A stretch of DNA of 64,000 bases. Origin: Verrucomicrobiota bacterium. Its GTDB lineage: Bacteria; Verrucomicrobiota; Verrucomicrobiia; Verrucomicrobiales; Verrucomicrobiaceae. The stretch spans positions 7,665 to 71,664 of the forward strand of contig JAPLUL010000057.1 in the NCBI GenBank assembly GCA_026397635.1, read 5' to 3'. Positions within the stretch are counted from its first letter, which is position 1; each line of letters begins with the position of its first letter. Both the position numbers and the translations under genes were made by a program. This document shows, piece after piece, positions 1 to 64,000 of this stretch. The notes beneath the pieces are model-generated. The model was given only the letters and a program-made list of their open reading frames with translations, did no database searches and had not been told where the DNA came from.

Positions 1-2
1 AT

Positions 3-539
3 CACTTTACTTTCAATGGCCAGACGAGCGATTTCGCCGTCGGCATGCTTTCCACGTCTTTGAATGCCGCGCATGGCATCACCAGCTACCCCATTGTGGA
101 GTTGAACACGCTGGCGTCATACCTTGGGCTGCCAGCGCTCATTTACGGCCATGGTTCCAATGGGCCGCGCCTGGGGGCCAACACGGTCGATGTCCTGCTG
201 CCCTACAATTTCCCCGGAGGAACAGGCGATGACAGCTATGGCATCGGCTACAGATACAACAGCAGTCTTGCTGGCGATTCGATCGTCGAAGCTGGCGACT
301 CCAGCGGCCCGACCTTCATCCCGTGGCATGGAAGTCTGGCGCTTGTCGGCACCCATTCGGTTGTTGGAACGATCAGCAGCGTTCCGTATTCCATCGACAA
401 TTTCATCCCGATTTATCTCGGCCAGATGGAAACGGTCGGCATCGACTTCAGCGTTGTGCCGGAACCCTCGCGTTTTCTCCTGCTGCTGCTCGGCGCTTGC
501 GCCCTGCTGCGGCGCAGGCACCGTGCGCCAAGCGAATGA
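3..539 (+). CDS. PEP-CTERM sorting-domain surface protein (3' part; 5' end lies outside the window)
   Basis: The frame is open from base 3. The C-terminus VVPEPSRFLLLLLGACALLRRRHR is PEP motif + TM helix + Arg cluster. Confidence 0.9.
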   Translation, partial: HFTFNGQTSDFAVGMLSTSLNAAHGITSYPIVELNTLASYLGLPALIYGHGSNGPRLGANTVDVLLPYNFPGGTGDDSYGIGYRYNSSLAGDSIVEAGDSSGPTFIPWHGSLALVGTHSVVGTISSVPYSIDNFIPIYLGQMETVGIDFSVVPEPSRFLLLLLGACALLRRRHRAPSE

Positions 540-1762
540 CTCACGACACGGCGCAAAAGGAAATCGACTGGCTTTACAGCACGCAGCTCTTCGGCATCAA
601 GCTGGGGCTCGACAATGTGCAACGACTGCTGCGCGAGCTGGGGCTGCCTGCCGCAGGTCAGAAATTCATCCACGTCGCTGGAACGAATGGCAAAGGCTCC
701 ACCTGCGCCTTCATGCACTCGATTTTGAAGCAGGCGGGAATCAATGCTGGTTTGTTCACTTCGCCGCACTTGGTTCACTTCGGCGAGCGCATTCGGGATG
801 CGGAGCGCATGATTTCGTCAGATGAGATCTCTGCGGGCATCAACCGCCTGCGTGAGCGTGTTTCAGGCTGGAATCCGCATCCGACGTTCTTCGAGCTGAC
901 GCTGGCTCTGGCGCTCGAATGGTTCGCGCGGCGCGGAAATCCCTGGGTGGTCCTCGAAACGGGCTTGGGGGGACGTTTGGACGCCACGAACGCCCTGCTG
1001 CCTGCCGTGAGCGTCATCACGCCGATAGGCTGGGATCACATGGACATGCTAGGGGACACGTTGGCGAAGATCGCCGCTGAAAAAGCTGGGATCATCAAGC
1101 CGGGAGTGCCCGTGATCACGATGACGCAGGAGACGGAGGCGCTGGAGGTCATCCAAACAACCGCTGTGGAGCGTGGTGCGTCTCTCACGGTGCTCGAAAC
1201 CGCGTGGAGCCGCGAAACGGGACTGCCAGGGCCGCATCAGCGCTGGAATGCGGCGATGGCCGTCGCTGCATTGAAAGCTGCAGGCTTTGATTTTGCCGAA
1301 AACGTGATCCAAAGCGGCCTGCGCGAGGTGGAATGGCCAGCCCGCTTCCAAAAGATCCGTCCCGGCGTCGTCATCGACGGTGCGCACAATCTGGATGCCG
1401 CCCGTGTGCTGGTGCGGACGTGGCGGGAGCAGTTTCCGCAGCAGCGGGCGCAGGTCGTCTTCGGGGCGGTGGCGGGCAAGGATGTTTCCGGCGTGTTGCG
1501 GGAGATCGCGTCCATCGTGGATGGCTGGCATTTCACGTCTTTTGGATCACCCCGGGCGCTGCCTGCAGAAGAGCTTTGTCGCGTTTGGCAGGGGTTGGGA
1601 CTTGAGCCAAGGCCCGTGGCTATGCACGCCGACGTGGCGGAAGCGCTTCATGCGGCGGGAGGGGCGCAACATGTGCTCATCGCAGGTTCACTTTACCTCG
1701 CAGGAGAGGCCATTGCGTTGATCGAGGGCCAAGCGGATGCTTTTGAGCGCAGTGCGCAGTAG
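536..1762 (+). CDS. folC: Bifunctional folylpolyglutamate/dihydrofolate synthase
   Basis: Motifs GIKLGLDN, IHVAGTNGKGS, GLFTSPHL, ETGLGGRLDATN and DGAHN. The ATG at 536 overlaps the upstream stop (ATGA). Confidence 0.95.
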   Translation: MTHDTAQKEIDWLYSTQLFGIKLGLDNVQRLLRELGLPAAGQKFIHVAGTNGKGSTCAFMHSILKQAGINAGLFTSPHLVHFGERIRDAERMISSDEISAGINRLRERVSGWNPHPTFFELTLALALEWFARRGNPWVVLETGLGGRLDATNALLPAVSVITPIGWDHMDMLGDTLAKIAAEKAGIIKPGVPVITMTQETEALEVIQTTAVERGASLTVLETAWSRETGLPGPHQRWNAAMAVAALKAAGFDFAENVIQSGLREVEWPARFQKIRPGVVIDGAHNLDAARVLVRTWREQFPQQRAQVVFGAVAGKDVSGVLREIASIVDGWHFTSFGSPRALPAEELCRVWQGLGLEPRPVAMHADVAEALHAAGGAQHVLIAGSLYLAGEAIALIEGQADAFERSAQ

Positions 1763-1791
1763 TTTGGGCTTTTTTTGTCCCAGTCCCGGCA

Positions 1792-1821
1792 TTGACAGCA
1801 GGGGCATTCCATCGCTACTCA
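1792..1821 (+). promoter_or_regulatory. Possible sigma70 promoter for pgsA
   Basis: Perfect TTGACA at 1792-1797, 40 nt upstream of the pgsA start; the -10 element is weak. Confidence 0.3.
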
Positions 1822-1836
1822 GAAGACCGCCCTCTC

Positions 1837-2409
1837 ATGAACCTGCCCAACCAGCTCACCGTTGCCCGTCTTGCACTGACGGCGGTGTTTGTCGTGTGCT
1901 TTTACCTGCCGGTGGGGCACCACGTCACGATTGCGGCATTGGTTTTCGGCGTGGCGTCGGTCACGGATTACTTCGACGGGAAAATCGCGCGGGCGCGTGG
2001 CATTGTGACGAATTTTGGCAAGCTGTTCGACCCATTGGCGGACAAGATCCTCATCGCGGCGGCCTTCATCCTGCTGGTGGAGCAGGGGGATCTGCCGGCC
2101 TGGGTGGCGGTGGTGGTGCTGGCGCGTGAGTTTTTCGTGACGGGCATCCGGCTCATCGCAGCGGGGCAGGGGGCCATCCTGATGGCGGAAAAACTGGGGA
2201 AACATAAAATGCTCTGGCAGATCATCACGGTGAGCTGGTATCTCGTGAAACTGGCCTCAGAAGAGACGTTGTTTGGTTTTGCGAAACCGTTTTATGCCAC
2301 GGTGCCGGGCTGGGTGGGCGACATCATTGTGTATTTCACCACGCTGCTCACTCTGGTGTCCGGCTTCAGTTATTTCTGGAAGAACCGCCAGTTGTTCAAC
2401 GATGCCTGA
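1837..2409 (+). CDS. pgsA: CDP-diacylglycerol--glycerol-3-phosphate 3-phosphatidyltransferase
   Basis: MNLPNQLT start and CDP-alcohol phosphotransferase motif TDYFDGKIAR...GKLFDPLADK. Confidence 0.95.
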   Translation: MNLPNQLTVARLALTAVFVVCFYLPVGHHVTIAALVFGVASVTDYFDGKIARARGIVTNFGKLFDPLADKILIAAAFILLVEQGDLPAWVAVVVLAREFFVTGIRLIAAGQGAILMAEKLGKHKMLWQIITVSWYLVKLASEETLFGFAKPFYATVPGWVGDIIVYFTTLLTLVSGFSYFWKNRQLFNDA

Positions 2410-2424
2410 TCCTTTCCACACGCC

Positions 2425-2892
2425 ATGACTGCCGAACAACAACTCGCCTCCCTCGGACTGACCCTGCCGCCACCGCCGCCACGCGGCGGTGTTTACAAGC
2501 CCGTCGTCATCTTGGGCAATGTGGCCTACGTCTCCGGCCACGGGCCTTTCCTGGGTGATGGCGAATACATCTGCGGCCGGGTCGGCGCGGATCTGGATCT
2601 CGACGCGGGCAAGGCCGCCGCCAAACAAACCGCTCTCGCCCTGCTGGCGACGCTGAAAAGCGAACTCGGCAGCCTGGACCGCGTCAAGCGCGTAGTGAAG
2701 CTGCTCGGCATGGTGAATAGCACGCCCGATTTTCCGGATCATCCGAAGGTCATCAACGGCTGCAGCGAGCTGTTCGGCCAGATTTGGGGCGAGGAGCATG
2801 GCATCGGCGCACGCAGCGCGGTGGGCATGGGTTCGCTGCCGGGGAACATCGCTGTAGAGATCGAGGGCATCTTTGAGCTGCACGCCGCGTGA
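2425..2892 (+). CDS. RidA/YjgF family protein
   Basis: VSGHGP, VINGCSELF and GARSAVG-SLPGNIAVEIE motifs. Confidence 0.9.
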   Translation: MTAEQQLASLGLTLPPPPPRGGVYKPVVILGNVAYVSGHGPFLGDGEYICGRVGADLDLDAGKAAAKQTALALLATLKSELGSLDRVKRVVKLLGMVNSTPDFPDHPKVINGCSELFGQIWGEEHGIGARSAVGMGSLPGNIAVEIEGIFELHAA

Positions 2893-2960
2893 GAACTCTC
2901 CGTGCCGCAAGGTATCATGCCGCCCTGCAGGAGTGGGTTTGAAAACTACGGAGGTGCCGC

Positions 2961-3728
2961 TCAGAAAGCGATGATCTGGAAAGGCAGGCTATCCCGCACC
3001 TTCACGTCCGAAGGCGTGCTCATGAGCTTCACCAACTGACGTGCCCATTCCCGGATGGCAAACTTGGCCTGTCCCGAGGCAAACAGTTCCTGTGGAAAGA
3101 AGAGAAGGAGGGTCTTGGCCTCCTCCTTGTCGGCAAACTCGAACCAGGACTTGCGTGTTTTGGGTTCGATGATCATGCCTTCGATGGCCATCTGCCCTCG
3201 GGCCGGTTTTGCCAGCAAATCACCCACCATGGGCAGGGTCACAAGGTCCACAGCCTCACGTACGGCCAGCCCCGTCAGTGTGTTGGGTTCCCATTCGAGG
3301 ATGGAGAGCTTCAGGGTCATGGCGTCTTTGGCAGGCGCGTCCACGAGGGTGAATCGCGGTGTTTTGGCAGATTTGAAGGCGCGCGTGAATTTTTCATGCG
3401 CGTAGTCGGCGAGCTTAGCCACTTTCTGGGTCCGCCGCTCCTGGCTGAACTCAAGTTTGCTGAGCTTTTGCCGCATCGGCCGCAGGTGATCCGAGGTCAC
3501 TGGGGCGATGTAGATTTTTTTCACTTTCTCCGCAGCTTTTTGCACGCGTGGGTCCGGGTTCCACCAGTTGCCGAGGAAGGGCGAGCGCTTGCGGTCTTCA
3601 GTCAGTTTCGCTGCATTGGGCAGAAAGCTGGAGGGCTTCACTTCCACGGCTGCCACCACGCTCTTCGCAGAACGGCAGGACAGCAGCATCAAGGGCAGGA
3701 TCAGACAAAGGGTGGCGCGGGTTAGCAT
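2961..3728 (-). CDS. Lipoprotein, DUF3313-like
   Basis: Signal peptide with lipobox LLSC; size and the IYIAPV / FADKE segments resemble DUF3313. Confidence 0.6.
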   Translation of the reverse strand: MLTRATLCLILPLMLLSCRSAKSVVAAVEVKPSSFLPNAAKLTEDRKRSPFLGNWWNPDPRVQKAAEKVKKIYIAPVTSDHLRPMRQKLSKLEFSQERRTQKVAKLADYAHEKFTRAFKSAKTPRFTLVDAPAKDAMTLKLSILEWEPNTLTGLAVREAVDLVTLPMVGDLLAKPARGQMAIEGMIIEPKTRKSWFEFADKEEAKTLLLFFPQELFASGQAKFAIREWARQLVKLMSTPSDVKVRDSLPFQIIAF

Positions 3729-3938
3729 CGAGAAATAAAGGCAGTTCGATACGTCTGAGGGCATAGGATGGCAAATATTTCATCTTCAGCAGCATGTGGC
3801 GGAGGCTGCCACCCGGCCGGTACAAACATCTGCGCATCATTTGCGCCAATCATCGCCGGATGTTAGCTTTCCGTCCCCTCTACTGGCGCTCTTGCCGGTG
3901 AAGAACCCTGTTCTGACCGTAATTTCCCCCTTTTTTCC

Positions 3939-5462
3939 ATGGCCTGGCTTTCCTCTTTCGGCACTCTCGGTGAGATTCTCAGCTTCCTTATCCTTCTCCT
4001 GGAGGTCATCCTGGTCTTCAACCTCATGATCGTCGTCCACGAATGGGGTCATTTCCTTGCCGCCCGCTGGCGTGGCCTCAAAATCGACAAGTTTTACATC
4101 TGGTTCGGCAAGCCGATCTGGAAAAAGACCCTCAACGGCGTGGAATACGGCCTCGGCAGCATCCCCGCTGGTGGATTTGTGGCCCTACCGCAGATGGCCC
4201 CCATGGGCGGCCTCGAAGGTGAGACCAGCACGGAAACGCTTCCGCCCATCACTCCGCTGGACAAGGCCATCGTGGCCTTCGCCGGTCCGTTGTTCAGTTT
4301 CATGCTTGCCTGCTTGTTCGCCGTGGCCGTTTGGCTCGTTGGCAAGCCTCAAAGTGAGGCGCACACCACCACCATCGTCGGTCGTGTGGAACAAGGCGGC
4401 CCTGCCATGCAGGCTGGTATTCTCCCTGGTGACAAGGTGCTCAACGTGGATGGCCAGCCGGTGAAACGCTTCGAAGGACTCGTGGATAGCGTGCGCTGGA
4501 GCGTCGTGGCCAGCGAGGGAGACAAGATCGCCTTCGAGGTGGAACGTCCAGGCCAAGGCGTGATGAAATTCGACGTCGATCCGAAGTCCTGGCCGAAGTC
4601 CGACCAGCCCGCCGCGCCCACCTCCTGGTGGAGTGCCATTTTCAAGCGTCCAGACCTCCGCTCCGTCGGTCTGGAAGGCCAGATGACTCCCATGGTCGGC
4701 AGCATCGCCCCAAACAGCCCGGCGGGAGAAGCGGGACTCAAGGCCAATGATCTCGTGGTCAAGGCCGATGGCAAACCTCTGCGCAGCATGGGAGAGCTGG
4801 GAGATTACATCAAGGCCACTCCTGGCAAGACGATCATGCTTGATGTCGAACGCGATGGCAAAGTCCTTCAAATTCCCGTTGTGCCGCGCATTCCAGATCA
4901 GAGCAATCTGAAGGAATTCACGGAAGACAAAAAAGAATACCCGATGATCGGTGTGGCCTGGGATGTGGAGGGCAAGCGCACCCCCGTCATTCTCACGCCC
5001 TGGGAGCAGATCAGCGACGCCGTGCGTCACATGGGCAACCTCGTCTCCAAGCTGGTCTCGCCCAAGTCCGACCTCAGCCCTGCTCATATGAGCGGCCCTG
5101 TGGGTGTCGGTCGTCTCTACTACAAGCTCTTCCAGCACCCCGATGGCTGGCGTCTCGTGTTGTGGTTCAGCGTCGTCTTCAACATCAACCTCGCCATTCT
5201 TAACATGATGCCGCTGCCCGTGCTCGACGGTGGTCACATCACCATGGCCGCGATCGAAGCCATCCGCCGCAAGCCGGCGCAGGGGCGCATCCTCGAATAT
5301 GTGCAGACTGCCTGCGCCTTGATGCTGTTTGGCTTCATCATCTTCGTCACCCTCAAAGACACCGGCGATTTCTTCGGCGGCGGTGCCAAAGATGGCAAGG
5401 AGCTCAAGATCCAATGGCTTTCCAAGGAACAGCGCGCAGCCAAGGTCGGCCCAGGTGCCTGA
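3939..5462 (+). CDS. rseP: Site-2 (RIP) zinc metalloprotease with two PDZ domains
   Basis: HEWGH zinc motif, GGFV, two PDZ-like segments (GPAMQAGI, SPAGEAGL) and NLAILNMMPLPVLDGG. Confidence 0.95.
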   Translation: MAWLSSFGTLGEILSFLILLLEVILVFNLMIVVHEWGHFLAARWRGLKIDKFYIWFGKPIWKKTLNGVEYGLGSIPAGGFVALPQMAPMGGLEGETSTETLPPITPLDKAIVAFAGPLFSFMLACLFAVAVWLVGKPQSEAHTTTIVGRVEQGGPAMQAGILPGDKVLNVDGQPVKRFEGLVDSVRWSVVASEGDKIAFEVERPGQGVMKFDVDPKSWPKSDQPAAPTSWWSAIFKRPDLRSVGLEGQMTPMVGSIAPNSPAGEAGLKANDLVVKADGKPLRSMGELGDYIKATPGKTIMLDVERDGKVLQIPVVPRIPDQSNLKEFTEDKKEYPMIGVAWDVEGKRTPVILTPWEQISDAVRHMGNLVSKLVSPKSDLSPAHMSGPVGVGRLYYKLFQHPDGWRLVLWFSVVFNINLAILNMMPLPVLDGGHITMAAIEAIRRKPAQGRILEYVQTACALMLFGFIIFVTLKDTGDFFGGGAKDGKELKIQWLSKEQRAAKVGPGA

Positions 5463-5474
5463 TTTCCGCCCGCC

Positions 5475-6644
5475 ATGCGCGTCCTCATCCTCGTCGAAAA
5501 CCTTCCGGTGCCTTTCGACCGGCGCGTGTGGCAGGAAGCCTGCGCGTTGCGGGATGCCGGTCATCAGGTCACGGTGATCTGCCCGCAGATGCGTGGCTAC
5601 ACGCAGCCGGAAGAAGTGCTCGAAGGCATCCAGATCTACCGCCACTGGATCAGCGGCGAGGCGAAGTCGGTGGGTGGTTTTGTTTCCGAGTACGCCTCTG
5701 CCTTGTGGGGTGAATTCCGCTGTGCGCTCAAAGCTTGGCGTCGAGGCGGATTCGACGTCATTCATCTCTGCAATCCGCCTGATCTGCTCTTCCTCGTTGC
5801 CCTGCCCTTCAAGCTCTTGGGCGGCGTGAAAGTCATCTTTGACGTGCATGATCTGTGGCCGGAGATGTTTGAGGCGAAGTTTGGCAGACGTGGCCTCATG
5901 TACTGGGCCGTGCGCATCGCCGAGCGCTGCACGCTCGCCCTCGCCAATGTCGTCATCGCCACCAACCAAAGCGTACTCCGCGTCGTGAAGGAACGCGGCA
6001 AGCTGCGGGATGACCGCGCCTTCGTCGTCCGTACTGCTCCGAACCGCATGAAAACCACGGCGGAGCCGGATGAATCACTGCGGGTAGGAAAAAAACACCT
6101 CGTCGGCTACATCGGCGTCATGGGCAATGCCGATGGCGTCGATTACCTCGTCCGCGCCGCCGATCACGTCGTTAAAACGCGCCAACGCAGCGATGTGCAG
6201 TTCCTTCTGATGGGGTCCGGCCCCGAGCATGCCGAATTGCTTCAGTTGCGCGACCAACTCTGCCTGCAGGACCACATCAGCATGCCTGGGCGGGTCAGCG
6301 ATGAGTTTTTGTGCCGCGCCTTGCGCAGCATCGACCTCGGCGTCGCCTGCGATCCCATCAACGCCTACAACGACCACTGCACCATGAACAAAGTCCTCGA
6401 ATACATGGCCTTCGCGAAGCCGATCGTCATGTTCGGCACCGTTGAGGGTCGTTTCTCCGCCGGACACGGCGCGGTTTATGTCATGGAAAACAGCGCCCAA
6501 CAGCTCGGAGATGCCATCCTCGCCTTACTCGACGACGAATCCCGCCGCGAAACCCTCGCCGCCGCCGGTCATACGCGTTTGACCCAGGAACTGAACTGGG
6601 AACACAGCGTGGAGCAACTCCTGGCCGCGTATCGTGCAGCTTAA
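5475..6644 (+). CDS. Glycosyltransferase family 4
   Basis: ENLPVPFDRRVWQEA N-terminus, DVHDLWPE, NKVLEYMAFAKPIV. Confidence 0.9.
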   Translation: MRVLILVENLPVPFDRRVWQEACALRDAGHQVTVICPQMRGYTQPEEVLEGIQIYRHWISGEAKSVGGFVSEYASALWGEFRCALKAWRRGGFDVIHLCNPPDLLFLVALPFKLLGGVKVIFDVHDLWPEMFEAKFGRRGLMYWAVRIAERCTLALANVVIATNQSVLRVVKERGKLRDDRAFVVRTAPNRMKTTAEPDESLRVGKKHLVGYIGVMGNADGVDYLVRAADHVVKTRQRSDVQFLLMGSGPEHAELLQLRDQLCLQDHISMPGRVSDEFLCRALRSIDLGVACDPINAYNDHCTMNKVLEYMAFAKPIVMFGTVEGRFSAGHGAVYVMENSAQQLGDAILALLDDESRRETLAAAGHTRLTQELNWEHSVEQLLAAYRAA

Positions 6645-6748
6645 AATGCGAAGGATGCAAAAGGGAAATCCCTCGGGGCATATGGTTTATTTTGGGATTA
6701 TCGGTAGGGATGTCTTGCTAAGTGGGCCGCTTGCGCTTAAAACGCCCC

Positions 6749-7762
6749 ATGCAATCGGCGCAGAACCAAGGCGGTGACGCCATCAAGTTCGAACCCTTCG
6801 CGCCGCCCTCGACGGCGGAGCTGGATGTCCTTATTCCCGGTTACCAGTTCCTCGAATTCATCGACAGTGGCGGCATGGGGGCGGTGTACAAGGCGGTGCA
6901 GAAAAGCCTCAACCGCACCGTGGCCGTGAAGCTGCTGCCCCAGGTGCATCGCAACAAAGCCACCTTCGCCGAGCGCTTCCGGCGCGAGGCCGAGGCGCTC
7001 GCACGGCTCAATCATCCGCACATTGTCGCCGTGTATGACTTTGGCGAGACCGCCGAGGGCCAGATGTATTACACCATGGAGTTCGTCTCCGGCATGGACT
7101 TGCAGCACCTGCTGAAGCGCGACTCGCCCGAGCCACGGCAGATCCTCAAAATCATTACCCAGGTCTGCGAGGCGCTGCAGTTCGCGCACGAGCGCGGCAT
7201 CGTGCATCGCGATGTTAAGCCCGCGAATATCCTCATCGACGAGCGTGGGAATGTGAAAGTGGCGGACTTCGGCTTAGCGAAAGTCGTCGGCCCGCAGTCG
7301 GCAGATTACACAGCCACCGGCACGACGCTTGGTACGCCGCACTACATCGCGCCCGAGGCGCTCAATCACGACGGGAAGATCGACCACCGCGCGGACATTT
7401 ACTCCCTCGGCGTGATGATTTATGAGATCTTCACCGGACACCTGCCCAAGGGCGCATGGGAGCCACCTTCCGTCTGCTCCGGTGCTGACAAGGGCATCGA
7501 CGTCGTCGTCAGCAAGGCGATGCAGAGCAACCCGGAGAAGCGCTACCAGCACATCAGCGACATGACGCAGGTGCTGGAGAAGCTGCTCAGGAACAGCGAC
7601 AACTGGAAAAATTTCCGCCGCTTTCCAAAGAGTGTGGTCACGACTCCCGATGAGAAACTGGGCCGGATCCCCACCGATGCTGACACAATCCAGATCCAAA
7701 CCCGCAAACCTCTGGCAATGTGCCAGCTAAGGCGGCGGCCTTGCTTCTGCTCAGTGCACTGA
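6749..7762 (+). CDS. Hanks-type Ser/Thr protein kinase (N-terminal part of a probable kinase-TM-LRR gene split by a frameshift)
   Basis: GGMGAVY, VAVK, HRDVKPAN, DFG and APE motifs are all intact. Confidence 0.92.
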   Translation: MQSAQNQGGDAIKFEPFAPPSTAELDVLIPGYQFLEFIDSGGMGAVYKAVQKSLNRTVAVKLLPQVHRNKATFAERFRREAEALARLNHPHIVAVYDFGETAEGQMYYTMEFVSGMDLQHLLKRDSPEPRQILKIITQVCEALQFAHERGIVHRDVKPANILIDERGNVKVADFGLAKVVGPQSADYTATGTTLGTPHYIAPEALNHDGKIDHRADIYSLGVMIYEIFTGHLPKGAWEPPSVCSGADKGIDVVVSKAMQSNPEKRYQHISDMTQVLEKLLRNSDNWKNFRRFPKSVVTTPDEKLGRIPTDADTIQIQTRKPLAMCQLRRRPCFCSVH

Positions 7763-8331
7763 CCGCCTTTGGATGGCGTGCGGTGCGGCCTGCCACATCC
7801 TCAGGCCTGGTTTCAGTCTCCGTGCCTGACGTAGAGCAGGCTCAGGCAGCTCCAGAGCAGGTGAGGCTGGCCGAGTGGGTTTTCGCCCATGAAGGATTTC
7901 TCAATGTCAGCACTCCTGCCACAGCGGAGAAGGGGATGGGCGGGAATGCCGACGTCTGGCAGATGGACCGATTGAGGAATGAGTCCTTCACTGTGTGGCG
8001 GGTCTGTTTTGCCGTCTCGGGTCTGCCGATCTCCAATGAAACAGACCTGCAGGAACTCGTCGCACTCCTCAAAGCCGCAGGCACGGTCACCAACCTCAAT
8101 CTGCGTGGTTTGCAGGTGCCTGCCACGGCACTGAGCAGCCTTTCCAGTCTCAGCAACCTCAGCCACCTCGATCTCACCTCAAGTCCGGTGATCACTCGTG
8201 AAGCGCTGCCCTATCTCTCATCCTGCAAGCAATTGAAATGGTTGCGCGTGAGCGACTCCGTGGATCATGCGCTTCTGGCGGAGTTGCGGCTCTTGCTGCC
8301 GGACTGTGATATTCACGATACAGGACTGTGA
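7684..8331 (+). CDS. TM helix + leucine-rich-repeat domain; probable frameshifted C-terminal half of the kinase
   Basis: The frame is open from 7684 and overlaps the kinase 3' end. It encodes AAALLLLSALTAFGW (TM), LRR units (LSNLSHLDLTSS, CKQLKWLRVS) and a terminal LPDCDI cap. Confidence 0.7.
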   Translation, partial: HNPDPNPQTSGNVPAKAAALLLLSALTAFGWRAVRPATSSGLVSVSVPDVEQAQAAPEQVRLAEWVFAHEGFLNVSTPATAEKGMGGNADVWQMDRLRNESFTVWRVCFAVSGLPISNETDLQELVALLKAAGTVTNLNLRGLQVPATALSSLSSLSNLSHLDLTSSPVITREALPYLSSCKQLKWLRVSDSVDHALLAELRLLLPDCDIHDTGL

Positions 8332-8340
8332 TATTCACGA
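8301..8340. repeat. 18-bp perfect direct repeat (22-nt period)
   Basis: GGACTGTGATATTCACGA at 8301-8318 and 8323-8340. Confidence 0.95.
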
Positions 8341-8377
8341 AAAATGACCTGAATTCACCTCAACCCACGCCCATCCC

Positions 8378-9811
8378 ATGAAAAAGCAGTCCCACAGCAG
8401 CAAGGCGGCCAGCGTGTCTTCCAAGAAGGCGGTCCGCCCAAGGGCGAAATCAAATGCAGGGGTCATCAAAGACAGTGACGATTTGAAGCGCCCGGTGTCG
8501 AAGGCCGCTGTTTCGACGCGGAAAACGAGCGCCGGCTCACTCACTGTGATGGCCAGCGGGGAGTTTGCCATCGGCACCACCACGGTTGAAAAAGAACCTG
8601 CCAAGAAGGGGTGGTTCCGGCGTTTCTTCGGCGTCAAGCGGCAGAAGCCACGTCTGCTCTGGATCGGCGACGCACTCGTGCCCACCGGCTTCGCCACCGT
8701 GACGCACGCTGTGTTGAATCATCTTCAGCATGATTGGGATGTGGTCGTCTCTGGCATCAACTATGATGGTTCCGAACACGAACTGCCCTATCAAGTCATG
8801 CCCGCCTGCCAGGGCGGAGACATGTGGGGCATGAATCGTTTCGCGCATCTCTGTGCTGAGTTCGATCCCGCCGCGGTCATCATCAACAACGACTGGTGGA
8901 ACGTGGCTCAGTTCGCTAAGATCGCACCGAAGGGCGTGCCCATCATCGGTTACATGCCTGTGGACGGTGGCCACCTTGATCCGGCTGCGATGCAGGAGCT
9001 CAATAAGCTACGTGCCGCCGTGTGGTACACGAATTTCGGCCATCGTGAGGCGTTGAAGGCCGGATTCAAAGGCAAACGGCATGTCATTCCGCATGGCATC
9101 GACACCGCATTGTTCCAACCGATGATTCGTTCGGACGCACGTCGCCTGCTCGATCTGAACGTGCCGCACAACGCCTTCATCGCCGGCAATCTCAACCGCA
9201 ACCAGCCGCGCAAGCGCCTGGATCTCTCCATTCACATCTTCGCCGACTGGATCAAGCAGCAGCGCGTCTCCAACGCCTACCTCCTCCTGCATTGCGCTCA
9301 AAAAGACACGGGCTGGGATCTGCGCCGCGTCGCCGCTTTCCACGGCATCGCTGATCGTCTGCTGCTCACTGGTTGCGAGGACATTCGCGGCCTGCAAAGC
9401 CCTCAGCAGCTCCAGCGCATCTACGGCAGCCTCGACGTGCAGATTTCCACCACGCTGGGCGAGGGCTGGGGCCTCACCACCATGGAAGGCATGGCCTGCG
9501 GCATCCCGCAGATCGTGCCGGACTCCTCCGCCTTGGCCGAATGGGCCGTGCCTGCGGTGAAAATCCCGTGCTCCAGGCTGCTCATGAACCCCGAGATCAA
9601 CACCGCTGGCGCTCTCGTCGATCACGCGCCGTTCGTGGCTGCCTTGCAGTCGCTCTACACCGACCAAGAACTTCGTTCGCGCCTTGCCGCGCAGGGCATG
9701 GAGCATGTTCGTCGTGATGAATTCGACTGGCACAACATCGCTCAGGAGTTTCACGCCGTCCTAGCTCCCACCGTTCGCAAAAAATCTGCGAAACGGCTGC
9801 AGCACGCGTGA
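8378..9811 (+). CDS. Glycosyltransferase family 4 with a basic N-terminal extension
   Basis: PTGFATV, VIPHGIDT, NRNQPRKRLD and EGWGLTTMEGMACGIPQ motifs. Confidence 0.88.
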   Translation: MKKQSHSSKAASVSSKKAVRPRAKSNAGVIKDSDDLKRPVSKAAVSTRKTSAGSLTVMASGEFAIGTTTVEKEPAKKGWFRRFFGVKRQKPRLLWIGDALVPTGFATVTHAVLNHLQHDWDVVVSGINYDGSEHELPYQVMPACQGGDMWGMNRFAHLCAEFDPAAVIINNDWWNVAQFAKIAPKGVPIIGYMPVDGGHLDPAAMQELNKLRAAVWYTNFGHREALKAGFKGKRHVIPHGIDTALFQPMIRSDARRLLDLNVPHNAFIAGNLNRNQPRKRLDLSIHIFADWIKQQRVSNAYLLLHCAQKDTGWDLRRVAAFHGIADRLLLTGCEDIRGLQSPQQLQRIYGSLDVQISTTLGEGWGLTTMEGMACGIPQIVPDSSALAEWAVPAVKIPCSRLLMNPEINTAGALVDHAPFVAALQSLYTDQELRSRLAAQGMEHVRRDEFDWHNIAQEFHAVLAPTVRKKSAKRLQHA

Positions 9812-9880
9812 ACAACCGTCGGTCCTTCATCTTTTCAACGCCTCATCTTGAAGAGGTTTCGTCCGAGGCAGCTTAAAACA

Positions 9881-11632
9881 CTACTTCAGCGGCCAGCACA
9901 GCGGCACCAGCGCCAGGACAATGAGAAGCATGACGAAGGTGAGGCCGCCGCCGGCTTTGATGAAGTCGGAGAAGCGGTATTTGCCGGGGCCATAGACGAG
10001 GATGCAGCTCGGCTCGAAGGGAGTCAGCACGGAGACGGAGGCGCTGAGCATCACGCCGATGGCAAAGGCGCGCTGACTGGCCCCCATCGACACCGCAGCC
10101 TGCATGGCGACGGGCAGCACGACGAGCGCGGCGGCGGCGTTCGACATCGGCTGCGTGAGCAGGACAGTGAGGACGCAAAAGCCGGCGAAGACGCCCCAGG
10201 GTTGCAGCCAACCGGTGATGGCATCGGCCACCATGGCGGCGGCTCCGGAGGACTGCATCGCCACGCCGAAGGCCATCATGCCGCCGATGAGGATGAGCAG
10301 CCGCCAGTCGATGTTGGCGTAGGCGTTTTCGAGGCTGATGCAGCGTGAGCACACGGCAAACATGGCGACGAGGACGAAGGCGATGGTGTCTGGTATCCAC
10401 TCGAAGCTGCTGGCAATGACCGCGAGCACGAAGGCGGCCAGCAGGATGAAGCCGCGGCGGCGTGCCTCGGCGCTGAACTGGTGCTGGGTGAGGACGACGA
10501 TCTCACCGCCCTCCTCAATGGAGCGGAAGCGCTCGTTGGCCCCCTGGAGCAGCAGCACGTCGCCGGCGTGCAGTTTTTCATCGGCCATGTGGTGCAGCAG
10601 GGAGCGCTCGCCGCGCATGAGGGCGAGCACGGAGAGGCCGGTGCGCTGGCGGAAGTTGTTTTCCCGCAAGGAGCGGCCTACCATGCCGGAGCGCGGTGTG
10701 AGCACGACCTCGGCGACTTGAGCGTCGCGCATGTCGATGCCGGAACTGCGCAGCGTGACGTCCTCTAGGATGTCGAGGCCTTCGATTTTCTTCACCTTGA
10801 TGAGGTTTTCTACCTTTCCGGCTACCAGCACGACATCCCCCGCCTCAAAGCGCAGATTTGGCCCGGCATCGAGCAACTGGCCCTGGCGGTTGATTTTGAG
10901 CACCTGAAATTCGAGCGCGGAAAAGTCCGAATCAAAGGCTTCCTGGCCAATGAGCGGCGAGTTTGGCAACACGACGACCTCGGCTAGGTATTCGCGCAAG
11001 GCATCGGCGCTGACGGTGACTTGATCACGCTCCGGCACCAGTTTGGAACCAAACAGCACCATGAAGGCGATGCCACTAACCAGCACCACCAGACCGACAT
11101 GGGTGAACTCGAACATGCCAAGCGGCTCCAGGCCCAGCTTGGTGATCGCGCCGCTGACGGCCACATTCGTGGAGGTGCCGATCAGAGTGCAGGTGCCGCC
11201 GAGGATCGCGGCAAAGGCCAGCGGCATGAGCAAACGCGAAGGCGGCACGCCGATCCGCCGCGCCAGACCCATCACCGGGCCGAGAAACACGGCGGTCACG
11301 GTGGTATTGTTCATAAAAGCGGAAATGAGTCCCACCACCGCCATGAGCACGGTCTGCAGCAGCGCTGGCCGGGTGCCCAGCCCACGGGCAAGCAGCCCGC
11401 CCATCGCATCCAAGATGCCGGTTTCACGCAGCGCGGCACCGATGATGAAAATGGAGGCCAGCAGCACGATGACGCGGTCGCCAAAGCCTGCGAAGGCTTG
11501 GTCCACCCGCAAAATGCCGCACAGAACTAGCACGCACAGCATTCCCAACGTGACCAAGTCCACGGAGATTTTCTCCGTGGCGAAGGCGATGACGGCAATG
11601 ATGAGCAGTGAGATGACGATCCAGGCTTCCAT
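9881..11632 (-). CDS. SLC13/CitMHS-family permease with two TrkA-C domains
   Basis: SAFMNNT, GGTCTLIGTSTN and QPMSNAAA motifs; two EVV-SP/SG-IG RCK_C repeats. Confidence 0.9.
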   Translation of the reverse strand: MEAWIVISLLIIAVIAFATEKISVDLVTLGMLCVLVLCGILRVDQAFAGFGDRVIVLLASIFIIGAALRETGILDAMGGLLARGLGTRPALLQTVLMAVVGLISAFMNNTTVTAVFLGPVMGLARRIGVPPSRLLMPLAFAAILGGTCTLIGTSTNVAVSGAITKLGLEPLGMFEFTHVGLVVLVSGIAFMVLFGSKLVPERDQVTVSADALREYLAEVVVLPNSPLIGQEAFDSDFSALEFQVLKINRQGQLLDAGPNLRFEAGDVVLVAGKVENLIKVKKIEGLDILEDVTLRSSGIDMRDAQVAEVVLTPRSGMVGRSLRENNFRQRTGLSVLALMRGERSLLHHMADEKLHAGDVLLLQGANERFRSIEEGGEIVVLTQHQFSAEARRRGFILLAAFVLAVIASSFEWIPDTIAFVLVAMFAVCSRCISLENAYANIDWRLLILIGGMMAFGVAMQSSGAAAMVADAITGWLQPWGVFAGFCVLTVLLTQPMSNAAAALVVLPVAMQAAVSMGASQRAFAIGVMLSASVSVLTPFEPSCILVYGPGKYRFSDFIKAGGGLTFVMLLIVLALVPLCWPLK

Positions 11633-11752
11633 GAACAGCACACACTTGGCGCAGGGTGCGGGGCCGCTCAAGGCGCAAGCGCTGCAACAACCGTGTCGCA
11701 ATGTTTTGGAAGCAACTTGAGCCGAATGACGTTACTTCGCGCTTTTATCCTC

Positions 11753-12667
11753 ATGCGATTCACCACCCGCCTCATTGCATCCGTCCTGGCTCTTGCTTTC
11801 ACCGCCCACGCGGCTCCGCGGGCCGAGCATGTCTTCATTGTCAGCATTGATGGAGCCAAGCCGGCGGTCGTGGCAGAGGCGGAGACGCCCACGCTGAAGA
11901 AAATCGCCGCTGAAGGTGCGGTCACATGGCAGGCGAGCACGATTTTTCCCTCGATCACGCTGCCCTCGCACACCTCCATGCTCACCGGCGTGGGACCGGA
12001 CAAGCATCAGATCCTGTGGAACGCCTTCACACCGATCCGGGGACCGGTGAAGGTGCCCACCGTGTTCTCGCTGCTCAAAGCCACCGATCCCAAGGCGGTG
12101 ACCGCGATGTTTGTGGGCAAGATCAAGTTCCGCCACTTGTGGCTGAAGGATACGGTGGATCTCTTCGACTTCGGCGGGCCGCAGACAACGGCCCCGGTGG
12201 CCGGGTCTCCCGAGATTGAGAAGGACAAAAAGCCTTCACAAATGGTGGCCAAGCAGGCTGCACCCTGGATTAAGGAGCACAAGCCACGGCTGTGTTTCAT
12301 CCACTTTGCTGATCCTGACACCGCCGGGCACAAGGACGGCTGGGGTTCGCCGCAGCAAAAAGAGGCGCTCAAAGTCACCGACCAAGCGCTCTGGCAGGTC
12401 TGGCAGGCCATCAAAGACGCGGGCCTTGCTGATTCCAGCGTGCTGCTCATCAGCGCCGACCACGGCGGACATGACAAAACACACGGCCTGAACATTCCTG
12501 ATGACATGCTGATCCCCTGGGTGGCCTGGGGCAAAGGCGTGAAGAAAAACTTCACCATCACCGATCCCGTGACGACCTACGACACCGCCGCGACGGCACT
12601 GTGGCTGTTGGATGTGCCGCTGCCCGCCGAATTCGACGGCAAGCCGGTGATCAGCGCGTTTGAGTGA
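11753..12667 (+). CDS. Secreted alkaline phosphatase superfamily (NPP-type) phosphodiesterase
   Basis: Signal peptide; SIDG, SITLPSHTSMLTG, DTAGH and SADHGG metal/nucleophile motifs. Confidence 0.88.
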   Translation: MRFTTRLIASVLALAFTAHAAPRAEHVFIVSIDGAKPAVVAEAETPTLKKIAAEGAVTWQASTIFPSITLPSHTSMLTGVGPDKHQILWNAFTPIRGPVKVPTVFSLLKATDPKAVTAMFVGKIKFRHLWLKDTVDLFDFGGPQTTAPVAGSPEIEKDKKPSQMVAKQAAPWIKEHKPRLCFIHFADPDTAGHKDGWGSPQQKEALKVTDQALWQVWQAIKDAGLADSSVLLISADHGGHDKTHGLNIPDDMLIPWVAWGKGVKKNFTITDPVTTYDTAATALWLLDVPLPAEFDGKPVISAFE

Positions 12668-12752
12668 GAGATCACGACTGGAGAAGATTTCACGCCCGTT
12701 TGGACGCTAGGTCTTGCCAAACCGAAGCCGACTTCCTAACCTCGCGCCCTTT

Positions 12753-13061
12753 ATGAACGAAAAATCATCTGTGAACTGGGAACAACTGGAGGCAAAGCCG
12801 GAATTTCGTGCGCTGCTGGCGAAAAAGAAGGCGTTCATCGTTCCCGCCTTTGTTTTCGGCATGCTGTACTATCTCGCCCTGCCAGTGCTCGTGGGTTATT
12901 TCCCGGAAATGATGAAAACGAAGGTCTGGGGTGAGGTCAACGTGGCCTACGTCTTCGCGTTGTCACAGTTCATCATGGCCTGGGTCATGGCCTTCCTCTA
13001 TGTGCGCGTCGCCACCCAATGGGACAAGGCTGCCGCCGCCGTCATCCATGGCCAGGGCTGA
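12753..13061 (+). CDS. DUF485 (YjcH-like) inner membrane protein
   Basis: About 100 aa with 2 TM helices, directly upstream of actP as in yjcH-actP. Confidence 0.85.
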   Translation: MNEKSSVNWEQLEAKPEFRALLAKKKAFIVPAFVFGMLYYLALPVLVGYFPEMMKTKVWGEVNVAYVFALSQFIMAWVMAFLYVRVATQWDKAAAAVIHGQG

Positions 13062-13070
13062 TTACGCCAT

Positions 13071-13101
13071 CTTGGCATCTGTCATTCTGCATTCGTCACT
13101 T
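13071..13101. repeat. Degenerate heptamer tandem repeat (GTCATTC family, single arm)
   Basis: GGCATCT GTCATTC TGCATTC GTCACTT, lying between the DUF485 gene and actP. Confidence 0.55.
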
Positions 13102-13108
13102 ACCTCCT

Positions 13109-14677
13109 ATGTCCGCCCCTCTCATCATGTTCCTGGCCTTCGTCGGCCTCACGCTGCTCATCACCTTCTGGGCCGCGAAGAAAAACACGGGCGCGAGCGC
13201 CTACTTCGCCGCTGGGCGCAGCATCACCGGCTGGCAAAACGGTCTCGCCGTCGCGGGTGACTACATGAGCGCCGCCAGTTTCCTGGGCATTTCCGGCATG
13301 ATCTATGTGGCCGGCTATGACGGCTTCATGTATTCCGTGGGCTTCCTCGTCGCCTACATCACTGTGCTGCTTATCGTCGCCGAGCCGCTGCGCAACGCCG
13401 GGAAATACACGATGGCCGACTTGCTGGCTTATCGTCTCAAACCTCGGCCTGTGCGCGCACTCGCGTCCCTCAGCACACTGGTGGTCTCCACCTTCTACAT
13501 GATCGCCCAAATGGTCGGCGCGGGCGCGATCATCAAGCAGCTTATCGGTATCGACTTCGAGCCGGCGGTGATCGGCGTGGGCGTGCTGATGCTCGTCTAT
13601 GTCGTCTTCGGCGGCATGCTGGCCACGACTTGGGTGCAAATCATCAAGGCGCTGCTGCTCATGGTCGGTGCGCTGCTACTCAGCTATCTCGTTCTCCAGT
13701 TCCACGAGTTCAGCTTCACCAAGTTCTTCCATGCCGTGGCTCACGCTGACTACGGTGGCAGCGCAGCGCCGAAGAATCTCATGGAGCCGGGCTTGAAATT
13801 CGGCGTCGCAGTCGCAGGGCCATGGGGGCCGATCGACCTCATTTCGCTGTGCCTCGGCCTCGTTCTCGGCACGGCTGGCCTTCCGCACATCCTCGTGCGC
13901 TTTTACACCGTGCCAGATGCCAAGACCGCCCGCTCCAGCGTCGTGTGGGCCATGGCCATCATCGGGCTGTTCTACATCATGACGACGCTGTTCGGTTTCG
14001 GTGCGGCCACGATCATCGACAAAGCGACCCTGACCACCGCCGGTAAACTCGACGTCAACATGGTCGCGCCCGTTCTCGCCCAGGTGCTCGGAGGCGAGTT
14101 CTTCTTCGCCTTCATCAGCGCCGTGGCCTTCGCCACCATCCTCGCGGTCGTCGCTGGCCTCACGATGAGCGCCAGCGCCAGCTTCGCTCATGATTTTTAC
14201 TCTAACGTCATTCATCACGGCAAAGAAAACCGTCCGGGCCAGGAAATCCGCGTCGCGCGGATCACCGCCTTCTGTGTCGGGGCTGCCAGCATCGGATTCG
14301 CCATTCATTTGGGCCCCGCCGTGAACGCTGCTTTCCTCGTCGGCCTCGCCTTCTCCGTCGCCGCGTCCGCGAACCTGCCGGTCATTGTGCTGAGCGTGTT
14401 CTGGAAGCGCTTCAACACTTCCGGAGCCGTTGCTGGTCTGGCCGTCGGTTTGGTGGCGTCCATCGTGCTCATCCTGCTCAGCCCCAGCGGCATTTATGGC
14501 AAAGACGCGCCTTTCCCACTCAGCAATCCTGGCATCGTGAGCATTCCCATCGGTTTCCTCGCTGCTTGGCTCGGAACGCTTCTCACGCCTCGTGATCCCG
14601 AGGCTGAGGCCAAATTCGCCGAACTCACCGTCCGTGCTCACACCGGCCTTGGTTCCGAGAAGGCCACAGCGCATTGA
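13109..14677 (+). CDS. actP: Cation/acetate symporter (sodium:solute symporter family)
   Basis: QNGLAVAGDYMSAASFLG, GGMLATTWVQIIKA and GTAGLPHILVRFYTVPDAK. Confidence 0.93.
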   Translation: MSAPLIMFLAFVGLTLLITFWAAKKNTGASAYFAAGRSITGWQNGLAVAGDYMSAASFLGISGMIYVAGYDGFMYSVGFLVAYITVLLIVAEPLRNAGKYTMADLLAYRLKPRPVRALASLSTLVVSTFYMIAQMVGAGAIIKQLIGIDFEPAVIGVGVLMLVYVVFGGMLATTWVQIIKALLLMVGALLLSYLVLQFHEFSFTKFFHAVAHADYGGSAAPKNLMEPGLKFGVAVAGPWGPIDLISLCLGLVLGTAGLPHILVRFYTVPDAKTARSSVVWAMAIIGLFYIMTTLFGFGAATIIDKATLTTAGKLDVNMVAPVLAQVLGGEFFFAFISAVAFATILAVVAGLTMSASASFAHDFYSNVIHHGKENRPGQEIRVARITAFCVGAASIGFAIHLGPAVNAAFLVGLAFSVAASANLPVIVLSVFWKRFNTSGAVAGLAVGLVASIVLILLSPSGIYGKDAPFPLSNPGIVSIPIGFLAAWLGTLLTPRDPEAEAKFAELTVRAHTGLGSEKATAH

Positions 14678-14763
14678 GATCGCGGCTAAAGATGTGAAAG
14701 CCAATCCCAAGGTGTCGGCATGGTGATTTGCCTTCATGCCACATCATGCCATGATGGGTGGTG

Positions 14764-15564
14764 ATGGATGCGTATGGATTGCTGACCTTTCCCGGTCACG
14801 TTTTTTTTCACTTTTTGAGCTACCTCGGCCAGCTTGCCGCTCTGGCGAGCGAACTCATGATCGCTCTGCGTTCCGGGGTCTGGCGGCTGAAATTGGTGGC
14901 GCAGCAGATCGTGGCCATCGGCTACGGCTCCCAGGGCGTGGTGATCGTGACCGGGGCCTTCACAGGTGCGGTCTTTACCTTTCAGAGCTACGCGAAGTTC
15001 AAGGAGTTCGGTTTTGAGACGACGGTGGGCGCAGTGGTGTCCGTGGCGCTGTGCCGTGAGCTGGGCCCAGTGCTGGCCGGCTTGATGGTGGCGGGCCGAG
15101 TCGGCGCGGCGATGGCGGCGGACATTGGCACCATGAAAGTCACTGAGCAGGTGGATGCGCTGCGCGTGATGGGCGTGCATCCGGTGGATTACCTCGTGCT
15201 GCCACGCTTCCTCGCCATGATGATCTCCATGCCATTCCTCGTGGCGGAGAGCATCTCCTTCGGCCTGATCGCCTCCTACATGGTGACGAGCTTCGGCTAC
15301 GACATGCCCTCCGCGTGGTATCTCACGCACATGATCGACCACACGAACATGGAAGACCTGATCATCGGCATGATCAAGGGCTTCGTTTTTGGCATGATCA
15401 TCACGCTGATCTCCTGCCACCAGGGCCTGGCGGCGGAAAACGGTGCCGTGGGGGTCGGCACGGGCACCACGAACGCGGTGGTCATCTCCTCGCTGGTGCT
15501 GCTGATCGTGAATTTCTTCCTCTCCATTTTGCTGAACTACATCTTTCCCATCGGATCCGTCTGA
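14764..15564 (+). CDS. mlaE: MlaE-family ABC permease
   Basis: RELGPVLAGLMVAGRVGAAMAADIGTMKVTEQVDAL. Confidence 0.92.
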   Translation: MDAYGLLTFPGHVFFHFLSYLGQLAALASELMIALRSGVWRLKLVAQQIVAIGYGSQGVVIVTGAFTGAVFTFQSYAKFKEFGFETTVGAVVSVALCRELGPVLAGLMVAGRVGAAMAADIGTMKVTEQVDALRVMGVHPVDYLVLPRFLAMMISMPFLVAESISFGLIASYMVTSFGYDMPSAWYLTHMIDHTNMEDLIIGMIKGFVFGMIITLISCHQGLAAENGAVGVGTGTTNAVVISSLVLLIVNFFLSILLNYIFPIGSV

Positions 15565-15566
15565 CC

Positions 15567-16352
15567 ATGGCCGCCCCCGCTTCCAGCCCCACCCCGAGCA
15601 ACGACGCCGATGTCTTCATCGAGCTGCGGGATGTCCACAAGCGCTTCGGCAAGCAGGAGATCCTCTGCGGCATCAACCTCACGCTGAAGCATGGCGAGAC
15701 GCTCTGCCTCATCGGCCCCAGCGGTGAGGGCAAGACGGTCACGATGAAGCACATCATCGGCCTCATCCGCCCGGACAGCGGCGATGTCTTTGTGGGCGGC
15801 ATGCACGTCAACAAGCTCAAGGAGCGCGAGATGGCCCCGATCCGCCAAAAGGTCAGCATGCTCTTCCAGGGAGCCGCGCTGTTTGACCGCATGACCGTGG
15901 AGGAAAACGTGGCCTTCCCGCTGATCGAAAGCGGCGTGCGTGACAAGGCGGAGGTCAAACGCCGCGTGCTGGAGGCACTGGAGGCCGTCGATCTCGCCGA
16001 GCATCTGGAAAAATACCCCCCCGCACTCTCCGGCGGCATGCGCAAGCGCACCGGCATCGCCCGTGCCATCATCTGCCGCAGTGAGTGCATCCTCTACGAC
16101 GAGCCGAATTCCGGCCTCGACCCCATCGGCTCTGACATCATTGACCAGATGATTCTGCGCATGCAGAAGCGCTATGGCGTGACCTCCATCATCGTCACCC
16201 ATGACATGCGCAGCATCTTCAAGATCGCCAACCGCGTGGCCATGCTCTACCGGGGCAAGATTCACTTCCTCGGCACCCCTGACGAGATCCGCGCCTCTCC
16301 TGACCCCATTGTACAAAACTTCATCAACGGCCGCTCAGACGTGACTGGCTGA
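15567..16352 (+). CDS. mlaF: MlaF-family ABC ATPase
   Basis: Walker A GPSGEGKT, signature LSGGMRKR, Walker B ILYDEP, H-loop VTHD. Confidence 0.92.
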   Translation: MAAPASSPTPSNDADVFIELRDVHKRFGKQEILCGINLTLKHGETLCLIGPSGEGKTVTMKHIIGLIRPDSGDVFVGGMHVNKLKEREMAPIRQKVSMLFQGAALFDRMTVEENVAFPLIESGVRDKAEVKRRVLEALEAVDLAEHLEKYPPALSGGMRKRTGIARAIICRSECILYDEPNSGLDPIGSDIIDQMILRMQKRYGVTSIIVTHDMRSIFKIANRVAMLYRGKIHFLGTPDEIRASPDPIVQNFINGRSDVTG

Positions 16353-16390
16353 GCCTCCCGCGTCTTTTCACCCTGCAATCCCCCCTTCCC

Positions 16391-17437
16391 ATGATCGACA
16401 GCGACAAAAAAACCGAAATGCTCGTCGGGCTTTTCCTATTCGTCGGGCTGCTCCTGCTCGGCGGCCTCATTTTGCAATTCGGCCGCGTGCGCGAGGTGTT
16501 CAAGGATACCTACGAGCTGCGTGTGGCCTTTCCAAACGCCTCCGGCATCAAGGAAGGCTCCCCCGTCTTCCTCGGTGGCTCCCGCGTCGGCAAGGTGAAG
16601 AACAAGCCCAAGCTCAACACCACCTTCTCCGGCGTCATCATCGACCTGGAGCTCTTCAAGGACGTCATGATCCCTGCGGACGCCACCTTCGCCGTCGGCT
16701 CCGCCGGCCTGATGGGGGACGCCCTCATCGAGATCAAGCCCAGCGGCAAGGAGACCGATGTCTTCCTCCCGCACGACTACGATCAAATCATCGAGGGTGA
16801 AAAAGCTGGCGGCCTCTCCGACCTGCAAAGCACCGCTAAAAACGTCGGCGACAAGGTCGATGTGGTGCTCGACGAGGTCAAAATCTCCCTTCAGGACGTG
16901 AAGCAGGCCATGAGCAAGATCAACAAAGGCGCTCTGGCCGACTCCACCATCCAGGACTTCAAGGAAGGCATGGAGCACCTCAACAACACCCTCAAACGTG
17001 TCGATGAAAAAGTGCTCGGAGAGGAAAACGCGCTCACGCTCAAAACCGCGCTCACCGACCTCAAGGACGCCGCCGCCAGCTTCAAAGGCGCCGCCAAAAA
17101 CGTCGAAGACTCCAGCAAGAAACTCGGCCCCATGTTTGACAAGCTCGATCCCGCCATCGCCAAGGCAGACAAGGTCATGACCACGGCGGATGAATCCCTC
17201 CAGTCGATCAAAAAAGCCGCCGACAGCTTCTCCGCCGCCGCCGCGAACATCTCCTCCAGCAAAGGCCTACTCGGTGCCCTCATGAACGACCAGCGCCTCA
17301 TGGCCGACTTCCGTGACTTGATCTACAACTTCAAGGTCAACGGCCCGCTCTGGTACAAAGACACCGCTGAAAAAATGCGCAGCGGTGAGTTCAAGAAGCA
17401 GACCGAAGAGCAGCCCAAACGTGGCATCTTCCGCTAA
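16391..17437 (+). CDS. mlaD: MlaD/MCE-domain protein with a long helical extension
   Basis: N-terminal TM, MCE motif ASGIKEGSPVFLGGSRVGKV and SAGLMGDALIEI. Confidence 0.88.
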   Translation: MIDSDKKTEMLVGLFLFVGLLLLGGLILQFGRVREVFKDTYELRVAFPNASGIKEGSPVFLGGSRVGKVKNKPKLNTTFSGVIIDLELFKDVMIPADATFAVGSAGLMGDALIEIKPSGKETDVFLPHDYDQIIEGEKAGGLSDLQSTAKNVGDKVDVVLDEVKISLQDVKQAMSKINKGALADSTIQDFKEGMEHLNNTLKRVDEKVLGEENALTLKTALTDLKDAAASFKGAAKNVEDSSKKLGPMFDKLDPAIAKADKVMTTADESLQSIKKAADSFSAAAANISSSKGLLGALMNDQRLMADFRDLIYNFKVNGPLWYKDTAEKMRSGEFKKQTEEQPKRGIFR

Positions 17438-17440
17438 GCC

Positions 17441-20400
17441 TCACTCGATCGGGGCGGGCCGGTCGAAGATCAAACGCATGATGCGTCGGCTCGGATTGCC
17501 GTTGGTGAGCGGATCACGTACACGCATGGTCTGCACTGGGCCGTCACTGATCACTTCCAAGGTCCGCGCATTCCAGATGGCGAGATCGTCCGTGGATTGC
17601 GCACCATAAATCACATCCGGCATGTCCTTGGGCCGTGTGAAGTTCAAGGTCAGACCATTCGCATCACGCACCGGCAGCAATGCGGGGTTGCGGCTCATCG
17701 GATTCATGCCGAGAGCATATTCGGCGAGGTTTTTCCATCCGTCGCCATCAGGATCGGTGTCATCGTCAGCGAGACCTGCCGTGATCTGCTCCGGGGAGAA
17801 GTGCTGCGTGCGCCATTGGCTCATGGACTGGCCCTGAATGAGAAGCGTGCCGGAAGCCGAGCCGTTGTAGTTGGAGTCATCGACAACCGCCAGGACCGCG
17901 TGGCTGCCGTGGCTCGTGGGTGCGCTCGTGGAACCGTTGTAGGTCACGTTCACCATGAGACCTAATGGGCTTGTCGTTGTCGAAACGGACTTGGCGCTGC
18001 CATCGTAGGCCTGCGTCAGCCCATTCAAGGTGATCGTGGCGGTAGCTTTGGCGATCACGAGTGTCCCTGCGGCAGAGCCGACGTAGTTTGCGTTGTTGAT
18101 CGTGCCCACCACCGCATAAGTGGCCGCATTCGTCGGTGCAGTGGCCGATCCATCGTAGGTTAAATTGACCGTAAGGCCTGTCGGTGATGTTGTAGCGGTG
18201 GCCGCTTTGGCGCTGCCATTGTAGGTTTGTGCCAGACTGCCAAGACTCACCGTGGCCGTAGCTTTGGCAATGACCAGAGTGCCATTGGCCGTGCCGACAT
18301 AATTCGGCTCATTGATGCTAGCGACCACCGCATAGCTACCAGCATTGGTCGGTATCGTGCTGAGGCCGTCATAAGTGTAGCTGACGCTCAGGTTCGCAGG
18401 ATTCGTCGTACTCGTGGCTGCCAGCGGGCTGCCGGTGTAGGTGGGCGCCAAGCTTCCGAGCGCCACCGTGGCTGCTGCTTGCTGGATGGTGATGCTGAAA
18501 CTCTGTGAGGCTGCGGAGCCAATGCCATTGCTCGCGCTCAATGTGCCCGTGTAGGTGCCTGCAGCAGTGGGGGTGCCTGAAATCACGCCTGAAGTGCTCA
18601 AGGATAGCCCGGTCGGCAGCGCCCCGGTGGCCACGCTGAACGATGGCGCTGGAAAGCCCGAAGCCGTGCAACTGAAGTTGTAGGCCGTGTTAAAAGTGCC
18701 CGAATTCGTCGGCGTGCTGCTGGTGAAGGCTGGGGCTTGATTGATGGTGATGGTGAAGGCCTGCGTTGCGTTGCTACCGATCCCGTTGCTGGCGGTGAGA
18801 GTGCCGCTGAACACACCGGTAGCCGACGGAGTGCCAGAGATGACGCCGGTGGTGGGGTTCAAATTCAGGCCCGTGGGCAGCGTGTTGGCCGGAACACTGA
18901 ACGTGGGTGCTGGAAAACCACTGGCCGCGCTAGTGAAGCTGTAAGCCGTGCCGAGGAGTCCAGTGGTCGTGGGAACGCTGCTGGTGAAGGCTGGGGCTTG
19001 ATTGATGGTGATGGAGAAAGCCTGCGGGAAGCTGCCAGCTCTATTCGTGGATGTGATGGTTCCAGTGAAGGTGCCTGCTGTGTTCGGGGTGCCGGAGATC
19101 ACGCCTGCGGTGCTCACAGAAAGTCCCCCTGGCAGTGCCCCTGCGGTGAGGCTGTAAGTCGGCGCAGGAGAACCAGTCGCTGCGTACGTGTGAGTGTAGG
19201 CAGTGCCAACAATCCCCGCTGCTGGTGCCGCACTGGTGATCGAGGGTATTTGATCGACCGTGATGCTGATCGTCTGCGTTGGGGCTACGCCGATGCCGTT
19301 GCTCGCTGTCACCACGATGCCGGAGTACGTGCCCGCTGCCGTCGGCGTGCCGCTGATCACGCCTGTGCTGCTCAGGCTCAGGCCTGGCGGCAGCGTGCCC
19401 GTGTGTGAAAAGGTCGGCACAGGGAAGCCAGACGCGGTATAGGCGAAGTTGTAAGCCGAACCCACCACAGCAGGGCTGGGCGGCGGGCCGTTGGTGAAGG
19501 CGGGCGGCTGGTTCACCGTGACCGTGAAGGTTTGTGTCACGGTGTTGCCATCCAGATCCGTGGCTCTGACGGTGACGTCGGTCTGACCTCCAGAGAGCGC
19601 ATTGATCTGCACGTTCGTACCACTGATCACAGCACTTGCCACGGCACTGTTCGTGTTTCCAGTCACCGCATAACCCAAAACGGCCACGGGCGCTGCGGAT
19701 GAGATGGACACCACCTTCGTGGTGTCCATGGTCGCGGAGGCGGAGGTCAGCGGCCAGTCCGTCAAAGAGCTGTTGGGCGTTCCATCCACATTCACGCTGG
19801 AATTGACGGTCGGCAGGCCCGCCATGGCATCTGCCACGGTCATGCCGCTCCCGGCAACGCGGGCGAAGGCGGTGAATCCTCCGTTCGCATTCGGACTGCC
19901 GCTGTCGCGGTCGAGATTGCTGCTGTTGTTGCCTAAATTCACAAAGAACTGATTCGTGGCGCTGTTCGGGTTGCTCCCGAACTTGGCCATCGCCACGGTG
20001 CCGCGCAGATTTGAAATTCCAGGCTCATTGATGGGTGAGGCCGCTGTCGGGATCGCTGAGAAATTGTTCGGCGCAGACTGAACCTTGAAGCCCCCGCCTT
20101 GAACGACGAAGCCCGGAATGGCGCGGTGAAAAACCGCGCCATTGTAGTTGTTCACAGCCGCGTTGACATAGCTCAGGAAGTTCGTGACGGTCTGCGGGGT
20201 GGCTGTGTTGTAGAGGATGAAGTCCATCGTCCCCAAGTTGGTGACGATGCGCACTGCGGATTCAGAGTCCGGGTCCGAGAACTTGTCGGTGAGAGACACA
20301 GAAGTGTTTCCGCCTGGAGCGAGCGTTTGTGTCCCGATGGTGGTAGCGGAGACAGGTGCCGCCGCGGCGCGGATCACACGAAGCTGGAGGGTATTGTTGG

Positions 20401-21553
20401 TGGTCCAGCCGTTGGCAAAAGTGGCGGACATGGGGCAGTTGAACGCGCCAGTCACTATGGCGGTGCCCGTGATGGCTCCGGTCGAACTATTGAAAGTCAG
20501 ACCTGTCGGCAGACCTGTGATGCTCCACGAGGTTCGGGCTGATCCGCTGGTAACCACCGCTTGGTAGGAGAACGGTTGATTGTGAAAGATGGGCGGGGCG
20601 GTGCCACTGGTGAAGCCGTCCCTTGTCGTCGCACTGACGGTGTTGCTGCGCGCAGATTCTAGGATGTTGGTAGGGGTTGTCTGAAAGGCGGCCGCTACTT
20701 GGAAATCATAAGCTGTACCCGCAGTAAGACCTGTAACGGAAAAACTGGAGGCATTGGCCGCGCTATAGTTAAACAGGGTATAGCTGCCACTGCTGGTCGG
20801 TTTGAAATAGACCGCGTAGCCTTGTTCTATAGCAGAATTGTCCGACCAACTCAGGTTTACCGTGCTTTCCGAGGCAGTCGTGGCCGTCAGACTCGTCGGC
20901 GCATTGAACTGCGTGGTGAGGGAGGCGGTGTTGGAGTAGCCCGTGTAGGTGTAGGGAGCAGAGGCTCCAGTGCGCGCCCGGATTCGCACCTCGTAGCTCG
21001 AGTTGGGTTCAAGGAACCCCAGGAGATCGACCACCACGACATTGGCTCCGACAGAACCGAGCAGGCTGAACGCTCCGGCAGGAAGTTTCCTCGTCTCAAT
21101 TTCAAAACCTGTCTCGGTCGTGGCGTTGTCCGCCCATGTAATTAAGGTGGATTCCTTATTCACCAGCCTGTTCAAGCTGCCAGGAGCGTTGAAGGCGGCT
21201 TGCGTGCAGGTCACAACCGGGGTGAAGGCCGAATTTCCGCTGCCATTGAACGCCCGGACCTGATACTTGGCTGCGAAATTCGCAGGTGTGGTCAGTTGCA
21301 CTCCAGTCTGGTTCGCGACGACAGTCCCAAACGACACCCAAGGCGGAGGATTCGTGGCCAGATCCGTGGTGTATTGAATCTCAAAACCCGTCTCATCTGC
21401 CGAATTGTCATTCCACAGGAGTGCAACGCTGGTGCTCGTTTCTGCGCGGGCCGCCAAATAGGTCGGCGCGGTTGGTGCCGCCAAGGCGGCGGTGGCGAAC
21501 GACAGGACCACGAGGGATACCAGCAGCGGCAGGCTGAATGAGCGAAAACACAT
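17441..21553 (-). CDS. Large secreted/surface protein: signal peptide, 3x FN3, Ig-like (He_PIG) repeats, cyclophilin-type PPIase domain, 3x MBG-like repeats and a Verrucomicrobia-type C-terminal domain
   Basis: WNDNS/WADNA/WSDNS FN3 repeats; FHRAIPGFVVQGGG and GTVAMAK...SATNQFFVN; LP(P/G/T)GLS repeats; TYDGS..APTNA repeats; DPDGDGWKNLAEYALGMNP. Confidence 0.88.
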   Translation of the reverse strand: MCFRSFSLPLLVSLVVLSFATAALAAPTAPTYLAARAETSTSVALLWNDNSADETGFEIQYTTDLATNPPPWVSFGTVVANQTGVQLTTPANFAAKYQVRAFNGSGNSAFTPVVTCTQAAFNAPGSLNRLVNKESTLITWADNATTETGFEIETRKLPAGAFSLLGSVGANVVVVDLLGFLEPNSSYEVRIRARTGASAPYTYTGYSNTASLTTQFNAPTSLTATTASESTVNLSWSDNSAIEQGYAVYFKPTSSGSYTLFNYSAANASSFSVTGLTAGTAYDFQVAAAFQTTPTNILESARSNTVSATTRDGFTSGTAPPIFHNQPFSYQAVVTSGSARTSWSITGLPTGLTFNSSTGAITGTAIVTGAFNCPMSATFANGWTTNNTLQLRVIRAAAAPVSATTIGTQTLAPGGNTSVSLTDKFSDPDSESAVRIVTNLGTMDFILYNTATPQTVTNFLSYVNAAVNNYNGAVFHRAIPGFVVQGGGFKVQSAPNNFSAIPTAASPINEPGISNLRGTVAMAKFGSNPNSATNQFFVNLGNNSSNLDRDSGSPNANGGFTAFARVAGSGMTVADAMAGLPTVNSSVNVDGTPNSSLTDWPLTSASATMDTTKVVSISSAAPVAVLGYAVTGNTNSAVASAVISGTNVQINALSGGQTDVTVRATDLDGNTVTQTFTVTVNQPPAFTNGPPPSPAVVGSAYNFAYTASGFPVPTFSHTGTLPPGLSLSSTGVISGTPTAAGTYSGIVVTASNGIGVAPTQTISITVDQIPSITSAAPAAGIVGTAYTHTYAATGSPAPTYSLTAGALPGGLSVSTAGVISGTPNTAGTFTGTITSTNRAGSFPQAFSITINQAPAFTSSVPTTTGLLGTAYSFTSAASGFPAPTFSVPANTLPTGLNLNPTTGVISGTPSATGVFSGTLTASNGIGSNATQAFTITINQAPAFTSSTPTNSGTFNTAYNFSCTASGFPAPSFSVATGALPTGLSLSTSGVISGTPTAAGTYTGTLSASNGIGSAASQSFSITIQQAAATVALGSLAPTYTGSPLAATSTTNPANLSVSYTYDGLSTIPTNAGSYAVVASINEPNYVGTANGTLVIAKATATVSLGSLAQTYNGSAKAATATTSPTGLTVNLTYDGSATAPTNAATYAVVGTINNANYVGSAAGTLVIAKATATITLNGLTQAYDGSAKSVSTTTSPLGLMVNVTYNGSTSAPTSHGSHAVLAVVDDSNYNGSASGTLLIQGQSMSQWRTQHFSPEQITAGLADDDTDPDGDGWKNLAEYALGMNPMSRNPALLPVRDANGLTLNFTRPKDMPDVIYGAQSTDDLAIWNARTLEVISDGPVQTMRVRDPLTNGNPSRRIMRLIFDRPAPIE
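18716..19014. repeat. 38-bp exact direct repeat inside the adhesin (261-nt period)
   Basis: GCTGCTGGTGAAGGCTGGGGCTTGATTGATGGTGATGG at 18716-18753 and 18977-19014. Confidence 0.9.
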
Positions 21554-21817
21554 GGTTGTGGGCAAAAGTGCGAGTGTATTAGCAGAGGGTAGCCATAGAC
21601 GCCACTCAAAGAGCTCTCGTTCAACCTGCTGGTTGTCAATTGTTTCTCCAATCGCCCGGGTTTTCAGGTCAGGGCGGCATCAGAGCTCGTAGGCGCGGTG
21701 CCGTGCCCCTGCGCATGCAGCCGCCGCACGGGGGCTCTCCCTGGCCTCCCTCGGTCACGTTTCGGGTCCAGGAACGGTCCAGCTCCGCAGCGCCAAACTG
21801 GCTCGGGCTGCTGCCGT

Positions 21818-21893
21818 GAGTTTCAAGTTCCAGGTTTCATGTTGGATGGCTCGGCCGCCGAACTTGAAACTTGAAACTTGAAACTTGGAACTC
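21818..21893. repeat. Heptamer tandem/inverted repeat element (AACTTGA family)
   Basis: (AACTTGA)x3 + AACTTGG + AACTC at 21861-21893; the inverted arm GAGTTTCAAGTTCCAGGTTTCA is at 21818-21839. Confidence 0.9.
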
Positions 21894-22356
21894 ATTCCCC
21901 AATCCACACGCCCGTCCCCACCGGCACGAGATCGAACAGCTCGATCACATCCCGGTTCCGCAAGCGCACGCAGCCGTGACTGGCGGGGCGGCCGATGCTG
22001 TTTTCATCGTTGGTGCCGTGGATGTAAATGTAGCGCTGAAAAGTGTTCGCGTTGCGCGGCTCCAGGCCGTGCAGCCAGAGGATGCGGGTAAGGACGAAAT
22101 CAGACTTCGTGTCCATCCCAGGTGTCCACCGGCCGACCGGCTGCCGGGATTTGAAAATCGTGCCGCTTTCCGCGCCATCGCCGTGCTTCTCTTTGACCAC
22201 AAAGCGGCCCAGCGGCGTCTGGTGGCTGCCTTCGGTGAAACCTAGGCCGAATTTCGACGTGGAGCAGGCCCATTCGTTGACCAAGCGCACACCGTCGAAC
22301 AAACGCAGGCGCTGGGTGCCGATGCTGACTTCGAGACGTGGATGGGCGGGAGGCAT
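21892..22356 (-). CDS. L,D-transpeptidase (YkuD family)
   Basis: IYIHGTN...ASHGCVRL catalytic His/Cys motif; TPLGRF. Confidence 0.92.
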
Positions 22357-22461
22357 GGGGCGATTGTAATCCTCAAAACTCTCACCACCAGCCGTCCTTT
22401 GCGCTTGGCGGCCGAAATCGGAGCATTGATGCCGAACGCAGCATGGGAATCGCTTCTTTTT

Positions 22462-23484
22462 TCAGCAGCGCAGCCACTCGTCCCGATGCTCGGCGACGAA
22501 CGCGTCGTCGTTGAGGTGTGGATAGGCTTGATAGACGCGGTCGATCTCGGCTAGCTGGCCGGGGCTGAGGGTTTCGTGCTCATCGAGGCACCACAGGCCC
22601 TCCAGCAGGCCCTGGCGGCGCAAAACTTCGTGCAAACCGGCGATGCAGCCGCGAAACGCATTCGCGGCATCGAAGAAGGCCGCGTTGCTGTCCGTGACTT
22701 CCACGCCGAGGCGCAGCAGAGCGGGCGTGGCGTCGGCGTTCCGGCATTGTTCGAGCAGTTCGACTGCGCGTCTCGTCCAGACCGACCAGTGGCCGAGCAA
22801 GCCGCCCACGACGCGGCGCTCTTGGCCACCGAAACGAAACGGCGTCACGAAATCGGCCACGATGCTGTCGTCGTTGCCGGTGTAGAGCGCGATGTCATCC
22901 CGCCCGGCCTCGGTCACGGCGCGCACGACATCGAGCGTCTGGTAGCGGTTGAACGGCGCGATCTTGATGGCGGCGACGTTGTCGATTTCAGCGAAGCGAC
23001 GCCAGAACGAGTGCCTCAGCACACGCCCGCCGACGCTGGGTTGAAGATAGAAGCCCACGACTGGGATGATTTCCGCCACGGCCCGACAATGGGCGATCAA
23101 TTCATCCTCCGTGGCATCACGCAGCGCCCCGAGACTGAGCAAGCCCGCGTGATAGCCGAGTTCGTTCAGCAAGGCCGCTTCGGCCACGGCCTGTTTCGTC
23201 GCGCCGCAGATGCCGCCGATGCGCACGAGCGGCTTTGCGGCGCGATCCATCTCCTCCTGCGCCAGTTCGAGCACCGGCTTGAACAAACCGACCTGCGGAT
23301 CGCGGATGGCAAACTGCGTGGTGTGAACGCCGACGGCCAGGCCACCGACTCCAGCGGCGATGTAGTAACGAGAAAGCGCCCGTTGCCGCCGCTCGTCGAG
23401 TTTGCGATGGGAGTCGAGCGCCAGCGGATGCGCGGGGATGGCGAGGCCGCGTTGCAGGTGCGGGCGAAAGTCGAAGTTGTTCAT
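22462..23484 (-). CDS. Dihydrodipicolinate synthase/N-acetylneuraminate lyase-family aldolase
   Basis: GVHTTQF, GFYLQP (Tyr), AIKIAPF (Schiff-base Lys) and YTGNDD. Confidence 0.85.
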   Translation of the reverse strand: MNNFDFRPHLQRGLAIPAHPLALDSHRKLDERRQRALSRYYIAAGVGGLAVGVHTTQFAIRDPQVGLFKPVLELAQEEMDRAAKPLVRIGGICGATKQAVAEAALLNELGYHAGLLSLGALRDATEDELIAHCRAVAEIIPVVGFYLQPSVGGRVLRHSFWRRFAEIDNVAAIKIAPFNRYQTLDVVRAVTEAGRDDIALYTGNDDSIVADFVTPFRFGGQERRVVGGLLGHWSVWTRRAVELLEQCRNADATPALLRLGVEVTDSNAAFFDAANAFRGCIAGLHEVLRRQGLLEGLWCLDEHETLSPGQLAEIDRVYQAYPHLNDDAFVAEHRDEWLRC

Positions 23485-23533
23485 GGAAATTTGCTTCGCA
23501 TGCTGACTGGGAATCCTTTCAATCCAACCCTTT

Positions 23534-24814
23534 ATGCTGCGCCATTTCCTGTTCCTGCTCTTGCTCGTGTCCACTCACGCTGCGGAGGAGTTTCCACTGG
23601 TGCCCGCCCAGGAATGTCGTCCGCGCAATGGGCTGCCGAATTTCCTGGCCAAGGCGAACACGGCGGGCGCACAGATCAAGATCGGCTACCTCGGCGGTTC
23701 GATCACGGCGCAGAACGGCTGGCGGCCGAAGACGCTGGCGCATTTTCAGAAAACTTGGCCGCAGGCGAAGTTCAGCGAGATCAACGCGGCGATCGGTGGC
23801 ACAGGCTCGGATCTCGGTGTGTTTCGGCTGAAGCAGGACGTGCTGGATCAGAAGCCAGACCTGTTGTTTGTCGAATTCGCGGTGAATGACGGCGGTGCGC
23901 AGCCGGAGCAGATTTTTCGCTGCATGGAGGGCATCGTGCGCCAGACGTGGAAGACACTGCCGGAATGCGACATCTGCTTTGTCTATACACTGACCGAGGC
24001 GCTGGCTCCGGCGATGCTGGAGGGCAAATTCCAGCGCTCGGCAAGCGCGATGGAAAAGATCGCCGATCACTACAGCATCCCGACGATCCACATGGCGATG
24101 GAAGTCGCGAAACTGGCAAAGGAAGGAAAGCTGGTGTGGAAGGCCAAGCTGCCGAAGACAGACGAGGAGAAGAAAGTGCTCGAAGGGAAATTCGTTTTCG
24201 CGCCGGACAGCGTGCATCCGCATGTCGAAACCGGTCACGAATTGTATCTTCAGGCCATCGTGCGCGCGCTGGAGCCGATCCAGGCGGCTTCGAAAACGCC
24301 AGCCGCTCATGTTTTAGGCGCGCCATTCATCGCCACGAACTACGAACAGGCCAAACTGCTGCCGATCACAGCCGCGACGCTGTCCGAATGCTTCACGCTG
24401 CTTGATTCAAAGACGGACGACTTCGGCAAGCGCTGGGTAAACCGCATGACGACGCTGCACAAGGGGGCCAAGCCAGGCGACACGATCACGTTTCAGTTCA
24501 AGGGCACGCGCTGTTCGATTTACGACATCATCGGCCCGGATGGCGGACAGGTGAGCGTGACGCTGGATGACCTGCCGGTGAAGGTGGTGCCGCGCTTTGA
24601 CGCCTACTGCACCTACCACCGGCTGAGTGCGCTCATGATCGGCACAGACCTGGAGGACGCTGTCCACACCGTGAAGATCGAGATCCATCCCGAGCAGCCG
24701 GATAAGGCGCAGATCCTGGCGAAGAACGGCAACAAGATCGACAAACCGGAGCGCTTCGACGCCACCGCATTTTATCCCGGTGCGATCCTGCTGGTGGGTG
24801 ACGTCGTCCGGTGA
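23534..24814 (+). CDS. Secreted SGNH/GDSL hydrolase
   Basis: Signal peptide; GGSIT, NAAIGGTGS, EFAVND and DSVHP blocks. Confidence 0.88.
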   Translation: MLRHFLFLLLLVSTHAAEEFPLVPAQECRPRNGLPNFLAKANTAGAQIKIGYLGGSITAQNGWRPKTLAHFQKTWPQAKFSEINAAIGGTGSDLGVFRLKQDVLDQKPDLLFVEFAVNDGGAQPEQIFRCMEGIVRQTWKTLPECDICFVYTLTEALAPAMLEGKFQRSASAMEKIADHYSIPTIHMAMEVAKLAKEGKLVWKAKLPKTDEEKKVLEGKFVFAPDSVHPHVETGHELYLQAIVRALEPIQAASKTPAAHVLGAPFIATNYEQAKLLPITAATLSECFTLLDSKTDDFGKRWVNRMTTLHKGAKPGDTITFQFKGTRCSIYDIIGPDGGQVSVTLDDLPVKVVPRFDAYCTYHRLSALMIGTDLEDAVHTVKIEIHPEQPDKAQILAKNGNKIDKPERFDATAFYPGAILLVGDVVR

Positions 24815-25033
24815 AGCGGTGTTAAGAATGGTTTGAAGACTGATTCAATATCTAAAGGGAGACGGGAGATGCATGGGATGATTGTACGATGCGATCTCCA
24901 TGAATGCCGACTCCGCCCGCGTTGAGCGGCTCTTCCTGGAGGCTCTCAAGCATGCCCAGCACCTAAAGGGCGTGAGCTCGGTGGTTTGCATGGCGGAGTG
25001 CGCCGATCTTGCTGCGCATGCTGCGGCAGCTCT

Positions 25034-25615
25034 TCAATTCCTAGCCACCGGCAAAAACTGCACGGCGTCGGCGATGACCACCTTGCCCGCTTCCGTGCCG
25101 TCGTTTGACACACGCGCCCAACCTTTGTGCCCTGCTGCAAAACGAAACGTGCCGAGCGTGCGGAAGAGGTGATCATGCGCGGGTTCTGTCTGCTGATTGA
25201 TGTGCACGGTCGTGTCGCCATCGGCATGATGGATGGTCACGGGTGTCTTTGTGGAGCGCCGCACGTTGTAACAATGGGCCAACCGCACTTCATACCAGCC
25301 CGCCTTCGGCAGATCCGGCGTGAATGTCACCGACTTGGCTCCTTTGCCCGTCTTCATGTCATGCAGGTAACCGAGCCCGACGTAGGGCGGTGTGTGGGTC
25401 GAGTATTGCCACTCTCCCACCAGCTCCGCCGCTGTCTCATCCACCACGATGCCCGGCAGTGACGCTGGATCACTCACGATGAACTTCACCATCTCCGGTC
25501 GATCCACCTCGCCCGGCGGATGGATGTTCGGAACGGCCTTTGGGTGCGGTTTGAGCGCCTCGAAGGCCATGGCCGTGCTCAAAAAGGCCAGCAGCGGCCA
25601 TGGGCGAAAAATCAT
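25034..25615 (-). CDS. Secreted stand-alone golvesin-like (xanthan lyase/FAD-oxidoreductase C-terminal) beta domain protein
   Basis: Signal peptide; GIVVDE...GEW..ST, YLHD, FTPDLPKAGWYEVRL and VIADAVQF. Confidence 0.65.
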   Translation of the reverse strand: MIFRPWPLLAFLSTAMAFEALKPHPKAVPNIHPPGEVDRPEMVKFIVSDPASLPGIVVDETAAELVGEWQYSTHTPPYVGLGYLHDMKTGKGAKSVTFTPDLPKAGWYEVRLAHCYNVRRSTKTPVTIHHADGDTTVHINQQTEPAHDHLFRTLGTFRFAAGHKGWARVSNDGTEAGKVVIADAVQFLPVARN

Positions 25616-25748
25616 GGCTCATGCTGAGCCTGAACCGCCCCGCCGCAATCGAGAAATGAAGGGTAACCAAGGCTCAGTGAGCGCGTCGCGGCAACAGGCG
25701 ATGAGAAACTTCCTTGCCGGAGCCGATCTCTTCTGATTGCATGGCCGG

Positions 25749-26756
25749 ATGAATCCGCCTCCAGACTTCCTTTCCCGCCGCGATGCCTTGAAAGCCACCA
25801 TGGCTTCGGTGGGACTCAGTTCCCTCGCCTTTGAGCCTGCCAAGGCTGCACCTTCTGCGCCGGATGCGCGACGCGGTTCGACGAAGAAATATGACATGCT
25901 GAAGTCGATCAACCTGTGGGCGTTTCCATATCCGGAGCGCATGACGCTGCGCGAGTGCCTGCAACTCGCGAAAGACGCCGGATTCGATGGCATCGAACTG
26001 AACTACGACCTCGACAACGATCTCTCGCCGAAGCACGGCACGGCGGATTATGTCAAAATCCGCAAGATGGCCGACGAGATCGGCATTCAGATCAGCGGGC
26101 TGTGTTCCTTCCTCTTCTGGCCGTATCCGCTGACCAGCAACGATCCCGCGAAGCGTGCTCAAGGCATCGAACTGGCCGGAAAGATCGCGCAGTGTGCGCA
26201 TGACCTCGGCGTAGAGAATGTGCTTGTCGTGCCGGGGGCCGTCCACATCCCGTGGCGCACGGATCACGAGCCGGTGGCGAATGACGTGTGCGATGCACGT
26301 GCCCGCGAGGCCGTGGGGCAGCTCGCGAAACAGGCGGAGAAGTTGAAGGTTTGTCTCAACATCGAAAACATCTTCTTCAACGGCTACCTCATGACGCCGA
26401 TGGAGATGAACGCCTTCGTGGACAGCTTTGGCAGCGAGCAGGTGCGCGTGCATTTTGACACGGGGAACATCAGCATGTTCCAGTTCCCCGAGCACTGGGC
26501 CAAGGTGCTCGGCAATCGCACCAAGAACGTCCACCTGAAGGAGTTCACGAAGAAAGGCACCGACTTCAGCCTCGAAACCTTCCGCCCGCTGCTCGACGGC
26601 ACCACGAACTGGCCCGCCGTCACCGACGCGCTCGCGGAGACCGGCTACCGAGGCTTCCTGACCTTCGAATACTTCCACCCGTATGCCCATTACCCCGAGG
26701 CGCTGATCTGGCAAACCTCGGATTCGATGGACCGCATTCTTGGTCGTCAATCATGA
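25749..26756 (+). CDS. Tat-exported sugar-phosphate isomerase/epimerase (xylose isomerase-like TIM barrel)
   Basis: SRRDALK Tat motif; GFDGIE, IENI, FDTGN, HLKE and TFE metal ligands. Confidence 0.88.
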   Translation: MNPPPDFLSRRDALKATMASVGLSSLAFEPAKAAPSAPDARRGSTKKYDMLKSINLWAFPYPERMTLRECLQLAKDAGFDGIELNYDLDNDLSPKHGTADYVKIRKMADEIGIQISGLCSFLFWPYPLTSNDPAKRAQGIELAGKIAQCAHDLGVENVLVVPGAVHIPWRTDHEPVANDVCDARAREAVGQLAKQAEKLKVCLNIENIFFNGYLMTPMEMNAFVDSFGSEQVRVHFDTGNISMFQFPEHWAKVLGNRTKNVHLKEFTKKGTDFSLETFRPLLDGTTNWPAVTDALAETGYRGFLTFEYFHPYAHYPEALIWQTSDSMDRILGRQS

Positions 26757-26920
26757 GCTGGGCACGCACGAGATGCCGTCCCCCTGGAGAATAAAACGCC
26801 TGGCGTTGTGTGTCTGCTAAAGCGGAAAACGACCATGGAACCCAAGTTGGTGAAGAGGGCTGCCGTGCGCTGTTTGCTGAGCAGGCGAAACATTCTGCCG
26901 ATTGGGTGAACCTTGGGGCG

Positions 26921-28225
26921 TTAACCCCCATCCCGTAGCGCCACGGCCGGATCAACCCGCGCGGCAAACCATGCGGGCACCAGCGCGGCCAGGAGGCAGA
27001 GGGCGACGGCGGTGGTGCAGATGGTGAGGAGGTCAGCGAGATTGGTGTGAGCAGGGATGCTGGAGAGAAAGTAGATGTCCTGCGGGAAGATGTCGCGTCC
27101 GGTGAGGGCGGCGATTTGATCCCGCAGCCAGTTTCGGATGCCGAGGAAGAAGAAGCCGCCGCCGAGGCCGGCCACGACGCCGAAGAGGGCCACGATGCCG
27201 GCTTGAGACACGAAGATGGCGATGATTTGCCAAGCGCGAGTGCCCAGGGCAGTGAGGATGCCGATCTCGCGGCGTTTTTTCACGGTGACGGTGATGGTGG
27301 TGTTCATCACGCAGATGGCGGCCACGAGCATGATGAAGAGCAGGATGAACCACATCATGGTGCGCTGATTTTCGACGGACTCGAGCATGGGGCCATGCTC
27401 CTGCACCCAGGTGTTCCAGCCCCAGGTCTCTGGAATGCCGCCGGAGCGGTAGATCGCGTCCAGGATGGGTTCGGCGTTGTCAGCGTCCTTCAACTCCAGC
27501 TCGATGCCGCTGACGTTGCTGTCGAGGTTGAAAAACTCCTGCGCGATGTGCAGCGGCACATAACCACGCAGCCCGGCGGTGTCCGCCCGCAGCGTGGCCA
27601 CGAGGGTGAGGTCTTTGGATAGCACGGTGACGTTGTCGAGCGCCTCGGCGCGTTTTTTCTCCGCCGTGTCCTCGGGGATCTCGCGCACCTGCTGGATGAA
27701 CTGGTCCACGCTTTCGGCGGCATGCACGACGAGCGTGTCGCCGATCTTCGCGCCGATATCACGGGCGAATTTGTCGCTGAGGACGATGGAGTCGCCCTTG
27801 AGGTCGAACTTGCCCTCCTTGAGGTGTTTCTTGAGCTTTTGCAGCAGGGCGTTGTCCGCCTCATCCGCCATGCCGATGACCCTGACGCCTTGCAGACTGC
27901 TCTCGTTCTCGACAAAGACGACACCTTCCGCGATCGGCACGGCGGAGGCGACTTCGGGATGCGCGGCGAGCGTTTTCCGCACCTCGCGCCATTGGGAGGC
28001 GGCCGGATCGTCGCGCGAGTTCATGGGCTGCACCATGGCATGCGGCTCGAAGCCGATGAGCATCTGGCGGAACTCACGCTGCCAGCCGCTGAATACGGAC
28101 ATCACAAACACCAGCACGCCCACACCGAGCATGACGCCGAGCATCGAGATCACGGTGATGACCGAGATGAACGAACGCGTGGGCCGCAGGTAGCGGAGGG
28201 CGAGGAAGAGAGGGGCGCTGGACAT
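26921..28225 (-). CDS. LolC/LolE-family (MacB/FtsX) ABC permease
   Basis: LALRYLRPTRSFISVIT, KRREIGILTALG and PAWFAARVDPAVALR. Confidence 0.88.
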   Translation of the reverse strand: MSSAPLFLALRYLRPTRSFISVITVISMLGVMLGVGVLVFVMSVFSGWQREFRQMLIGFEPHAMVQPMNSRDDPAASQWREVRKTLAAHPEVASAVPIAEGVVFVENESSLQGVRVIGMADEADNALLQKLKKHLKEGKFDLKGDSIVLSDKFARDIGAKIGDTLVVHAAESVDQFIQQVREIPEDTAEKKRAEALDNVTVLSKDLTLVATLRADTAGLRGYVPLHIAQEFFNLDSNVSGIELELKDADNAEPILDAIYRSGGIPETWGWNTWVQEHGPMLESVENQRTMMWFILLFIMLVAAICVMNTTITVTVKKRREIGILTALGTRAWQIIAIFVSQAGIVALFGVVAGLGGGFFFLGIRNWLRDQIAALTGRDIFPQDIYFLSSIPAHTNLADLLTICTTAVALCLLAALVPAWFAARVDPAVALRDGG

Positions 28226-28280
28226 CGTGTTGGTTCGGCGTTTTTAGGCGGCAGGGAGCATGGCGGCCAGCACAGGCGGT

Positions 28281-28392
28281 AAATGACGAAGCACGAATGA
28301 CGAAGCACCACGAAGCGGCAACGAAGCGCGGTGAGTTTGGGACTGGGTCATTGGGATTTCGTTCGTCATTCGGATTTACTCATTCGTCATTC
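28281..28392. repeat. Heptamer tandem/inverted repeat element (AATGACG family)
   Basis: Left arm (AATGACGAAGCACG)x2; right arm TTCGTCATTC...CATTCGTCATTC. Confidence 0.85.
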
Positions 28393-28401
28393 CCGCCGGC
28401 C

Positions 28402-29700
28402 TCAGTCTCGCAAAGCCACCGCCGGGTCCACCCGCGCTGCCAGCCAAGCGGGCGGCAATGCGGCCAACAAACACAGGCTGATGGCACCCAGGCAGGTGGC
28501 GAGGATGAACCAGGGTTCGATTTGAGCGGGAATCGTCGCCAAAAACATGCCGGAGGAGGCATCGGCGTTGCCACCACTCAGGATGGCGATGCCCATGCGG
28601 ATGTCATCGCGCAGCCAGAGCACGAGGCCGCTCAGTCCGAGACCGGTCAAGGTGCCGAGCGTGCCCACAAAGGCCGCCTGCGCGACGAAGATGCCAATGA
28701 TCTGACTCTGCCGCGAACCCAGCGCGGTGAGCACGCCGATCTCGCGGCGTTTCTGCGTGGTCACGGTGATGGTGGTGTTCATGACGGAGAACGCGGCCAC
28801 GACGAAGATGATCATGAGCACGATGCCCATCATAACACGCTCGTTGCTCATGGCGGCGAGGCGCGCATCGCCCGCGTCCGTCCACAGCGAGGCGCTCCAG
28901 CCTGCGGGGATGATTCCAGCGGCGGTGAAGCGCTTGATGACCTCCTTCACCTCACCGGGCTGCTTCAATTCGATCAGGACGCCGTGGACATTCTCGCCGA
29001 GGCCAAAGATTTGCTGGGCGGTCTCAAGCGTGGTGTAGCCGTAGGCACCGGCCGTTTCAGAGCGGGTGTAGCCCTGGAGGATGATCTCCTGCGCGTGCAG
29101 CTTGATGTCCTTGTAGGCGGCGTGACGCTTGGCCTCGTCCTGCTCGTCTGAGGCGACGCGGAAGCGCTGCACGGCGCTGGTGACGTTCGAGGAGGCATAG
29201 ACGCTGATTTTGTCTCCGGGATGCGCGTCGAGCTGTCCCGCGATGTAATCCGGACAGACCACACCGCCGTGGCGCAGTTCCAGCGAACCCTCAAGGCGGT
29301 GCCGCGCGATCTTGGCCATGTAATCCTTGGCTCCGTCCTCCGGCAGTCCGATGACGTCCATGGCTGACTGCTGCCTCCCATGCTCCGCATAGATGAAGCC
29401 AAGGATGTAGCTGCTGGCAGCGAGCACGTCGGGCTGCGGCAGCACCTTGGCGAGCACCTCGGCGGCTGCCTTGGCCGTGGCAGGCTTCTTGCCCTGCGGG
29501 TGCAGCAGGATGTGCGGCTCCGAGCCGATGAGCGCCTGGCGAAACTCGCCCTCAAAGCCTTTCATCACCGAGCTGATGACGATCATGGCCGTCACGCCGA
29601 CCATGACTCCCAGGATGGAGATGACCGTGATCACCGAGACAAACGAACGCTTCGCGCGCAGGTAGCGTCGGGCGAGGAAGAAGGTGACGTTCGAGAGCAT
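28402..29700 (-). CDS. LolC/LolE-family ABC permease (paralogue)
   Basis: LARRYLRAKRSFVSVIT, KRREIGVLTALG and PAWLAARVDPAVALRD. Confidence 0.88.
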   Translation of the reverse strand: MLSNVTFFLARRYLRAKRSFVSVITVISILGVMVGVTAMIVISSVMKGFEGEFRQALIGSEPHILLHPQGKKPATAKAAAEVLAKVLPQPDVLAASSYILGFIYAEHGRQQSAMDVIGLPEDGAKDYMAKIARHRLEGSLELRHGGVVCPDYIAGQLDAHPGDKISVYASSNVTSAVQRFRVASDEQDEAKRHAAYKDIKLHAQEIILQGYTRSETAGAYGYTTLETAQQIFGLGENVHGVLIELKQPGEVKEVIKRFTAAGIIPAGWSASLWTDAGDARLAAMSNERVMMGIVLMIIFVVAAFSVMNTTITVTTQKRREIGVLTALGSRQSQIIGIFVAQAAFVGTLGTLTGLGLSGLVLWLRDDIRMGIAILSGGNADASSGMFLATIPAQIEPWFILATCLGAISLCLLAALPPAWLAARVDPAVALRD

Positions 29701-29872
29701 GGGGCGCATCAAAGCGCTGTGCGGTCGGGATTCGAGGGGAAAGTGAGGAATGAATGAGGTGGTGCCAAGGAACGGCGATTGGCGATCCCGGAGGGATCAG
29801 AGATGGTAGTCAGGAGCAAGTCTGCGCAGTATCCGACCACACCCGCACCATGCGGCGAAAGAAGCATGCCGG

Positions 29873-29986
29873 CTACTTTTTCACCACTGCTTCCACCCTG
29901 AACAAAGGCATAGATTTTTTCACGGACTGAGTGACGCCCCAGAGCAGCGGGGTGGAGACGATGATCCAGATGAGGACAGCTTTCAT
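29873..29986 (-). CDS. 37-aa single-TM small protein downstream of the MFS (MFS transporter small subunit-like)
   Basis: Hand translation: MKAVLIWIIVSTPLLWGVTQSVKKSMPLFRVEAVVKK. The ATG lies 9 nt after the MFS stop; the ORF is below the ORF-track cutoff. Confidence 0.7.
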   Translation of the reverse strand: MKAVLIWIIVSTPLLWGVTQSVKKSMPLFRVEAVVKK

Positions 29987-29995
29987 GGTGTGAAA

Positions 29996-31321
29996 TCAGG
30001 CGGTGGGCGTGTCTTTGACGTGGTATTTGGGATCAACCGGGCGGACGAGCAGATTGGCGATGAGGCCGATGCCAAGCAGGCCGCACATGAGGTAGAAGGT
30101 GTTGTTGTAGGCCTCTGCCTTTGGCACACCGGCGGCGACGCGGCTGGAATAGAGGCCATTGATGAGAAGCGGGCCGATCACCGCGGCCATGCTCCAGGAG
30201 GTGATGAGCCGTCCATGGATCGCGCCGACCTGATAGGTGCCGAACATGTCCTTCAAATATGCCGGGATGGTAGCGAAGCCGCCGCCATACATGCTGATGA
30301 TGAGCGCGGTGCAAATGACGAAGAGCGTGCGGTTCTGCGTCTCCTGCGTGTAGGGCAGGAGGGCGTAAAGCACGGCTCCGAGGATGAAATAGATGCAATA
30401 GACGGCCTTCCGCCCGGTGAAGTCGGAGATGGAGGACCACACGAAGCGCCCGCCCATGTTGAAGATGCTCAGCAGCCCGGTGAAGCCCGCGCCGATGGCC
30501 ACGCCGACGCCGAACATGTCCATGCACATGTCCGCCGCGCGTCCCAGCACGCCGATGCCAGCGCTGACGTTCATGCACAGCACGGTCCACAGCAGCCAAA
30601 ACTGCGGCGTCTTCCAAGCGGTGTCCACCGAGACGCTGGCGGTGGTGATCATGCCGTGGGAGGCAGCAGCTTTTGGTTCATAGCCCTCCGGCTGCCAGCC
30701 AGGAGCGGGAACGCGCACGATGAAGGCCCCAAACAGCATGAAGCAGGCATACAGCGCGGACATCGTCATCAGCGCCTTCATCGCCCCGGTGCCACCGCTT
30801 GGGGCGAAGTAGTTCATCAGTTCCTGCGCCAGCGGAGATCCAATCAGAGCCCCGCCACCGAAGCCCATGATGGCCATGCCCGTGGCCATGCCGGGACGGT
30901 CAGGGAACCACTTCACCAAAGTGGAGACGGGGGCGATGTAGCCGAGACCCAGACCGATGCCACCGACGAAGCCGTAGCCGCCCCAGATGAGCGCCAAAGA
31001 TTTGAGTTTTACGCCCAGCGCGGCGATCAGCAGGCCGCCGCAGAAGCAGCAGCAAGAGGCGATCATCGTCTTGCGTGGACCGCTGCGCTCCACCCATTTC
31101 CCAAATACCGCCGCCGAGATGCCCAGCATCGCCAGCGCGATCTGATAGGCGATGTTCACCCAAAAGACATCCTGGCCCAGTTCCGTGCCCAGGGGCTTGT
31201 TGAACACACTGAAGGCATACACCTGACCGATGCACATGTGAACCGCCACGGCGGCGGGAGGGACGAGCCAGCGGCTAAATCCAGGTTTGGCGACGGTGGC
31301 TTCGCGGGAGAGAAAACTCAT
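29996..31321 (-). CDS. OFA (oxalate/formate antiporter)-family MFS transporter
   Basis: GQVYAFSVF, GIGLGLGYIAPVSTLVKWFPDRPGMATGMAIMGFGGGA and YGGGFATIPAY. Confidence 0.92.
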   Translation of the reverse strand: MSFLSREATVAKPGFSRWLVPPAAVAVHMCIGQVYAFSVFNKPLGTELGQDVFWVNIAYQIALAMLGISAAVFGKWVERSGPRKTMIASCCCFCGGLLIAALGVKLKSLALIWGGYGFVGGIGLGLGYIAPVSTLVKWFPDRPGMATGMAIMGFGGGALIGSPLAQELMNYFAPSGGTGAMKALMTMSALYACFMLFGAFIVRVPAPGWQPEGYEPKAAASHGMITTASVSVDTAWKTPQFWLLWTVLCMNVSAGIGVLGRAADMCMDMFGVGVAIGAGFTGLLSIFNMGGRFVWSSISDFTGRKAVYCIYFILGAVLYALLPYTQETQNRTLFVICTALIISMYGGGFATIPAYLKDMFGTYQVGAIHGRLITSWSMAAVIGPLLINGLYSSRVAAGVPKAEAYNNTFYLMCGLLGIGLIANLLVRPVDPKYHVKDTPTA

Positions 31322-31480
31322 GTTGGTCGGGCGTGTCGGTTGGGCCGCGTGTTTTAGGGGGTCGGCAGGCGGAATGGCAAGGAAAAGATAAGAATCGACA
31401 ACAAACGCAGAGTTTCGTACGTTTTTTGAGGCAGCCCAGCAATTCCGCCTGGCTCCAAACATACCAAACATACTCAGTCG

Positions 31481-31666
31481 ATGAAAACTCTGCTCTCCAT
31501 CATTGCCCTCTCCTTCGCATCCGCCGGTCTGGCTGCTGCGGCTGACAAATGCCCCATCAGTGGCAAGCCTGCTGACTCCAGCATCACCAGCAAAGGCAAA
31601 GACGGCAAAACCGTCGCCTTCTGCTGCGAGAAGTGCAAAGCCAAGTTCGACGCCAAGAACAAGTAA
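31481..31666 (+). CDS. Small secreted YHS/TRASH-like cysteine protein
   Basis: Signal peptide, then CPISGKP...VAFCCEKCKAKF; followed by a strong terminator. Confidence 0.8.
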   Translation: MKTLLSIIALSFASAGLAAAADKCPISGKPADSSITSKGKDGKTVAFCCEKCKAKFDAKNK

Positions 31667-31698
31667 CTGGCCCTGCGCTGAATTCCTCAGCGTTTGAG

Positions 31699-31730
31699 AA
31701 GCGGAACCGGGCAACCGGTTCCGCTTTTTT
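31699..31730 (+). terminator. Rho-independent terminator (probably bidirectional)
   Basis: 10-bp stem GCGGAACCGG, GCAA loop, CCGGTTCCGC, then T6; lies between convergent genes. Confidence 0.9.
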
Positions 31731-32824
31731 CATCGCTTTTTGCCTGAGCGCTCCTGCAGAAACTTCTGGAAACCGATTTTCACAAATTCCGGGTCACGGG
31801 CGCGGATCATGGCGTCATCTAAAGTAATGAAGCCGTAACTGGCCAGATGCATGAGGCTGTCATCAATGGTGTGCATGCCGTCGATGCCGCCGATCTGGAT
31901 GAGATTCCCGAGCTGCGACAAACGGCGTGAGCGGATGCTGGAAGCGATGCCCTGGTTGACCACCATGATCTCAGAGGCCATCACGCGGCCTGGCTGGTCA
32001 TGGCGGGCGATGAGCGACTGGCAGATCACCCCTTTGAGCGAACTGGCGAGCTGCGAGGCTACGAAATCCTGCTGCTCTTCTGGGAATGCGTCGAGGATGC
32101 GTAATACGGTGCTGGGCGCGTCATGCGTGTGCAGGGTGCTGATGACGAGATGGCCCGTTTCCGCTGCGGTGAGCGCGGTGCGCATGGTCTCCAGGTCGCG
32201 CAGCTCACTGACGACGATGACATCCGCGTCCTGGCGCAGGGCGCTTTTGATGGCGGCGGCAAAGTTGTGCGTGTCCGCGCCGACTTGGCGTTGGCGCACG
32301 AGGCTTTTCTGGTGGGAGAACAAATACTCGATGGGGTCTTCGATGCTGACGATGTTCACCTGCCGGGTGCGGGTTATGTGCTGCGTTAGCGAGGCCAGGG
32401 TGGTCGTCTTGCCGCTGTTGCTGGTGCCGGTGACGAGGATCAGCCCGTCACGCAGCTCACTGAAGCCCTCGACCGCCGGGCCATGGCCCAGATCGCGCAG
32501 TTCCGGGATCTGCGCCGGGATGTAGCGGAAGGAGGCCTCAATGCGGCCCATCACATAGCAGGCATTGCCACGGAAACGACCGAGGTTCTCCACCTGGATG
32601 GCGAAGTCGAGTTCCCATTTCTGCTCCAGTTCCGCACGCTGGTTTTCCTTCAGCACGCCGAAGATCAGCTCGCGCAGGTCGATGATTTCCAAAACCTCAT
32701 CGGCTACCGGCGTGAGCACGCCGTTGATGCGGCCCATCGGCGGTGAGTTCGCGCTGATGTGCAGGTCGGAGCCGCCACGCTCGATGACCATGAAGAGATA
32801 TTCGATAAGATCGTGGTTACGCAT
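31730..32824 (-). CDS. pilT: PilT/PilU-family type IV pilus ATPase
   Basis: SDLHI, RFRGN, Walker A GTSNSGKTT, SIEDPIE, Walker B DVIVVSELRD, AETGHLVISTLH. Confidence 0.85.
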   Translation of the reverse strand: MRNHDLIEYLFMVIERGGSDLHISANSPPMGRINGVLTPVADEVLEIIDLRELIFGVLKENQRAELEQKWELDFAIQVENLGRFRGNACYVMGRIEASFRYIPAQIPELRDLGHGPAVEGFSELRDGLILVTGTSNSGKTTTLASLTQHITRTRQVNIVSIEDPIEYLFSHQKSLVRQRQVGADTHNFAAAIKSALRQDADVIVVSELRDLETMRTALTAAETGHLVISTLHTHDAPSTVLRILDAFPEEQQDFVASQLASSLKGVICQSLIARHDQPGRVMASEIMVVNQGIASSIRSRRLSQLGNLIQIGGIDGMHTIDDSLMHLASYGFITLDDAMIRARDPEFVKIGFQKFLQERSGKKR

Positions 32825-32832
32825 GGGAGGGA

Positions 32833-32930
32833 AAGTTGACGGTTGTTTTCAGAGGGGCGGTGAAGAGCGTTGTTTGGGGTTTGGAAGCCACGGTAAACCA
32901 TCGTCAACAACGGCAAACCACCGTCAACTT
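32833..32930. repeat. 16-bp inverted repeat (1 mismatch) with an internal direct repeat, between the pilT genes
   Basis: AAGTTGACGGTTGTTT (32833-48) versus AAACCACCGTCAACTT (32915-30); GG(T/C)AAACCA(T/C)CGTCAAC occurs twice with a 20-nt period. Confidence 0.8.
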
Positions 32931-33982
32931 CATGAAATGCCCCGCGCCGCGCGGCGGAACTCGGCCTCGTTGCCAGCGGCGGCGATGGCCGTCGCCTCGT
33001 CGATGACACCGGCTCCGAAGGCGGCCACGATGGACTGTAGGAAGGTGCGGCAGTTGGGGTCACCGGCGCGGGTCATGTATTCCGCGATGTCGGACACGGC
33101 ACGCCGTGCGATCCAGTCGCGCACCGCGCCGCCGTTTTGCAGGTGCTCCACCATCAGGGTGAGCCTACCGGTCACATCCGGCACCAGTTTTTGGCACAGC
33201 ACACCGAGGAGCTGGTGGGAGAGTAGATGCAGGCCGATACCGACTTGGTCGGCGGGGAACAAGTTCACAAAGCGCTCCATCGTGTCTGCCACGGTGGCGG
33301 AGTGCATGGAGGCGATGACGAGATGCCCCGTCTCGCAGGCTTGCAGCGCGGTGAAGGCAGTGTCGTGGTCGCGAATTTCCCCCACGAAGATCACATCCGG
33401 CGCTTGGCGCATGGCGGCGCGTAGGCCGCGGGTGAAGCTCGGCGTGTCGCGGCCCACCTCGCGCTGAGTGAACATGCTGCGGTTGTTGGTAAAGATGTAC
33501 TCCACCGGATCTTCGATCGTCACGATGTGGCGGGCCACGTTCGTGTTCATCCAGTGCAGCAGCCCGGCCAGCGTGGTGGATTTTCCCTGGCCGGTCGAGC
33601 CCGTGACCAACACCATGCCGTGCTCCTGCTGGCCCCAGCGGGTCAGCAGCCACTCGGGTGCACCCAGCGCACCCAGAGACGGCATGTCCGTGCGGATGCG
33701 CCGCAGCGTGGCGGCCAGTCTGCCCAGCACCCTGTGCAAATTCACCCGGAAGCGGATGCCGGAGCGCGAGATCATGCCCGTGTCCACATCCATGTCTTTC
33801 AGCGTGTCCCCTCCGCAGATCTGCCAGAGGCCAGCCATGTGCGGCAGTAGCAGTGGTTCGTCGCCAAAGATCATGAGCTGCTCGTTGATCTTCATTCGCG
33901 GCACCTCGCCTTCTTGGAGGAAAATGTCGCTCGCCTGATGCTCTTCGGCGGCTTGCAGGATGTCATCTACGGAAATGGCCAT
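32930..33982 (-). CDS. PilT/PilU-family type IV pilus ATPase
   Basis: GSTGQGKST, TIEDPVE, MRQAPDVIFVGEIRD and ETGHLV. Confidence 0.88.
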   Translation of the reverse strand: MAISVDDILQAAEEHQASDIFLQEGEVPRMKINEQLMIFGDEPLLLPHMAGLWQICGGDTLKDMDVDTGMISRSGIRFRVNLHRVLGRLAATLRRIRTDMPSLGALGAPEWLLTRWGQQEHGMVLVTGSTGQGKSTTLAGLLHWMNTNVARHIVTIEDPVEYIFTNNRSMFTQREVGRDTPSFTRGLRAAMRQAPDVIFVGEIRDHDTAFTALQACETGHLVIASMHSATVADTMERFVNLFPADQVGIGLHLLSHQLLGVLCQKLVPDVTGRLTLMVEHLQNGGAVRDWIARRAVSDIAEYMTRAGDPNCRTFLQSIVAAFGAGVIDEATAIAAAGNEAEFRRAARGIS

Positions 33983-34061
33983 GGCAGAAAACGCTAGCGG
34001 TGGCTTGCCTGCGGCTCAACCCCGTACTGCGTTTTTCGTTACTCGAAATCTGGCTGCGCCA

Positions 34062-34196
34062 GTCAAGCAGTCGTCAAGATCGTCAAGGAGTGGTCAAGGA
34101 GTGGCCAAGGAGTGGCCAAGGAGTGGCCAAGTGTCGTGCCGTGACCTGCTTGACCACCCTTTGACAATCTTGACCGGCGCAGCCTTGACCTCTCCA
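34062..34196. repeat. 11-mer tandem repeat with an inverted arm
   Basis: CAAGGAGTGG(T/C) x4 at 34084-34127, preceded by GTCAAG units; four (C/T)TTGAC units at 34149-34190. Confidence 0.9.
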
Positions 34197-34200
34197 CCCC

Positions 34201-35400
34201 TCACTCACCCGTCAGCAGCTTGCTGCAATACCACAGCATGCGCGGCAGATGAAACGGCCCCTTCCACAGGTTTCCCTTCAAAGTCACCGAGGGCGTGCCG
34301 TCGCGATGCAAATAACCAAACCACTCGCCGTGTTGCGGGTCCGGGAAGTGCGCGAAGCTCCAGTCATGCACCTGCTTGTGCCACTGCGCATACTTAGCGT
34401 CTCCGGTGATGTGCCAGGCCAGCAGCGTGGCGATGATCGCCTCGTTGTGCGGCCACCAGAACTTCATGTCGTGCCAGTATTCTTGCACCGGTTTGTGGAA
34501 GACATCGCGGAAGTAGAAAAGGCCGCCGAGTTCCGTGTCCCAGCCGCGCTGCCACATGCCGTCGAGGATCGCCAGACCGAGCTTGAGGTAGCTCTTCTCC
34601 CCGCGCCAGCGGCCCTCATGCAGGATGAACCATGCGCACTCCAGCGCATGGCCCGGATTCAGCGTCCTTCCGTCGAAATGGTCGATGATCGACCCGTCCG
34701 GCGAGACGATCTCCATGAGCGCCCCGAGGTCCGGTTTGAAAAAGAACTGCTGAATCTCCAGGATGAAACGGTCCACCCACTCTGAGCAGCTGTGGCCGGA
34801 AATCTTCACGTCGCCGAGATTCACGCGCAATTCCTGCGCCGTCGCGATGCCGATCATGAGTGCGCCGATGCCCATCATCGGCCGCGTGTTTGGCTCGATC
34901 TTCGGCTGCATCATCCCTTTCTCATAGGAGTGCTTCAAATACGTCGCGAAGTCCTTCTTTGCTCGTTCCGCATAGTTTTCATCGCCCGTCGCCTTCGCAT
35001 ACGCTGCATGCGCGATGGCGGAGAACGCCTCGCTGAACACATAGCGCCGCATGCGCAGTGGCTGCCCCTCCCGGGTCACGCTGAAGAAGAGCTTCCCATC
35101 CGTCGCGTAGCCGTGACGCTGGAGGAAGGCCAGGCACGATCCCGCCGCGTCCAGCCAGTCGCTGCGCTGCTCCACCGTGTTATAAAGCGTGGCGAAGGTC
35201 CAGGCCGCCCGTCCTTGGAACCAGAGGCTCTTGTCCGTGTCCAAAATCGACCCATCGCGATCCAGCGAGGTGATGATGCCGTCAAACTCACGATCCATGC
35301 CGTGCTTCAGCCAGAACGGCATCACATCGTGGAGCAACGTATCGCGGTAGAGCTTCCGCAGCTCCTTGCGATACCCTGGGTCGGTCAGATCGTGGTTCAT
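34201..35400 (-). CDS. N-acylglucosamine 2-epimerase (AGE family)
   Basis: KSLWFQGR, NPGHALE, KFWWPHNE and GPFHLPR motifs. Confidence 0.92.
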   Translation of the reverse strand: MNHDLTDPGYRKELRKLYRDTLLHDVMPFWLKHGMDREFDGIITSLDRDGSILDTDKSLWFQGRAAWTFATLYNTVEQRSDWLDAAGSCLAFLQRHGYATDGKLFFSVTREGQPLRMRRYVFSEAFSAIAHAAYAKATGDENYAERAKKDFATYLKHSYEKGMMQPKIEPNTRPMMGIGALMIGIATAQELRVNLGDVKISGHSCSEWVDRFILEIQQFFFKPDLGALMEIVSPDGSIIDHFDGRTLNPGHALECAWFILHEGRWRGEKSYLKLGLAILDGMWQRGWDTELGGLFYFRDVFHKPVQEYWHDMKFWWPHNEAIIATLLAWHITGDAKYAQWHKQVHDWSFAHFPDPQHGEWFGYLHRDGTPSVTLKGNLWKGPFHLPRMLWYCSKLLTGE

Positions 35401-35413
35401 CGCCAGACTTTTG

Positions 35414-35491
35414 AACCACTCATGGCCACTAATCCAACACTGATGGATCTGATTCAGGCATCAGTGTTCTATCAGTGTGTGATGAGTGGTT
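35414..35491. repeat. 10/11-mer tandem/inverted repeat hairpin (CACTGAT family)
   Basis: AACCACTCAT pairs with ATGAGTGGTT and AACACTGAT pairs with ATCAGTGTT. Confidence 0.85.
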
Positions 35492-35664
35492 TAAAAATCT
35501 GAATCCGCCAGGCATGCAGGCACAGCGGTGGATCGTCCACGGCGAGGGCTGACGTCTCGCCGATCTCGCCATCGGCCAGATAGGCGGCGTCACCGGTGAT
35601 CGGCCTTGCTTGGATCAACGTGCGTGGCCGCTGGCTGAAGTTTCGCCGGGTGAGTGACTCAAGA

Positions 35665-36027
35665 TTACTGGCGCACTTCCTTGATGTGCTTGTCCGGCGC
35701 GGCGTCAAAAGTGGCCTTGCTGGCGGCGTCGGCAAAAGCGACTTGGCGTGAGTAGCTGACGGTGATGGACGGGTCGGCCTTTTTCTTGCTGAGCGGGCAT
35801 TGGCCAGTGACGGCGCTCAAGATGTTCACGAGGTAGGCCTTGGGCGTGGCGGTGAACTGGGCTTTGCAGCGGTTGCAGCAGACGGCGACGGTTTTGCTGT
35901 AGTTGCTGGTGATCGCTGGGCTGGCAGGCTTGCCAGAGATCGGGCAGACGGTGTTCAGCGGCTCGGCAGCGTTCGTGATGCCAGCGAACAGGGCGCAGGC
36001 GGTGATGAAGGTGAGGATGTGTTTCAT
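35665..36027 (-). CDS. Small secreted protein with two YHS/TRASH-like repeats
   Basis: Signal peptide; CPISGKP...VAVCCNRCKAQF, then CPLSKKK...VAFADAASKATF. Confidence 0.8.
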   Translation of the reverse strand: MKHILTFITACALFAGITNAAEPLNTVCPISGKPASPAITSNYSKTVAVCCNRCKAQFTATPKAYLVNILSAVTGQCPLSKKKADPSITVSYSRQVAFADAASKATFDAAPDKHIKEVRQ

Positions 36028-36152
36028 GATGGGCTGTGTGCAGACGACAGAAATGGGATACGAATTGACCCTTAGACCTGCAACCAAAATTTTCCCACCG
36101 CCCAGGGCCGGCAGGCAACACGCAACCAAGTGAGCGAGCTTGGAGGTGCGCT

Positions 36153-38663
36153 CTATTTTTTCGTCTGATACTTCGGATAACGCTGCTGGAGCTGCTTGAG
36201 CATCTGTTTGGCCTGGGCCTCGTCACCAGACTTTTGCAGGGCTTGGGCGGCTTTGAACAGTGCATCTGGCGTGACGTCAGGATCTTCGTAGAACTGGCTG
36301 GGCACGGCGTATTTCGCGGCTCCGGCCTTCCACTTCTCCATGGCGGCTTCCTGCTGGCCCGTGGCGGCGAGTTGGTCGCCTTGGGCGGAAAAAATGTCGC
36401 CTTCGAGGATGAGCAGCTCGGCCTGGAGTTTGCCGTCTTTGACCACTTGCAGGGCTTCTCGGGCCACTTTGTCGGCCTCATCGAAGCTGCCCTTGCCAAG
36501 GAGGGCGCGTCCTTTGGTGAGCTGGGCGCGCGCGGTAGCGGCGGCGTCGGGGTTGGATTTGAGGAAGTTGTCGGTGGCCTGGATGCTGGCGTCAAATTGG
36601 GCGTTTTGAAGCTGCGCCATGCCGAGGTAGTTCCACACGACCGGCTCGGTGTTTTCCGGGGTCTGTGGTGTGACGGCGAGTTCAAGGAAGCGTGCGGTGC
36701 GTTTGAAGTCTTCACCACTGTAGAGTTTGAGGCCGAGCCATTTTAGAATGTTCGGAGGCACTTGCCCACCTGGCTTGGCCGCAAGGTAGCTGTCGATGGT
36801 CTTGGCGAGGTCATTGGCATTCTGCCGGGCGTAATCGCACAGGATGATGAGCTGGCTGGATTTTTCGAGGTAGTCGCTGCTGTCGATCTCGATCGCACGC
36901 CGCAGAGCAGGTACGGCTTTGTCATAGAGCTTCTGGTCGAAGTTTCCGCGTCCGATACCGTAGTAGGCCTGCGCGGAGGCGGTGGTGGTGGGGTACTTCT
37001 TGAGCAGCGTCTCAAAAGCAGCGACGGTGCCCTTGGGGTCTTTCTGCTCCATGGCGATGAAGCCGAGATGGAGCCAGGCCATCTCGCAGGCATCGGATTT
37101 GGGAAATTCCTTCGTCACCTGCTCGAAGTCGGCCTTGGCCTTTGGCAAATCGCGGGCGTCGCGGTGGGCCAGACCTCGGCGGGCATAGGCCTTGGGGAGG
37201 AGTTCATGCTGAGGGTATCCTTCGATGAAACGGGTGAAAGCAGCCACGGCCTCCTGCTGGCGCCCAGCCTCGGCCTGCGCCCAGCCCAGGTTGAAGAGCG
37301 TGCCTGGACGCAGCTTTTCAGGCAGTTTGTCGATGCTGATGTCGGTGTAGCTGACCACGGCCTGGGCGTAGTCGGCCTTGTTGAAGTAAAAATCCGCGCG
37401 GATGAGGCGCGCGAGGGACAGATACTCGTGCGCTGCGCGGCTTTGCGCATGCTTGGCGATGAAGGCCGTGGCGAATTCGCCGAGATCCCTGTCATTGAGC
37501 AGGTAGAAGCAGTAGAGCTTCCAGTAACCGGCATCGAAGGCCTCCTCCGTGTCCGGGTGGTATTGCTCGACGAGCAGGTAAATCTCTACTGCGCGTGCAT
37601 AGCTCTTCCGCATGCGATACGCGTGACCGACGAGTACCAGCATCTTGGCGCGCGAGGCTCCGGGCGGCAGAACCTCGGAGTTCTTGTTGTAGTAGTCGAT
37701 AACGGCATCGTAGTCGCCTTTAACAAACAACGCCTGGATGATGCCGATGAGCGCGATCCCGCGGTTCTGCTCGTTGGTTTCCGGCATACGCAGCGTCTTT
37801 TCAAACATCAGGATGGACTCGTCTGGCTTTTTCAGCTCAGCGAAGAGCACCGCGGCGCGGATGGAGGCCTCCGCCACGATGGCGCGGTCCGCGCTGGTAT
37901 TGACGAGATCTTCGAAGATGGGAAGCGCCTCAGTCTTTTTGTCCTGCGCTAAGAACATGCTCCCGAGCGTGAGAAGAGCGGTTTCGCGGTAGGGATTCTC
38001 CGTTTTGAAAGCAATGACCGTTTTCAGGGCGGCTGCCTGTTGGTCCTTGTCTCCCACCATTTCATAAGCGCGGCTTTTGTTGTAGGCGGCGGCCAGTTTC
38101 ACCTGGGCACTCTTGTGTTTGGCCTCGCAGAAGGCGAAATGCCGCGCGGACTCGATGAATTTCGACTCGTTGAAGGTCGTCGCGCCGAGGCGGTAGGCGG
38201 CGGAGGGGGCGCCCTCGCTGTCCGGGTAGTGGGTCACCACCTCCGCATAGTAGCTTGCCGCTTGTTTGAGCTGGTTTTGCTTCATGTAGCACTCACCGAT
38301 GCGGTAAAGCGCGTCCGGCACTTGGCGTCCGGTGGGAAATTTTTGCAGATACTTCGAATAGCCTTGCACGGCGATCTCCCACTCCTGGCGTTCATAGGCC
38401 AGCGTTGCGAAGTCGAACATGTCATCATCTGGCCCTTTGGTCCGGGGCAGGGCGGGACGCACGCTCGAATCGTCGAGCACCGGTTGTGCTTTCGGCGGCT
38501 GGGGCACCGGAATGGCCTTCGGAACCGGAGCCTCATCCTCGACAGGAAGCGCACGCGGAGGCACCTGCTGAGCCAGTGCGGAAAAAGCAATCAGTCCAAA
38601 CGCCGCAGAGGCTAGGCGGAGGGGGCAGCGTGGTGAGGCGGTTGGCATCTTGGCAAAGATCAT
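36153..38663 (-). CDS. Large periplasmic tetratricopeptide-repeat protein
   Basis: Signal peptide, Pro-rich linker and many TPR units with the YP/FP...DALY pattern; overlaps the exbD stop. Confidence 0.88.
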   Translation of the reverse strand: MIFAKMPTASPRCPLRLASAAFGLIAFSALAQQVPPRALPVEDEAPVPKAIPVPQPPKAQPVLDDSSVRPALPRTKGPDDDMFDFATLAYERQEWEIAVQGYSKYLQKFPTGRQVPDALYRIGECYMKQNQLKQAASYYAEVVTHYPDSEGAPSAAYRLGATTFNESKFIESARHFAFCEAKHKSAQVKLAAAYNKSRAYEMVGDKDQQAAALKTVIAFKTENPYRETALLTLGSMFLAQDKKTEALPIFEDLVNTSADRAIVAEASIRAAVLFAELKKPDESILMFEKTLRMPETNEQNRGIALIGIIQALFVKGDYDAVIDYYNKNSEVLPPGASRAKMLVLVGHAYRMRKSYARAVEIYLLVEQYHPDTEEAFDAGYWKLYCFYLLNDRDLGEFATAFIAKHAQSRAAHEYLSLARLIRADFYFNKADYAQAVVSYTDISIDKLPEKLRPGTLFNLGWAQAEAGRQQEAVAAFTRFIEGYPQHELLPKAYARRGLAHRDARDLPKAKADFEQVTKEFPKSDACEMAWLHLGFIAMEQKDPKGTVAAFETLLKKYPTTTASAQAYYGIGRGNFDQKLYDKAVPALRRAIEIDSSDYLEKSSQLIILCDYARQNANDLAKTIDSYLAAKPGGQVPPNILKWLGLKLYSGEDFKRTARFLELAVTPQTPENTEPVVWNYLGMAQLQNAQFDASIQATDNFLKSNPDAAATARAQLTKGRALLGKGSFDEADKVAREALQVVKDGKLQAELLILEGDIFSAQGDQLAATGQQEAAMEKWKAGAAKYAVPSQFYEDPDVTPDALFKAAQALQKSGDEAQAKQMLKQLQQRYPKYQTKK

Positions 38664-39109
38664 CTCACGGAGGGTGTTGCGGCAGGTTGGTCGGCATCCG
38701 CCTTGCGGGTGGCGAAGGCGATGTTCCAGATGCCCGCCTTCTGACAGGTGTCTAGCACACGGATGACATGCTGGTAGTTGACGATTTCGTCGCCACGGAG
38801 GATCACGGCTTGGTCCTTGTAGAGTGCCACAATGTTTTGCAATTTTACCAGCAGCTCGTCGGTGTTGAACTTCTGCCCGTTGACGATGATCTCGCCGTCT
38901 TTTTTGATGTTGATGATGATCTCGCCGACGTTGCGGGACTCCTTTTCCTTCCCTTCATCAGCCGCAGGCACGCTCACATCCATCACCTGCTCCTCCTTCG
39001 CATACTGGAAGGTCACGGCAAAGAAAATGACCAGCAGGAACAGCACGTCCACCAGCGGCGCGAGCTGCATGGGTGTGGGTTCGATCGAGTGCTGTTTGCG
39101 GAAGTTCAT
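38660..39109 (-). CDS. exbD: ExbD/TolR biopolymer transport protein
   Basis: LAPLVDVLFLLVIFF TM with conserved Asp; VILRGD...YQHVIRVLDTC. Confidence 0.9.
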   Translation of the reverse strand: MNFRKQHSIEPTPMQLAPLVDVLFLLVIFFAVTFQYAKEEQVMDVSVPAADEGKEKESRNVGEIIINIKKDGEIIVNGQKFNTDELLVKLQNIVALYKDQAVILRGDEIVNYQHVIRVLDTCQKAGIWNIAFATRKADADQPAATPSVR

Positions 39110-39124
39110 GGGCGTGAAGGGATC

Positions 39125-39224
39125 ATGACGAAATCAGAATGACGAATGACGAACCAGGGCCGTCTTCCTGTCACTCGTCGTTGGAACTTCGTCATTCATT
39201 CGTCATTCGGGAGTTCGACATTTC
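39125..39224. repeat. Heptamer tandem/inverted repeat element (AATGACG family)
   Basis: ATGACGAAATCAGAATGACGAATGACGAA ... TTCGTCATTCATTCGTCATTC, between exbB and exbD. Confidence 0.88.
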
Positions 39225-40034
39225 CTACTGCCCGGCCACCGCTCTCGCGGCTCTCTTGTACTGCACCGCGAGCAGTGCCATCAGGTGCGTCGTCGCCGCT
39301 TCCATCTCTGAGATCAGGCGGTTCACCTTGCCACGGAAGATGGCGTAGAAAATGAGGGCTGGGATGCCGATCACAAGGCCAGACGCCGTGCATAGCAGCG
39401 CTTCAGACACTCCCTGTGCGAGGCCGAGCTGGCTGGAGCCGCCCGCGCCCTTGCCGGAAATCTCGTGGAAGGTGGTGATCATGCCCAACGTCGTGCCGAG
39501 CAGCCCTAGCATCGGTGCCACCGCACCCACGTCGCCGAGATAGGCGATGCGGGCCAGCAGCAGGCTCGACTGGCGATTGCCCTCAGCCTCGGTGACCTCC
39601 TTCACTTCTTCAAAGCTTGCCGTCGGGTTGCGTGTGGCGAAATCCAGCGTCTTGGAGGTGATGCGGGCGATGCACTCGTTGCGGCGGTTGCACACCGCCA
39701 GCAGCCCCAGGTAATCTTGCTTGCGGATCAGTGCGTCCGCCGAATTCATGAAGGCGTCACTGACCACGGTGCCTTGCCTCACGGTGAAGGTGAAAAGCAC
39801 GATCATGAAGAAGGCGATCATCGAGAGAATGATGAGCGGGTAGGCCATGACCCCGGTGCGCTTCACGAAACCCTCAAAGGTCAGCACATCGGCGTACGGA
39901 TTGTCCTCCAAGGCAGCGGCTTGTGTGACAGCGGACCTGACGACCGGCGCGGGCTGCTGGGCCTGGGCAGGAACATTCATCGTGGCGATGACAGCCGCTA
40001 GCAAGGCCAGGGCAAGGAGAAATTTGCGATGCAT
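39225..40034 (-). CDS. exbB: MotA/TolQ/ExbB proton channel protein
   Basis: APMLGLLGTTLGMITTF and GVSEALLCTASGLVIGIP. Confidence 0.9.
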   Translation of the reverse strand: MHRKFLLALALLAAVIATMNVPAQAQQPAPVVRSAVTQAAALEDNPYADVLTFEGFVKRTGVMAYPLIILSMIAFFMIVLFTFTVRQGTVVSDAFMNSADALIRKQDYLGLLAVCNRRNECIARITSKTLDFATRNPTASFEEVKEVTEAEGNRQSSLLLARIAYLGDVGAVAPMLGLLGTTLGMITTFHEISGKGAGGSSQLGLAQGVSEALLCTASGLVIGIPALIFYAIFRGKVNRLISEMEAATTHLMALLAVQYKRAARAVAGQ

Positions 40035-40101
40035 GAGGGCGCGACTGTAAACGTGAGCGCCCGCCTTGCAAGCGGGCTGGTTGGCGTGCTTTTTTCCAGA
40101 C

Positions 40102-41544
40102 TCAGGCCAGCAGTTCCCGCACCACTTTGCACTCGTTCACGCCTGTGAGGCGGAAGTCGAGGCCCGCGTAACGGTAAGTGAACTTTTCGTGGTCAAAGCC
40201 AAGGATTTTCAAAATGGTGGCATGCAGGTCATGCACATGCACGGGGTTTTCCGTGGCCTGGAAGCCGAACTCGTCCGTAGCACCATGCGTGTAGCCGCCG
40301 CGCACCCCGCCGCCTGCCAGCCACATCGTGAATCCATAGTGATTGTGGTCGCGACCGTGCTGTTTCCCGGCATTGGCTCCTGGCGTCGGCAGTTCCACCG
40401 CAGGTGTGCGGCCAAACTCACCGCCCCACATCATCAGCGTCTCGTCCCACAGGCCGCGCTGCTTCAAATCACTCATGAACGCCGCGATGGCACCGTCCGT
40501 CTGCTGGCCGAGCTTCCGGTGCTCCAGAATTTCGTCGTGATTGTCCCATGGCTGGCCCGCGCCGGTCCAGAGCTGGATGAAACGGACCCCGCGCTCCAGC
40601 AAACGCCGGGCGATGAGGCACTGGCGGCCAAAGGCGTGGTCGCCATACATCTTCCGCACCGATTCCGGCTCCTTCATGATGTCAAAAGCGTCCGTGGCCT
40701 CCATCTGCATGCGGTAAGCGAGCTCGTAGCTCTGCACCCGGGCTTCGAGCTGCTGGTCACGATCCTGCTGCACCAGATGTTTTTGATTCAATTCCTGTAG
40801 CAGGTCGAGCTGGCGGCGCTGCTGCTTGAGGTCCAACGCGCCGTTTTTGATGAACTCGACGAGTTTTTCGACCCGCGTATCCTCGGTGTTGATGTACGCG
40901 CCCTGATAGGCGCTCGGCAGGAAGGCGGACTGCCAGTTCTTCGTCCGCCGCGTCGGCATGCCACCTGGGCACATCGCGATGTAGCCCGGCAGATTCTGAT
41001 TTTCGCTGCCGAGACCGTAAGTGACCCAAGAACCCATCGTCGGACGGTTCAGGCGGCTTTCGCCACTGTTCATCAGGCCCAGTGAAGGCTCGTGATTCGG
41101 CACGTCGGCGTGCATGGAGCGGATAACGCACAGATCATCGGCAAACGCGCCCGTCTTTTCAAAGATCTCACTCACTTCAAGACCGCACTCGCCGCGCTTG
41201 GTGAACTTGAAGGGCGATTTGAAGCCCGCACCTGTCGGACGCTCCGTTTTGAGCACATTCGGGAGCGGCTTACCGTCGTATTGGTCCAGCATCGGCTTCG
41301 GATCGAACGTATCGACGTGCGAGGGGCCGCCGTTCATGAAGAAATGCACCACCCGCTTCGCCTTGGGCTCAAAATGCGGACGCTTCAGCGCCATCGGATC
41401 CAGCGTGGCCGCCGCAGCCTGCTGATTGAACAACGAACCTGCCGCCACGGTGCCGAAGCCCATGCCGACACGCTGCAGCAGTTCGCGACGCGTCAAAAAC
41501 GCATGCTCCAGATTCGGAGCATGATGTGAGATGGAGGAGTTCAT
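40102..41544 (-). CDS. DUF1501 family Tat-exported protein
   Basis: TRRELL Tat motif; GGPSHVDTFDPKP, ARRLLERGVRF, EFGRTP and GRDH. Confidence 0.93.
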   Translation of the reverse strand: MNSSISHHAPNLEHAFLTRRELLQRVGMGFGTVAAGSLFNQQAAAATLDPMALKRPHFEPKAKRVVHFFMNGGPSHVDTFDPKPMLDQYDGKPLPNVLKTERPTGAGFKSPFKFTKRGECGLEVSEIFEKTGAFADDLCVIRSMHADVPNHEPSLGLMNSGESRLNRPTMGSWVTYGLGSENQNLPGYIAMCPGGMPTRRTKNWQSAFLPSAYQGAYINTEDTRVEKLVEFIKNGALDLKQQRRQLDLLQELNQKHLVQQDRDQQLEARVQSYELAYRMQMEATDAFDIMKEPESVRKMYGDHAFGRQCLIARRLLERGVRFIQLWTGAGQPWDNHDEILEHRKLGQQTDGAIAAFMSDLKQRGLWDETLMMWGGEFGRTPAVELPTPGANAGKQHGRDHNHYGFTMWLAGGGVRGGYTHGATDEFGFQATENPVHVHDLHATILKILGFDHEKFTYRYAGLDFRLTGVNECKVVRELLA

Positions 41545-41681
41545 GGAGGTGCGTAAGATACGCTTTTTTTAGGTGATCTGCTTTCGCATCTTTCCAGACA
41601 CAAGAAAGCGCAAAATCGGAGCGCAAGCTGCTGATGGAAGTATTGTCACGCGGGTGTAGCCTGCGCGCCCCAAACCCGAAA

Positions 41682-44600
41682 ATGCTTCTGAATTTCCGCC
41701 ATCTCGCCTTGGTCGGCCTTGTCGTCGCCGCTTCCAGCCTTTCTGCTGCTCCCGATTGGAAGCAGGTGGAGTCTTTTCTCGCCGCCAAGTGCTACGAGTG
41801 CCACAACGCGGACAAAATGAAGGGCGATGTCGATTTGAAGCAATTCGCGACCGATCCGAAGCTCGCGGCGGAATTTGAAATCTGGACCAAAGTCAAAGAC
41901 ACCATCGACAACGGCGACATGCCGCCGCGAAAGGCCAAGCAGCTCTCGCCAGACGAGAAAGCCGGCATCACCGGTTGGGTGCAGCATTCGCTCGATCAGC
42001 TCGCTGAGGCCAAATCCGGCGATCCAGGCCCCGTGACCATGCGTCGCCTCACAAATGCCGAGTATGACTACACGATCCGCGACCTCACCGGTCGCGCTTA
42101 TTCACTGGCCAAAGAATTCCAAACCGATGGCGGTGGCGGTGAGGGCTTCACGAACACCGGCGACGTGCTTTTCATGAGCCCGGCGGCCATCGACAAGTAT
42201 TTCGCCGCCGCACGCAAACTCGCCGACTACGCCAGCATCATGCCGGGCACCGGCATCGTGTTTCATCCGAACCGCATCGGCTTGCGCGGGCCGGAGCAGG
42301 TAAAGGCACAAGCGCAGCAGGGCCTCTATGTGTGGTATCAGCAGAAAGCCGCGCCACACTTGCCGAAGGACGACGAAGACATGCGCGAGGCCGATTACAT
42401 GCTGGCTTGTTGGCAGCACAAGCATGCCAAGACGCCGCTCGACCAGCTCGCGAAGGACATGAAGCTCAGCATTCACTTCCTGAGCAATTGGTGGAACCTC
42501 GTGAACAGCGTGGAGCCCCAAAGCCGCTTCCTCGATCTCACCCGCGTGGCTTGGCGTGAACTGCCCGCCGATGAAAAAACGGCGCATGAGCGCATCAAGG
42601 CCATCGAGGTTGACAGACTCTCCTGGAACAATCCCAAACGCCCCGGCAGCGGCTCCCAGCGCCAGCAGCAGGACAGCGACGGCATTCGCCCCTACCCGAT
42701 GCAGACCTCCGTGAAGGATAAATCCCACATCCACCTCTGCTTTGGCGACACCGCCGATGGCAACAAGGGCGACATCGCACTCGTGACCTATATTGAGGTC
42801 AGCGTCGGCAAACAGAAGCTCAACTACCTCCACTGGCTCGACAAAACGCTCGCCGAAAAACGCCAGCAAGCCGCCGTGAACCCGCCGCCGCCAAATCTCG
42901 ACGCCATCAAGGCCCGCCTCGCCGAATTGGAAAAAGCGCGTGCGCTTTACGGCAAGCATCCGCAGCCAGGTCGTAGCATCGAGCCGCAGCTGCTCGCCTT
43001 TGCCGCGCCTCAGGTCGTCACGATGCCGCTGCCGGAGGGTGCGCATTGGTTGAAGGTGGACACGCGTCTCGACATGCAAAACCCCGAGGTCGATGCCGCC
43101 ACCATCCAGTGGGCGCTCAGCACCGACAGGCCGCGCGACGTGACCAAAATCATGCCCGGCGTGGTCACTATTTGGAAACGCGGCACCAAGGCCTCTGGTG
43201 AGACGATGAACGACTTCAACAAGATGAAGACCGCCTTCCCGGACATGTTTGAGCGACGCCTCGAAGAAGTCGCCAGCAATCTCTACCGCGGCGGCAAGCC
43301 CAACTACACGGTTTACTATTTCAGTGACGATCAACTCGGCCAGCTCCTCGGCCAGCAGGACAAGGACATGCTCGTCGCGATGAAGAAAGACTGGGGCTAC
43401 AACGCCACTCCGAACCTCAACAAGCAACAGCAGCAGGAATACGACGGTGCCCTGCTCTGGCACCTGCATCAGTTTGCCCGCAAAGCCTGGCGCAGGCCCA
43501 TCACTGCCGACGAAACCAAAAAACTCGACGCCCTCTACTCGGCTAGCCGCGCGAAGGACCTCGACCGCGAATCCGCTGCACGAGAGGTCCTCGTCTTCAT
43601 CCTCGTCTCGCCGAATTTCCTCTTCAAAGCCGAGACGTTGCCGCCCATCGCCGATGCCAAGACCACCGAGGTGCCGCTGAATGCCCACGAACTCGCCTCA
43701 CGCCTCAGCTACTTCCTGTGGGCTTCCACGCCTGACTGGCAGCTCCGCAAAGCCGCCGATGACGGCAGCCTCATGAAACCCGAAGTGCTCGCCGCGCACA
43801 CCCAGCGCATGCTGCGCGATTCAAAGGCAACCGCGCTCGCCAAAGAGTTCGCCGGCCAGTGGTTGAAGTTCAACGGCTTCGACGAAAAGAGCACCGTCGA
43901 TGAAAAGAAGTTCCCGCAGTTCACCCCCGAGCTGCGAAATGACATGCAGCGCGAGGTCGTGGAGTTCTTCACCCATCTCGTGCGCGATGACCGCAACGTC
44001 TCCGACATCATCAGCAGCGACTACACCTTCATGAATGAGCGCCTCGGCTGGCACTACGGCGTGCCAGGCATTGTCGGGAACGAGTTCCGCGAGGTCAAAG
44101 TCGGCCAGCATCATCGCGGCGGCCTCCTCGGTATGGGCGCCATCTTGACGAAGACCTCCCGCCCGCATCGCACGAGCCCCGTCCTGCGTGGCGACTACCT
44201 TTATCAGGTCGTCCTCGGCTTCAGCAGCCCGCCCCCGCCGCCGAACGTCCCTGAGCTCAAAGAAACCAGCAAACCCTCCTCCCTGCGCGAGGCCCTCATG
44301 CAGCACCGCACCGATTCCGCCTGCGCCGTCTGCCACGAGCGCATCGACGCGCTCGGCTTCGCTTTGGAGAGCTACGACCCCATCGGCCGCTTCCGCCCCA
44401 CCGATGAAGCAGGCGGCAAAATCGACGACACCGGTGAAATGATGGACGGCACCCAATTCACCGGCCTCCCCGGCCTGCGCGACTACCTCAAAAAGAACGA
44501 GCCCCAGTTCCTCACCCAATTCACCCGCAAACTCCTCGGCTACGCTTTGGGACGCCAGACATTGCCCAGCGACAAAAAGCTCCTCCAACAGATGCAGACC

Positions 44601-44705
44601 TCACTGAGGGTTCAAAACGGCCATTTCTCCGCCGCTGTGCTCGAGGTCGTGAAAAGCCGCCAGTTCCTCAATCGACGCGCGGAGCCGCAGGTGGCGGGGA
44701 ATTGA
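41682..44705 (+). CDS. Planctomycete-type cytochrome c protein with DUF1587/1592/1588/1585 domains
   Basis: CYECH and CAVCH haem motifs; RRLTNAEY, ELASRLSYFLW and RTSPVLRG. Confidence 0.92.
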   Translation: MLLNFRHLALVGLVVAASSLSAAPDWKQVESFLAAKCYECHNADKMKGDVDLKQFATDPKLAAEFEIWTKVKDTIDNGDMPPRKAKQLSPDEKAGITGWVQHSLDQLAEAKSGDPGPVTMRRLTNAEYDYTIRDLTGRAYSLAKEFQTDGGGGEGFTNTGDVLFMSPAAIDKYFAAARKLADYASIMPGTGIVFHPNRIGLRGPEQVKAQAQQGLYVWYQQKAAPHLPKDDEDMREADYMLACWQHKHAKTPLDQLAKDMKLSIHFLSNWWNLVNSVEPQSRFLDLTRVAWRELPADEKTAHERIKAIEVDRLSWNNPKRPGSGSQRQQQDSDGIRPYPMQTSVKDKSHIHLCFGDTADGNKGDIALVTYIEVSVGKQKLNYLHWLDKTLAEKRQQAAVNPPPPNLDAIKARLAELEKARALYGKHPQPGRSIEPQLLAFAAPQVVTMPLPEGAHWLKVDTRLDMQNPEVDAATIQWALSTDRPRDVTKIMPGVVTIWKRGTKASGETMNDFNKMKTAFPDMFERRLEEVASNLYRGGKPNYTVYYFSDDQLGQLLGQQDKDMLVAMKKDWGYNATPNLNKQQQQEYDGALLWHLHQFARKAWRRPITADETKKLDALYSASRAKDLDRESAAREVLVFILVSPNFLFKAETLPPIADAKTTEVPLNAHELASRLSYFLWASTPDWQLRKAADDGSLMKPEVLAAHTQRMLRDSKATALAKEFAGQWLKFNGFDEKSTVDEKKFPQFTPELRNDMQREVVEFFTHLVRDDRNVSDIISSDYTFMNERLGWHYGVPGIVGNEFREVKVGQHHRGGLLGMGAILTKTSRPHRTSPVLRGDYLYQVVLGFSSPPPPPNVPELKETSKPSSLREALMQHRTDSACAVCHERIDALGFALESYDPIGRFRPTDEAGGKIDDTGEMMDGTQFTGLPGLRDYLKKNEPQFLTQFTRKLLGYALGRQTLPSDKKLLQQMQTSLRVQNGHFSAAVLEVVKSRQFLNRRAEPQVAGN

Positions 44706-44896
44706 GTGCCCAGGCCTGCTGTCGTTGTTGCTCTCTTATTTGGACCTTGGGCGCATCCGCATGGATGTTGCTGGCGCAAACTGAGGTTTTGAGCCAAGGC
44801 CCCATCACTCACGGCCACGCCCTTCCAAAACGACCCACATCACAGGCTGGACAGGCCACAGTGGCGAACTTGAACGCTCGCACCAACGCTTGGTAA

Positions 44897-45214
44897 ATGC
44901 TGATGGCGGTGTTTGCGGGTGCGCTGGCGCTGCGGCAGTTCATCACGTTGTTACCGACGAAACCGGGCGATCACCGCACGCTGTTCTGGGTATTCTTCAT
45001 CATCACGCCGCTGCAGGCGGCGGGCATGGCAGCGCTCGTTGTGCTCATGGGCTTCACTGAAATTTTAGCGATCTCCGCGATCAAGCGTGATCGCGGCGTC
45101 AAAGACTGGGGCACCGCCATCGGCGGCCACGGAGGATTCATGGGCCGTATGGGCTCGCTGAGCTTCGCCGCTCCGGTGTTTTTCCATGTGTCGGGTTTTT
45201 GCTTCGGTCATTGA
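44897..45214 (+). CDS. Hypothetical membrane protein (possibly a relic)
   Basis: Two hydrophobic segments; no recognised family. Confidence 0.3.
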   Translation: MLMAVFAGALALRQFITLLPTKPGDHRTLFWVFFIITPLQAAGMAALVVLMGFTEILAISAIKRDRGVKDWGTAIGGHGGFMGRMGSLSFAAPVFFHVSGFCFGH

Positions 45215-45256
45215 TGCTGGAAAGCCGCACGGGGTGGCGGACGTTCTTTCCGGCTC

Positions 45257-48200
45257 ATGCACCTTCGTTCCATCGCCGTTTTTGCTCTTTTGACCGCTAC
45301 CGCTTCTGCGGCGGGGAAGCTGGACTTCAATCGCGACATCCGGCCGATCCTCAGTGACAACTGCTTCGCCTGCCACGGCTTCGACGCAAAGAAACGAAAA
45401 GCGGATTTGCGGCTCGATGTGCCAGAGGGCGCGTTCAACGCGATTGAGGGCGTGTTTCCGATCAAGCCGGGGGATCCCGAGGTGAGTTCGATCATCCAGC
45501 GCATTGTTTCGACGGATGAAGATGAGGTAATGCCGCCGCCGGAAGCTCACAAGAAGGTCACCGCGGCGCAGGTGGAGATTTTGAAGCGCTGGATCAAGGA
45601 GGGCGCGGAGTACATGAAGCACTGGGCGTTTGAAGCGCCGGTGAAGGCTGTGGTGCCGGAGGTGAGAGGTCAGAAGTCAGAGGTTAGAAACCCCATTGAT
45701 GCGTTCATTCAGTCGCGGCTGGTGGCAGAGGGGCTTGCGCATTCACCGGAGGCTTCGAAGGAGGCGCTGATCCGCCGCGTGACGCTCGATCTGACCGGCC
45801 TGCCGCCGATGCTGGCAGAGATCGACGCGTTTCTCGCGGACACGAGCGCGGACGCGTATGAAAAAGTCGTCGCTCGCTTGTTGAAATCAGAACGCTACGG
45901 GGAACACATGGGCCGCTACTGGCTGGACGCGGCTCGCTATGCGGACACGCACGGCCTGCACCTCGACAACGAGCGCAGCATGTGGCCTTACCGCGACTGG
46001 GTAGTGAGCGCGTTCAATGCGAACCTGCCGTATGACCAGTTCACGCTCTGGCAGCTTGCGGGGGATCTATTACCGAATGCCACGACGGAGCAGCAAATCG
46101 CCTCCGGTTTCAATCGCTGCAACGTGACGACGAGCGAGGGCGGTTCGATCAATGAGGAGTTCATCTTCCGCTACGCGGTGGATCGCGCGGACACCACGAT
46201 GGCGGTCTGGCTGGGCCTCACCGCAGGCTGCGCGGTCTGCCACGATCACAAGTTCGATCCCATCTCGCAGAAGGAGTTTTATTCGATGTACGCCTTCTTC
46301 AACAGCGCAGCTGATCCGGCCATGGACGGCAACATCCTGCTCACGCCGCCGATTCTGCGTCTGAGCACCGCCGAGCAGAAGAAACAGATCGCGGAACACG
46401 ACCAAGGCATCGCGGCGGCACAGTCAAAGATCCGCGAGTCGATCTCGAAGCTGAACTACACCGATCCAGCGTCGCTCAATCCGCCGCCGCCGGTGCAGAC
46501 GAGCGAATTGGTGTGGTTTGAGGATGCTTTCCCCACGGGTGCCAAGGTGGAATCGAGTGGCGGGCATCCCACTCAACTTGTGACCAAGGACAAAGACCCT
46601 GTCTTTAGCGGCAACGCGGCGCTGAAACGCACGGCAACTGGCGTGGCGCAGGATTTCTTCGCGGCAGGCGGCAAATACGAGATCCCGCCGAATGGAAAAC
46701 TCAGCGTGCAGTGCTTCATCGACGAGAAAAACCCGCCAAAGGCCATCATGCTGCAATTCCACACCGCAGGGTGGAATCATCGCGCGGTGTGGGGCCAGGA
46801 AGGGGCGATCCCCTACGGTCAGGTGCGCACACCTGAAAAAGTGCAGATGGGAGCACTGCCGGAAGCTGGGAAATGGGTGAAGCTCGAAGTCGCGGCGGAT
46901 CGTCTTGGTTTGAAACCCGGCGCGAAGGTCACGGGCTACGCGTTCACGCAGTTTGGCGGCACGGTTCATTGGGATCATCTGGCGATGAGTTCCCGTGTCG
47001 ATCCTGCGAAGGATCCGCAGTGGTCGTGGAAAGTCTGGGCTGAAAAGAATCAGGGCAAACGCGTGGCCGAGTTGCCCAACGACCTGCAAACCCTCGTGCG
47101 CGGCAAAAAACAGCCCGAGTGGCCAGAAAAGGATGTGACCCGCCTCAAAGAATGGTGGTTTGAAAATGAGTATCAGGGTGCGCGTGAGATCGTGGATGGC
47201 CTCCGGGCTGAAAAACTGGCCTTGGAGGCCCAAAAGAAGGTTCTGGACGATGTGATCCCCGCCACTTTCGTCATGGCCGACTTGCCACAGCCGAGGGACG
47301 CCTTCGTGATGGATCGCGGCCAGTATGACAAGCCCAAGGACAAGGTCACACGCGGCACACCGGCGATTTTCCCGGCCTTGCCCAAGCAGGACCATTACAC
47401 GCGCCTCGATCTCGCCAAGTGGCTCGTCAGTCCGCAGCACCCGCTCACCGCCCGTGTGCAGGCGAATCGACTGTGGCAGCAGTTCTTCGGCACCGGATTG
47501 GTGAAAACGAGCAACGATTTCGGCTCCCAGGGCGAGCCGCCGAGCCACCCCGAACTGCTCGACTGGCTGGCGGTGACCTTCCGCGAGAGCGGCTGGGACA
47601 TGAAAGCGTTCGTGAAGCTGATCGTCACCTCGCACACTTACCGGCAGAGTTCGCAGTTCTCGGTTCACAGTTCGCAGTTAGACCCGGAGAACCGTCTTTT
47701 ATCCCATGGTGCGCGTTTTCGTCTGGATGCCGAGGTGGTGCGTGATTCATCGTTGTTCGTGTCTGGTCTGCTGAGTCCGAAGATCGGCGGGAAAGGTGTG
47801 AAGCCCTATCAGCCGGAAAACATCTGGGAGCCGGTCGGTTTCGGCGGCAGCAACACGCGCAACTACATCCAGGACCACGGTGAATCGCTTTACCGCCGCA
47901 GTTTGTACACCTTCTGGAAGCGCACCGCACCGCCGCCGAACATGACCTCGTTTGATGCGCCGAACCGCGAGAGTTACTGCCTGCGCCGCGAGCGCAGCAA
48001 CACCCCGCTGCAGGCGCTCACGCTCATGAACGACGTACAGTTCTTCGAAGCCTCGCGGAATTTCGCCCAGCGCGTGCTGCAAACTGCCACCAGCACGGAT
48101 GCGCGCATCACCGCGCTGTTCCGCCGCGCCACCGGCCGCTTCCCGAATGCCCAGGAGGCCGAAATCGTCCGCCAGTCTGTGGAAAAACACCTCGCGGCCT

Positions 48201-48346
48201 ACACCGCGAAGCCCGAGGAGGCCAAAAAAGCCATCAGCTACGGCGAATCGAAGCCCGATGAGAAACTCAACCCCGCCGAACTCGCCGCGTGGACGATGGC
48301 GGCAAACTTGGTGATGAATCTCGATGAGGTGGTGACGAAGGGGTAA
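45257..48346 (+). CDS. PSD1/Planctomycete cytochrome C protein (DUF1549 + DUF1553) with a beta-sandwich insert
   Basis: FNRDIRPILSDNCFACHG, NPIDAFI, CAVCHDHKFDPI, PSHPELLDWLA and NTPLQAL. Confidence 0.93.
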   Translation: MHLRSIAVFALLTATASAAGKLDFNRDIRPILSDNCFACHGFDAKKRKADLRLDVPEGAFNAIEGVFPIKPGDPEVSSIIQRIVSTDEDEVMPPPEAHKKVTAAQVEILKRWIKEGAEYMKHWAFEAPVKAVVPEVRGQKSEVRNPIDAFIQSRLVAEGLAHSPEASKEALIRRVTLDLTGLPPMLAEIDAFLADTSADAYEKVVARLLKSERYGEHMGRYWLDAARYADTHGLHLDNERSMWPYRDWVVSAFNANLPYDQFTLWQLAGDLLPNATTEQQIASGFNRCNVTTSEGGSINEEFIFRYAVDRADTTMAVWLGLTAGCAVCHDHKFDPISQKEFYSMYAFFNSAADPAMDGNILLTPPILRLSTAEQKKQIAEHDQGIAAAQSKIRESISKLNYTDPASLNPPPPVQTSELVWFEDAFPTGAKVESSGGHPTQLVTKDKDPVFSGNAALKRTATGVAQDFFAAGGKYEIPPNGKLSVQCFIDEKNPPKAIMLQFHTAGWNHRAVWGQEGAIPYGQVRTPEKVQMGALPEAGKWVKLEVAADRLGLKPGAKVTGYAFTQFGGTVHWDHLAMSSRVDPAKDPQWSWKVWAEKNQGKRVAELPNDLQTLVRGKKQPEWPEKDVTRLKEWWFENEYQGAREIVDGLRAEKLALEAQKKVLDDVIPATFVMADLPQPRDAFVMDRGQYDKPKDKVTRGTPAIFPALPKQDHYTRLDLAKWLVSPQHPLTARVQANRLWQQFFGTGLVKTSNDFGSQGEPPSHPELLDWLAVTFRESGWDMKAFVKLIVTSHTYRQSSQFSVHSSQLDPENRLLSHGARFRLDAEVVRDSSLFVSGLLSPKIGGKGVKPYQPENIWEPVGFGGSNTRNYIQDHGESLYRRSLYTFWKRTAPPPNMTSFDAPNRESYCLRRERSNTPLQALTLMNDVQFFEASRNFAQRVLQTATSTDARITALFRRATGRFPNAQEAEIVRQSVEKHLAAYTAKPEEAKKAISYGESKPDEKLNPAELAAWTMAANLVMNLDEVVTKG
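45659..45691. repeat. In-frame heptamer repeat inside a CDS (GAGGTCA family)
   Basis: GAGGTGA GAGGTCA GAAGTCA GAGGTTA, encoding EVRGQKSEVR. Confidence 0.85.
47647..47681. repeat. In-frame heptamer repeat inside a CDS (CAGTTCG family)
   Basis: GAGTTCG CAGTTCT CGGTTCA CAGTTCG CAGTTAG, encoding SSQFSVHSSQL. Confidence 0.85.
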
Positions 48347-48384
48347 AGAAAACCAAGGAAGGCATTGATTTGGTCGTATTCGTA

Positions 48385-48398
48385 TGCATAAATATGCA
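48385..48398. promoter_or_regulatory. Palindromic operator candidate for vapBC autoregulation
   Basis: TGCATA-AA-TATGCA perfect inverted repeat immediately upstream of the vapB start. Confidence 0.6.
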
Positions 48399-48399
48399 C

Positions 48400-48654
48400 A
48401 TGAGAACAACATTGATCATCGAAGATAGCATTTTGGCGAAGGCCAGCAGCTTGACCGGTATCACGGAAAAAACCAAGTTGGTTCACATGGGTTTGGAAGC
48501 TTTGATTCACAGGGAATCCGCCAGGAGGTTGTCTGCGTTGGGTGGTTCCATGCCAGATTTGACTGTGCCTCCGAGGAGGCGTCCCGATGACACCCCTCAC
48601 GGGGTCGCCACGTTAAATTTCGCTGAAGAACCTGCCGTCCATGGTGCTCGCTGA
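48400..48654 (+). CDS. vapB: VapB-family antitoxin (RHH, DUF2191-like)
   Basis: MRTTLIIEDSIL...GITEKTKLVHMGLEALI; overlaps the PIN gene. Confidence 0.85.
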   Translation: MRTTLIIEDSILAKASSLTGITEKTKLVHMGLEALIHRESARRLSALGGSMPDLTVPPRRRPDDTPHGVATLNFAEEPAVHGAR

Positions 48655-49021
48655 TACCAACATCTGGATCAATTTCCTGCGTGGCAAGGATCAGGCGCTG
48701 GGCCAGATGCTCTGGCGGGGCGAGATCATGATGCACTGGATCGTCATCGGTGAACTGGCGACGGGAAACCTCGCCAACCGCGCCCAATTTCTGACCGATT
48801 TGCGTGAGATGCAGATGGTTCAGCCCGCCACGGAACGTGAATCACTGGTGTTGATCGAAAATCGGCGGCTGTATGGCCGTGGTATCGGCTGGAACGACAT
48901 CCAGATTCTGGCCAGTTGCCTGATCAATCATGTGCCGTTCTGGACCAGTGACCGCAGACTGCGGGAAGCCGCCGAGGAACTGGGGTGTGCCTGGCAGGGA
49001 GAGGGTGAGAGCGAAGCTTGA
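48641..49021 (+). CDS. vapC: VapC PIN-domain ribonuclease toxin
   Basis: VLADTNIW, GELATG, GIGWNDIQI and WTSDRRL acidic tetrad. Confidence 0.9.
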   Translation: MVLADTNIWINFLRGKDQALGQMLWRGEIMMHWIVIGELATGNLANRAQFLTDLREMQMVQPATERESLVLIENRRLYGRGIGWNDIQILASCLINHVPFWTSDRRLREAAEELGCAWQGEGESEA

Positions 49022-49165
49022 AGGAGTGGCACCTTGGAACAGCGCTGCTTTCAACCTGCCTCGAACACCGTCGAAGGTCTCCGGTATTTGGTTATGGAGT
49101 AGGAGAATGCGGATGAATATCCCTCTCGCGCTTCCATGCCAGTCTTCGTAAAACGACCGCCTCAC

Positions 49166-49264
49166 ATGTCCTACGTGCCCACACCTGCCGGCTACCAACG
49201 CTCTGCAGGCGGCGGTTTCAAGTGGGTGCCGCCCAGTGCGGAGCATCTTGCCAAACTGCTGCCG
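49166..49264 (+). pseudogene. 5' relic of a Ser/Thr kinase gene
   Basis: WVPPSAEHLAKLLP matches the pre-kinase motif of the kinase at 6749 (FAPPSTAELDVLIP); similarity ends abruptly after LLP. Confidence 0.55.
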
Positions 49265-49338
49265 CTCACGTCATCCCGCAGATCATTGCAGACCCGGCGT
49301 AGTTTTCAGGGACGGGCTGCGGCGGGACACCGCAGCCG

Positions 49339-49355
49339 ACACGCGGGACGCGTGT
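49339..49355. repeat. REP-like GC hairpin
   Basis: ACACGCG-GGA-CGCGTGT perfect 7-bp stem. Confidence 0.55.
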
Positions 49356-49432
49356 GCTCCACCCTGCCAGAAAGCTCGCCCGGATGTATGGATGTGCGGT
49401 GAAGTCGCCTGGGCTTTTCGAGGCCAGCCGCC

Positions 49433-49795
49433 TTACCCCTCAAACTCCGTCTCACGGTCCGCCGAAGAGAAGCAGATCACCATCTCCGCATCCCTGCCAT
49501 CCAGCGCATGGGCATTGTGCCACTGACCGGCGGGGATGGAGATCGTGTCGCCGGGGTTGAGGAGGAATTTCTGCTCCCCGAGGCTGTGTTCGAGGCGACC
49601 GGAGAGCAGGTGAAGGATTTCGTCGCAGTTCGGATGGCGGTGACGCGGGTTCGTTTGACCGGCGGGGATCGTCACTCGGCCAAAAGTCATCGTGGTGGAG
49701 TTTCCCAATTCGCGGGAGGCCAGCCAGGTGAGTTTTCCCCAGGGTTGGTCGATCAAATTGCCTTCGGCTGGCGTGCGAACGGGCGTGCGGTTCAT
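49433..49795 (-). CDS. Cupin-domain protein
   Basis: HRHPNCDEILHLLSG and GDTISIPAGQWH cupin motifs. Confidence 0.9.
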   Translation of the reverse strand: MNRTPVRTPAEGNLIDQPWGKLTWLASRELGNSTTMTFGRVTIPAGQTNPRHRHPNCDEILHLLSGRLEHSLGEQKFLLNPGDTISIPAGQWHNAHALDGRDAEMVICFSSADRETEFEG

Positions 49796-50006
49796 GGGGT
49801 GATTGTTTCGGTTCGAGCCGGTTTTGGCGACTGATTTTTAGCCGGGAAGGGGGGTGGTAAGTCTTTTGTAAAGGCTTTATTGATTATTGCTTCTATATTT
49901 TAAGACTCTAAAATGGGTGTGTTCTCAGATTTGAAAGTCTCTCACGGTCATGTCTTCCCACGCACCACTCCGCCAAATCTCGAAGTCGTCGCAATTGCTG
50001 CGGAAA

Positions 50007-52646
50007 ATGGTCCTTGGGGCGGTTTTTTCGATCGCAGGATTGATGGCGGCGGATCTGAGTTCGGCCCGCCATTTGTATGTCGATCAGTCGCTGCGGCCTG
50101 ATCCGCGGTCGGTGGCCGCCTTTGACCTCAGTGTGCTGCATCCGCAGGCCGAGGTGGACATGGAGCCGGGCCATGCCTTGGGAAACCGCTACCTCGCGCT
50201 GCTCGACACCGTCCACTACCAAACCGGAACACGCGCGGCCATGCTCGCGGTGGAGCGCCAGATGGCCTCGAAGCCCTCCGCCGCAGACCCGCGTGGTCGG
50301 CTGGCTGATCTGGCGCATCCGGAGTGGATTCCCTGGGTGGTGGAGTCGCTGGCCGATCCAGCGGCGAAGAAAGGTTTTGATGGTTTTGTGCTGAGCCTTG
50401 GCGGTGAAGCGGCCTCTCCTGCCTCACGCGAAGCCTTCTTGAAACTCGCCGCCACCCTGCGGCAGCGCTTCCCGGACAAACGCCTGCTGCTGGATCTCCG
50501 CAGCGGCCTCGGCAGCGAGGCTGCTCGCGTCGCCGATGGTTTTCTCGCCTTGGGCGTTTACACGCGTGAAAGCCGCACCGGTGGCCTCGATTGGACCCCC
50601 ATCGCCGACGTAGAGTGCCTCACGCGGCACATTCGCTCAGTGCAGATGCAGGGCATGCGTGTTTTTGCGGTCGATTACGCGCCCGCCAAGGACCGTTCCG
50701 CCGCACGGGAAGCCGCGAAGCGTCTCAGCAGCATCGGTGCGCTGCCGTTCATCACCACGCCAGATCTGAGCGGCGTCAATCTCGGCCCGCTGGAGGAAAT
50801 CACCCGCCGCGTCCTCGTTCTGCATGGCTGGGATGCCAAACACACCGGCCAAGCCGCTCCCGCCGCCGAAAGCACCGCCACGGCCCGCTGCATGCGCCCG
50901 GTGCTTGAATGGCTGGGCTGCGAACTCGACTTCTGCAGCGCGAACGGGCCGGATTTTCTTCCTGCGTCGCATGATTTCAGCGCGGTGGTGCTCGATTCCG
51001 GTCTGGTGCTCAATGACGCGCAGCAGCGCTCGCTTGCCGCCTGGCTGCCCTCGCTGCGGGCCAAAAAAATCCCGCTGCTGCTCACCAGCATGCCCTTCAC
51101 GGATGAAACTGCCCGTCAGCAGGCACTGTTGCACCTCGGTCTCGGTGGCAGCGCGAAGCCCGTCTCCCATCTCGTCAAAGCCAACGTCGCTGGCATCGAC
51201 TCTACGCTCATCGGCGCAGGTTCACGCATTCAGGGTCGTGCGCTCGGTTTTCTGAATCTCACGGCTCCTGCGGACTCGCGCGTCGTGCTCGCCATGCGCG
51301 GGGAGGACGCGCTCGGCACCGAGCACCGCTTTGACCAGGCATTTCTCGCCACGTGGGGCGGGGCCTGCATCGACCCCATGCTCGGCATCAACGGCCCGCA
51401 GGTCGATCTTCCCGCTTTCCTCGCCGCATGGCTCGGTCGTGACCAAAGCGCTCCTGTGCCAGACACCACCACGCGTGATGGTCGCCGTGTCTTTTACAGC
51501 CACATTGAGAGCACAGGCTTCTCCACGCCTTCCACGCTCCCCGGTTTCCCTCTCTGCTCTGAGATCATGCGCGACCGCATCCTCGGGCGCTATCTGCTGC
51601 CCGTCACCGCCTCCGTGTGCGAGGCCGACCTGCGCGGCTGGTTTCCCGGCCAGGAGGCGGAAGCTGCGCCGCGCCTGGAGCACACGGCCCGTAGCATCTT
51701 CGAAATGCTGCAGGTCCAGGCCGCTTCGAACTCTTTTACCCGTCCTTCAACCTGGACGGCAGGCACCGACATCGCCGCCAAGCTCAACGATCGCGCTCAA
51801 ACCGCGCGTCAAGACATGGAACGCGAGATTGCCGGCTCCATGAACTACATCCACCGTCGGCTTCTGCCCGTGGGCAAAGACGTGAGCCTCATGCTGTGGC
51901 CGCAAAACGCCGCGCCCACACCTGAGGCGCTGAGCTTCTGCGAATCCATGCGCATTGAGAACCTGCCCGCCGCTCCCATCGGCACTCCGGCTGCCGTGCT
52001 CGATTCCAAATCAGTCCGTCTGGAGCCGGTCGCTGTGCGCAGCCGCTTTGAGGATGTGCGCACCGAGCCGGGCATCGCCGCGCTCGAAAAAACCCTCGAC
52101 GCCTGCGCCGCCGCGCCACTGCATGCCATGACCGCTGCTGCTTACGCCGCCAGCGTTCGCGACGCGCGGCACACGCGCATCCTGCGAGCGGCTGAAAATC
52201 ACTGGATCATCCTGAATCAGGGCGAATGCCGCACGCTGCGCCTTCCTGCCTCTGTTGGCGTGCCGGACATGACACGGTGCCTTGGCGTTTCTGGCTTCAA
52301 CACGCATGCAGGTCAGCTTTACATCCACACCCTGGGTGGAGCACGCACCGAGCTGGTTTTGACCCGGGGAAAAGCCGCGCGTCACATCCACCTCGTAGAA
52401 AGCAGTGCTCCGGTCGAGTTCATGGATCTGTCCTCCCGCCGCGCCACCTTCCACGTGCGTGATTTGCGTCCCGTCGAGGTGGTCTTCGGTGGTTTCGAGC
52501 CGCGCGGCCAGTGCGCCTATCTCGAAAACGGCCGTCCTTACACGGTGAATGCCGACGCCAGCGGTATCGTGCGTCTCGAACTCGTCTGCCGCGCTACCGT
52601 CTCCATCCAATCGCTCCCGCCCTCCGTCGAGGCCGCGATGCGCTAA
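50007..52646 (+). CDS. pelA: PelA homologue (glycoside hydrolase + deacetylase architecture) with degenerate catalytic sites
   Basis: PDTTTRDGRRVFYSHIESTGF, ASNSFTRP and RTLRLPASVGVPDMTRCLGVSG line up with the PelA segments as I recall them; signal peptide present. Confidence 0.8.
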   Translation: MVLGAVFSIAGLMAADLSSARHLYVDQSLRPDPRSVAAFDLSVLHPQAEVDMEPGHALGNRYLALLDTVHYQTGTRAAMLAVERQMASKPSAADPRGRLADLAHPEWIPWVVESLADPAAKKGFDGFVLSLGGEAASPASREAFLKLAATLRQRFPDKRLLLDLRSGLGSEAARVADGFLALGVYTRESRTGGLDWTPIADVECLTRHIRSVQMQGMRVFAVDYAPAKDRSAAREAAKRLSSIGALPFITTPDLSGVNLGPLEEITRRVLVLHGWDAKHTGQAAPAAESTATARCMRPVLEWLGCELDFCSANGPDFLPASHDFSAVVLDSGLVLNDAQQRSLAAWLPSLRAKKIPLLLTSMPFTDETARQQALLHLGLGGSAKPVSHLVKANVAGIDSTLIGAGSRIQGRALGFLNLTAPADSRVVLAMRGEDALGTEHRFDQAFLATWGGACIDPMLGINGPQVDLPAFLAAWLGRDQSAPVPDTTTRDGRRVFYSHIESTGFSTPSTLPGFPLCSEIMRDRILGRYLLPVTASVCEADLRGWFPGQEAEAAPRLEHTARSIFEMLQVQAASNSFTRPSTWTAGTDIAAKLNDRAQTARQDMEREIAGSMNYIHRRLLPVGKDVSLMLWPQNAAPTPEALSFCESMRIENLPAAPIGTPAAVLDSKSVRLEPVAVRSRFEDVRTEPGIAALEKTLDACAAAPLHAMTAAAYAASVRDARHTRILRAAENHWIILNQGECRTLRLPASVGVPDMTRCLGVSGFNTHAGQLYIHTLGGARTELVLTRGKAARHIHLVESSAPVEFMDLSSRRATFHVRDLRPVEVVFGGFEPRGQCAYLENGRPYTVNADASGIVRLELVCRATVSIQSLPPSVEAAMR

Positions 52647-52668
52647 TGTTTTTTTCCATCTCTGCCGC

Positions 52669-54284
52669 ATGTCCCGTAGCTCTCGCCAAGTTCTGTTGCT
52701 GATCACGTCCTACACGGCGCTCGCCGTCGCGTGGGGCTGGCGCTTGCATGCCAATGACGCGCCGCCGAAGAACAACGAGACGCTGCTAGACACCACCCGC
52801 GCCGAGATCATCGACCGCCTCGCCACCGCGCCTGCAGACCTCCAGCCGCCTGCCCTTTTGCAACTTGCGCTGCTGCCAGAGAAAGAAATCCTCGCTTTGC
52901 ATGAATGGCGCAGCAAGGCCCCATCCACACTCCCTGCCCGCTGAACACCGCGCTCGTCTTTACTGAACTCGAACGTGCTGACGCGCCGCTCATTGAGGAC
53001 ACGCGCCTGCTCATCTCCGCCGCCGGAGATCGGCTCGAAGAGCCGCACAAGCTCGCCGCTCTCGCACGTCTGGCCTCACAAGCTGCCGCCAACCACGAAC
53101 CCAACCTCGCCCTCGAAATTCATCAACGCGCCTGTGAGTCTGAGATCGCCACCTGGGAAAACGTGCTCGCCTTGGCCGATGCCGCGCGTGTGGCCCGCCG
53201 TCCGGCGGCCGCGTTGAAAGTCGTCAACGCCTGGCTTGCCCCCACCGCATCGCGGCTTGAAGCCAAGCGGCGTGATGACGCGCTCGATTTGCAGACCGCG
53301 CTCCTGCTCGAAGGCACGCGCTACGCCGAAGCCAGCCGCATCACGCTCGATGATCTGCGCTCCTTGAAGCTCAACGATGCCATCCCGCCGCGCCTCATGC
53401 AGCGTGCTTGGCTCGCCACGCATGCCGCTGGCGAGTCCGCCGAGCTCCTGCCATGGATCGAGCGGCATCTGCGCACCTTCCCAGATCATCAGTTCAGCGT
53501 CGAAGACATCGCCGCTGGAAAAACCGTCTCCGCTGACTATCTGCGCTGGCTCGGCGAGTCCGCCGCCATCGCCGACCGCCAACACCAGACCAGCATCGCC
53601 TGCGAGGGCTTCTTCCGCCTCGCCGCGGCTGGTGAAACCCGCGTGATGGCCCGTTTGCACGCGCTCGCCACGCAGATCGGTCGCGGCCACGAGCTCGCGC
53701 GGCTTTTCACCGCCTTGCAGCGCCGCATCTCCATTCTCGAACTCGCCCAGGCGCTCGCTGAAGGCAATGCGCCTGCTCCCGCTCGCGATCTTCTCGCCGC
53801 ACATCTCAAAACCACGCCCAACAACCGCGCCGGCTGGCATTTGCTCACCGAGATCGACGTGATGCTGCGTGGTGCCGCCTCCGCGCCCCAGCTGTGGGAA
53901 GGATTCCTCAAACGCTTCCCTGACGACGTTCCCGCCTTGAAGCGCCTCGCCCAGCTACAGATCAACAGCGCCCAGCACCTGCAGGCCCTCCGCACCTTGC
54001 TGCGCATCTCCAGCGTGGATCTCGACGAAGCCACGCTACGCCAGATCACCGCTCTTGCGGTTCAGCTCGACGATCTCACCACCGCCGTCCGCAGCCAGCA
54101 GCTCATCGTGCAAGGCTCCAAGCAGCCCGCCGTCAGCGATGTCCTCACCCTCGCCGCTTTGACACGTCAAAGCTCCGATGCCGATTCGCTGGCCGTGCTG
54201 GCTGAAACCGTCGCTCAACTGCCCGCTCCGGCCGCTTTCCAGCAGTCACTCATCATTCCCACCACCGCCGTGCAGGCGAAGTAA
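52669..54284 (+). CDS. All-helical TPR-like protein (PelB-position), split by a -1 frameshift near 52935-52940
   Basis: The frame-1 ORF 52669-52944 has an N-terminal hydrophobic segment and overlaps the frame-3 ORF to 54284. Adding one C at GCCCG gives continuous ...STLPAPLNTAL. Confidence 0.65.
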
Positions 54285-54324
54285 TTTTCGCGTCCATTCG
54301 CCGTCTGGTGGTCTATCTTCACCC

Positions 54325-54768
54325 ATGAACCGACTGACCGCCCTTTGCTTGCTTCTCCTGACCACTTTAGGCTGCTCAGTGCTTCCGCGTGATGAATTCA
54401 GCCGCCGCCAAGTTTACGAACACCGACTGAGTCGCCTCGAGTTCCCCGTGACCCGCGCCCGTCTCTACAAAACGCTGCGCCCCGCCGCTCCGGCGCGTCC
54501 CACGGGCGATGTCGGTGCGGGTTTGTTCTCCAGCAGCGAGGTTTACCGGCTCGATGATGTTTTCGTTGTCGAACTGTCCGTGGTTTACAAAGCCGTGGCG
54601 AACACAAGCGACTACCTCAATCCCTCCGGCTCCATCGGCGGCCAGGTCCGCGCCATTCTGGACGCCACGCAGAGCATCGACAACTTCATGACACGCGGCA
54701 CGCCCGAGAATCCGGCGGACATTGTGCAGAAGGCACGCATCGTGCAACGCCCGGTGCACCGTTATTGA
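54325..54768 (+). CDS. Hypothetical lipoprotein
   Basis: MNRLTALCLLLLTTLGC lipobox. Confidence 0.75.
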   Translation: MNRLTALCLLLLTTLGCSVLPRDEFSRRQVYEHRLSRLEFPVTRARLYKTLRPAAPARPTGDVGAGLFSSSEVYRLDDVFVVELSVVYKAVANTSDYLNPSGSIGGQVRAILDATQSIDNFMTRGTPENPADIVQKARIVQRPVHRY

Positions 54769-56925
54769 TCACCCGTGCTTCTTGATGACCTGGATGAAGT
54801 CCGGCAGGTATTCCTTGGCCTTCTTCTCGCCCACACCGCGAATTTTGAGGCCAGCGTCGAGCGTCTTGGGTTTCAGACGGGTCATGAACTCCAGGGTTTG
54901 ATTGCTGAAGATCATGAAGGCCGGCACGCCTTCAGATTCCGCCAGCGTGGCGCGGTGGCGCTTCAGTTTTTCAAATAAGGCGTCGTCGAACCCGAGCTCG
55001 CGGGCCGCCAGCTCTTCATTCTGCGCGGTTTTGCCCTTCGCGGGCTTGGCAGACGGCGCATGCAGCGAAGGCCAGCGCAGTTTGATGCCCTGGCCGCCCT
55101 TCATCGCCTGGATGCCGCGTGAAGTCAGCGAAACGATGGGATACTCGCCGCTGCTGGTCTCAATGAGGCCGAGTTTTTCCAGTTCGGCGAACAGCGGGTG
55201 CAGCGCGTGCGTGCCGATGTGCTTGAGCAGGCCGTAGGTGCTGAGTTGATCGAGTCCGGCATCGACGATCTCCTTCGACTTGCTGCCGATAAGCATCTGA
55301 ATGATGCGCCCTTTGCCGTAGCGGCCTTCCCACGAGCCATCCGCATGCTTGGTGGACATGCGGGCGATCCCGCTGAGCGCCTGACGCAGCATGGTGACTT
55401 CCTCCACCGTGCCTTCACGCGGCGGCTGCACGCCTTCGGCCCGGCACACGTCACAGGTGCCACAGGGCGTGCTCTCGGATTCGCCGAAGTAGCGCAAAAT
55501 CTGCTCCTGGCGGCAGGCTTTGTCGTCGTAGCACAGCTCGATCATCGACTTGAGCTTCGAGCGGTCGCGGCGGTCTTTTTCGCGCAAGGCGTCCGTGTCG
55601 AACTGAAGATCACGCGTCAGCACCTTCGGCTGCAAGAGTCGGGTGCCGCGAACGCGCTTCCCGGGGATGTCAAAACGCTCGATGTAGCCGTTGCGGGTGA
55701 GATGGCTGAGCGCCGAGCCGATGGCCATGCTGTTTTTGGCTCCAGCGCGGTCCGTGATGTCGTCAATCGACGCCTGCAACTCGTGATTCGAGTCTGACGC
55801 GTTCAACAGGGCCTGGTACACGTTCCGAATGATCTCCACGCTTGGGTTGTTGCCGTCGATGAAGAATTCCTGGGTCTTCGTATCGGCAAAATTGAAGAAC
55901 AGATCGCACTGCGAGGGCTCGCCATCGCGTCCGGCGCGGCCTGCTTCCTGGTAATAGGCTTCCACGCTGCCGGGAACGTCGAAATGGACGACAAAGCGGA
56001 CATCCGAGCGGTCGATGCCCATCCCGAAGGCGTTCGTGGCCACGGCGACATCGGCTTTCTTTGAGATGAACTTCGTCTGGCGTGATTCGCGTTCTTTATC
56101 ATCGAGACCGCCGTGGTATTCGATGGCCTTGAGCTTCCAGGAGCGCAGTTCCTCACCGACTTCCTCGACACGCTTGCGGGTGGAGCAATAGACGATGCCC
56201 GTCTTGAACTGCGTGATGATGTGTTTGAGCCGCTGGTATTTGTCGCCGTTGTTTTTCGTCTGCGTGATGTTCAGGCTCAGATTCGGACGTTCAAAGCCGC
56301 GAATCGTCACGAAGGGATCACGTAGTTGCAGCGTGCGCAAAATATCCTCTCGCACCTCTGGCGTGGCGGTGGCGGTGAGGGCGACGACTTGCGGACGGTC
56401 CAGATGCTCCAAAGCCTCGCCAAGGCGCATGTAATCCGGTCTGAAATCGTGACCCCACTGAGACAGGCAATGCGCCTCATCGACGGCAAACAGCGCGATC
56501 TGCACCTGCCGCAGTGCGTTGGTGAACAGGTGGCTGCGAAAGCGCTCTGGCGCGACATAGACGAGCTTGTACTCGCCCCGCCGCAACGCGTTGATGCGCT
56601 CCTGCTGCTCGCCGAGAGAGATGGAGCTGTTGATTACTGTGGCGGGAATGCCGCGCCGCTCCAGTGCATCGACCTGGTCCTTCATTAGCGCGATGAGCGG
56701 ACTCACCACGATGGTCACGCCATCCATCACCATCGCCGGAAGCTGGTAGCAGAGGGATTTGCCGCCGCCGGTCGGCATGATGACCATCGTGTCGCGTCCG
56801 CTCAGGATGTTCGCCATGACGGTTTCCTGCCCGTCGAGAAACTCGCGGAAGCCGAAATACTTCTGCAACGCCAGCTTGGCGTCGTGAATCGGTGTGTGTG
56901 TGGCGATGGGTTCTTCTTCGGGCAC
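54769..56925 (-). CDS. recQ: ATP-dependent DNA helicase RecQ
   Basis: [40 protein letters not shown], Cys-rich Zn region, RQC and HRDC domains. Confidence 0.96.
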
Positions 56926-56969
56926 GGGCCTTGCATCATGGATGCGGCGCGGGAATCCTCAACCTCCGC

Positions 56970-58049
56970 TCACTTTTCATCTTTGCCGCCGGGCTTGATT
57001 ACGGCTGGCTGGTCAAAGCCGAGCCTCTCACCGGCAAAGCGCAGGCATTTCACGATGTTTTCCTCCTCAAACACCAGCGCCGCCTCGGTGCTGAGGCCAG
57101 CGACCTTGGGCAGCTTCGCCGCTTGGCGCTCGCGCACGAGATTGAGCGTGCGGACGAGCTCGGTGCCGGGTTTGTCCGGGAAAGTGGCCCAGTAGCCGGG
57201 TTTGAGGCAGGGAATGTCCAGCGGGTCACGCGTGATCATCTCCAGGTGGTAGTCCATCTGCGGGTTGTGCTTCTCAAACAGCGCGAACATGCGCGGCAGA
57301 TCGAGAATACCCTCTCCCAGCGGCACTTCGGAGAGCAGGAAGCCCTGCGGCATCTCCTGCACGGCCATGTCCTTGATGTGGGTGGTCACGGCGAAGGGGG
57401 CGAGTGTCTCGACGACCTGCATCGGGTCTTCGAGCAGCGCGATGCTGTTGCCGGTATCGACACACGCCCCGATGTGTGGGCTGCTGAGGCGCCCGAGCAC
57501 CTCCGCCAGCTCGGCGGCATGAAAATCTTTGTGATTTTCGATGCCAATCTTCACGCGCAGCCGTTTTGCGACGGGTTCGGCGAGTTGCATGGACTTGATC
57601 GCGCTGTCTTTGAAGTGCTTGAACTCCGCCAGGCTGGAAAACAGCTCGTAGCGTCGGCCACCCGTCGCGCTGCGGTAGATCGTGGCCCCGGCCTCCTTGC
57701 CGAGGCTTAGCTCGTTTTCAAAGCGGGCCACGTCATTCTCATTCTTCGGCAGTGTGATGCTGCCTTCGAGCTTCAAGCCATAGGACTCGCGCGTGTCACG
57801 AACTTGGCCCGCAAAGCCTGCCGTCCAGCCGCCGACCATGGTCTGCAAAGCCCCCACGCCGAGTCCGCGCACATGATCCAGCACGTCTAGCGCGTGCATG
57901 AAGGGCGGGTTCGTGAGGCTGGAGTATTTCCCCTGCCAGCGCTTCCAGTAGGAGTGGATCACGATGCCCATCCGCTTCCCTTGCATCGCCGCAGGCAGTG
58001 GCATGGCGGCCAGGGCAGAGGCTGAGGTCAGAAGATTGCGGCGGGTCAT
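56970..58049 (-). CDS. Tat-exported xylose isomerase-like TIM barrel protein
   Basis: MTRRNLL Tat motif; IENHKD, DTGN and HIKD. Confidence 0.87.
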   Translation of the reverse strand: MTRRNLLTSASALAAMPLPAAMQGKRMGIVIHSYWKRWQGKYSSLTNPPFMHALDVLDHVRGLGVGALQTMVGGWTAGFAGQVRDTRESYGLKLEGSITLPKNENDVARFENELSLGKEAGATIYRSATGGRRYELFSSLAEFKHFKDSAIKSMQLAEPVAKRLRVKIGIENHKDFHAAELAEVLGRLSSPHIGACVDTGNSIALLEDPMQVVETLAPFAVTTHIKDMAVQEMPQGFLLSEVPLGEGILDLPRMFALFEKHNPQMDYHLEMITRDPLDIPCLKPGYWATFPDKPGTELVRTLNLVRERQAAKLPKVAGLSTEAALVFEEENIVKCLRFAGERLGFDQPAVIKPGGKDEK

Positions 58050-58093
58050 GATGAGGCAAGAAACGCGTGCGTGCGTGTCATCATTCAATCTCC

Positions 58094-60238
58094 TCACTCC
58101 TGTTCCTGCTTTGCCAGCGTGTGGGCAAAGGGGCTGGTGGAGGCGAGATTGTACTGACGGATAGCGACGGACCAGAAAGCCGCCAGTTCGTGGTCGGCGG
58201 CGCTCCACAGGCGGTAATGCAGGTTGGTGACGGTGTCCGTGTCATGCATCAGCGCCTTCAATTCTTGCGCACTGAGCGTCTGCGGCCCCTGGGTGATGAG
58301 GCGGTGGCCGATTTCATCCAGATAACTGCGAGAGACGTCGATGGTGCGGCGGCGGCGCAGCAGGCTGACGTGGAGGCCGTTGACATACGGGTCGAGGCAG
58401 ACCTGCATGAGGCCGTAGTGGCGCTCCAACTCAGGTGGGAGCTGGATGCGGTCTTTAATTTCCTCCAGGTTCTGCTGCATGGTCTTCAGCACGGTGGGAG
58501 GATCGTACTCCTCCGGCGTGAGGAAGACGCCGAGACGTTTGCCGCTGCGCGCACCCGAGACGAGGGCGGCGACGAGGATCGAAACGACCAGCGAGAACAA
58601 AATCGGGCTGATCCAGACGAGAAACTCCCAGGAGACAAACCAACCGAGCACCGCCCAAGCCACCCCCAGCAGTGTGACGCTGGCGAAGGTAATGATGATC
58701 TCGCTCCAATTGATCCCACCGTCGATTTTCCGGCGCTGCGTGACCCAACTGACGCTTTTCCCGATGAGCGTGTAGATGACAAATCGCGAGTGGAAGATCA
58801 TGAGCACGGGGGCCATGAGCGTGAACACCACGGTGTCGAGCAAACTGCTGACAAAGGTGAGCAGCCGCAGCTTCAGCGGCTTGAACAGACGGCCCGTGAT
58901 GACCTCGTCGAGCAGGATGACGGTCTTCGGCAGGAAGATGAGCATGGCGGTGAGGCCAAGGAGAATCTGCTCGGCCAAGATGGCCTGCGGCTGCTGATGC
59001 GCCGTGGGCGTGGCGGCGAGATACGTCGCCAGCACGAGGAAGAAGAACCACAGCAGCGAGCTGACATAGCTGAGGATGCCGTGGAGGAAATTCACGCGGC
59101 TCATCGGGTGCCAGCCCTTCGCAAACACGAGCCAAAGATGCTGGATGTTGCCCTGGCACCAGCGGCGGTCGCGTTTGAGCATATCGACCAGTGTGGGCGG
59201 CCCTTCCTCGTAGCTGCCACGCGTGGTGGGCAGCAACCGCACAGCGTAACCGGCCTTCCGCATCAAAGCGGCCTCCACGAAGTCGTGGCTCAAGATGTGA
59301 CCGCCGAAAGGTGCGTTGGCAGGCAGCGGCGGTAGTGCGCAGTGCTCAATGAACGGCGCGAGGCGCAGGATGGCGTTGTGGCCCCAGAAATTGGCCTCGC
59401 CGCACTGCCAGTAGTCGAGTCCGGCCATGAAAGGCGGTCCGTAAAGCGCTTGCGCGAACTGCATCACGCGGCCCAGCAGCGTGTCCGCTGCGATCTGCTT
59501 CGGAAAGGTCTGCACGATGCCGATGCCGGGATTTTTCTCCATGATGCGCACCATGCTGGTGAGCAAGGAACCGGACATGAGGCTATCGGCATCCAGCACG
59601 ACCATGTAACGGTAGCGGCGGCCCCAGCGGCGGCAGAAGTCGCTGACGTTGCCGCTCTTGCGGTTGATCTGCTTGCGGCGCTTGCGGTAAAAGATTCTGC
59701 CAAAGGCGTTGAGCTGGCGGCAGAGCTCCAGCCAGGCGGTTTCCTCCTCGATCCACTGGCTGGCCTTGTCCGAGTCGCTGAGAATGAAAAAGTCGAAGTT
59801 TTTCGACTGCCCGGTGGCCTCCAAGGAGAGGTAAATCGAGCGCAGCCCCTCAAACACGCGTGTCACGTCTTCATTGAAGACCGGCATGACGATGGCGGTG
59901 CTGGCGGTGATCGGCTGCTCGTAATCTTCCGCGTTCAGCGTCAGCCAGAGATTGAGCGGATCAGGCTTCGGGCGGTTCATCAGCCACACGCCGAAAAGCG
60001 CGGTCCAGAAGCCGACATTGAGCTGGTAATAAAGCGGGATGAAAACCAGCAGCAGCGCCCACTCCGCGATGCGCATGCCGTTTTCTGAGAGGAAAATGAA
60101 CGAGAGCCAAGCACCGACGATGGTGCCTAGGCCGACGAGCGAGAAAAACGTGGCCCGCCGCGTGCGCGAGATGCGCTTCGGCGGCATGCCGGCGGTCATC
60201 GCGATGTTCGCAGTCTGGCTGCCGATGGGTGCGCTCAT
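58094..60238 (-). CDS. opgH: Glucans biosynthesis glucosyltransferase H
   Basis: MPVFNED, ILSDS, RKSGNVSDF, VLDADS, FWGHNAI, ILSHDFVEA and RDRRWCQGNIQH. Confidence 0.95.
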   Translation of the reverse strand: MSAPIGSQTANIAMTAGMPPKRISRTRRATFFSLVGLGTIVGAWLSFIFLSENGMRIAEWALLLVFIPLYYQLNVGFWTALFGVWLMNRPKPDPLNLWLTLNAEDYEQPITASTAIVMPVFNEDVTRVFEGLRSIYLSLEATGQSKNFDFFILSDSDKASQWIEEETAWLELCRQLNAFGRIFYRKRRKQINRKSGNVSDFCRRWGRRYRYMVVLDADSLMSGSLLTSMVRIMEKNPGIGIVQTFPKQIAADTLLGRVMQFAQALYGPPFMAGLDYWQCGEANFWGHNAILRLAPFIEHCALPPLPANAPFGGHILSHDFVEAALMRKAGYAVRLLPTTRGSYEEGPPTLVDMLKRDRRWCQGNIQHLWLVFAKGWHPMSRVNFLHGILSYVSSLLWFFFLVLATYLAATPTAHQQPQAILAEQILLGLTAMLIFLPKTVILLDEVITGRLFKPLKLRLLTFVSSLLDTVVFTLMAPVLMIFHSRFVIYTLIGKSVSWVTQRRKIDGGINWSEIIITFASVTLLGVAWAVLGWFVSWEFLVWISPILFSLVVSILVAALVSGARSGKRLGVFLTPEEYDPPTVLKTMQQNLEEIKDRIQLPPELERHYGLMQVCLDPYVNGLHVSLLRRRRTIDVSRSYLDEIGHRLITQGPQTLSAQELKALMHDTDTVTNLHYRLWSAADHELAAFWSVAIRQYNLASTSPFAHTLAKQEQE

Positions 60239-60813
60239 GCGAAGAGGGAGTAAAGGTAGCCCAGCACGCTGAACACGATCACAAACAGCACTGAGTAGCG
60301 CAGGATGGGATGGCGGCCGAGGCGGTCGAAGGTGTCCTCCGCCACATCGGGGATGAGGCCGAGGTCAATGTCACGCGGCGTCATTTTACTCACCTGCATG
60401 CCCGGGCCGGAGGTGCGCAGGGCAGAGCGCATGGCTTCGGCCATGTCATTCGGCATGTTTTTCTCATCCAGAAAGAACTGCGGCCAGCGGGCAGGGCCGC
60501 CCGCGAGGTGGAAGCCCAGCCGCCCCGTGGCCTCTAGCTGCGCCTCGCTCAAGTTGAGGTCGCTGTAGATCGTCCCCAGCCACTCCCTCAGCATCAGCCG
60601 CGCTTGCTCGATGGCATGCGCCGTGGGCGTGCGTGTGGGGTCTTTCGCATGCGCCTCGGCGGCCTTGCGCAGCGTTTCCAGGATGAGCTGCGTGCGGCGG
60701 ATGCGGTTGTGCAGCTGGTAAGAGCGAAAATAGTCGGCGAGGCGCGCATACGCCTCGTTCCATGCTTCCTCAGTGCCCGTCGCCGGCGCGAATTGGATAT
60801 TGACTGCTTCCAT
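60235..60813 (-). CDS. Hypothetical protein with a C-terminal TM, translationally coupled to opgH
   Basis: The stop overlaps the opgH start; C-terminal hydrophobic helix. Confidence 0.75.
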   Translation of the reverse strand: MEAVNIQFAPATGTEEAWNEAYARLADYFRSYQLHNRIRRTQLILETLRKAAEAHAKDPTRTPTAHAIEQARLMLREWLGTIYSDLNLSEAQLEATGRLGFHLAGGPARWPQFFLDEKNMPNDMAEAMRSALRTSGPGMQVSKMTPRDIDLGLIPDVAEDTFDRLGRHPILRYSVLFVIVFSVLGYLYSLFA

Positions 60814-60905
60814 GATGGCTCAAATCACGAGCCGCTCCGAGGATGCGCAGATTTGACGCCATGAAAAGAGATTCCTGTGGCGCTGCGGGGGTGTAGAATT
60901 AATCC

Positions 60906-61598
60906 ATGAACGACTTAACTCAGCCCAGCAGAGGGATTGGCTTGCGCTGGTTGTTTGGGCTGATGCTTTGGGGCAGCGTCTCCGCCAAGGAGGTCTGCAT
61001 TCCCTGCACTACCTGGTATGAAGGGCACTTCAGCTCCAGCGAGACCGCTTTGGTGGGCGAGTTGGTCCAAGTGGACTCGCAGGTGGAGCAGTCGCCCTCC
61101 CAGGTGCTGCCGAAAGAGTCCTGCGTGATCCGCATTGACGCGATCATCGGCTTCAGCCCGGAACTCCAAGGTGCCACGACGGCGAAGCTGGTGGCGAATC
61201 ACCTTCACGACACCTACCAGCAGCTTGAGCCGGACTGGGGTGTGTATCGCCATCTTCAGCCGGGGCAGAAGGTGCTGGCGCTGATTCATCGCTACGAGAA
61301 GGATGTGGCCGTCGGCAGCGCCGCGCTGCTGGTGTTGACCGAATCCACGCAAGCGCTGCCGGAGAGTCTCCGGCGCACGCAGTTTGACCCCGCCAAGTTT
61401 ACCGAGGCCGATCTCGCCTTGTGGAAAGCGGCCTGGCCGCGCCTGCACCAAGATTTGGCGGGACATGTGGCCTATGCACGGGAACAACAAGCTCTCGGAG
61501 ACGTGACGTCGTCTGAATGGGCGGCGCTGGCAGGTGGGGGCCTCGCTTTGGGGCTGGTGATCGTTTGGATCGTCAGAAAAGCGTGGCGAACCGCTTGA
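60906..61598 (+). CDS. Hypothetical exported protein with a C-terminal membrane anchor
   Basis: Signal peptide; C-terminal AALAGGGLALGLVIVWIVRKAWR. Confidence 0.6.
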   Translation: MNDLTQPSRGIGLRWLFGLMLWGSVSAKEVCIPCTTWYEGHFSSSETALVGELVQVDSQVEQSPSQVLPKESCVIRIDAIIGFSPELQGATTAKLVANHLHDTYQQLEPDWGVYRHLQPGQKVLALIHRYEKDVAVGSAALLVLTESTQALPESLRRTQFDPAKFTEADLALWKAAWPRLHQDLAGHVAYAREQQALGDVTSSEWAALAGGGLALGLVIVWIVRKAWRTA

Positions 61599-62936
61599 TC
61601 ACGCGATCAGCTCGTTGATCAGCCTGCCGCCGTTGACGATGTCCACGGGACGGACATTTTCGACGACGATGCGCTTGGAGGCGTTGATGCCGAGCAGGCG
61701 ATACATCGTGCGGGCGAGGTCTTCAGGGCCGACGGGGTCCTCATCCGGCTCACCACCGAGGGCGTCGGACTTGCCATAGACAAACCCTTTTTTCACCCCG
61801 CCGCCAGCCATGGCCACGGAGAAGACGCGCGGGTAGTGGTCGCGGCCATTGGTGGAGTTGATCTTCGGCGTGCGGCCAAATTCACTGCTGACGAGCACGA
61901 GTGTGGTGTCCAGCATGCCGCGCTCATCGAGATCACGAATGAGGCGGGCAAAGGCCATGTCAAACTGCACGGCCTGACCTTCAAATCCGCTCTTGATGTT
62001 CGAGTGATGGTCCCAACTGCCGAAATTCACCGAAACCATGCGGGTGCCAGCCTCGACGAGACGGCGGGCCAGCAGGAAACGCTGGCCGGCGGCGTTGCGG
62101 CCGTATTCATCGCGCAGCTTGGCCGGTTCGGCGGCCAAGTTGAAGGCTTCACGCGCCTGCTGGGAGCTGATCAGTTTGTAGGCGGCGTTGTAGAAGTTGT
62201 CCATGGCGCTGAGGCCGTCGGATTTCTCCGTGCTGCGGAAATGCTCGTCCACCGCACCGAGCAGGCTGCGACGGCGCTCGAAGCGCCTCGCGTCGATGTC
62301 CTTCGGCGTGGCGAGATCGCGCACGGTGAAGCCAGGATCGGCAGGATCACTGCCGAGCGCAAAGGGGCCAAACGCGCTGCTCATGTAGCCGCTGCCTTGA
62401 TCCGGGGCGATGACGCCCGGAATGGCGACGTAAGGCGGCAGATTGTTCCGCGATCCCTGCTCGTGCGAGATGATGGAGCCGAAGCTGGGGAACTTGATCG
62501 CCGGGCTCGGGCGATAACCGGTGAACATGTTGTGCGTGCCGCGTTCATGCGCGGCCTCGCCGTGCGTCACCGAGCGGATGATGCTGATCTTGTCGAGGAT
62601 CTTGGCAGTGTTGGCGAACTTCTCGCCCACATACTCGCCCGTCACGCCTTTGATCGGGCTGAACGGGCCGCGATAGTCCGGCGAGGCAAAAGGCTTCGGA
62701 TCCCACGACTCATGCTGGGCCATCCCGCCGGGCAGGTAGATGTGGATGATTGATGTGGCGATGGGCTTGTAGCTCTCCACCGCCGGCATGGCCAGATCTG
62801 CGGCCTGAAGCTTCAGCAACTGCGGCAGCGTGATGCCCAGGCCCGCCATCGCGCCCACCTGCAGGAAATCACGACGGCCCTGGGCAGTGGTGAAGAGGTT
62901 GCTGTGATTGCCGGAGCACAAGGGATGCATTTTCAT
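61599..62936 (-). CDS. DUF1501 family Tat-exported protein
   Basis: GRRDFL; LPGGMAQHESWDPKP, ARRLVEAG, WDHH and EFGRTP...GRDH. Confidence 0.93.
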   Translation of the reverse strand: MKMHPLCSGNHSNLFTTAQGRRDFLQVGAMAGLGITLPQLLKLQAADLAMPAVESYKPIATSIIHIYLPGGMAQHESWDPKPFASPDYRGPFSPIKGVTGEYVGEKFANTAKILDKISIIRSVTHGEAAHERGTHNMFTGYRPSPAIKFPSFGSIISHEQGSRNNLPPYVAIPGVIAPDQGSGYMSSAFGPFALGSDPADPGFTVRDLATPKDIDARRFERRRSLLGAVDEHFRSTEKSDGLSAMDNFYNAAYKLISSQQAREAFNLAAEPAKLRDEYGRNAAGQRFLLARRLVEAGTRMVSVNFGSWDHHSNIKSGFEGQAVQFDMAFARLIRDLDERGMLDTTLVLVSSEFGRTPKINSTNGRDHYPRVFSVAMAGGGVKKGFVYGKSDALGGEPDEDPVGPEDLARTMYRLLGINASKRIVVENVRPVDIVNGGRLINELIA

Positions 62937-63120
62937 GGTCGTGTCAGTGGGTTCAGACCCGAACTTACCCTGCAATGACACGACTTGTTGCGTCCGTAGG
63001 CCACTCTGACAATCCAGGTGCAATGATGCGCAAAAAGTGAGTGCCGCTTAGTGCCTCAAGCGCCCGCTGGTCCAGCCGCTTCACGCTCTGGCGGCGGCCC
63101 GCCACAGTTTCAGGCAGGTT

Positions 63121-63999
63121 TTAGTCCTTCAGCCCAGACTCCCCATCCCGCCACTCCTCGAACCTCTTCGCCAGAGTCTCGGCGGTGACGGATTCGGTGA
63201 TGCCGTCGATGAGCGTCTTGGTTTTGCCGAAGGTCGTCTCGGCGCGCACGCGGTAGTAGAACTGGTTGCCGGACTGCATGTTCGAGTCGTGCGTGAAGCC
63301 GACGATGTGGCGCGGCGCATAATTCTCACGCCATGAGTAGAACGGGCCGATGCTGTTCACGATGCGCAGTTCGTCTGCGCTGATCTCCACGCGGCGATGG
63401 TGCAGCAGCGTCCACAGGCCGATGCCAAGAATGAGCGGCGAGGTGATGCCCCAGACGATGCGGAAGATCCACGGCGCGCCCTGGGACATCAAAACAAAGA
63501 AAACGAGGCACCAGAGGGAGCCAAAAATGAGCAGGAAGAGGCCCAGGAAACGGAACCGTCCCGGCGGGCACACGAACAGCGTGGGAAGGCCGTCTGCATC
63601 GAACTCCACCTGCATGCGGGCATTTTTTAGCCGCTCCACCAACTGTTCCGTGCTCGGCGCGATGGCCTCGACCTCGTAGCTCGTGTCGGATTCGGCGAGT
63701 TTCGCCTGCTCTCTGGTGACAAATACCGGCAACGGCAGCACGGCGGCCTTGCCACCATTGGCGGGACTGACTTCCAGGCACCATTCATGCAGCTCTCCGC
63801 TCCCGGTGATGAACGCGGCGTCCTCCACCACGGCGCACGGCAGCCCCGCTGGAATCTCAACGCGCAACGGCAGCGCCGTCCCGGTCATCTCCCGCCGCGC
63901 CTCACTGGCGGAGAGTGTCTGCATGTGCTCCCAGAGATTCTCCGTCGAAGTGGAGGTGCCTTTGCCGCTGCGCCGCGTGATTTTGCGCTGGCAGAGCAG
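63121..63999 (-). CDS. Hypothetical membrane protein (3' part; 5' end lies outside the window)
   Basis: The frame is open to the window edge; two TM helices near the C-terminus. Confidence 0.75.
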   Translation of the reverse strand: MLCQRKITRRSGKGTSTSTENLWEHMQTLSASEARREMTGTALPLRVEIPAGLPCAVVEDAAFITGSGELHEWCLEVSPANGGKAAVLPLPVFVTREQAKLAESDTSYEVEAIAPSTEQLVERLKNARMQVEFDADGLPTLFVCPPGRFRFLGLFLLIFGSLWCLVFFVLMSQGAPWIFRIVWGITSPLILGIGLWTLLHHRRVEISADELRIVNSIGPFYSWRENYAPRHIVGFTHDSNMQSGNQFYYRVRAETTFGKTKTLIDGITESVTAETLAKRFEEWRDGESGLKD

Positions 64000-64000
64000 C

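Follow-up and report, generated by a model that had tools for sequence, protein, structure and literature searches.

[quoted passage not shown] In CPR bacteria, rRNA insertions without an ORF and with an ORF were described (bioRxiv 10.1101/2024.02.27.582315). Intergenic direct repeats of TAACTGA are present in Beggiatoaceae, Cyanobacteria, and Bacteroidetes (PMC4679880); a REP is a 20-40-bp unit that is a palindrome by itself, in which a stem of 8-9 bp is accompanied by an unpaired GTAG or CGTC tag (PMC3733652); and the four-helix bundle Avd, an accessory protein in diversity-generating retroelements, resembles PF05635 (PMC10053308).

The elements compared here with these systems lie in a freshwater Verrucomicrobia genome, in a stretch of 64,000 nt (the window, which means the whole stretch analysed). 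As with the rRNA intervening sequences, the insertion is a long hairpin within DNA that is transcribed but non-coding, the loop contains a PF05635 gene in some copies and none in others, and the phylogenetic distribution is scattered; however, the hairpins here occupy mRNA spacers flanked by protein genes, not rRNA, their arms consist of short tandem units, all copies in the window are without the gene, and excision by RNase III is putative. As with REP, BIME, and REPIN elements, these are high-copy extragenic palindromes, often in operons, with inverted dimers that give larger hairpins, strain variation, and no target duplication; however, the units (tandem 7-11-nt words) are not stem-loops themselves and have no unpaired tetranucleotide tag, and the gene associated with such arms encodes a four-helix-bundle protein, not RAYT. 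In STRR and TAACTGA repeats, too, degenerate heptamers are arrayed in tandem, belong to several sequence families, and lie mostly in intergenic DNA, often just upstream of starts; those repeats are described as direct, whereas an inverted pair spanning the whole spacer is the main form here, in addition to a cargo-bearing form. Like MITEs, the elements are short, non-coding, palindromic, and multi-copy, and may be read as copies of a gene-carrying parent that have undergone internal deletion; unlike MITEs, they have internally periodic, hypervariable terminal repeats, and neither a target-site duplication nor a parent encoding a transposase was found. The cargo protein resembles Avd (PMC10053308); none of the copies examined had a reverse transcriptase, a template repeat, or a variable repeat nearby, and the Avd relation is a lead for the mechanism only.

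Hairpins in the window and in its relatives

Imperfect hairpins were found at six of the nine loci listed in the earlier note (B to G, Table 1), each between same-strand genes (minus strand in all cases by Pfam calls), with arms of 2-6 degenerate tandem units of 7-11 nt. The earlier note assigned 'at least nine loci' to one design; this stands for the six hairpins, whereas locus A is a solo half-array and loci H and I are coding arrays.

Table 1. Repeat loci of the window, with fold z-scores and gene context
Locus	Position	Strand	Element	Fold z	Context
A	13076..13101	+	Solo CGTCATT-type half-array (TGTCATTCTGCATTCGTCAC), mRNA sense	+0.2	Between DUF485 stop and candidate actP start (ATG at 13108), ~8 nt upstream of ATG
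B	21819..21885	-	Hairpin, AACTTGA x4.6, 7-nt unit; arms GTTTCAAG / CTTGAAAC	-5.7/-5.3 (MFE -37/-33)	YkuD (21892-22356) and 1374-aa adhesin gene (17441-21565)
C	28282..28392	-	AATGACGAA-family (AATGACG-type) hairpin	-1.1/-2.2	Two FtsX/MacB-type permease genes (called lolE in the earlier note)
D	32833..32930	-	GTTGACGG/ACCGTCAAC hairpin, ~10-nt units	-1.6/-2.8	pilT (32930-33982) and pilT (31730-32824)
E	34052..34184	-	11-mer GTCAAGGAGTG x6.5 hairpin; array 34062-34131 pairs with CCTTGAC-type units at 34146-34189	-5.5/-7.8	GlcNAc 2-epimerase gene and pilT; directly after epimerase stop codon
F	35404..35501	-	Near-perfect 98-nt hairpin, ~11-nt ACACTGAT-type units	-8.7/-8.9	Ends 3 nt upstream of epimerase ATG
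G	39125..39210	-	AATGACGAA-family (AATGACG) hairpin	-2.0/-2.5	exbB (39225-40034) and exbD (38660-39109)
H	45659..45691	+	In-frame GAGGTCA-type heptamer array encoding EVRGQKSEVR		Variable linker of DUF1549 region
I	47647..47681	+	In-frame CAGTTCG-type array encoding SSQFSVHSSQL		

The design was searched for with a strict scan (an exact 6-mer that recurs at a distance of 6-15 nt, and whose reverse complement recurs in the same way no more than 400 nt away). Three loci were found in the window versus 0.19 expected (100 order-2 Markov shuffles; maximum, 1), and 29 versus 2-4 expected in 0.9 Mb of related loci, a large excess over shuffled sequence that agrees with the earlier note. The hairpins, with fold z-scores down to -8.9, are neither terminators nor known RNAs: of the 19 terminator-like sites, not one coincided with a hairpin, and the Rfam search gave no match at E <= 1.

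Orthologous gaps were compared in 52 related Verrucomicrobiaceae loci, and state changes were counted as the minimum on the 41-taxon pilT tree. The gaps, which the earlier note expected not to be invariant, were empty at about 15-30 nt or filled, sometimes by another family. Gap D was empty (12-30 nt) in about 29 relatives and filled (105-164 nt) in the window, of which the strain has a shortened left arm, and in ten relatives (111-164 nt); a 152-nt AATGACGAA element was found in place of the locus D family in L014 and L018. Gap C was empty (11-41 nt) in nine relatives and occupied by the AATGACGAA family in five and the GAGGACGAG family in nine, with two or three different families across relatives, and the element of gap E was missing in about 20 relatives (79-nt base gap). 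At least 7 state changes were needed for D, 10 for C, and 5 for E (4 once L001 was rescored as a partial deletion). As judged from these gaps, copies have been gained and lost between related genomes, and the same spacer has been occupied by different families in different lineages. The copies in the window, for which the earlier note suggested 'empty sites', are better called cargo-less elements; the truly empty sites are the spacers of 11-41 nt.

Locus F was conserved in L001 and L004, partial in L002 and L003 (inner and 3' part only), and retained as a degenerate 5' arm in L046; a second site was looked for, and none was found. It is uncertain whether this locus belongs to the dispersed class; being conserved and without a second copy, it may be a different thing. 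A counterpart of locus G was present in L001:4974-5072.

All indels between strains of about 99% identity were whole units: -7 nt (X2 and X3) and -14 nt (X10) at locus B, +30 nt (3 units) at 32836 of locus D in X3 and X8, and -22 nt (X2 and X3) and -33 nt (X10) at locus E. No indel was seen at locus G among the X3, X8, and X10 contigs crossing it. By this comparison, slippage changes the arm copy number fast between near-identical strains. The earlier note preferred a non-autonomous mobile element or an active process to random slippage. The frequency and gap comparisons and the two cargo loci described below favour this preference in part; slippage is not an alternative to it but also acts, and fast.

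Dispersal and cargo of the AATGACGAA family

The AATGACGAA family, of which C, G, and the solo array A are the members in the window, was present on at least 120 metagenome contigs, with at least 76 '><' pairs of AATGACGAA arms (most loops, 13-130 nt) among the metagenome matches listed. Non-orthologous copies had a common arm layout (AATGACGAA + 12 nt + AATGACGAA) and common sub-family signatures (ACCAGAATG or TGAGTAAATCC), and copies with different flanks occurred within the same metagenomes. At 28354-28397 (locus C), the metagenome depth was 2-6 times higher, with at least five foreign flanks, which indicates that other copies exist. Families B and E had one second, non-orthologous site each (L021:17964 and L022:19809 for B; L046:17460, a different locus, for E). 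Searches of the elements for a target-site duplication, a conserved target motif, and a transposase were negative; the distribution of the elements suggests mobility.

A PF05635 (23S-rRNA-IVS / four-helix-bundle) gene, of which the start codon is inside the arm, was bracketed by AATGACGAA-type arms at two independent metagenomic loci, both from soil. At the first (L162:1623-2178), the ORF is intact (PF05635 match, 37 bits; cutoff, 33.8) and has an ECF sigma gene on one side and a Ser/Thr kinase gene on the other, as in L174-L181, and near-identical homologues are labelled Udaeobacter, Chthoniobacterales, and Sulfotelmatobacter. The independent site, L118, has a frameshifted copy, the neighbours of which are a permease C-terminus (MlaE-like) and the gene of an ABC ATPase (MlaF-like), both as read by eye. 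The arm-plus-cargo cassettes at these two unrelated loci were about 85% identical. The arm-encoded MTNDEGMTKSE is the N-terminus of 116 of the 120 closest cargo homologues; among the best 150 50%-identity cluster representatives, 13 read through the AATGACGAA array type and five through a different heptamer (KLQAPSS = AAGCTCC).

Cargo copies were rare (two among about 80 hairpins, among the matches listed), and the similarity of cargo-less loops to the inner 3' boundary of the cassette was borderline (13/18 positions). Neither a PF05635 nor a GxxExxY gene was seen in the window and the 0.9 Mb of related Verrucomicrobiaceae loci (search by self-written motif patterns). On the contigs compared, the AATGACGAA family exists in cargo-bearing and cargo-less forms. 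The tie to repeats flanking four-helix-bundle genes, which the earlier note named, is borne out by these two loci, but for one of about six families only; the tie to GxxExxY genes in the same note is hypothetical.

Proposed palindromic cassettes and alternative explanations

We consider that the six hairpins are probably cargo-less, non-autonomous copies of small palindromic cassettes (rough probability, 0.62), and one family (AATGACGAA) is best read as a little-known cassette, elsewhere the carrier of a small four-helix-bundle gene, in its gene-less form. Such a cassette would have 2-6 degenerate units of 7-11 nt in tandem as its 5' arm, then a loop, then the inverted units as its 3' arm, and would occupy a short transcribed operon spacer from the stop of one gene to the start of the next. 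In the full form, the loop would contain a PF05635 (Avd-like) gene in the same direction as the host operon, with the ATG of AATGACG in the 5' arm as its start codon. Gene-less copies would have arisen by loss of the loop gene, as MITEs do from insertion sequences, and the other families of the window (GTCAAGG, GTTGACGG, AACTTGAAAC, ACACTGAT) would be the same kind of element. Spread would need a trans-acting factor. In the operon transcript, the long stems would form double-stranded RNA and, by analogy with the rRNA intervening sequences, would probably be an RNase III or stability element rather than a terminator; a role in mRNA processing is conceivable.

It is much less probable that the elements are host-selected cis-regulatory RNAs (stabiliser or processing stem-loops) or, since the units carry TGA (six of the seven unit types) and NTG, frame-independent stop/restart devices, retained because of what they do to operon expression, with mobility secondary. 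This would fit the position of the elements exactly between stop and start codons inside operons, the cargo ORF beginning at an ATG within a unit, and the solo CGTCATT arrays, which lay 3-25 nt upstream of starts in mRNA sense at 6/6 independent sites of the related loci and resemble the TAACTGA repeats of Beggiatoaceae (PMC4679880). However, the orientation bias of the solo arrays was weak in the metagenome sample (12 versus 7; crude ORF test), the same operon junctions work without elements in most relatives, the families substitute for each other, and the copy number drifts between strains. Moreover, in 27 of the 29 filled gaps, the fold of the mRNA-sense strand was weaker than that of the antisense strand (mean, 10 kcal/mol), which gives no support for selection of a stable RNA stem.

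We regard as still more doubtful that these are REP/BIME- or REPIN-type elements moved as single-stranded hairpins by RAYT (IS200/IS605-like tyrosine transposase) encoded elsewhere. The niche is common to both (short extragenic palindromes in operons, in many copies, with presence or absence by strain), the absence of target-site duplication is the expectation for IS200/IS605-type insertion, CGTC is contained in the AATGACG unit, and GTAG-type REPs were reported in the verrucomicrobium Opitutus terrae (PMC3733652). Nevertheless, the 7-11-nt units of the window are not palindromic, CGTC is inside the paired arm, no conserved 4-5-nt target is present 5' of the elements, and such arms were found to enclose one gene type only, PF05635, and not a transposase.

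A purely local origin (slipped-strand mispairing in place, with the inverted arm made by template switching and no transfer between sites) is already disfavoured and has very little probability. Slippage is active, as the whole-unit indels indicate, expansion of one arm alone is possible, and the sequence of gap D where it is empty in L016, L017, and L024 (ATCCGTC...) is similar to one unit; however, long, specifically degenerate arm layouts are shared, beyond the unit, by unrelated loci and metagenomes, the two cargo cassettes are alike at unrelated loci, and an 18-mer of coding array I (GTTCGCAGTTCTCGGTTC) is identical to the reverse complement of the intergenic array in gap C of L008. It is hardly probable that the elements are iteron-like arrays, with a 10-11-nt helical period, of sites bound by a protein acting on DNA, not RNA. 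The periods of D and E (10-11 nt) and their TTGAC/GTCAA core would fit, and TTGAC-type iteron arrays occur on phage contigs; however, a separate protein would be required for each of at least six unrelated unit sequences, the sites are inside operons, not at promoters or origins, with freely varying number and presence, and the viral matches are without the stop-to-start hairpin design.

Solo and coding arrays

Just two CGTCATT-like words are present at locus A, with no inverted partner and no hairpin. Solo TCATTCTGCATTCGTCATTC arrays of this kind precede start codons in gap C of L006 and L029, at L015:7082, in L021 and L022, and at L007:19632. Loci H and I are periodic and in frame inside a 1029-aa PSCyt1/DUF1549/DUF1553 ORF (45257-48346), with no inverted copy. 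The length of array I is conserved among orthologs. At locus H, PPPVKGM-VKN stands in place of the repeat in the closest orthologs (P0001-P0008, 92-96% identical), and the repeat form is present in the more distant orthologs P0009, P0010, P0078, and P0116.

Hairpins in the operon spacers of the window

Six hairpins (B to G, see the table) were called with Tandem Repeats Finder together with an inverted-repeat scan and direct reading. The earlier note had assigned at least nine loci to one design, tandem arrays usually accompanied by an inverted copy; this description holds for the six, of which the arms are inverted tandem arrays of ~7-11-nt units able to pair as one hairpin, and does not hold for locus A, a solo half-array, or for loci H and I, which are coding arrays. 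The array families of the window are AATGACGAA (the AATGACG-type arms of C and G, and CGTCATT in the half-array A), GTCAAGG, GTTGACGG, AACTTGAAAC, and ACACTGAT. Folding of B, E, and F was far better than that of shuffles (z -5.3 to -8.9), and interruptions in the stems of C, D, and G weaken their folding (z -1.1 to -2.8). The expectation of a frequency above that in shuffled sequence was borne out: a strict, word-defined form of the design was found at 3 sites in the window, of which the G+C content is 58-65% (0.19 expected), and at 29 sites in 0.9 Mb of related DNA (2-4 expected).

Coordinates of the hairpins and of other features in the window and in related or metagenome loci (L numbers)
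Feature	Position	Description
Hairpin B	21819-21885	degenerate tandem-array arms
Hairpin C	28282-28392	degenerate tandem-array arms
Hairpin D	32833-32930	degenerate tandem-array arms
Hairpin E	34052-34184	degenerate tandem-array arms
Hairpin F	35404-35501	degenerate tandem-array arms
Hairpin G	39125-39210	degenerate tandem-array arms
Gene-bearing copy, L162	1623-2178	loop between ECF sigma stop and Ser/Thr kinase ATG
Gene-bearing copy, L118		loop between permease C-terminus and ABC ATPase gene
Gap E insert, L004	7901-8493	palindromic, ~400 nt, MFE -295 kcal/mol, inside remnants of GTCAAG element
Gap E insert, L019	2522-2898	palindromic, ~300 nt, MFE -187 kcal/mol
Array, L018	15253-15370	at least 15 perfect copies of 8-mer CCACCACT up to contig end
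Hairpin, L119	445-928	AATGACGAA type, gene-free 386-nt loop
Variable hot spot	35500-36150	upstream of hairpin F
Hot-spot counterpart, L002	5677-6583	
Hot-spot counterpart, L003	3829-4797	
Hot-spot counterpart, L046	7852-8548	
839-nt stretch	25773-26613	absent from L001 and one X3 contig
ORF (+)	25737-26756	xylose-isomerase-like TIM-barrel (AP_endonuc_2) gene
Surface-type protein (-)	17441-21565	1374 aa; FN3, He_PIG, MBG_3 repeats

All six hairpins lie in gaps between same-strand genes, and most other gaps in the window have no such structure. The genes at ~21.5-41.5 kb are on the - strand, in the transcript order DUF1501, exbB, exbD, TPR protein, degraded RluA-like remnant, GlcNAc 2-epimerase, pilT, pilT, MFS transporter, two FtsX/MacB-type permeases (the lolE genes of the earlier note), and, further on, YkuD and the 1374-aa adhesin. 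The hairpins, of which the loops are only 3-66 nt, and the elements of the relatives occupy the whole transcribed spacer between the stop codon of the upstream gene and the start codon of the downstream gene, in the same orientation as the host genes.

An intrinsic (Rho-independent) terminator is a GC-rich stem followed by a U-tract. B-G were rejected as such terminators: none of the 19 terminator-like sites in 21000-40500 coincided with a hairpin, and the sequence 3' of the hairpin 3' arms is C-rich, without T-runs. Rfam 15 covariance models gave no match at E <= 1 on either strand of 12000-48500. The idea that G-U pairs are selected to stabilise the RNA was also considered and was not supported; in 27 of the 29 filled gaps C, D, and E of L001-L050 (the orthologous spacers of the corresponding hairpins), the antisense strand folds more stably than the mRNA sense (mean, 10 kcal/mol), which argues against strong selection for RNA stability. 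G-poor sense-strand loops are suspected as the cause of the weaker sense fold. On inspection by eye, few G and many C/A residues were apparent in these loops and ahead of the ATG. Stems of 20-40 bp in an operon transcript may be plausible substrates of RNase III, by which the stem of the classical rRNA intervening sequence (IVS) is cut; the metatranscriptomes X25-X28 contained a few scattered window contigs of ~150-215 nt, none of them crossing a hairpin.

In 6/7 unit types (AATGACG, GTTGACG, CTTGACC, ACTTGAA, CACTGAT, and, on the complement of H, TGACCTC), TGA is preceded by A, T, or C, so that, with a 7-nt period, stop codons and potential start codons occur in each of the three frames of an array. 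We hypothesize, post hoc, that this property would permit insertion independent of phase and translation of a cargo gene from the arm. At the related locus L031, the upstream ORF terminates at the TGA of the first unit.

Gain, loss, and slippage in relatives and strains

The closest public relatives of the window are freshwater MAGs labelled Verrucomicrobiaceae, Prosthecobacter, or Brevifollis; one locus, L001, has 95-96% DNA identity to the window. Orthologous gaps were excised from 52 related loci around the pilT gene and compared. The active generating mechanism or mobile element suggested in the earlier note implied that such gaps should not be invariant, and their empty and filled states indeed varied across the 52 loci. 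Gap D is 12-30 nt long and repeat-free in ~29 relatives; 10 relatives have a GTTGACG-type hairpin of 111-164 nt with a variable unit number (105 nt in the window copy), and L014 and L018, of which the closest kin are empty, have a 152-nt AATGACGAA hairpin instead. Gap E has a conserved base of 79 nt; the window and seven relatives have a ~105-nt GTCAAG hairpin in addition. Gap E of L004 and L019 holds other long palindromic inserts, and the nesting of inserts in this gap suggests that the spacer, or the hairpin itself, is a preferred site for further elements. Gap C is 11-41 nt long in nine relatives, holds the AATGACGAA family (two sub-families) in the window and five relatives, and in nine more relatives holds a third family (CGTCCTCGTCC...GGACGAGGACG, loop ~100 nt) followed by a solo CGTCATT array.

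On the maximum likelihood tree of the two pilT genes (41 taxa), the minimum number of state changes was 7 for D, 5 for E, and 10 for C. The minimum for E falls to ~4 because L001, scored as empty at this gap, has instead a partial deletion; the scoring as empty was rejected on the alignment, which shows L001 to lack the 3' end of the epimerase gene together with part of the 5' arm. The sister pair L013/L015 has opposite states at D and also at E. The filled and empty states of gap D contradict the pilT tree, in which L014 groups with L024 and L016 with L018, and the 'empty' gap D spacers of L016, L017, and L024 open with ATCCGTC, resembling one ATTCGTC unit. This mismatch reflects either inter-strain recombination or recurrent, nearly precise deletions, each with one unit left behind as a footprint.

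For comparison at the strain level, contigs ~99% identical to the window were taken from four other metagenomes (freshwater, river, and estuary; runs X2, X3, X8, and X10). Array indels between these strains were exact unit multiples: -7 nt (X2, X3) and -14 nt (X10) in B, +30 nt (three 10-mers; X3, X8) in D, and -22 nt (X2, X3) and -33 nt (X10) in E. Therefore, slipped-strand change is fast and is superimposed on the gain and loss of elements. The metagenome contigs crossing G had no indel.

Copies at other sites and the gene-bearing form

Around the 3' arm of C (28354-28397), the summed depth of metagenome contigs goes up 2-6 fold and at least five different foreign flanks join, so that there are more copies of this arm in the same communities. 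The layout AATGACGAA + 12 nt + AATGACGAA is common to L031:20452, L035:3561, gap D of L014, and C and G of the window; these copies at unrelated sites also share sub-family-specific degenerate units, and thus whole elements, not merely a favoured word, are copied between sites. A metagenome scan for AATGACGAA-N(2-12)-AATGACGAA gave at least 120 contigs from soil, sediment, and freshwater. Where two-arm clusters in Verrucomicrobiaceae loci were unambiguous, the arm order was AATGACGAA first and TTCGTCATT second (13/13); the metagenome matches listed comprised 76 simple '><' clusters, with loops mostly of 13-130 nt, versus 12 '<>' clusters. A second, non-orthologous site was found for family B in L021/L022 and for family E at L046:17460, and both arms of a D-like hairpin were present on one contig of run X26.

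Solo TTCGTCATT arrays are located 3-25 nt upstream of start codons, in the mRNA sense, at six independent related sites including A; a crude orientation test of metagenome solo arrays gave 12 versus 7. The occurrence of the AATGACGAA element in both orientations to transcription was considered and withdrawn, since the near-palindrome aligns about equally well both ways. The CCACCACT array of L018, preceded by a short inverted GGAGTGGTGGAG segment, is an extreme expansion of another unit family, at which the assembly apparently broke. The loop of the L119 hairpin contains a second, nested palindrome of ~9-nt GTGAGCGAC-type arrays; arrays can thus sit inside arrays. In scans of viral contigs, the E, D, and B units matched for the most part coding repeats or phage iterons of the TTGAC type with no relation to the elements; few of the matches had inverted partners, and none had a four-helix-bundle gene.

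A gene-carrying form exists for the AATGACGAA family, one of about six families. The loops of the metagenome loci L162 and L118, framed by arms of the same type as C and G, hold a gene, and these copies likewise span the stop-to-start spacer, co-oriented with the host genes. The intact ORF of L162 matches Pfam PF05635 ('23S rRNA-intervening sequence protein'; 37.0 bits, cutoff 33.8); the L118 copy is frameshifted and, by estimate, ~85% identical to it, and the flanking permease and ABC ATPase are, read by eye, MlaE- and MlaF-like. The 120 nearest homologues of the cargo protein (86-95% identical) are annotated 'four helix bundle protein', and eight fetched places of two of these proteins were all at the sigma-kinase locus, under Udaeobacter or Chthoniobacterales labels. 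The sigma-kinase copies were counted as one insertion, and L118 as the second.

The predicted N-terminus of the protein (MTNDEGMTKSE-like) is the translated arm in 116 of the 120 homologues, and there is no Met between the arm and the conserved domain; therefore, the start codon is the ATG inside AATGACG. An exhaustive profile-free search gave 4119 clusters at E <= 1e-3, and among the best 150 representatives of these, read-through of a AATGACGAA-type array was found in 13 and of another heptamer (KLQAPSS = AAGCTCC) in 5, so that periodic arms are not limited to one lineage.

A motif search found no PF05635 or four-helix-bundle ORF in the window, its hairpins included, or in L001-L053, GxxExxY patterns had no match in the same loci, and a widened four-helix-bundle pattern matched only L118 and L162. 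The window hairpins were therefore classed as cargo-less derivatives, not as full cassette members. Cargo-less loops match the inner 3' boundary of the cassette at 13/18 positions, which is borderline. The 188-659-nt 'loops' between metagenome AATGACGAA arrays were rejected as cargo, being mostly two elements that flank an ordinary gene, and the large-loop metagenome copies examined had no transposase-like ORF between the arms.

The coding arrays H and I are in-frame, inside a PSCyt1/DUF1549/DUF1553 gene, and have no inverted copy. H encodes EVRGQKSEVR within a variable linker, which is shorter and repeat-free in the closest orthologs (92-96% identical) and has the repeat form in some more distant ones; I is conserved in length and has an exact 18-mer (reverse complement) in common with the intergenic array in gap C of L008. 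In-frame GGTCAAG arrays are also present in large ORFs of L014, L024, and L052. These data fit coding arrays of the same unit families that are occasionally tolerated in protein loops, without the hairpin design.

Known systems and a wider reading

The distribution fits non-autonomous palindromic elements that colonise stop-to-start spacers and points to their mobility. They differ from MITEs in having no transposase and no target-site duplication, none being found on comparison of filled with empty sites and of the flanks of 10 copies. A REP unit is a 20-40-bp imperfect palindrome with an 8-9-bp stem and an unpaired GTAG or CGTC tag (PMC3733652), whereas the units here are 7-11 nt and not self-complementary, CGTC is inside the paired arm, and the associated gene differs from that of RAYT-mobilised REP/REPIN elements. 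The features of the STRR or heptamer SSR class (degenerate heptanucleotide arrays, several families, mainly intergenic, variable in copy number) are present here, although the units of D, E, and F are 10-11 nt instead of 7. The closest known system is the ORF-bearing rRNA IVS, of which the protein family is the cargo here and of which ORF-less and ORF-containing forms also have a scattered distribution (bioRxiv 10.1101/2024.02.27.582315). The PF05635 family resembles Avd, the DGR cofactor (PMC10053308). Full-text literature searches turned up no account of PF05635 genes flanked by hairpins of heptamer arrays, or of hairpins of this kind in Verrucomicrobia.

In a wider reading, to which we give a probability of roughly one in four, PF05635 genes with inverted periodic arms would be one widespread, undescribed class of selfish cassette. 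Its habitat would be the transcription units of the host: mRNA spacers in the present case, and rRNA in that of the classical IVS. The heptamer design would be functional: overlapping NTG/TGA in each unit and a period of 7, not a multiple of 3, would place a stop and a restart codon in every frame, so that, in any phase of insertion, an upstream ORF would be terminated and the cargo ORF started. A multimeric Avd-like protein might recognise the periodic arms and promote copying or maintenance, and the gene-less operon hairpins of Verrucomicrobia, STRR-like arrays, and the coding arrays H and I could be footprints of one system.

Intergenic heptamer-type repeats (STRR, TAACTGA, and the like) have been described over decades, to our knowledge with no origin or mechanism assigned to them. 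A concrete, testable picture is offered by the window and its relatives, in which the repeats are arms of hairpin elements that enter and leave operon spacers, the arms gain or lose whole units within a species, and at least one family is an element that elsewhere carries a 23S-IVS/Avd-like gene, translated from a start codon in the arm. If this picture holds, rRNA intervening sequences, orphan four-helix-bundle genes, and intergenic heptamer repeats would be joined as one system. It also provides hairpins inserted by nature at defined operon junctions, for which sister strains have the isogenic empty sites, pairs that suit tests of effects on mRNA processing and translational coupling. Hairpin sites also break metagenome assemblies and inflate apparent strain differences.

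Three further features of the window were observed. The 839-nt stretch inside the TIM-barrel gene is a presence/absence polymorphism unrelated to the hairpins. At the hot spot upstream of F, the relatives have an RluA-like C-terminus, which appears from its translation to be that of a pseudouridine synthase, and, after it, small genes that differ from one relative to the next and are unrelated (246, 226, and 160 aa). Only a remnant of the RluA-like gene is left in the window, with the 5' arm of F beginning at the place expected for this C-terminus. The 1374-aa surface-type protein has an embedded cyclophilin-type peptidyl-prolyl isomerase domain at residues 438-588.

Follow-up and report, generated by a model that had tools for sequence, protein, structure and literature searches.

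The 64-kb stretch of verrucomicrobial DNA analysed here (the window) encodes what appears to be a periplasm-targeted descendant of PelA in which the catalytic centers of both the GH166 hydrolase and the CE21 deacetylase have been dismantled and part of the active-site wall has been deleted. Together with an inner-membrane-anchored TPR protein that would derive from the N-terminal half of a split PelB, this 'dead' PelA seems to constitute a two-gene module spread across the Verrucomicrobiaceae. The best explanation of the pair, with a probability of about 0.6, is that it is a leftover of the Pel apparatus in which the dead PelA would have a non-catalytic role in the periplasm, as a scaffold and/or a glycan-binding subunit of an inner-membrane-tethered complex.

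Searches of Pfam and NCBIfam with the dead PelA protein yield no usable match, Pfam GH114 included, so that homology had to be established from the sequences in the PDB. A single-sequence HMMER search of these retrieves the full-length PelA of Pseudomonas thermotolerans (PtPelA, 9CGY; E=1.1e-36) and the hydrolase domain of P. aeruginosa PelA (PaPelA, 5TCB/5TSY; E~1e-10), and the family profile aligns with 9CGY end to end (residues 4-889, E=4.7e-125). The AF2 model (pLDDT 87.8, pTM 0.84) leads Foldseek to the same structure (E=2.9e-55, TM 0.66/0.72). The PelA architecture proposed in the initial sequence-only reading is thus borne out by the profile, the model and the structural search, all of which recover the four-domain order of TIM-barrel hydrolase, mixed alpha/beta domain, deacetylase with a (beta/alpha)7 fold and beta-rich domain (Table 1). 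The PelAs of the two Pseudomonas species (GH166 + CE21; PMC12022489) share with the dead PelA not only this order but also an N-terminal export signal and a TM-anchored TPR gene downstream; however, the identity is about 21-26%, and the dead PelA lies outside any pelABCDEFG operon. The closest active relatives are PelAs of the Verrucomicrobiaceae themselves (e.g. loci L055, L076 and L082; 31-37% identity), which are directly followed by a homologous TPR gene but, unlike the dead PelA, possess all nine catalytic residues.

The PelA-like ORF is uninterrupted over the whole interval originally noted. Its intactness therefore stands, but the length of 879 codons first given for it corresponds to an internal ATG at 50007; the first ATG, at 49950, yields 898 aa and is the likelier start because it places a charged n-region (KSSQLLRK) before the hydrophobic segment MVLGAVFSIAGLMAA and because close orthologues are also 898 aa long. 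The signal peptide claimed at the same time is better described as a putative N-terminal export signal, with the n-region and the hydrophobic core readable in the sequence and a lone low-confidence helix (aa 15-31) ahead of the first domain in the AF2 model.

Table 1. Features of the dead PelA gene and its partner in the window.
Feature	Position	Strand	Basis
PelA-like pseudoenzyme gene (predicted)	49950..52646	+	ORF; 9CGY matches; AF2; Foldseek
Signal-peptide-like segment, aa 1-39	49950..50066	+	Read from sequence: charged n-region, hydrophobic core, ...SSA/RH
Hydrolase-like GH166-type TIM-barrel, aa ~40-290	50067..50819	+	Aligns to 5TCB/5TSY; Foldseek TMt 0.77
S149 (for D160)	50394-50396	+	Hydrolase-like domain alignment
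L201 (for E218)	50550-50552	+	Hydrolase-like domain alignment
Mixed alpha/beta domain, aa ~291-505	50820..51464	+	Profile alignment to 9CGY
Deacetylase-like CE21-type domain, degenerate active site, aa ~506-742	51465..52175	+	HMMER, MAFFT, profile alignment
MT1 HIESTGF	51501-51521	+	Deacetylase-like domain
MT2 SNSFTRP	51726-51746	+	Deacetylase-like domain
Deletion of MT3/MT4 block, ~45 aa	near 51978-52004	+	Profile alignment
R699 (for catalytic acid His, H761)	52044-52046	+	Deacetylase-like domain
C-terminal beta-rich domain, aa ~743-898	52176..52646	+	Profile alignment to 9CGY
TM helix + TPR partner gene	52669..54284	+	tblastn, BLASTP, TPR Pfam matches

With the roles of the active-site residues as assigned in PMC12022489 (PaPelA numbering), eight of the nine sites that define the two activities of PelA are altered: D160, E218, H526, D528, D530, H600, H604, E723 and H761 of the active enzymes (D E H D D H H E H) correspond to S L H E T N R - R in the dead PelA, with H526 alone unchanged. 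Compared with the Pseudomonas enzymes, six residues are replaced, E723 is deleted together with MT3/MT4, and D528 is E. In the hydrolase-like domain, HMMER and MAFFT alignments pair GLFLDTLD with GFVLSLGG and AVES with LALG, and both GH166 carboxylates are replaced (D160 by S149 and E218 by L201), a state common to the entire query clade, i.e. that of the window's copy. In the deacetylase-like domain, the same programs pair HIDGDGF with HIESTGF and ASHTFSHP with ASNSFTRP, and the CE21 metal triad is replaced (D530 by T522, H600 by N594 and H604 by R598); alanine mutants of the equivalents of this triad in PtPelA are devoid of esterase activity (PMC12022489). Furthermore, the catalytic acid H761 (MT5) has given way to R699 (YYHFYS to RSRFED), and its partner E723 (MT4) falls inside the deletion of ~45 residues that removes MT3/MT4 in the query clade. 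The base-activating H526 is retained as H518, and the catalytic base D528 is conservatively changed to E520, with D at this position in most orthologues, so that the uniform losses are those of the metal triad and the catalytic acid but not of the base. Each of the four motif changes quoted in the sequence-only reading is reproduced by both alignment programs, whereas its statement that all four metal/catalytic residues of the deacetylase are changed holds for D530, H600 and H604, and for D528 only in the conservative sense; the loss of H761 and of the MT3/MT4 block including E723 was absent from its list.

Relocation of the catalytic residues to shifted positions, raised at the outset as a possible objection, finds no support: sequence, profile and structure-level alignments recover none in the query clade. 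A Glu one or two positions past the E218 column is present in some members of sister clade C2 but in none of the query clade, so that rescue through a shifted register is rejected for the window. In the alignments, it is specifically the active-site motifs that are affected by the losses. Of the sites conserved in active homologues, the beta-rich domain keeps 14 of 14, the alpha/beta domain 11 of 14 and the hydrolase-like domain 24 of 32, with the catalytic pair among those lost; the deacetylase-like domain keeps 42 of 83, and its losses cluster in MT1-MT5.

All dead sequences form one clade that is sister to the active verrucomicrobial PelAs (in a neighbor-joining tree without support values) and that so far has been seen in Verrucomicrobiota only. 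It is conceivable, albeit unlikely, that this clade represents a neofunctionalised enzyme, with one or both domains acting on a non-Pel substrate by means of relocated or different residues and a metal-independent mechanism. Both 'dead' domains are subject to purifying selection (see below), and, among members of the query clade, H518 (97%) and D/E520 are retained in MT1, R598 is near-invariant at the position of the former metal ligand H604, and a few polar residues are invariant specifically in the dead clade (D182, which is N in active PelAs, H635, C557 and R313). Metal-independent enzymes with a CE4-like fold exist, such as PuuE allantoinase, and provide a precedent. The MT1 His-x-Asp dyad found in most members of the query clade and the invariant Arg at the former metal-binding His also count against the non-catalytic scaffold or glycan binder that is the preferred reading. 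However, in the sister dead clades, which share their origin and partner with the query clade, the dyad is missing (T-x-S, Q-x-T/L), so that a function common to all of them cannot rest on this dyad; the catalytic acid is lost, as are ~45 residues from the block around the active site; neither catalytic position of the hydrolase barrel is taken by an acidic substitute; and the clade-specific conserved sites number just 34 in all, with no recognisable motif among them. The present job of the dead PelA is probably non-enzymatic.

The partner gene combines an N-terminal TM helix (MSRSSRQVLLLITSYTALAVAWGW...) with TPRs and occupies the pelB position. In these respects, it resembles PelB, which consists of a TM helix, 19 TPRs, an alpha-rich region and a beta-barrel porin, but it lacks the alpha-rich and porin parts and comprises ~560 aa compared with 1193; a search of the partner for the C-terminal beta-barrel porin (PF24604) detects no such domain. 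Within the window, a 40-nt gap at 52909/52910, seen in comparison with close relatives, splits the partner into two ORFs, 52669-52944 (91 aa) and 52905-54284 (459 aa). The contigs of the best-matching run end exactly at this gap, and related runs contain the 40 nt; the frameshift is probably an assembly artefact. Intact partners in relatives are 560-579 aa long, and the matching TPR proteins beside active PelAs are 716-735 aa long (tblastn, BLASTP). In the set built from the best 80 of 138 loci, the partner lies directly 3' of the PelA gene in 68 of 74 loci and, besides PelA, is the sole family common to all clades. Its homologue in active verrucomicrobial clusters is the TPR gene in the pelB position, which encodes the N-terminal part of the split PelB. 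Comparisons with canonical PelB are less specific: the partner profile matches generic TPR proteins in the PDB, with PelB 5WFT not among the matches, the likeness to proteobacterial-type PelB is at the generic TPR level (hhalign 84%, on one TPR stretch), and the verrucomicrobial PelB-C-like gene has no significant BLASTP match to a canonical PelB. Because these comparisons are generic or insignificant, the PelB-N assignment relies on the location of the gene and on its resemblance to the split PelB of the verrucomicrobial clusters, from whose N-terminal half the partner would descend. The generic nature of the homology to canonical PelB and the frameshift in the window count against the Pel-leftover reading of the pair.

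The dead loci appear to be uncoupled from the rest of the pel system. Neither the window nor the 10-kb flanks of the dead loci (best 80 of 138 loci) contain a match to PelC-G, nor do these flanks contain an active pelA or pelD-G, which leaves the link to a Pel-like polymer suggested by the sequence-only reading unsupported. PelF and PelG are encoded beside L055, L076 and L082, all of them active, and beside none of the dead loci in the same set; at L055, the neighborhood further includes a PelD-like protein and a 249-aa ORF that matches no family. The ~908-aa porin half of PelB, a separate gene with TPRs and a barrel-like region, is present at 12 of the 14 active loci and at none of the dead loci (best 80 of 138), and the TPR protein that precedes it in the active loci is ~170 aa longer than the partner in the dead loci. 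Two other sets of neighbors were considered and rejected as functionally linked. Synteny with the nearby GT2 and AP_endonuc_2 genes (56970-60813) is limited to close relatives and missing at L001, L003 and L004, and neither the PIN gene upstream nor the PSCyt/PSD genes co-occur outside the query clade.

The dead PelA might also be an accessory or regulatory subunit of a genuine Pel or Pel-like system whose genes lie elsewhere in the genome, be it a decoy that competes with active PelA for PelB or a polymer binder. The evidence for the absence of pel from the carriers comes from the 10-kb flanks and from the top 120 of 453 PelG matches, active pel clusters with PelF/PelG occur in the same family, and paralogy does occur given that some genomes harbor two PelA-plus-TPR loci (L069/L077 and L056/L084). 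Nevertheless, this possibility appears improbable: none of those top 120 PelG matches maps to the contigs of 1.6-6.2 Mb that bear dead copies, no genome contains both a dead and an active copy among 78 loci (from the best 80 of 138), and the dead module owns a PelB-N-like partner rather than sharing one.

Despite the loss of catalytic residues, the dead PelA genes do not look like relics. Intact orthologues, with identity down to ~35%, are present in about 60 species-level genomes of Verrucomicrobiaceae (Prosthecobacter, Brevifollis and relatives), many of the carriers being freshwater Verrucomicrobia, and more than 100 protein clusters include intact copies. The dN/dS values lie within the 0.07-0.24 range in all four domains, and the beta-rich domain appears to be the most constrained part of the protein, with the lowest values (0.05-0.09) in the window's own close pairs. 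The intactness of the ORF, attributed to selection from the beginning, indeed reflects selection rather than neutral decay of the orthologues, given the dN/dS values, the intact ORFs and the retained non-catalytic sites. As judged from sequence and model, the combination of lost essential residues, purifying selection and a retained fold is that of a pseudoenzyme. The view that the pair is a functionless relic, decaying but still undisrupted, is strongly disfavored: although 4 of about 45 query-clade MAG copies are broken by a stop or frameshifts, the partner is frameshifted in the window, and the RNA search produced minimal evidence of expression (one metatranscriptome contig of 246 nt, not decisive), all of which also counts against the preferred reading, selection acts on all domains, lineages that have diverged to ~35% identity still have intact ORFs, conserved residues outside the catalytic sites are selectively kept in a confidently predicted fold, the MAG interruptions are single events (one on a contig with Ns), and the partner frameshift matches contig breaks and is not present in related runs.

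Under the preferred reading, that of a non-catalytic scaffold and/or glycan binder, the module would go back to a single ancient inactivation in verrucomicrobial pel clusters and would have lost the porin half of PelB as well as its adjacency to pelD/E/F/G. The dead PelA may still dock on the TPR partner via its deacetylase-like and alpha/beta domains, by analogy with PaPelA, for which these two domains have been modelled against TPRs 9-19 of PelB, with the alpha/beta domain predicted to contact TPRs 13-19 (PMC12022489). Lineage-specific remodelling of PelA has a parallel in Bacillus cereus PelA_DA and other single-domain relatives, which, according to the respective reports, have lost domains but remain active deacetylases inside pel operons (PMC13254593, PMC7112168); the dead PelA instead keeps all domains and loses the chemistry.

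Searches of the accessible literature identified no described catalytically dead PelA, in agreement with the sequence-only reading, with the caveat that the supplement of PMC12022489 includes, without comment, Brevifollis gellanilyticus A0A512MC17 and Prosthecobacter fusiformis A0A4R7RJL4, both from the wider dead clade, among its Foldseek 'PelA homologs'. Dead-clade proteins are already named PelA in some sources. According to the 2025 PelA structure paper, both active sites are conserved in full-length homologues across phyla, and every homologue with a checkable genome sits in a pel operon (PMC12022489). The dead clade is a clear counter-example, in which the scaffold of ~900 residues and the TPR neighbor are kept whereas the chemistry and the operon are lost, and such genes should not be labelled 'PelA' or taken to indicate a capacity for Pel biofilms. 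It also offers a natural separation-of-function variant for the non-catalytic roles of PelA, namely, PelB docking, polymer guidance and those of the beta-rich and alpha/beta domains, and the question is directly testable because B. gellanilyticus and P. fusiformis are cultured carriers of the wider dead clade. A more far-reaching version, which is possible but to be taken as tentative, is that the dead PelA and its PelB-N partner form a self-standing envelope machine in Verrucomicrobiaceae whose genomes have given up Pel production. Tethered to the inner membrane and located in the periplasm, this complex would use its two former active-site grooves as binding sites (or one of them would have acquired new metal-independent chemistry) and would serve a different glycan or envelope process. 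If true, this would be the first synthase-dependent exopolysaccharide modification/export module to survive the loss of its synthase as a non-catalytic device.

In sequence and fold, the window protein is a homologue of the four-domain protein PelA (PMC12022489). A phmmer search against the PDB sequences matches it to full-length PelA of Pseudomonas thermotolerans (PtPelA, 9CGY; E = 1.1e-36) and to the isolated hydrolase domain of P. aeruginosa PelA (PaPelA, 5TCB/5TSY; E ~1e-10), and a profile built from 56 family members aligns with residues 4 to 889 of 9CGY (E = 4.7e-125). The AlphaFold2 model, computed on the 56-member family alignment, is confident (pLDDT 87.8, pTM 0.84), and when it is compared with PDB structures, 9CGY ranks first (~920 columns, E = 2.9e-55, TM 0.66/0.72), followed by the PelA hydrolase domain and then by GH191/GH114 barrels. 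Taken together, these matches indicate that all four PelA domains are present. Neither Pfam nor NCBIfam gives a significant match, which is why most database copies are named 'hypothetical protein'.

The ORF is intact, as the sequence-only reading held, but the start proposed there, 50007, is an internal in-frame ATG (879 aa from that point). The first ATG, at 49950, is the likelier start because the longer form gains a basic n-region (KSSQLLRK) ahead of the hydrophobic stretch MVLGAVFSIAGLMAA and because the closest orthologues are likewise 898 aa long. A putative N-terminal signal peptide can be recognised by eye.

The PelA-like gene and other features of the window
Feature	Position	Strand	Remarks
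PelA-like ORF	49950-52646	+	one long ORF, 898 aa
TPR-protein gene (partner)	52669-54284	+	directly downstream of the PelA-like ORF
Two planctomycete-type cytochrome-c proteins (~1025 aa)	41634-44705, 45257-48346	+	upstream of the PelA gene; one PSCyt1/PSCyt3 + PSD2-PSD5, the other PSCyt1/PSCyt2 + PSD1; PSCyt2/PSD1 gene syntenic with dead PelA in the query clade only
PIN-domain protein	48641-49021	+	VapC-like toxin candidate just upstream of the PelA gene; likewise precedes the orthologue in loci L001/L002
1374-aa protein	17441-21565	-	fn3, cyclophilin-type PPIase, five He_PIG Ig-like repeats, three MBG domains; unusual surface-protein architecture
AP_endonuc_2 (xylose-isomerase-like TIM barrel) gene, 714-aa GT2 (Glyco_trans_2_3) gene, 192-aa ORF	56970-60813	-	grouped; kept in the 94% relative L009, not in remoter dead-PelA loci
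Two T2SSE-type secretion ATPase genes	31730-33982	-	tandem; adjoin MFS and MacB/FtsX-type transporter genes
Sole RNA match	51987-52232		one 246-nt contig, depth ~4, metatranscriptome labelled mosquito metagenome; may be DNA carry-over

The PtPelA sequence was rebuilt from HMMER output, and its catalytic residues were confirmed at the expected positions. An alignment of this sequence, the window protein and 85 relatives was then read at nine sites. Alanine mutants of the CE21 base and metal triad are inactive (PMC12022489). The four motif comparisons with PelA made from the sequence alone are all reproduced in the alignments. The accompanying claim that all four deacetylase residues are changed stands for D530, H600 and H604 and is softened for D528, where most orthologues have Asp.

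Catalytic sites of PelA (PaPelA numbering; D160 and E218 of the hydrolase, the others of the CE21 deacetylase; PMC12022489) and their counterparts
PelA site	Role	Window protein
D160	hydrolase carboxylate	S149
E218	hydrolase carboxylate	L201
H526	base activator	H518, kept
D528	catalytic base	E520
D530	metal ligand	T522
H600	metal ligand	N594
H604	metal ligand	R598
E723	MT4, partner of acid	gap (deleted)
H761	catalytic acid	R699

A protein search returned 115 clusters. Among genomes sampled at one per GTDB species, 138 relatives were identified, the best 80 of which (78 loci) were kept; all 78 loci belong to Verrucomicrobiota, mostly Prosthecobacter, Brevifollis or freshwater Verrucomicrobiaceae MAGs. 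By the state of the nine sites, four groups are defined: the query clade (~37 loci, 58–94% identity to the window protein), which is dead (catalytic residues lost) and lacks a ~45-residue block with the MT3/MT4 motifs (NGGNT...NQNE...), the MT5 motif YYHFYS reading RSRFED in the window protein; an intermediate clade (6 loci, 49–53%) with residues replaced and the block retained; a second dead clade, C2 (~15 loci, 35–37%), which includes the cultured Brevifollis gellanilyticus; and 14 loci of active PelAs, in which the seven deacetylase residues are all present. When the sequences are placed in a neighbour-joining tree (PtPelA as root, no support values), those of the dead PelAs group together as one clade whose sister is the set of active verrucomicrobial PelAs, so a single old inactivation would be the simplest history. 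That the protein has become a metal-independent enzyme with a new function is unlikely: the retained H-x-D/E dyad and the invariant R598 favour this reading, and their absence from the sister dead clades counts against it. Two MAGs (assemblies JANOAR01, loci L069/L077, and JANPIW01, loci L056/L084) each carry two PelA–TPR loci. The deacetylase sites are intact in all of them; in each MAG, one of the two copies has a changed hydrolase residue (D160 to E or E218 to D) and a shortened loop, which suggests stepwise loss of hydrolase function in a paralogue.

Two gene families alone are common to all clades: that of the PelA homologue, present at 74 loci, and that of the gene directly downstream, present at 68. 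The partner proteins, 556–579 aa long in the query and intermediate clades, ~475 aa in C2 and 716–771 aa beside active PelAs, are mutually homologous (BLASTP E of 1e-12 to 1e-29 between the dead and active sides), with a TM helix at the start and TPRs within. The partner gene of the window lacks 40 nt at 52909/52910 that L009, a 94% identical relative, carries, and this gap splits the gene and separates off the TM anchor. This gap is probably an assembly artefact and not a real disruption because the contigs of the best-matching public run stop at 52903 and resume at 52910, the missing 40 nt are present in two related runs, and the partner is intact at all other loci.

The active locus L055 encodes, in order, PelA (GH114 match), a 733-aa TPR protein, a 903-aa TPR protein that weakly matches the PelB barrel, a GAF protein (PelD-like), a 249-aa ORF, PelF (DUF3492 + GT4) and PelG, and is a pel cluster with PelB split over two genes. 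Homology to the 733-aa TPR gene therefore makes the dead-PelA partner a shortened homologue of the N-terminal half of PelB; the ~908-aa second half lies beside 12 of the 14 active loci and none of the dead ones. The split PelB (one protein of ~730 aa with TM helix and TPRs, one of ~905 aa with TPRs and a weak match to the barrel) is seen in L055 (9944-22863), L005, L007, L008, L076 and L082, and in the active verrucomicrobial clusters no PelC can be recognised in the stretch from PelB to the PelD-like gene.

With PelC–G of the canonical cluster L006 as tblastn queries, PelF and PelG are found only beside the active loci L055, L076 and L082, and neither the window nor the 10-kb flanks of any dead locus give a match to PelC–G. 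A second PelA is absent from the 64-kb window, the remaining genes of which are unrelated housekeeping genes. Among the 78 loci (best 80 of 138 relatives), no assembly combines a dead and an active copy; two assemblies each have two active-type copies. A search with the verrucomicrobial PelG gave 453 relatives, and among the best 120 (identity of 47% or more) there is none on a contig as long as the large contigs of dead copies (2.345, 1.64, 2.66, 3.42 and 6.17 Mb); the same search did recover the contigs of the active loci L076 and L082. These indirect observations point to mutual exclusion of dead PelA and the Pel system within genomes, and a role as accessory to a Pel system encoded elsewhere in the genome appears about as improbable as the metal-independent enzyme.

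Neutral decay, which the sequence-only reading had named as an outcome that would refute it, is not apparent among orthologues: dN/dS is 0.07–0.24 overall and <0.4 for each domain in each pair (Nei–Gojobori, unsaturated pairs), with the lowest values, 0.05–0.09, in the beta-rich domain among the window protein's own close pairs. Conservation of at least 95% in active PelAs marks 14 sites in the beta-rich domain, 14 in the alpha/beta domain and 83 in the deacetylase domain. The query clade keeps 14, 11 and 42 of them, respectively, and the sites lost from the deacetylase domain lie in MT1-MT5; in the hydrolase barrel, scored at a 75% threshold, 24/32 are kept and both catalytic carboxylates are among those lost. 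This pattern can be read as the signature of a pseudoenzyme with its scaffold retained. A relic devoid of function is very improbable, being contradicted by dN/dS and the age of the clade. Four MAG copies of dead PelA are interrupted (L022, L042, L050, L052; one by an in-frame stop, two by single frameshifts, one by three frameshifts), share 61–84% identity with the window protein, and are treated as assembly errors or recent losses.

A literature search for a catalytically dead PelA found none described, in line with the initial remark; however, dead-clade proteins had already been tabled. Full-length PelA homologues are reported to have conserved active sites, and every homologue with searchable context to lie in a pel operon (PMC12022489). 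The proteins of B. gellanilyticus and P. fusiformis appear in the supplementary Foldseek table of that paper with operon status 'Unknown' and were thus seen before, not recognised as dead PelA; the visible portion of the P. fusiformis protein has the dead-clade motif GFDGFVLTGLET. The window protein is a PelA homologue, yet departs from the catalytic and operon features that define PelA, and so is not to be filed as a functional PelA.

PaPelA has been modelled docking onto TPRs 9-19 of PelB via its deacetylase and alpha/beta domains (PMC12022489). In the dead lineage, selection has preserved both of these domains together with the beta-rich domain and the neighbouring TPR gene; catalysis is lost, and the porin and synthase genes are missing from its loci. 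From this pattern we propose, as the likeliest reading, that the TPR partner and the catalytically inert PelA would form a periplasmic complex tethered to the inner membrane, which may serve as a scaffold and/or glycan binder.

Follow-up and report, generated by a model that had tools for sequence, protein, structure and literature searches.

A catalytically degenerate PelA homologue paired with the N-terminal half of PelB in Verrucomicrobiaceae

Gene Organization of the Locus

The window analyzed here, a whole stretch of 64 kb from contig JAPLUL010000057.1 of a Verrucomicrobiota bacterium, contained three co-directional genes (g1, g2, and g3) spanning positions 49950–54768. The genes and the features around them were as follows:

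49433–49795, minus strand: cupin gene, on the far side of the intergenic region from g1
49796–49949, no strand: divergent intergenic region between the cupin gene and g1
49887–49892 (-35, TTGCTT) and 49909–49914 (-10, TAAAAT), 16-nt spacer, plus strand: conserved promoter-like element
49950–52646, plus strand: g1, PelA homologue of 898 aa, periplasmic, comprising a signal peptide and four domains; a double pseudoenzyme
52669–54284, plus strand: g2, homologue of PelB's N-terminal half; a helix for membrane anchoring precedes a TPR-like solenoid, and the porin is missing
52669–52944 and 52905–54284, plus strand: the two pieces of g2 in this assembly, split by a 40-nt gap at 52909/52910
54325–54768, plus strand: g3, 147-aa lipoprotein (lipobox LLTTLGC), fold family unassigned, specific to the Prosthecobacter clade

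The first-pass annotation had placed the start of g1 at 50007; position 49950 is likelier, because the resulting length of 898 aa agrees with that of the relatives. The AT-rich gap that it described ahead of the genes (49800–49950) was borne out, both by the GC content of the intergenic region (0.50, against about 0.62) and by blocks kept across Prosthecobacter species. The blocks conserved among seven Prosthecobacter-type loci, including those of P. vanneervenii and P. fluviatilis, were GCGACTGATTT, GGTAAGT..TTTGTAA, ATTGCTTCTA, CTCTA..ATG, and GTTC.CAG.TTTGAAAG. The TTGCTT/TAAAAT pair upstream of g1 is a putative promoter; a consensus scan for promoters and terminators returned a minus-strand site alone. 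No family, riboswitch, or c-di-GMP element was found by an Rfam scan of 49300–55000. PADLOC gave zero matches for all three genes, and therefore a reading of the locus as a defence system was without support.

The split of g2 is probably an assembly artifact. The 40 nt at 52909/52910 were missing from the window and present in every relative, including a 5.9-Mb contig with 97–99% identity; Logan contigs from the run that is the likely source ended exactly at the gap point, and across the junction identity to the near-identical relative stepped up from 97.2% on one side to 99.1% on the other. The two halves had to be joined because the window alone is missing these nucleotides. The first-pass annotation had given about 540 aa for the joined second gene; intact g2 measured 551–562 aa in relatives (560 aa in the intact orthologue P0112).

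g1, a PelA Homologue Without Its Active Sites

g1 had no matches in Pfam or NCBIfam. A phmmer search aligned it with the PelA structure 9CGY (E 1.2e-36) in two stretches, g1 residues 115–669 and 733–826 against chain residues 80–636 and 748–839, which together reached all four PelA domains. The whole four-domain architecture of PelA is thus kept. In the tree, g1 fell inside the verrucomicrobial PelAs, and its clade, here called the dead clade (100/100 support), was sister to the operon-linked PelAs of Verrucomicrobiaceae.

g1 has lost the two catalytic residues of the hydrolase; its deacetylase site no longer has the metal triad or the catalytic acid, nor the glutamate that activates this acid. 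The D160A/E218A substitutions inactivate the PelA hydrolase, and alanine at the equivalents of D528, D530, H600, and H604 abolishes esterase activity (PMC12022489). The same study assigned the CE21 roles used here (base D528, metal triad D530/H600/H604, E723, acid H761). In g1 both members of the GH166 pair D160/E218 (PaPelA numbering) were missing: FLDTxDS was changed to VLSLGG, with a deletion, and LVES to LALG. These two changes were found in all members of the dead clade; the operon-linked 'both'-type PelAs all retained the GH166 motifs FLDTxDS and (V/A)ES. In the CE21 domain, equivalents of D530, H600, H604, E723, and H761 were missing, and that of D528 was Glu in g1 and variable across the clade. 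HIDGDGF was replaced by HIESTGF or variants, SHxFSHP by SNSFTRP, and YYHFY by VRSRF, and the NQNE segment was deleted. None of the 104 members of the g1 family carried the full set of catalytic motifs. The first gene had been proposed to be a pseudo-PelA, and this holds in both respects, true homology and degenerate motifs. The PelA homologues searched previously all lay in pel operons and had conserved active sites (PMC12022489); the g1 clade is an exception to that pattern.

New catalytic residues elsewhere in g1 are conceivable, because several acidic and histidine residues are clade-invariant (D144, E283, D349, D462, D505, E538, D738, H793, and D869). Conservation was also high and even over the four domains (0.66–0.75, with 88 invariant positions among 31 non-redundant members), which would suit a neo-functionalized hydrolase, lyase, or esterase using a different set of residues. 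We consider such an enzyme unlikely: the canonical sites were replaced by non-equivalent Leu, Ser/Gly, Thr, Asn, and Arg, the catalytic positions varied inside the clade, the MT4 segment was deleted, and no alternative motif matched an enzyme family in Pfam or NCBIfam.

g2, a Homologue of PelB's N-Terminal Half

The second gene had been described as TPR-like and lacking a beta-barrel, and the analysis agreed. Its AF2 model (pLDDT 87.9) consisted of helices only, an anchor helix (H5–28) and about 30 others, with no strands, and g2 had no match to the barrel profile PF24604, for which the controls, the PelB of L078 and the 935-aa protein of L037, were positive. A phmmer search of g2 against the PDB gave no matches. 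Foldseek, which had been suggested for comparing the second and third proteins with PelB and PelC, returned generic TPR matches for g2, with no specific signal of PelB, PgaA, or BcsC, and nothing of that kind for g3.

The relationship to PelB was seen through B', the product of the second gene in the pelA-B'-D-E-F-G operon. BLASTP of g2 against this protein gave 28% over 406 aa (E 4e-30), and hhalign of g2 against the operon-linked B' family gave E 6.6e-85 over 523 columns. B' in turn matched canonical PelB (hhalign, 95.3%), colinear over residues 178–492. The direct profile match of g2 to canonical PelB was 73%, a value to be read in the light of the ready cross-matching of TPR profiles. This chain of profile matches, indirect but consistent, suggests homology between g2 and the TPR region at the N-terminus of PelB. 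The N-terminal membrane helix and the TPR superhelix of PelB are retained in g2, without the outer-membrane porin. Fission of pelB has been noted before (PMC7112194), and in Phragmitibacter PelB was split into B' and a separate gene with TPRs and the PF24604 barrel. Since g2 has neither portal nor barrel, it cannot alone be an outer-membrane exporter.

Conservation of the Gene Pair and Its Relation to pel Operons

Wherever both could be seen, in 14 distinct places, g1 and g2 were neighbours, down to 38% identity and with unrelated flanks. No transporter or receptor gene was conserved beside them; the sensing, binding, or import of galactosaminogalactan-like polymers suggested by the first-pass annotation is a hypothetical role. 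At least seven loci were found by a metagenome scan with the g2 profile. Values of dN/dS were 0.15–0.18 for g1 and 0.15–0.29 overall; both g1 and g2 are under purifying selection. The two genes form a co-transcribed, vertically conserved cassette of Verrucomicrobiaceae, paralogous in origin to the pelA-pelB' pair at the head of verrucomicrobial pel operons. The loss of catalytic residues, the split of g2, and a frameshift of g3 in a sister strain could be taken as signs of a decaying remnant of a lost pel operon. This is hardly credible against more than 100 clusters of intact, full-length orthologues, again down to 38% identity, against such dN/dS values, and against a split confined to this assembly, at a contig break.

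Searches by tblastn with verrucomicrobial PelD, PelE, PelF, and PelG found nothing in the 64-kb window, as the first-pass annotation had stated, and no pelDEFG genes lay beside the pair at 14 related places. A possible role of a 714-aa GT2 (58094–60238) as a hidden synthase partner was dismissed: the gene is encoded on the other strand past RecQ, and the loci of the isolates and of other relatives lacked it.

Alternatively, the pair could still belong to a functional system for Pel or Pel-like secretion, as a structural subunit in export or guidance that serves a pelDEFG-type synthase, perhaps with an active PelA, at another locus of the same genome. Members of the family do show unlinking: MAG JAQGPI01 has pelDEFG on one contig (L029) and, on another (L008), two TPR genes with a PelA whose CE site is intact. 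Moreover, pel operons are common in Verrucomicrobiaceae, and one was present in a MAG labelled Prosthecobacter debontii (L013). Two indirect observations weigh against this explanation, which we regard as rather improbable. When GTDB species genomes were scanned with a PelG pattern, none of the matches came from cultured Prosthecobacter, though cultured P. vanneervenii and P. fluviatilis carry the cassette, and no Prosthecobacter name occurred in the best 120 PelG matches, whereas many g1 and g2 matches were so named.

g3, a Lipoprotein Other Than PelC

The third gene had been called a lipoprotein not recognizable as PelC, and g3 is indeed not a PelC. It carried the lipoprotein signal LLTTLGC|S and had no matches in Pfam, NCBIfam, or PADLOC. 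The hhalign alignment with PelC was confined to the 18 columns of the signal peptide (44.6%). Its AF2 model was only moderate (pLDDT 67.6), and a Foldseek search of the PDB with this model gave a best E of 0.47, with PelC not among the matches. The family was narrow: of 1.84 billion representatives, three clusters fell below E 1e-30.

A true pelABC-like triad would make g3 a functional analogue of PelC, forming a ring near the outer membrane that serves a channel for secretion or import. The order of modifier, TPR protein, and lipoprotein is that of such a triad, and g3 was well conserved (70–74% identity to the isolates' copies, dN/dS about 0.2) and followed g2 in seven of 12 loci, all in a genus-level Prosthecobacter subclade. 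We nevertheless find this explanation very unlikely. Sequence and fold similarity to PelC and a beta-barrel partner were missing, and g3 was absent from the other five loci. A YkuD gene stood in its place in L003, a HicAB insertion separated it from g2 in L002, and an 8-bp duplication had frameshifted it in a near-identical strain (L098/L099). The cupin-to-RecQ neighbourhood was syntenic throughout the loci retaining g3, and therefore the adjacency of g3 may be simple synteny.

The triad proposed at first pass was right in its three genes and their order; the comparison of g3 with pelC does not hold. The conserved unit is the g1–g2 pair, and the triad as a whole was not uniformly conserved. 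Derivation from Pel machinery stood for g1 (by the PelA tree) and g2 (by B' and the PelB TPRs) and failed for g3.

Proposed Function and Implications

The loss of catalytic residues in a g1 that is strongly conserved beside a half-PelB suggests binding or scaffolding, not catalysis. We think it fairly probable that g1 and g2 constitute a non-catalytic complex of PelA and half-PelB paralogues in the periplasm. PelA binds TPRs 9–19 of PelB through its deacetylase and alpha/beta domains. By analogy, g1 and g2 would form a complex tethered to the inner membrane, like PelA on PelB TPRs 9–15; their strict adjacency and the PaPelAB precedent are the two grounds on which this physical interaction is inferred. 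The dead grooves of g1 might then act as a lectin-like, non-catalytic binder or scaffold for polysaccharide, not as its modifier. The Prosthecobacter subclade would have added g3 downstream, a small unrelated and dispensable lipoprotein that may tether or modulate the complex.

More tentatively, the pair may be a synthase-independent, non-enzymatic Pel-derived module, a lectin-like pseudo-PelA on an inner-membrane-anchored half-PelB, in cultured Prosthecobacter that apparently have no PelG. Its new role could be, for example, to capture, retain, or sense polysaccharide in the periplasm or at the cell surface; as a speculation, holdfast or prostheca-associated glycans are one possible target. 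The presence of the cassette in the culturable P. vanneervenii and P. fluviatilis makes its role directly testable.

Until now PelA has been regarded as obligately bifunctional and as always accompanying the pel operon (PMC12022489). Here, a large and well-conserved clade had both active sites abolished and retained the PelB-type binding partner alone. This indicates that the fold of PelA also has a non-catalytic use. For the study of PelA–PelB scaffolding and glycan binding, the clade is a natural separation-of-function variant, and a 'PelA' annotation in Verrucomicrobiota should not count as evidence of Pel production.

Comparison With Known Systems

PelA (P. aeruginosa PA3064; P. thermotolerans 9CGY; GH166 plus CE21) comprises hydrolase-like, mixed alpha/beta, deacetylase-like, and beta-rich domains, all touched by the g1 matches. 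g1 shares with it a signal peptide, a similar length, and a PelB-type TPR gene immediately downstream, but lies outside any pel operon at the loci examined.

PelB has an N-terminal inner-membrane helix, TPRs 1–19, and a C-terminal porin. g2 likewise has a membrane helix at its start and a TPR superhelix after it, is encoded directly after a pelA homologue, and matches PelB residues of about 180–520 colinearly at the profile level, including the PelA-binding TPRs. It differs in length (about 560 against about 1190 aa) and in having neither the alpha-rich portal nor the PF24604 beta-barrel. The B' of verrucomicrobial pel operons with a split PelB (L006, L012, L022, and L037) also follows pelA and has no barrel; however, B' is 618–746 aa long and belongs to an operon with pelD-E-F-G, whereas g2 is an orphan and, by comparison, lacks about 180 aa at its C-terminal end.

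PelC forms an outer-membrane lipoprotein ring. g3 resembles it as a small lipoprotein encoded after a TPR gene, but the homology is limited to the lipoprotein signal peptide, and g3 showed no match in fold and has a narrow taxonomic range.

The GH18 chi-lectins are catalytically inactive lectins with a glycoside-hydrolase fold. In these, as in g1, the fold and groove are kept under purifying selection and the catalytic acid has become non-ionisable (E218 to Leu in g1); the two families are unrelated, and binding by g1 is putative.

Organization of the locus

Three plus-strand genes, encoding a PelA homologue (g1), a TPR-like protein (g2) and a small lipoprotein (g3), were bounded by a cupin gene and recQ.

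49433–49795, minus strand: cupin gene, upstream boundary of the triad
49950–52646, plus strand: g1, 898 aa, PelA homologue
52669–52944 and 52905–54284, plus strand: g2, in two pieces in the window
54325–54768, plus strand: g3, 147 aa after trimming to the lipoprotein signal MNRLTALCLLLLTTLGC
54769–56925, minus strand: recQ, downstream boundary of the triad

The flanking genes in the window contained PSCyt/PSD and DUF1501 domains. The source names of the homologues were Prosthecobacter/Verrucomicrobiaceae, and the window sequence originated from freshwater metagenomes.

The first-pass annotation had noted a low-GC gap before the triad, and such a gap was found: it spanned 154 nt with a GC content of 0.50 and held blocks that were kept across species whose proteins were only 57–68% identical. 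One of these blocks, TTGCTT-N16-TAAAAT at 49887–49914, is a putative promoter. Rfam identified no element in the region upstream of g1 (search of 49300–55000).

Other parts of the window varied among relatives. The slot separating the PSCyt/PSD1 and cupin genes differed among relatives: in the window it held a PIN-domain gene (126 aa, 48641–49021), probably belonging to a toxin-antitoxin module, and in P. vanneervenii it held DUF5397. At 44897–45214, a CTP_transf_1 (CdsA-like) gene was reduced to a 105-aa C-terminal fragment. P. vanneervenii and P. fluviatilis had the full 316-aa gene there, and in the sister contig L098 IS66 genes lay upstream of an 89-aa remnant. A 714-aa GT2 gene (Glyco_trans_2_3; 58094–60238, minus strand) had a 192-aa upstream partner (60235–60813, minus strand) belonging to no known family, and no PDB sequence matched. 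This GT2 region was confined to close relatives, and the isolates carried a 238-aa GT2 and a PMT_2 gene instead.

The PelA homologue and its catalytic motifs

No Pfam or NCBIfam match was obtained for g1. It matched the full-length P. thermotolerans PelA structure 9CGY (PMC12022489) with an E-value of 1.2e-36 over residues 115–669 and 733–826, two stretches that together touched all four domains. Judged by sequence, g1 is a genuine PelA homologue.

The hydrolase residues of PelA are D160 and E218, and those of the CE21 deacetylase are the base D528, the metal triad D530/H600/H604, E723 and the acid H761; Ala at the equivalents of D528, D530, H600 and H604 abolished esterase activity (PMC12022489). 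Chain numbering was converted to PaPelA numbering, with offsets that agreed in both domains and with three spacings checked (D160–E218, 58; H604–H761, 157; E723–H761, 38). Fourteen g1-family members and 17 PelAs from pel operons were aligned.

Table. Catalytic motifs (PaPelA numbering; operon-linked PelAs; g1 clade)
D160; FLDTxDS; VLSLGG plus deletion
E218; (V/A)ES; LALG
D528/D530; HxDGDGF; HIESTGF, variable
H600/H604; SHxxSHP; SNSFTRP
E723; NQNE; deletion or replacement
H761; YYHFY; VRSRF and variants

All operon-linked enzymes from other Verrucomicrobiota and Pseudomonadota in the alignment kept the canonical motifs, and the complete set occurred in none of the 104 full-length g1-family members. 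As read from these motifs, both active sites are lost in g1; that a new one has arisen there was considered improbable. Conservation was even over the four domains (0.66–0.75), and dN/dS against four relatives was 0.15–0.18. Therefore, g1 was regarded as a conserved pseudoenzyme, not a pseudogene.

In the maximum-likelihood tree, g1 and its relatives without the hydrolase and deacetylase residues (the dead clade) were monophyletic (100/100). Their sister was a set of operon-linked Verrucomicrobiaceae PelAs with hydrolase motifs and without deacetylase motifs; a deacetylase-only form and fully active verrucomicrobial PelAs were placed further out.

Several forms of PelA were observed in the comparison loci. 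The Verrucomicrobiaceae pel operons of L006, L012 and L022 encoded a PelA with intact hydrolase motifs and deleted deacetylase motifs, and some operons (L037, 5485–6393; L016; L018) carried a separate 302-aa GH114-like gene ahead of pelD. None of these operons showed a pelC. In MAG JAQGPI01 (L008, 1652–9229), two TPR genes (732 and 908 aa) came after the gene of a PelA whose deacetylase motifs were intact and whose hydrolase domain was degenerate.

Relationship of g2 to PelB

Every relative examined carried g2 as a single gene of 551–591 aa. The AlphaFold2 model, built on 62 sequences (pLDDT 87.9), comprised an N-terminal helix (5–28) with nearly invariant residues and then ~30 helices without strands; g2 had no PF24604 match. 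Thus, the second protein lacks a beta-barrel, as first described, whereas canonical PelB has both TPRs and the PF24604 beta-barrel.

The relation to PelB emerged through intermediates. Distantly related to g1, P0110 stands at the start of a complete operon of pelA-like, 618-aa, PelD-like, PelE-like, PelF (DUF3492+GT4) and PelG (PF16933) genes, and g2 was 28% identical to the 618-aa protein over 406 aa (E 4e-30). The g2 profile matched that of B', the barrel-free second protein of verrucomicrobial pel operons, with an E-value of 6.6e-85 over 523 columns, and the B' profile matched canonical PelB residues 178–492 with 95.3% probability. The direct g2–PelB match reached 73%, colinear with PelB 318–519. 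In Phragmitibacter, PelB was visibly divided between two proteins, B' (717 aa) and one of 935 aa with TPRs and the PF24604 beta-barrel; earlier work had already noted PelB fission (PMC7112194). The proposed kinship with PelB was upheld by these profiles, while Foldseek with the g2 model returned generic TPR superhelices only. On the profile evidence, g2 is a homologue of the N-terminal half of PelB.

The split of g2 in the window is probably an artefact. Forty nt were missing at 52909/52910 that were present in L002, runs X2 and X5, and L098 (a 5.9-Mb contig, 97–99% identical to the window). Logan contigs of the probable source run X1 stopped at 52903 and resumed at 52910, and identity to L098 was 97.2% up to the junction and 99.1% immediately after it; strain variants were probably joined into a chimera at 52903–52910. 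Purifying selection on both g2 halves was normal, which, like the dN/dS of g1, opposes decay of the cassette, an explanation with almost no probability.

Conservation of the pair and the status of g3

At each of the 14 distinct places examined, which ranged in identity between 97% and 38–39%, g1 and g2 lay next to each other, with a spacer of 16–105 nt or an overlap; the genes around them were otherwise unrelated. The triad was thus conserved as a pair, but not with its third member: g3 followed in seven places (window, L002, L092, L093, L098/L099, P. vanneervenii and P. fluviatilis) and was missing in five (L001, L003, L005, L010 and L096), a YkuD gene occupying its position in L003. Since the whole cupin-to-recQ neighbourhood was syntenic wherever g3 occurred, its adjacency alone is a weak guide to function.

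A lipobox was found in g3, which had no Pfam, NCBIfam or PADLOC family match and only three clusters at E <1e-30 (exhaustive phmmer, 1.84 billion representatives). The best PDB fold match of its moderate AF2 model (pLDDT 67.6) was no better than E 0.47. Against a PelC profile from five canonical operons, the signal peptide alone aligned. The third protein had already been described as not recognisably PelC; g3 is not PelC, and the pelC leg of the pelABC-like triad falls away. A true PelC-like role for g3 is very unlikely.

In L002, a 94% relative, a HicAB pair (4563–4977; HicA-type toxin gene PF07927 and a 68-aa partner) lay between g2 and g3. In L098/L099 (L098 11657–12148), g3 was frameshifted by an 8-bp tandem duplication (CGCCCCGC x2), present in a JGI contig and in a Logan assembly of another run.

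Synthase genes

Using tblastn with verrucomicrobial queries, no PelD/E/F/G was detected in the window, in agreement with the first-pass annotation, or in any dead-clade locus. When GTDB species genomes were scanned with a PelG pattern, pel operons were obtained from many Verrucomicrobiota and from Pseudomonas, Jeongeupia and Burkholderia. No cultured Prosthecobacter was among them, although the g1-g2 cassette is present in both P. vanneervenii (GCA_014203095.1) and P. fluviatilis (GCA_042655725.1), and no Prosthecobacter of any kind was among the named PelG matches (best 120). An unlinked synthase in a cassette-bearing genome is possible, because a pel operon (L013) is found in one MAG with the label P. 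debontii, and JAQGPI01 has pelA-TPR-TPR and pelDEFG on different contigs (the latter on L029). The pair could then be the structural part of an unlinked Pel system; the lack of cultured Prosthecobacter in the scan speaks indirectly against this, and we consider it rather unlikely.

Comparison with known Pel systems

The data fit a paralogous, non-catalytic PelA/half-PelB pair. In PaPelA-PelB, the deacetylase and alpha/beta domains of PelA lie on PelB TPRs 9–19. By analogy, g1 and g2 may form a complex, which the conserved g2 helix would tether to the inner membrane, and in this model the dead grooves of g1 would bind glycan instead of processing it. Every PelA homologue with a searchable genome was reported to lie in a pel operon, with conserved active sites (PMC12022489). 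The dead clade contradicts both generalisations, and g1-g2 remain a variant of known machinery.
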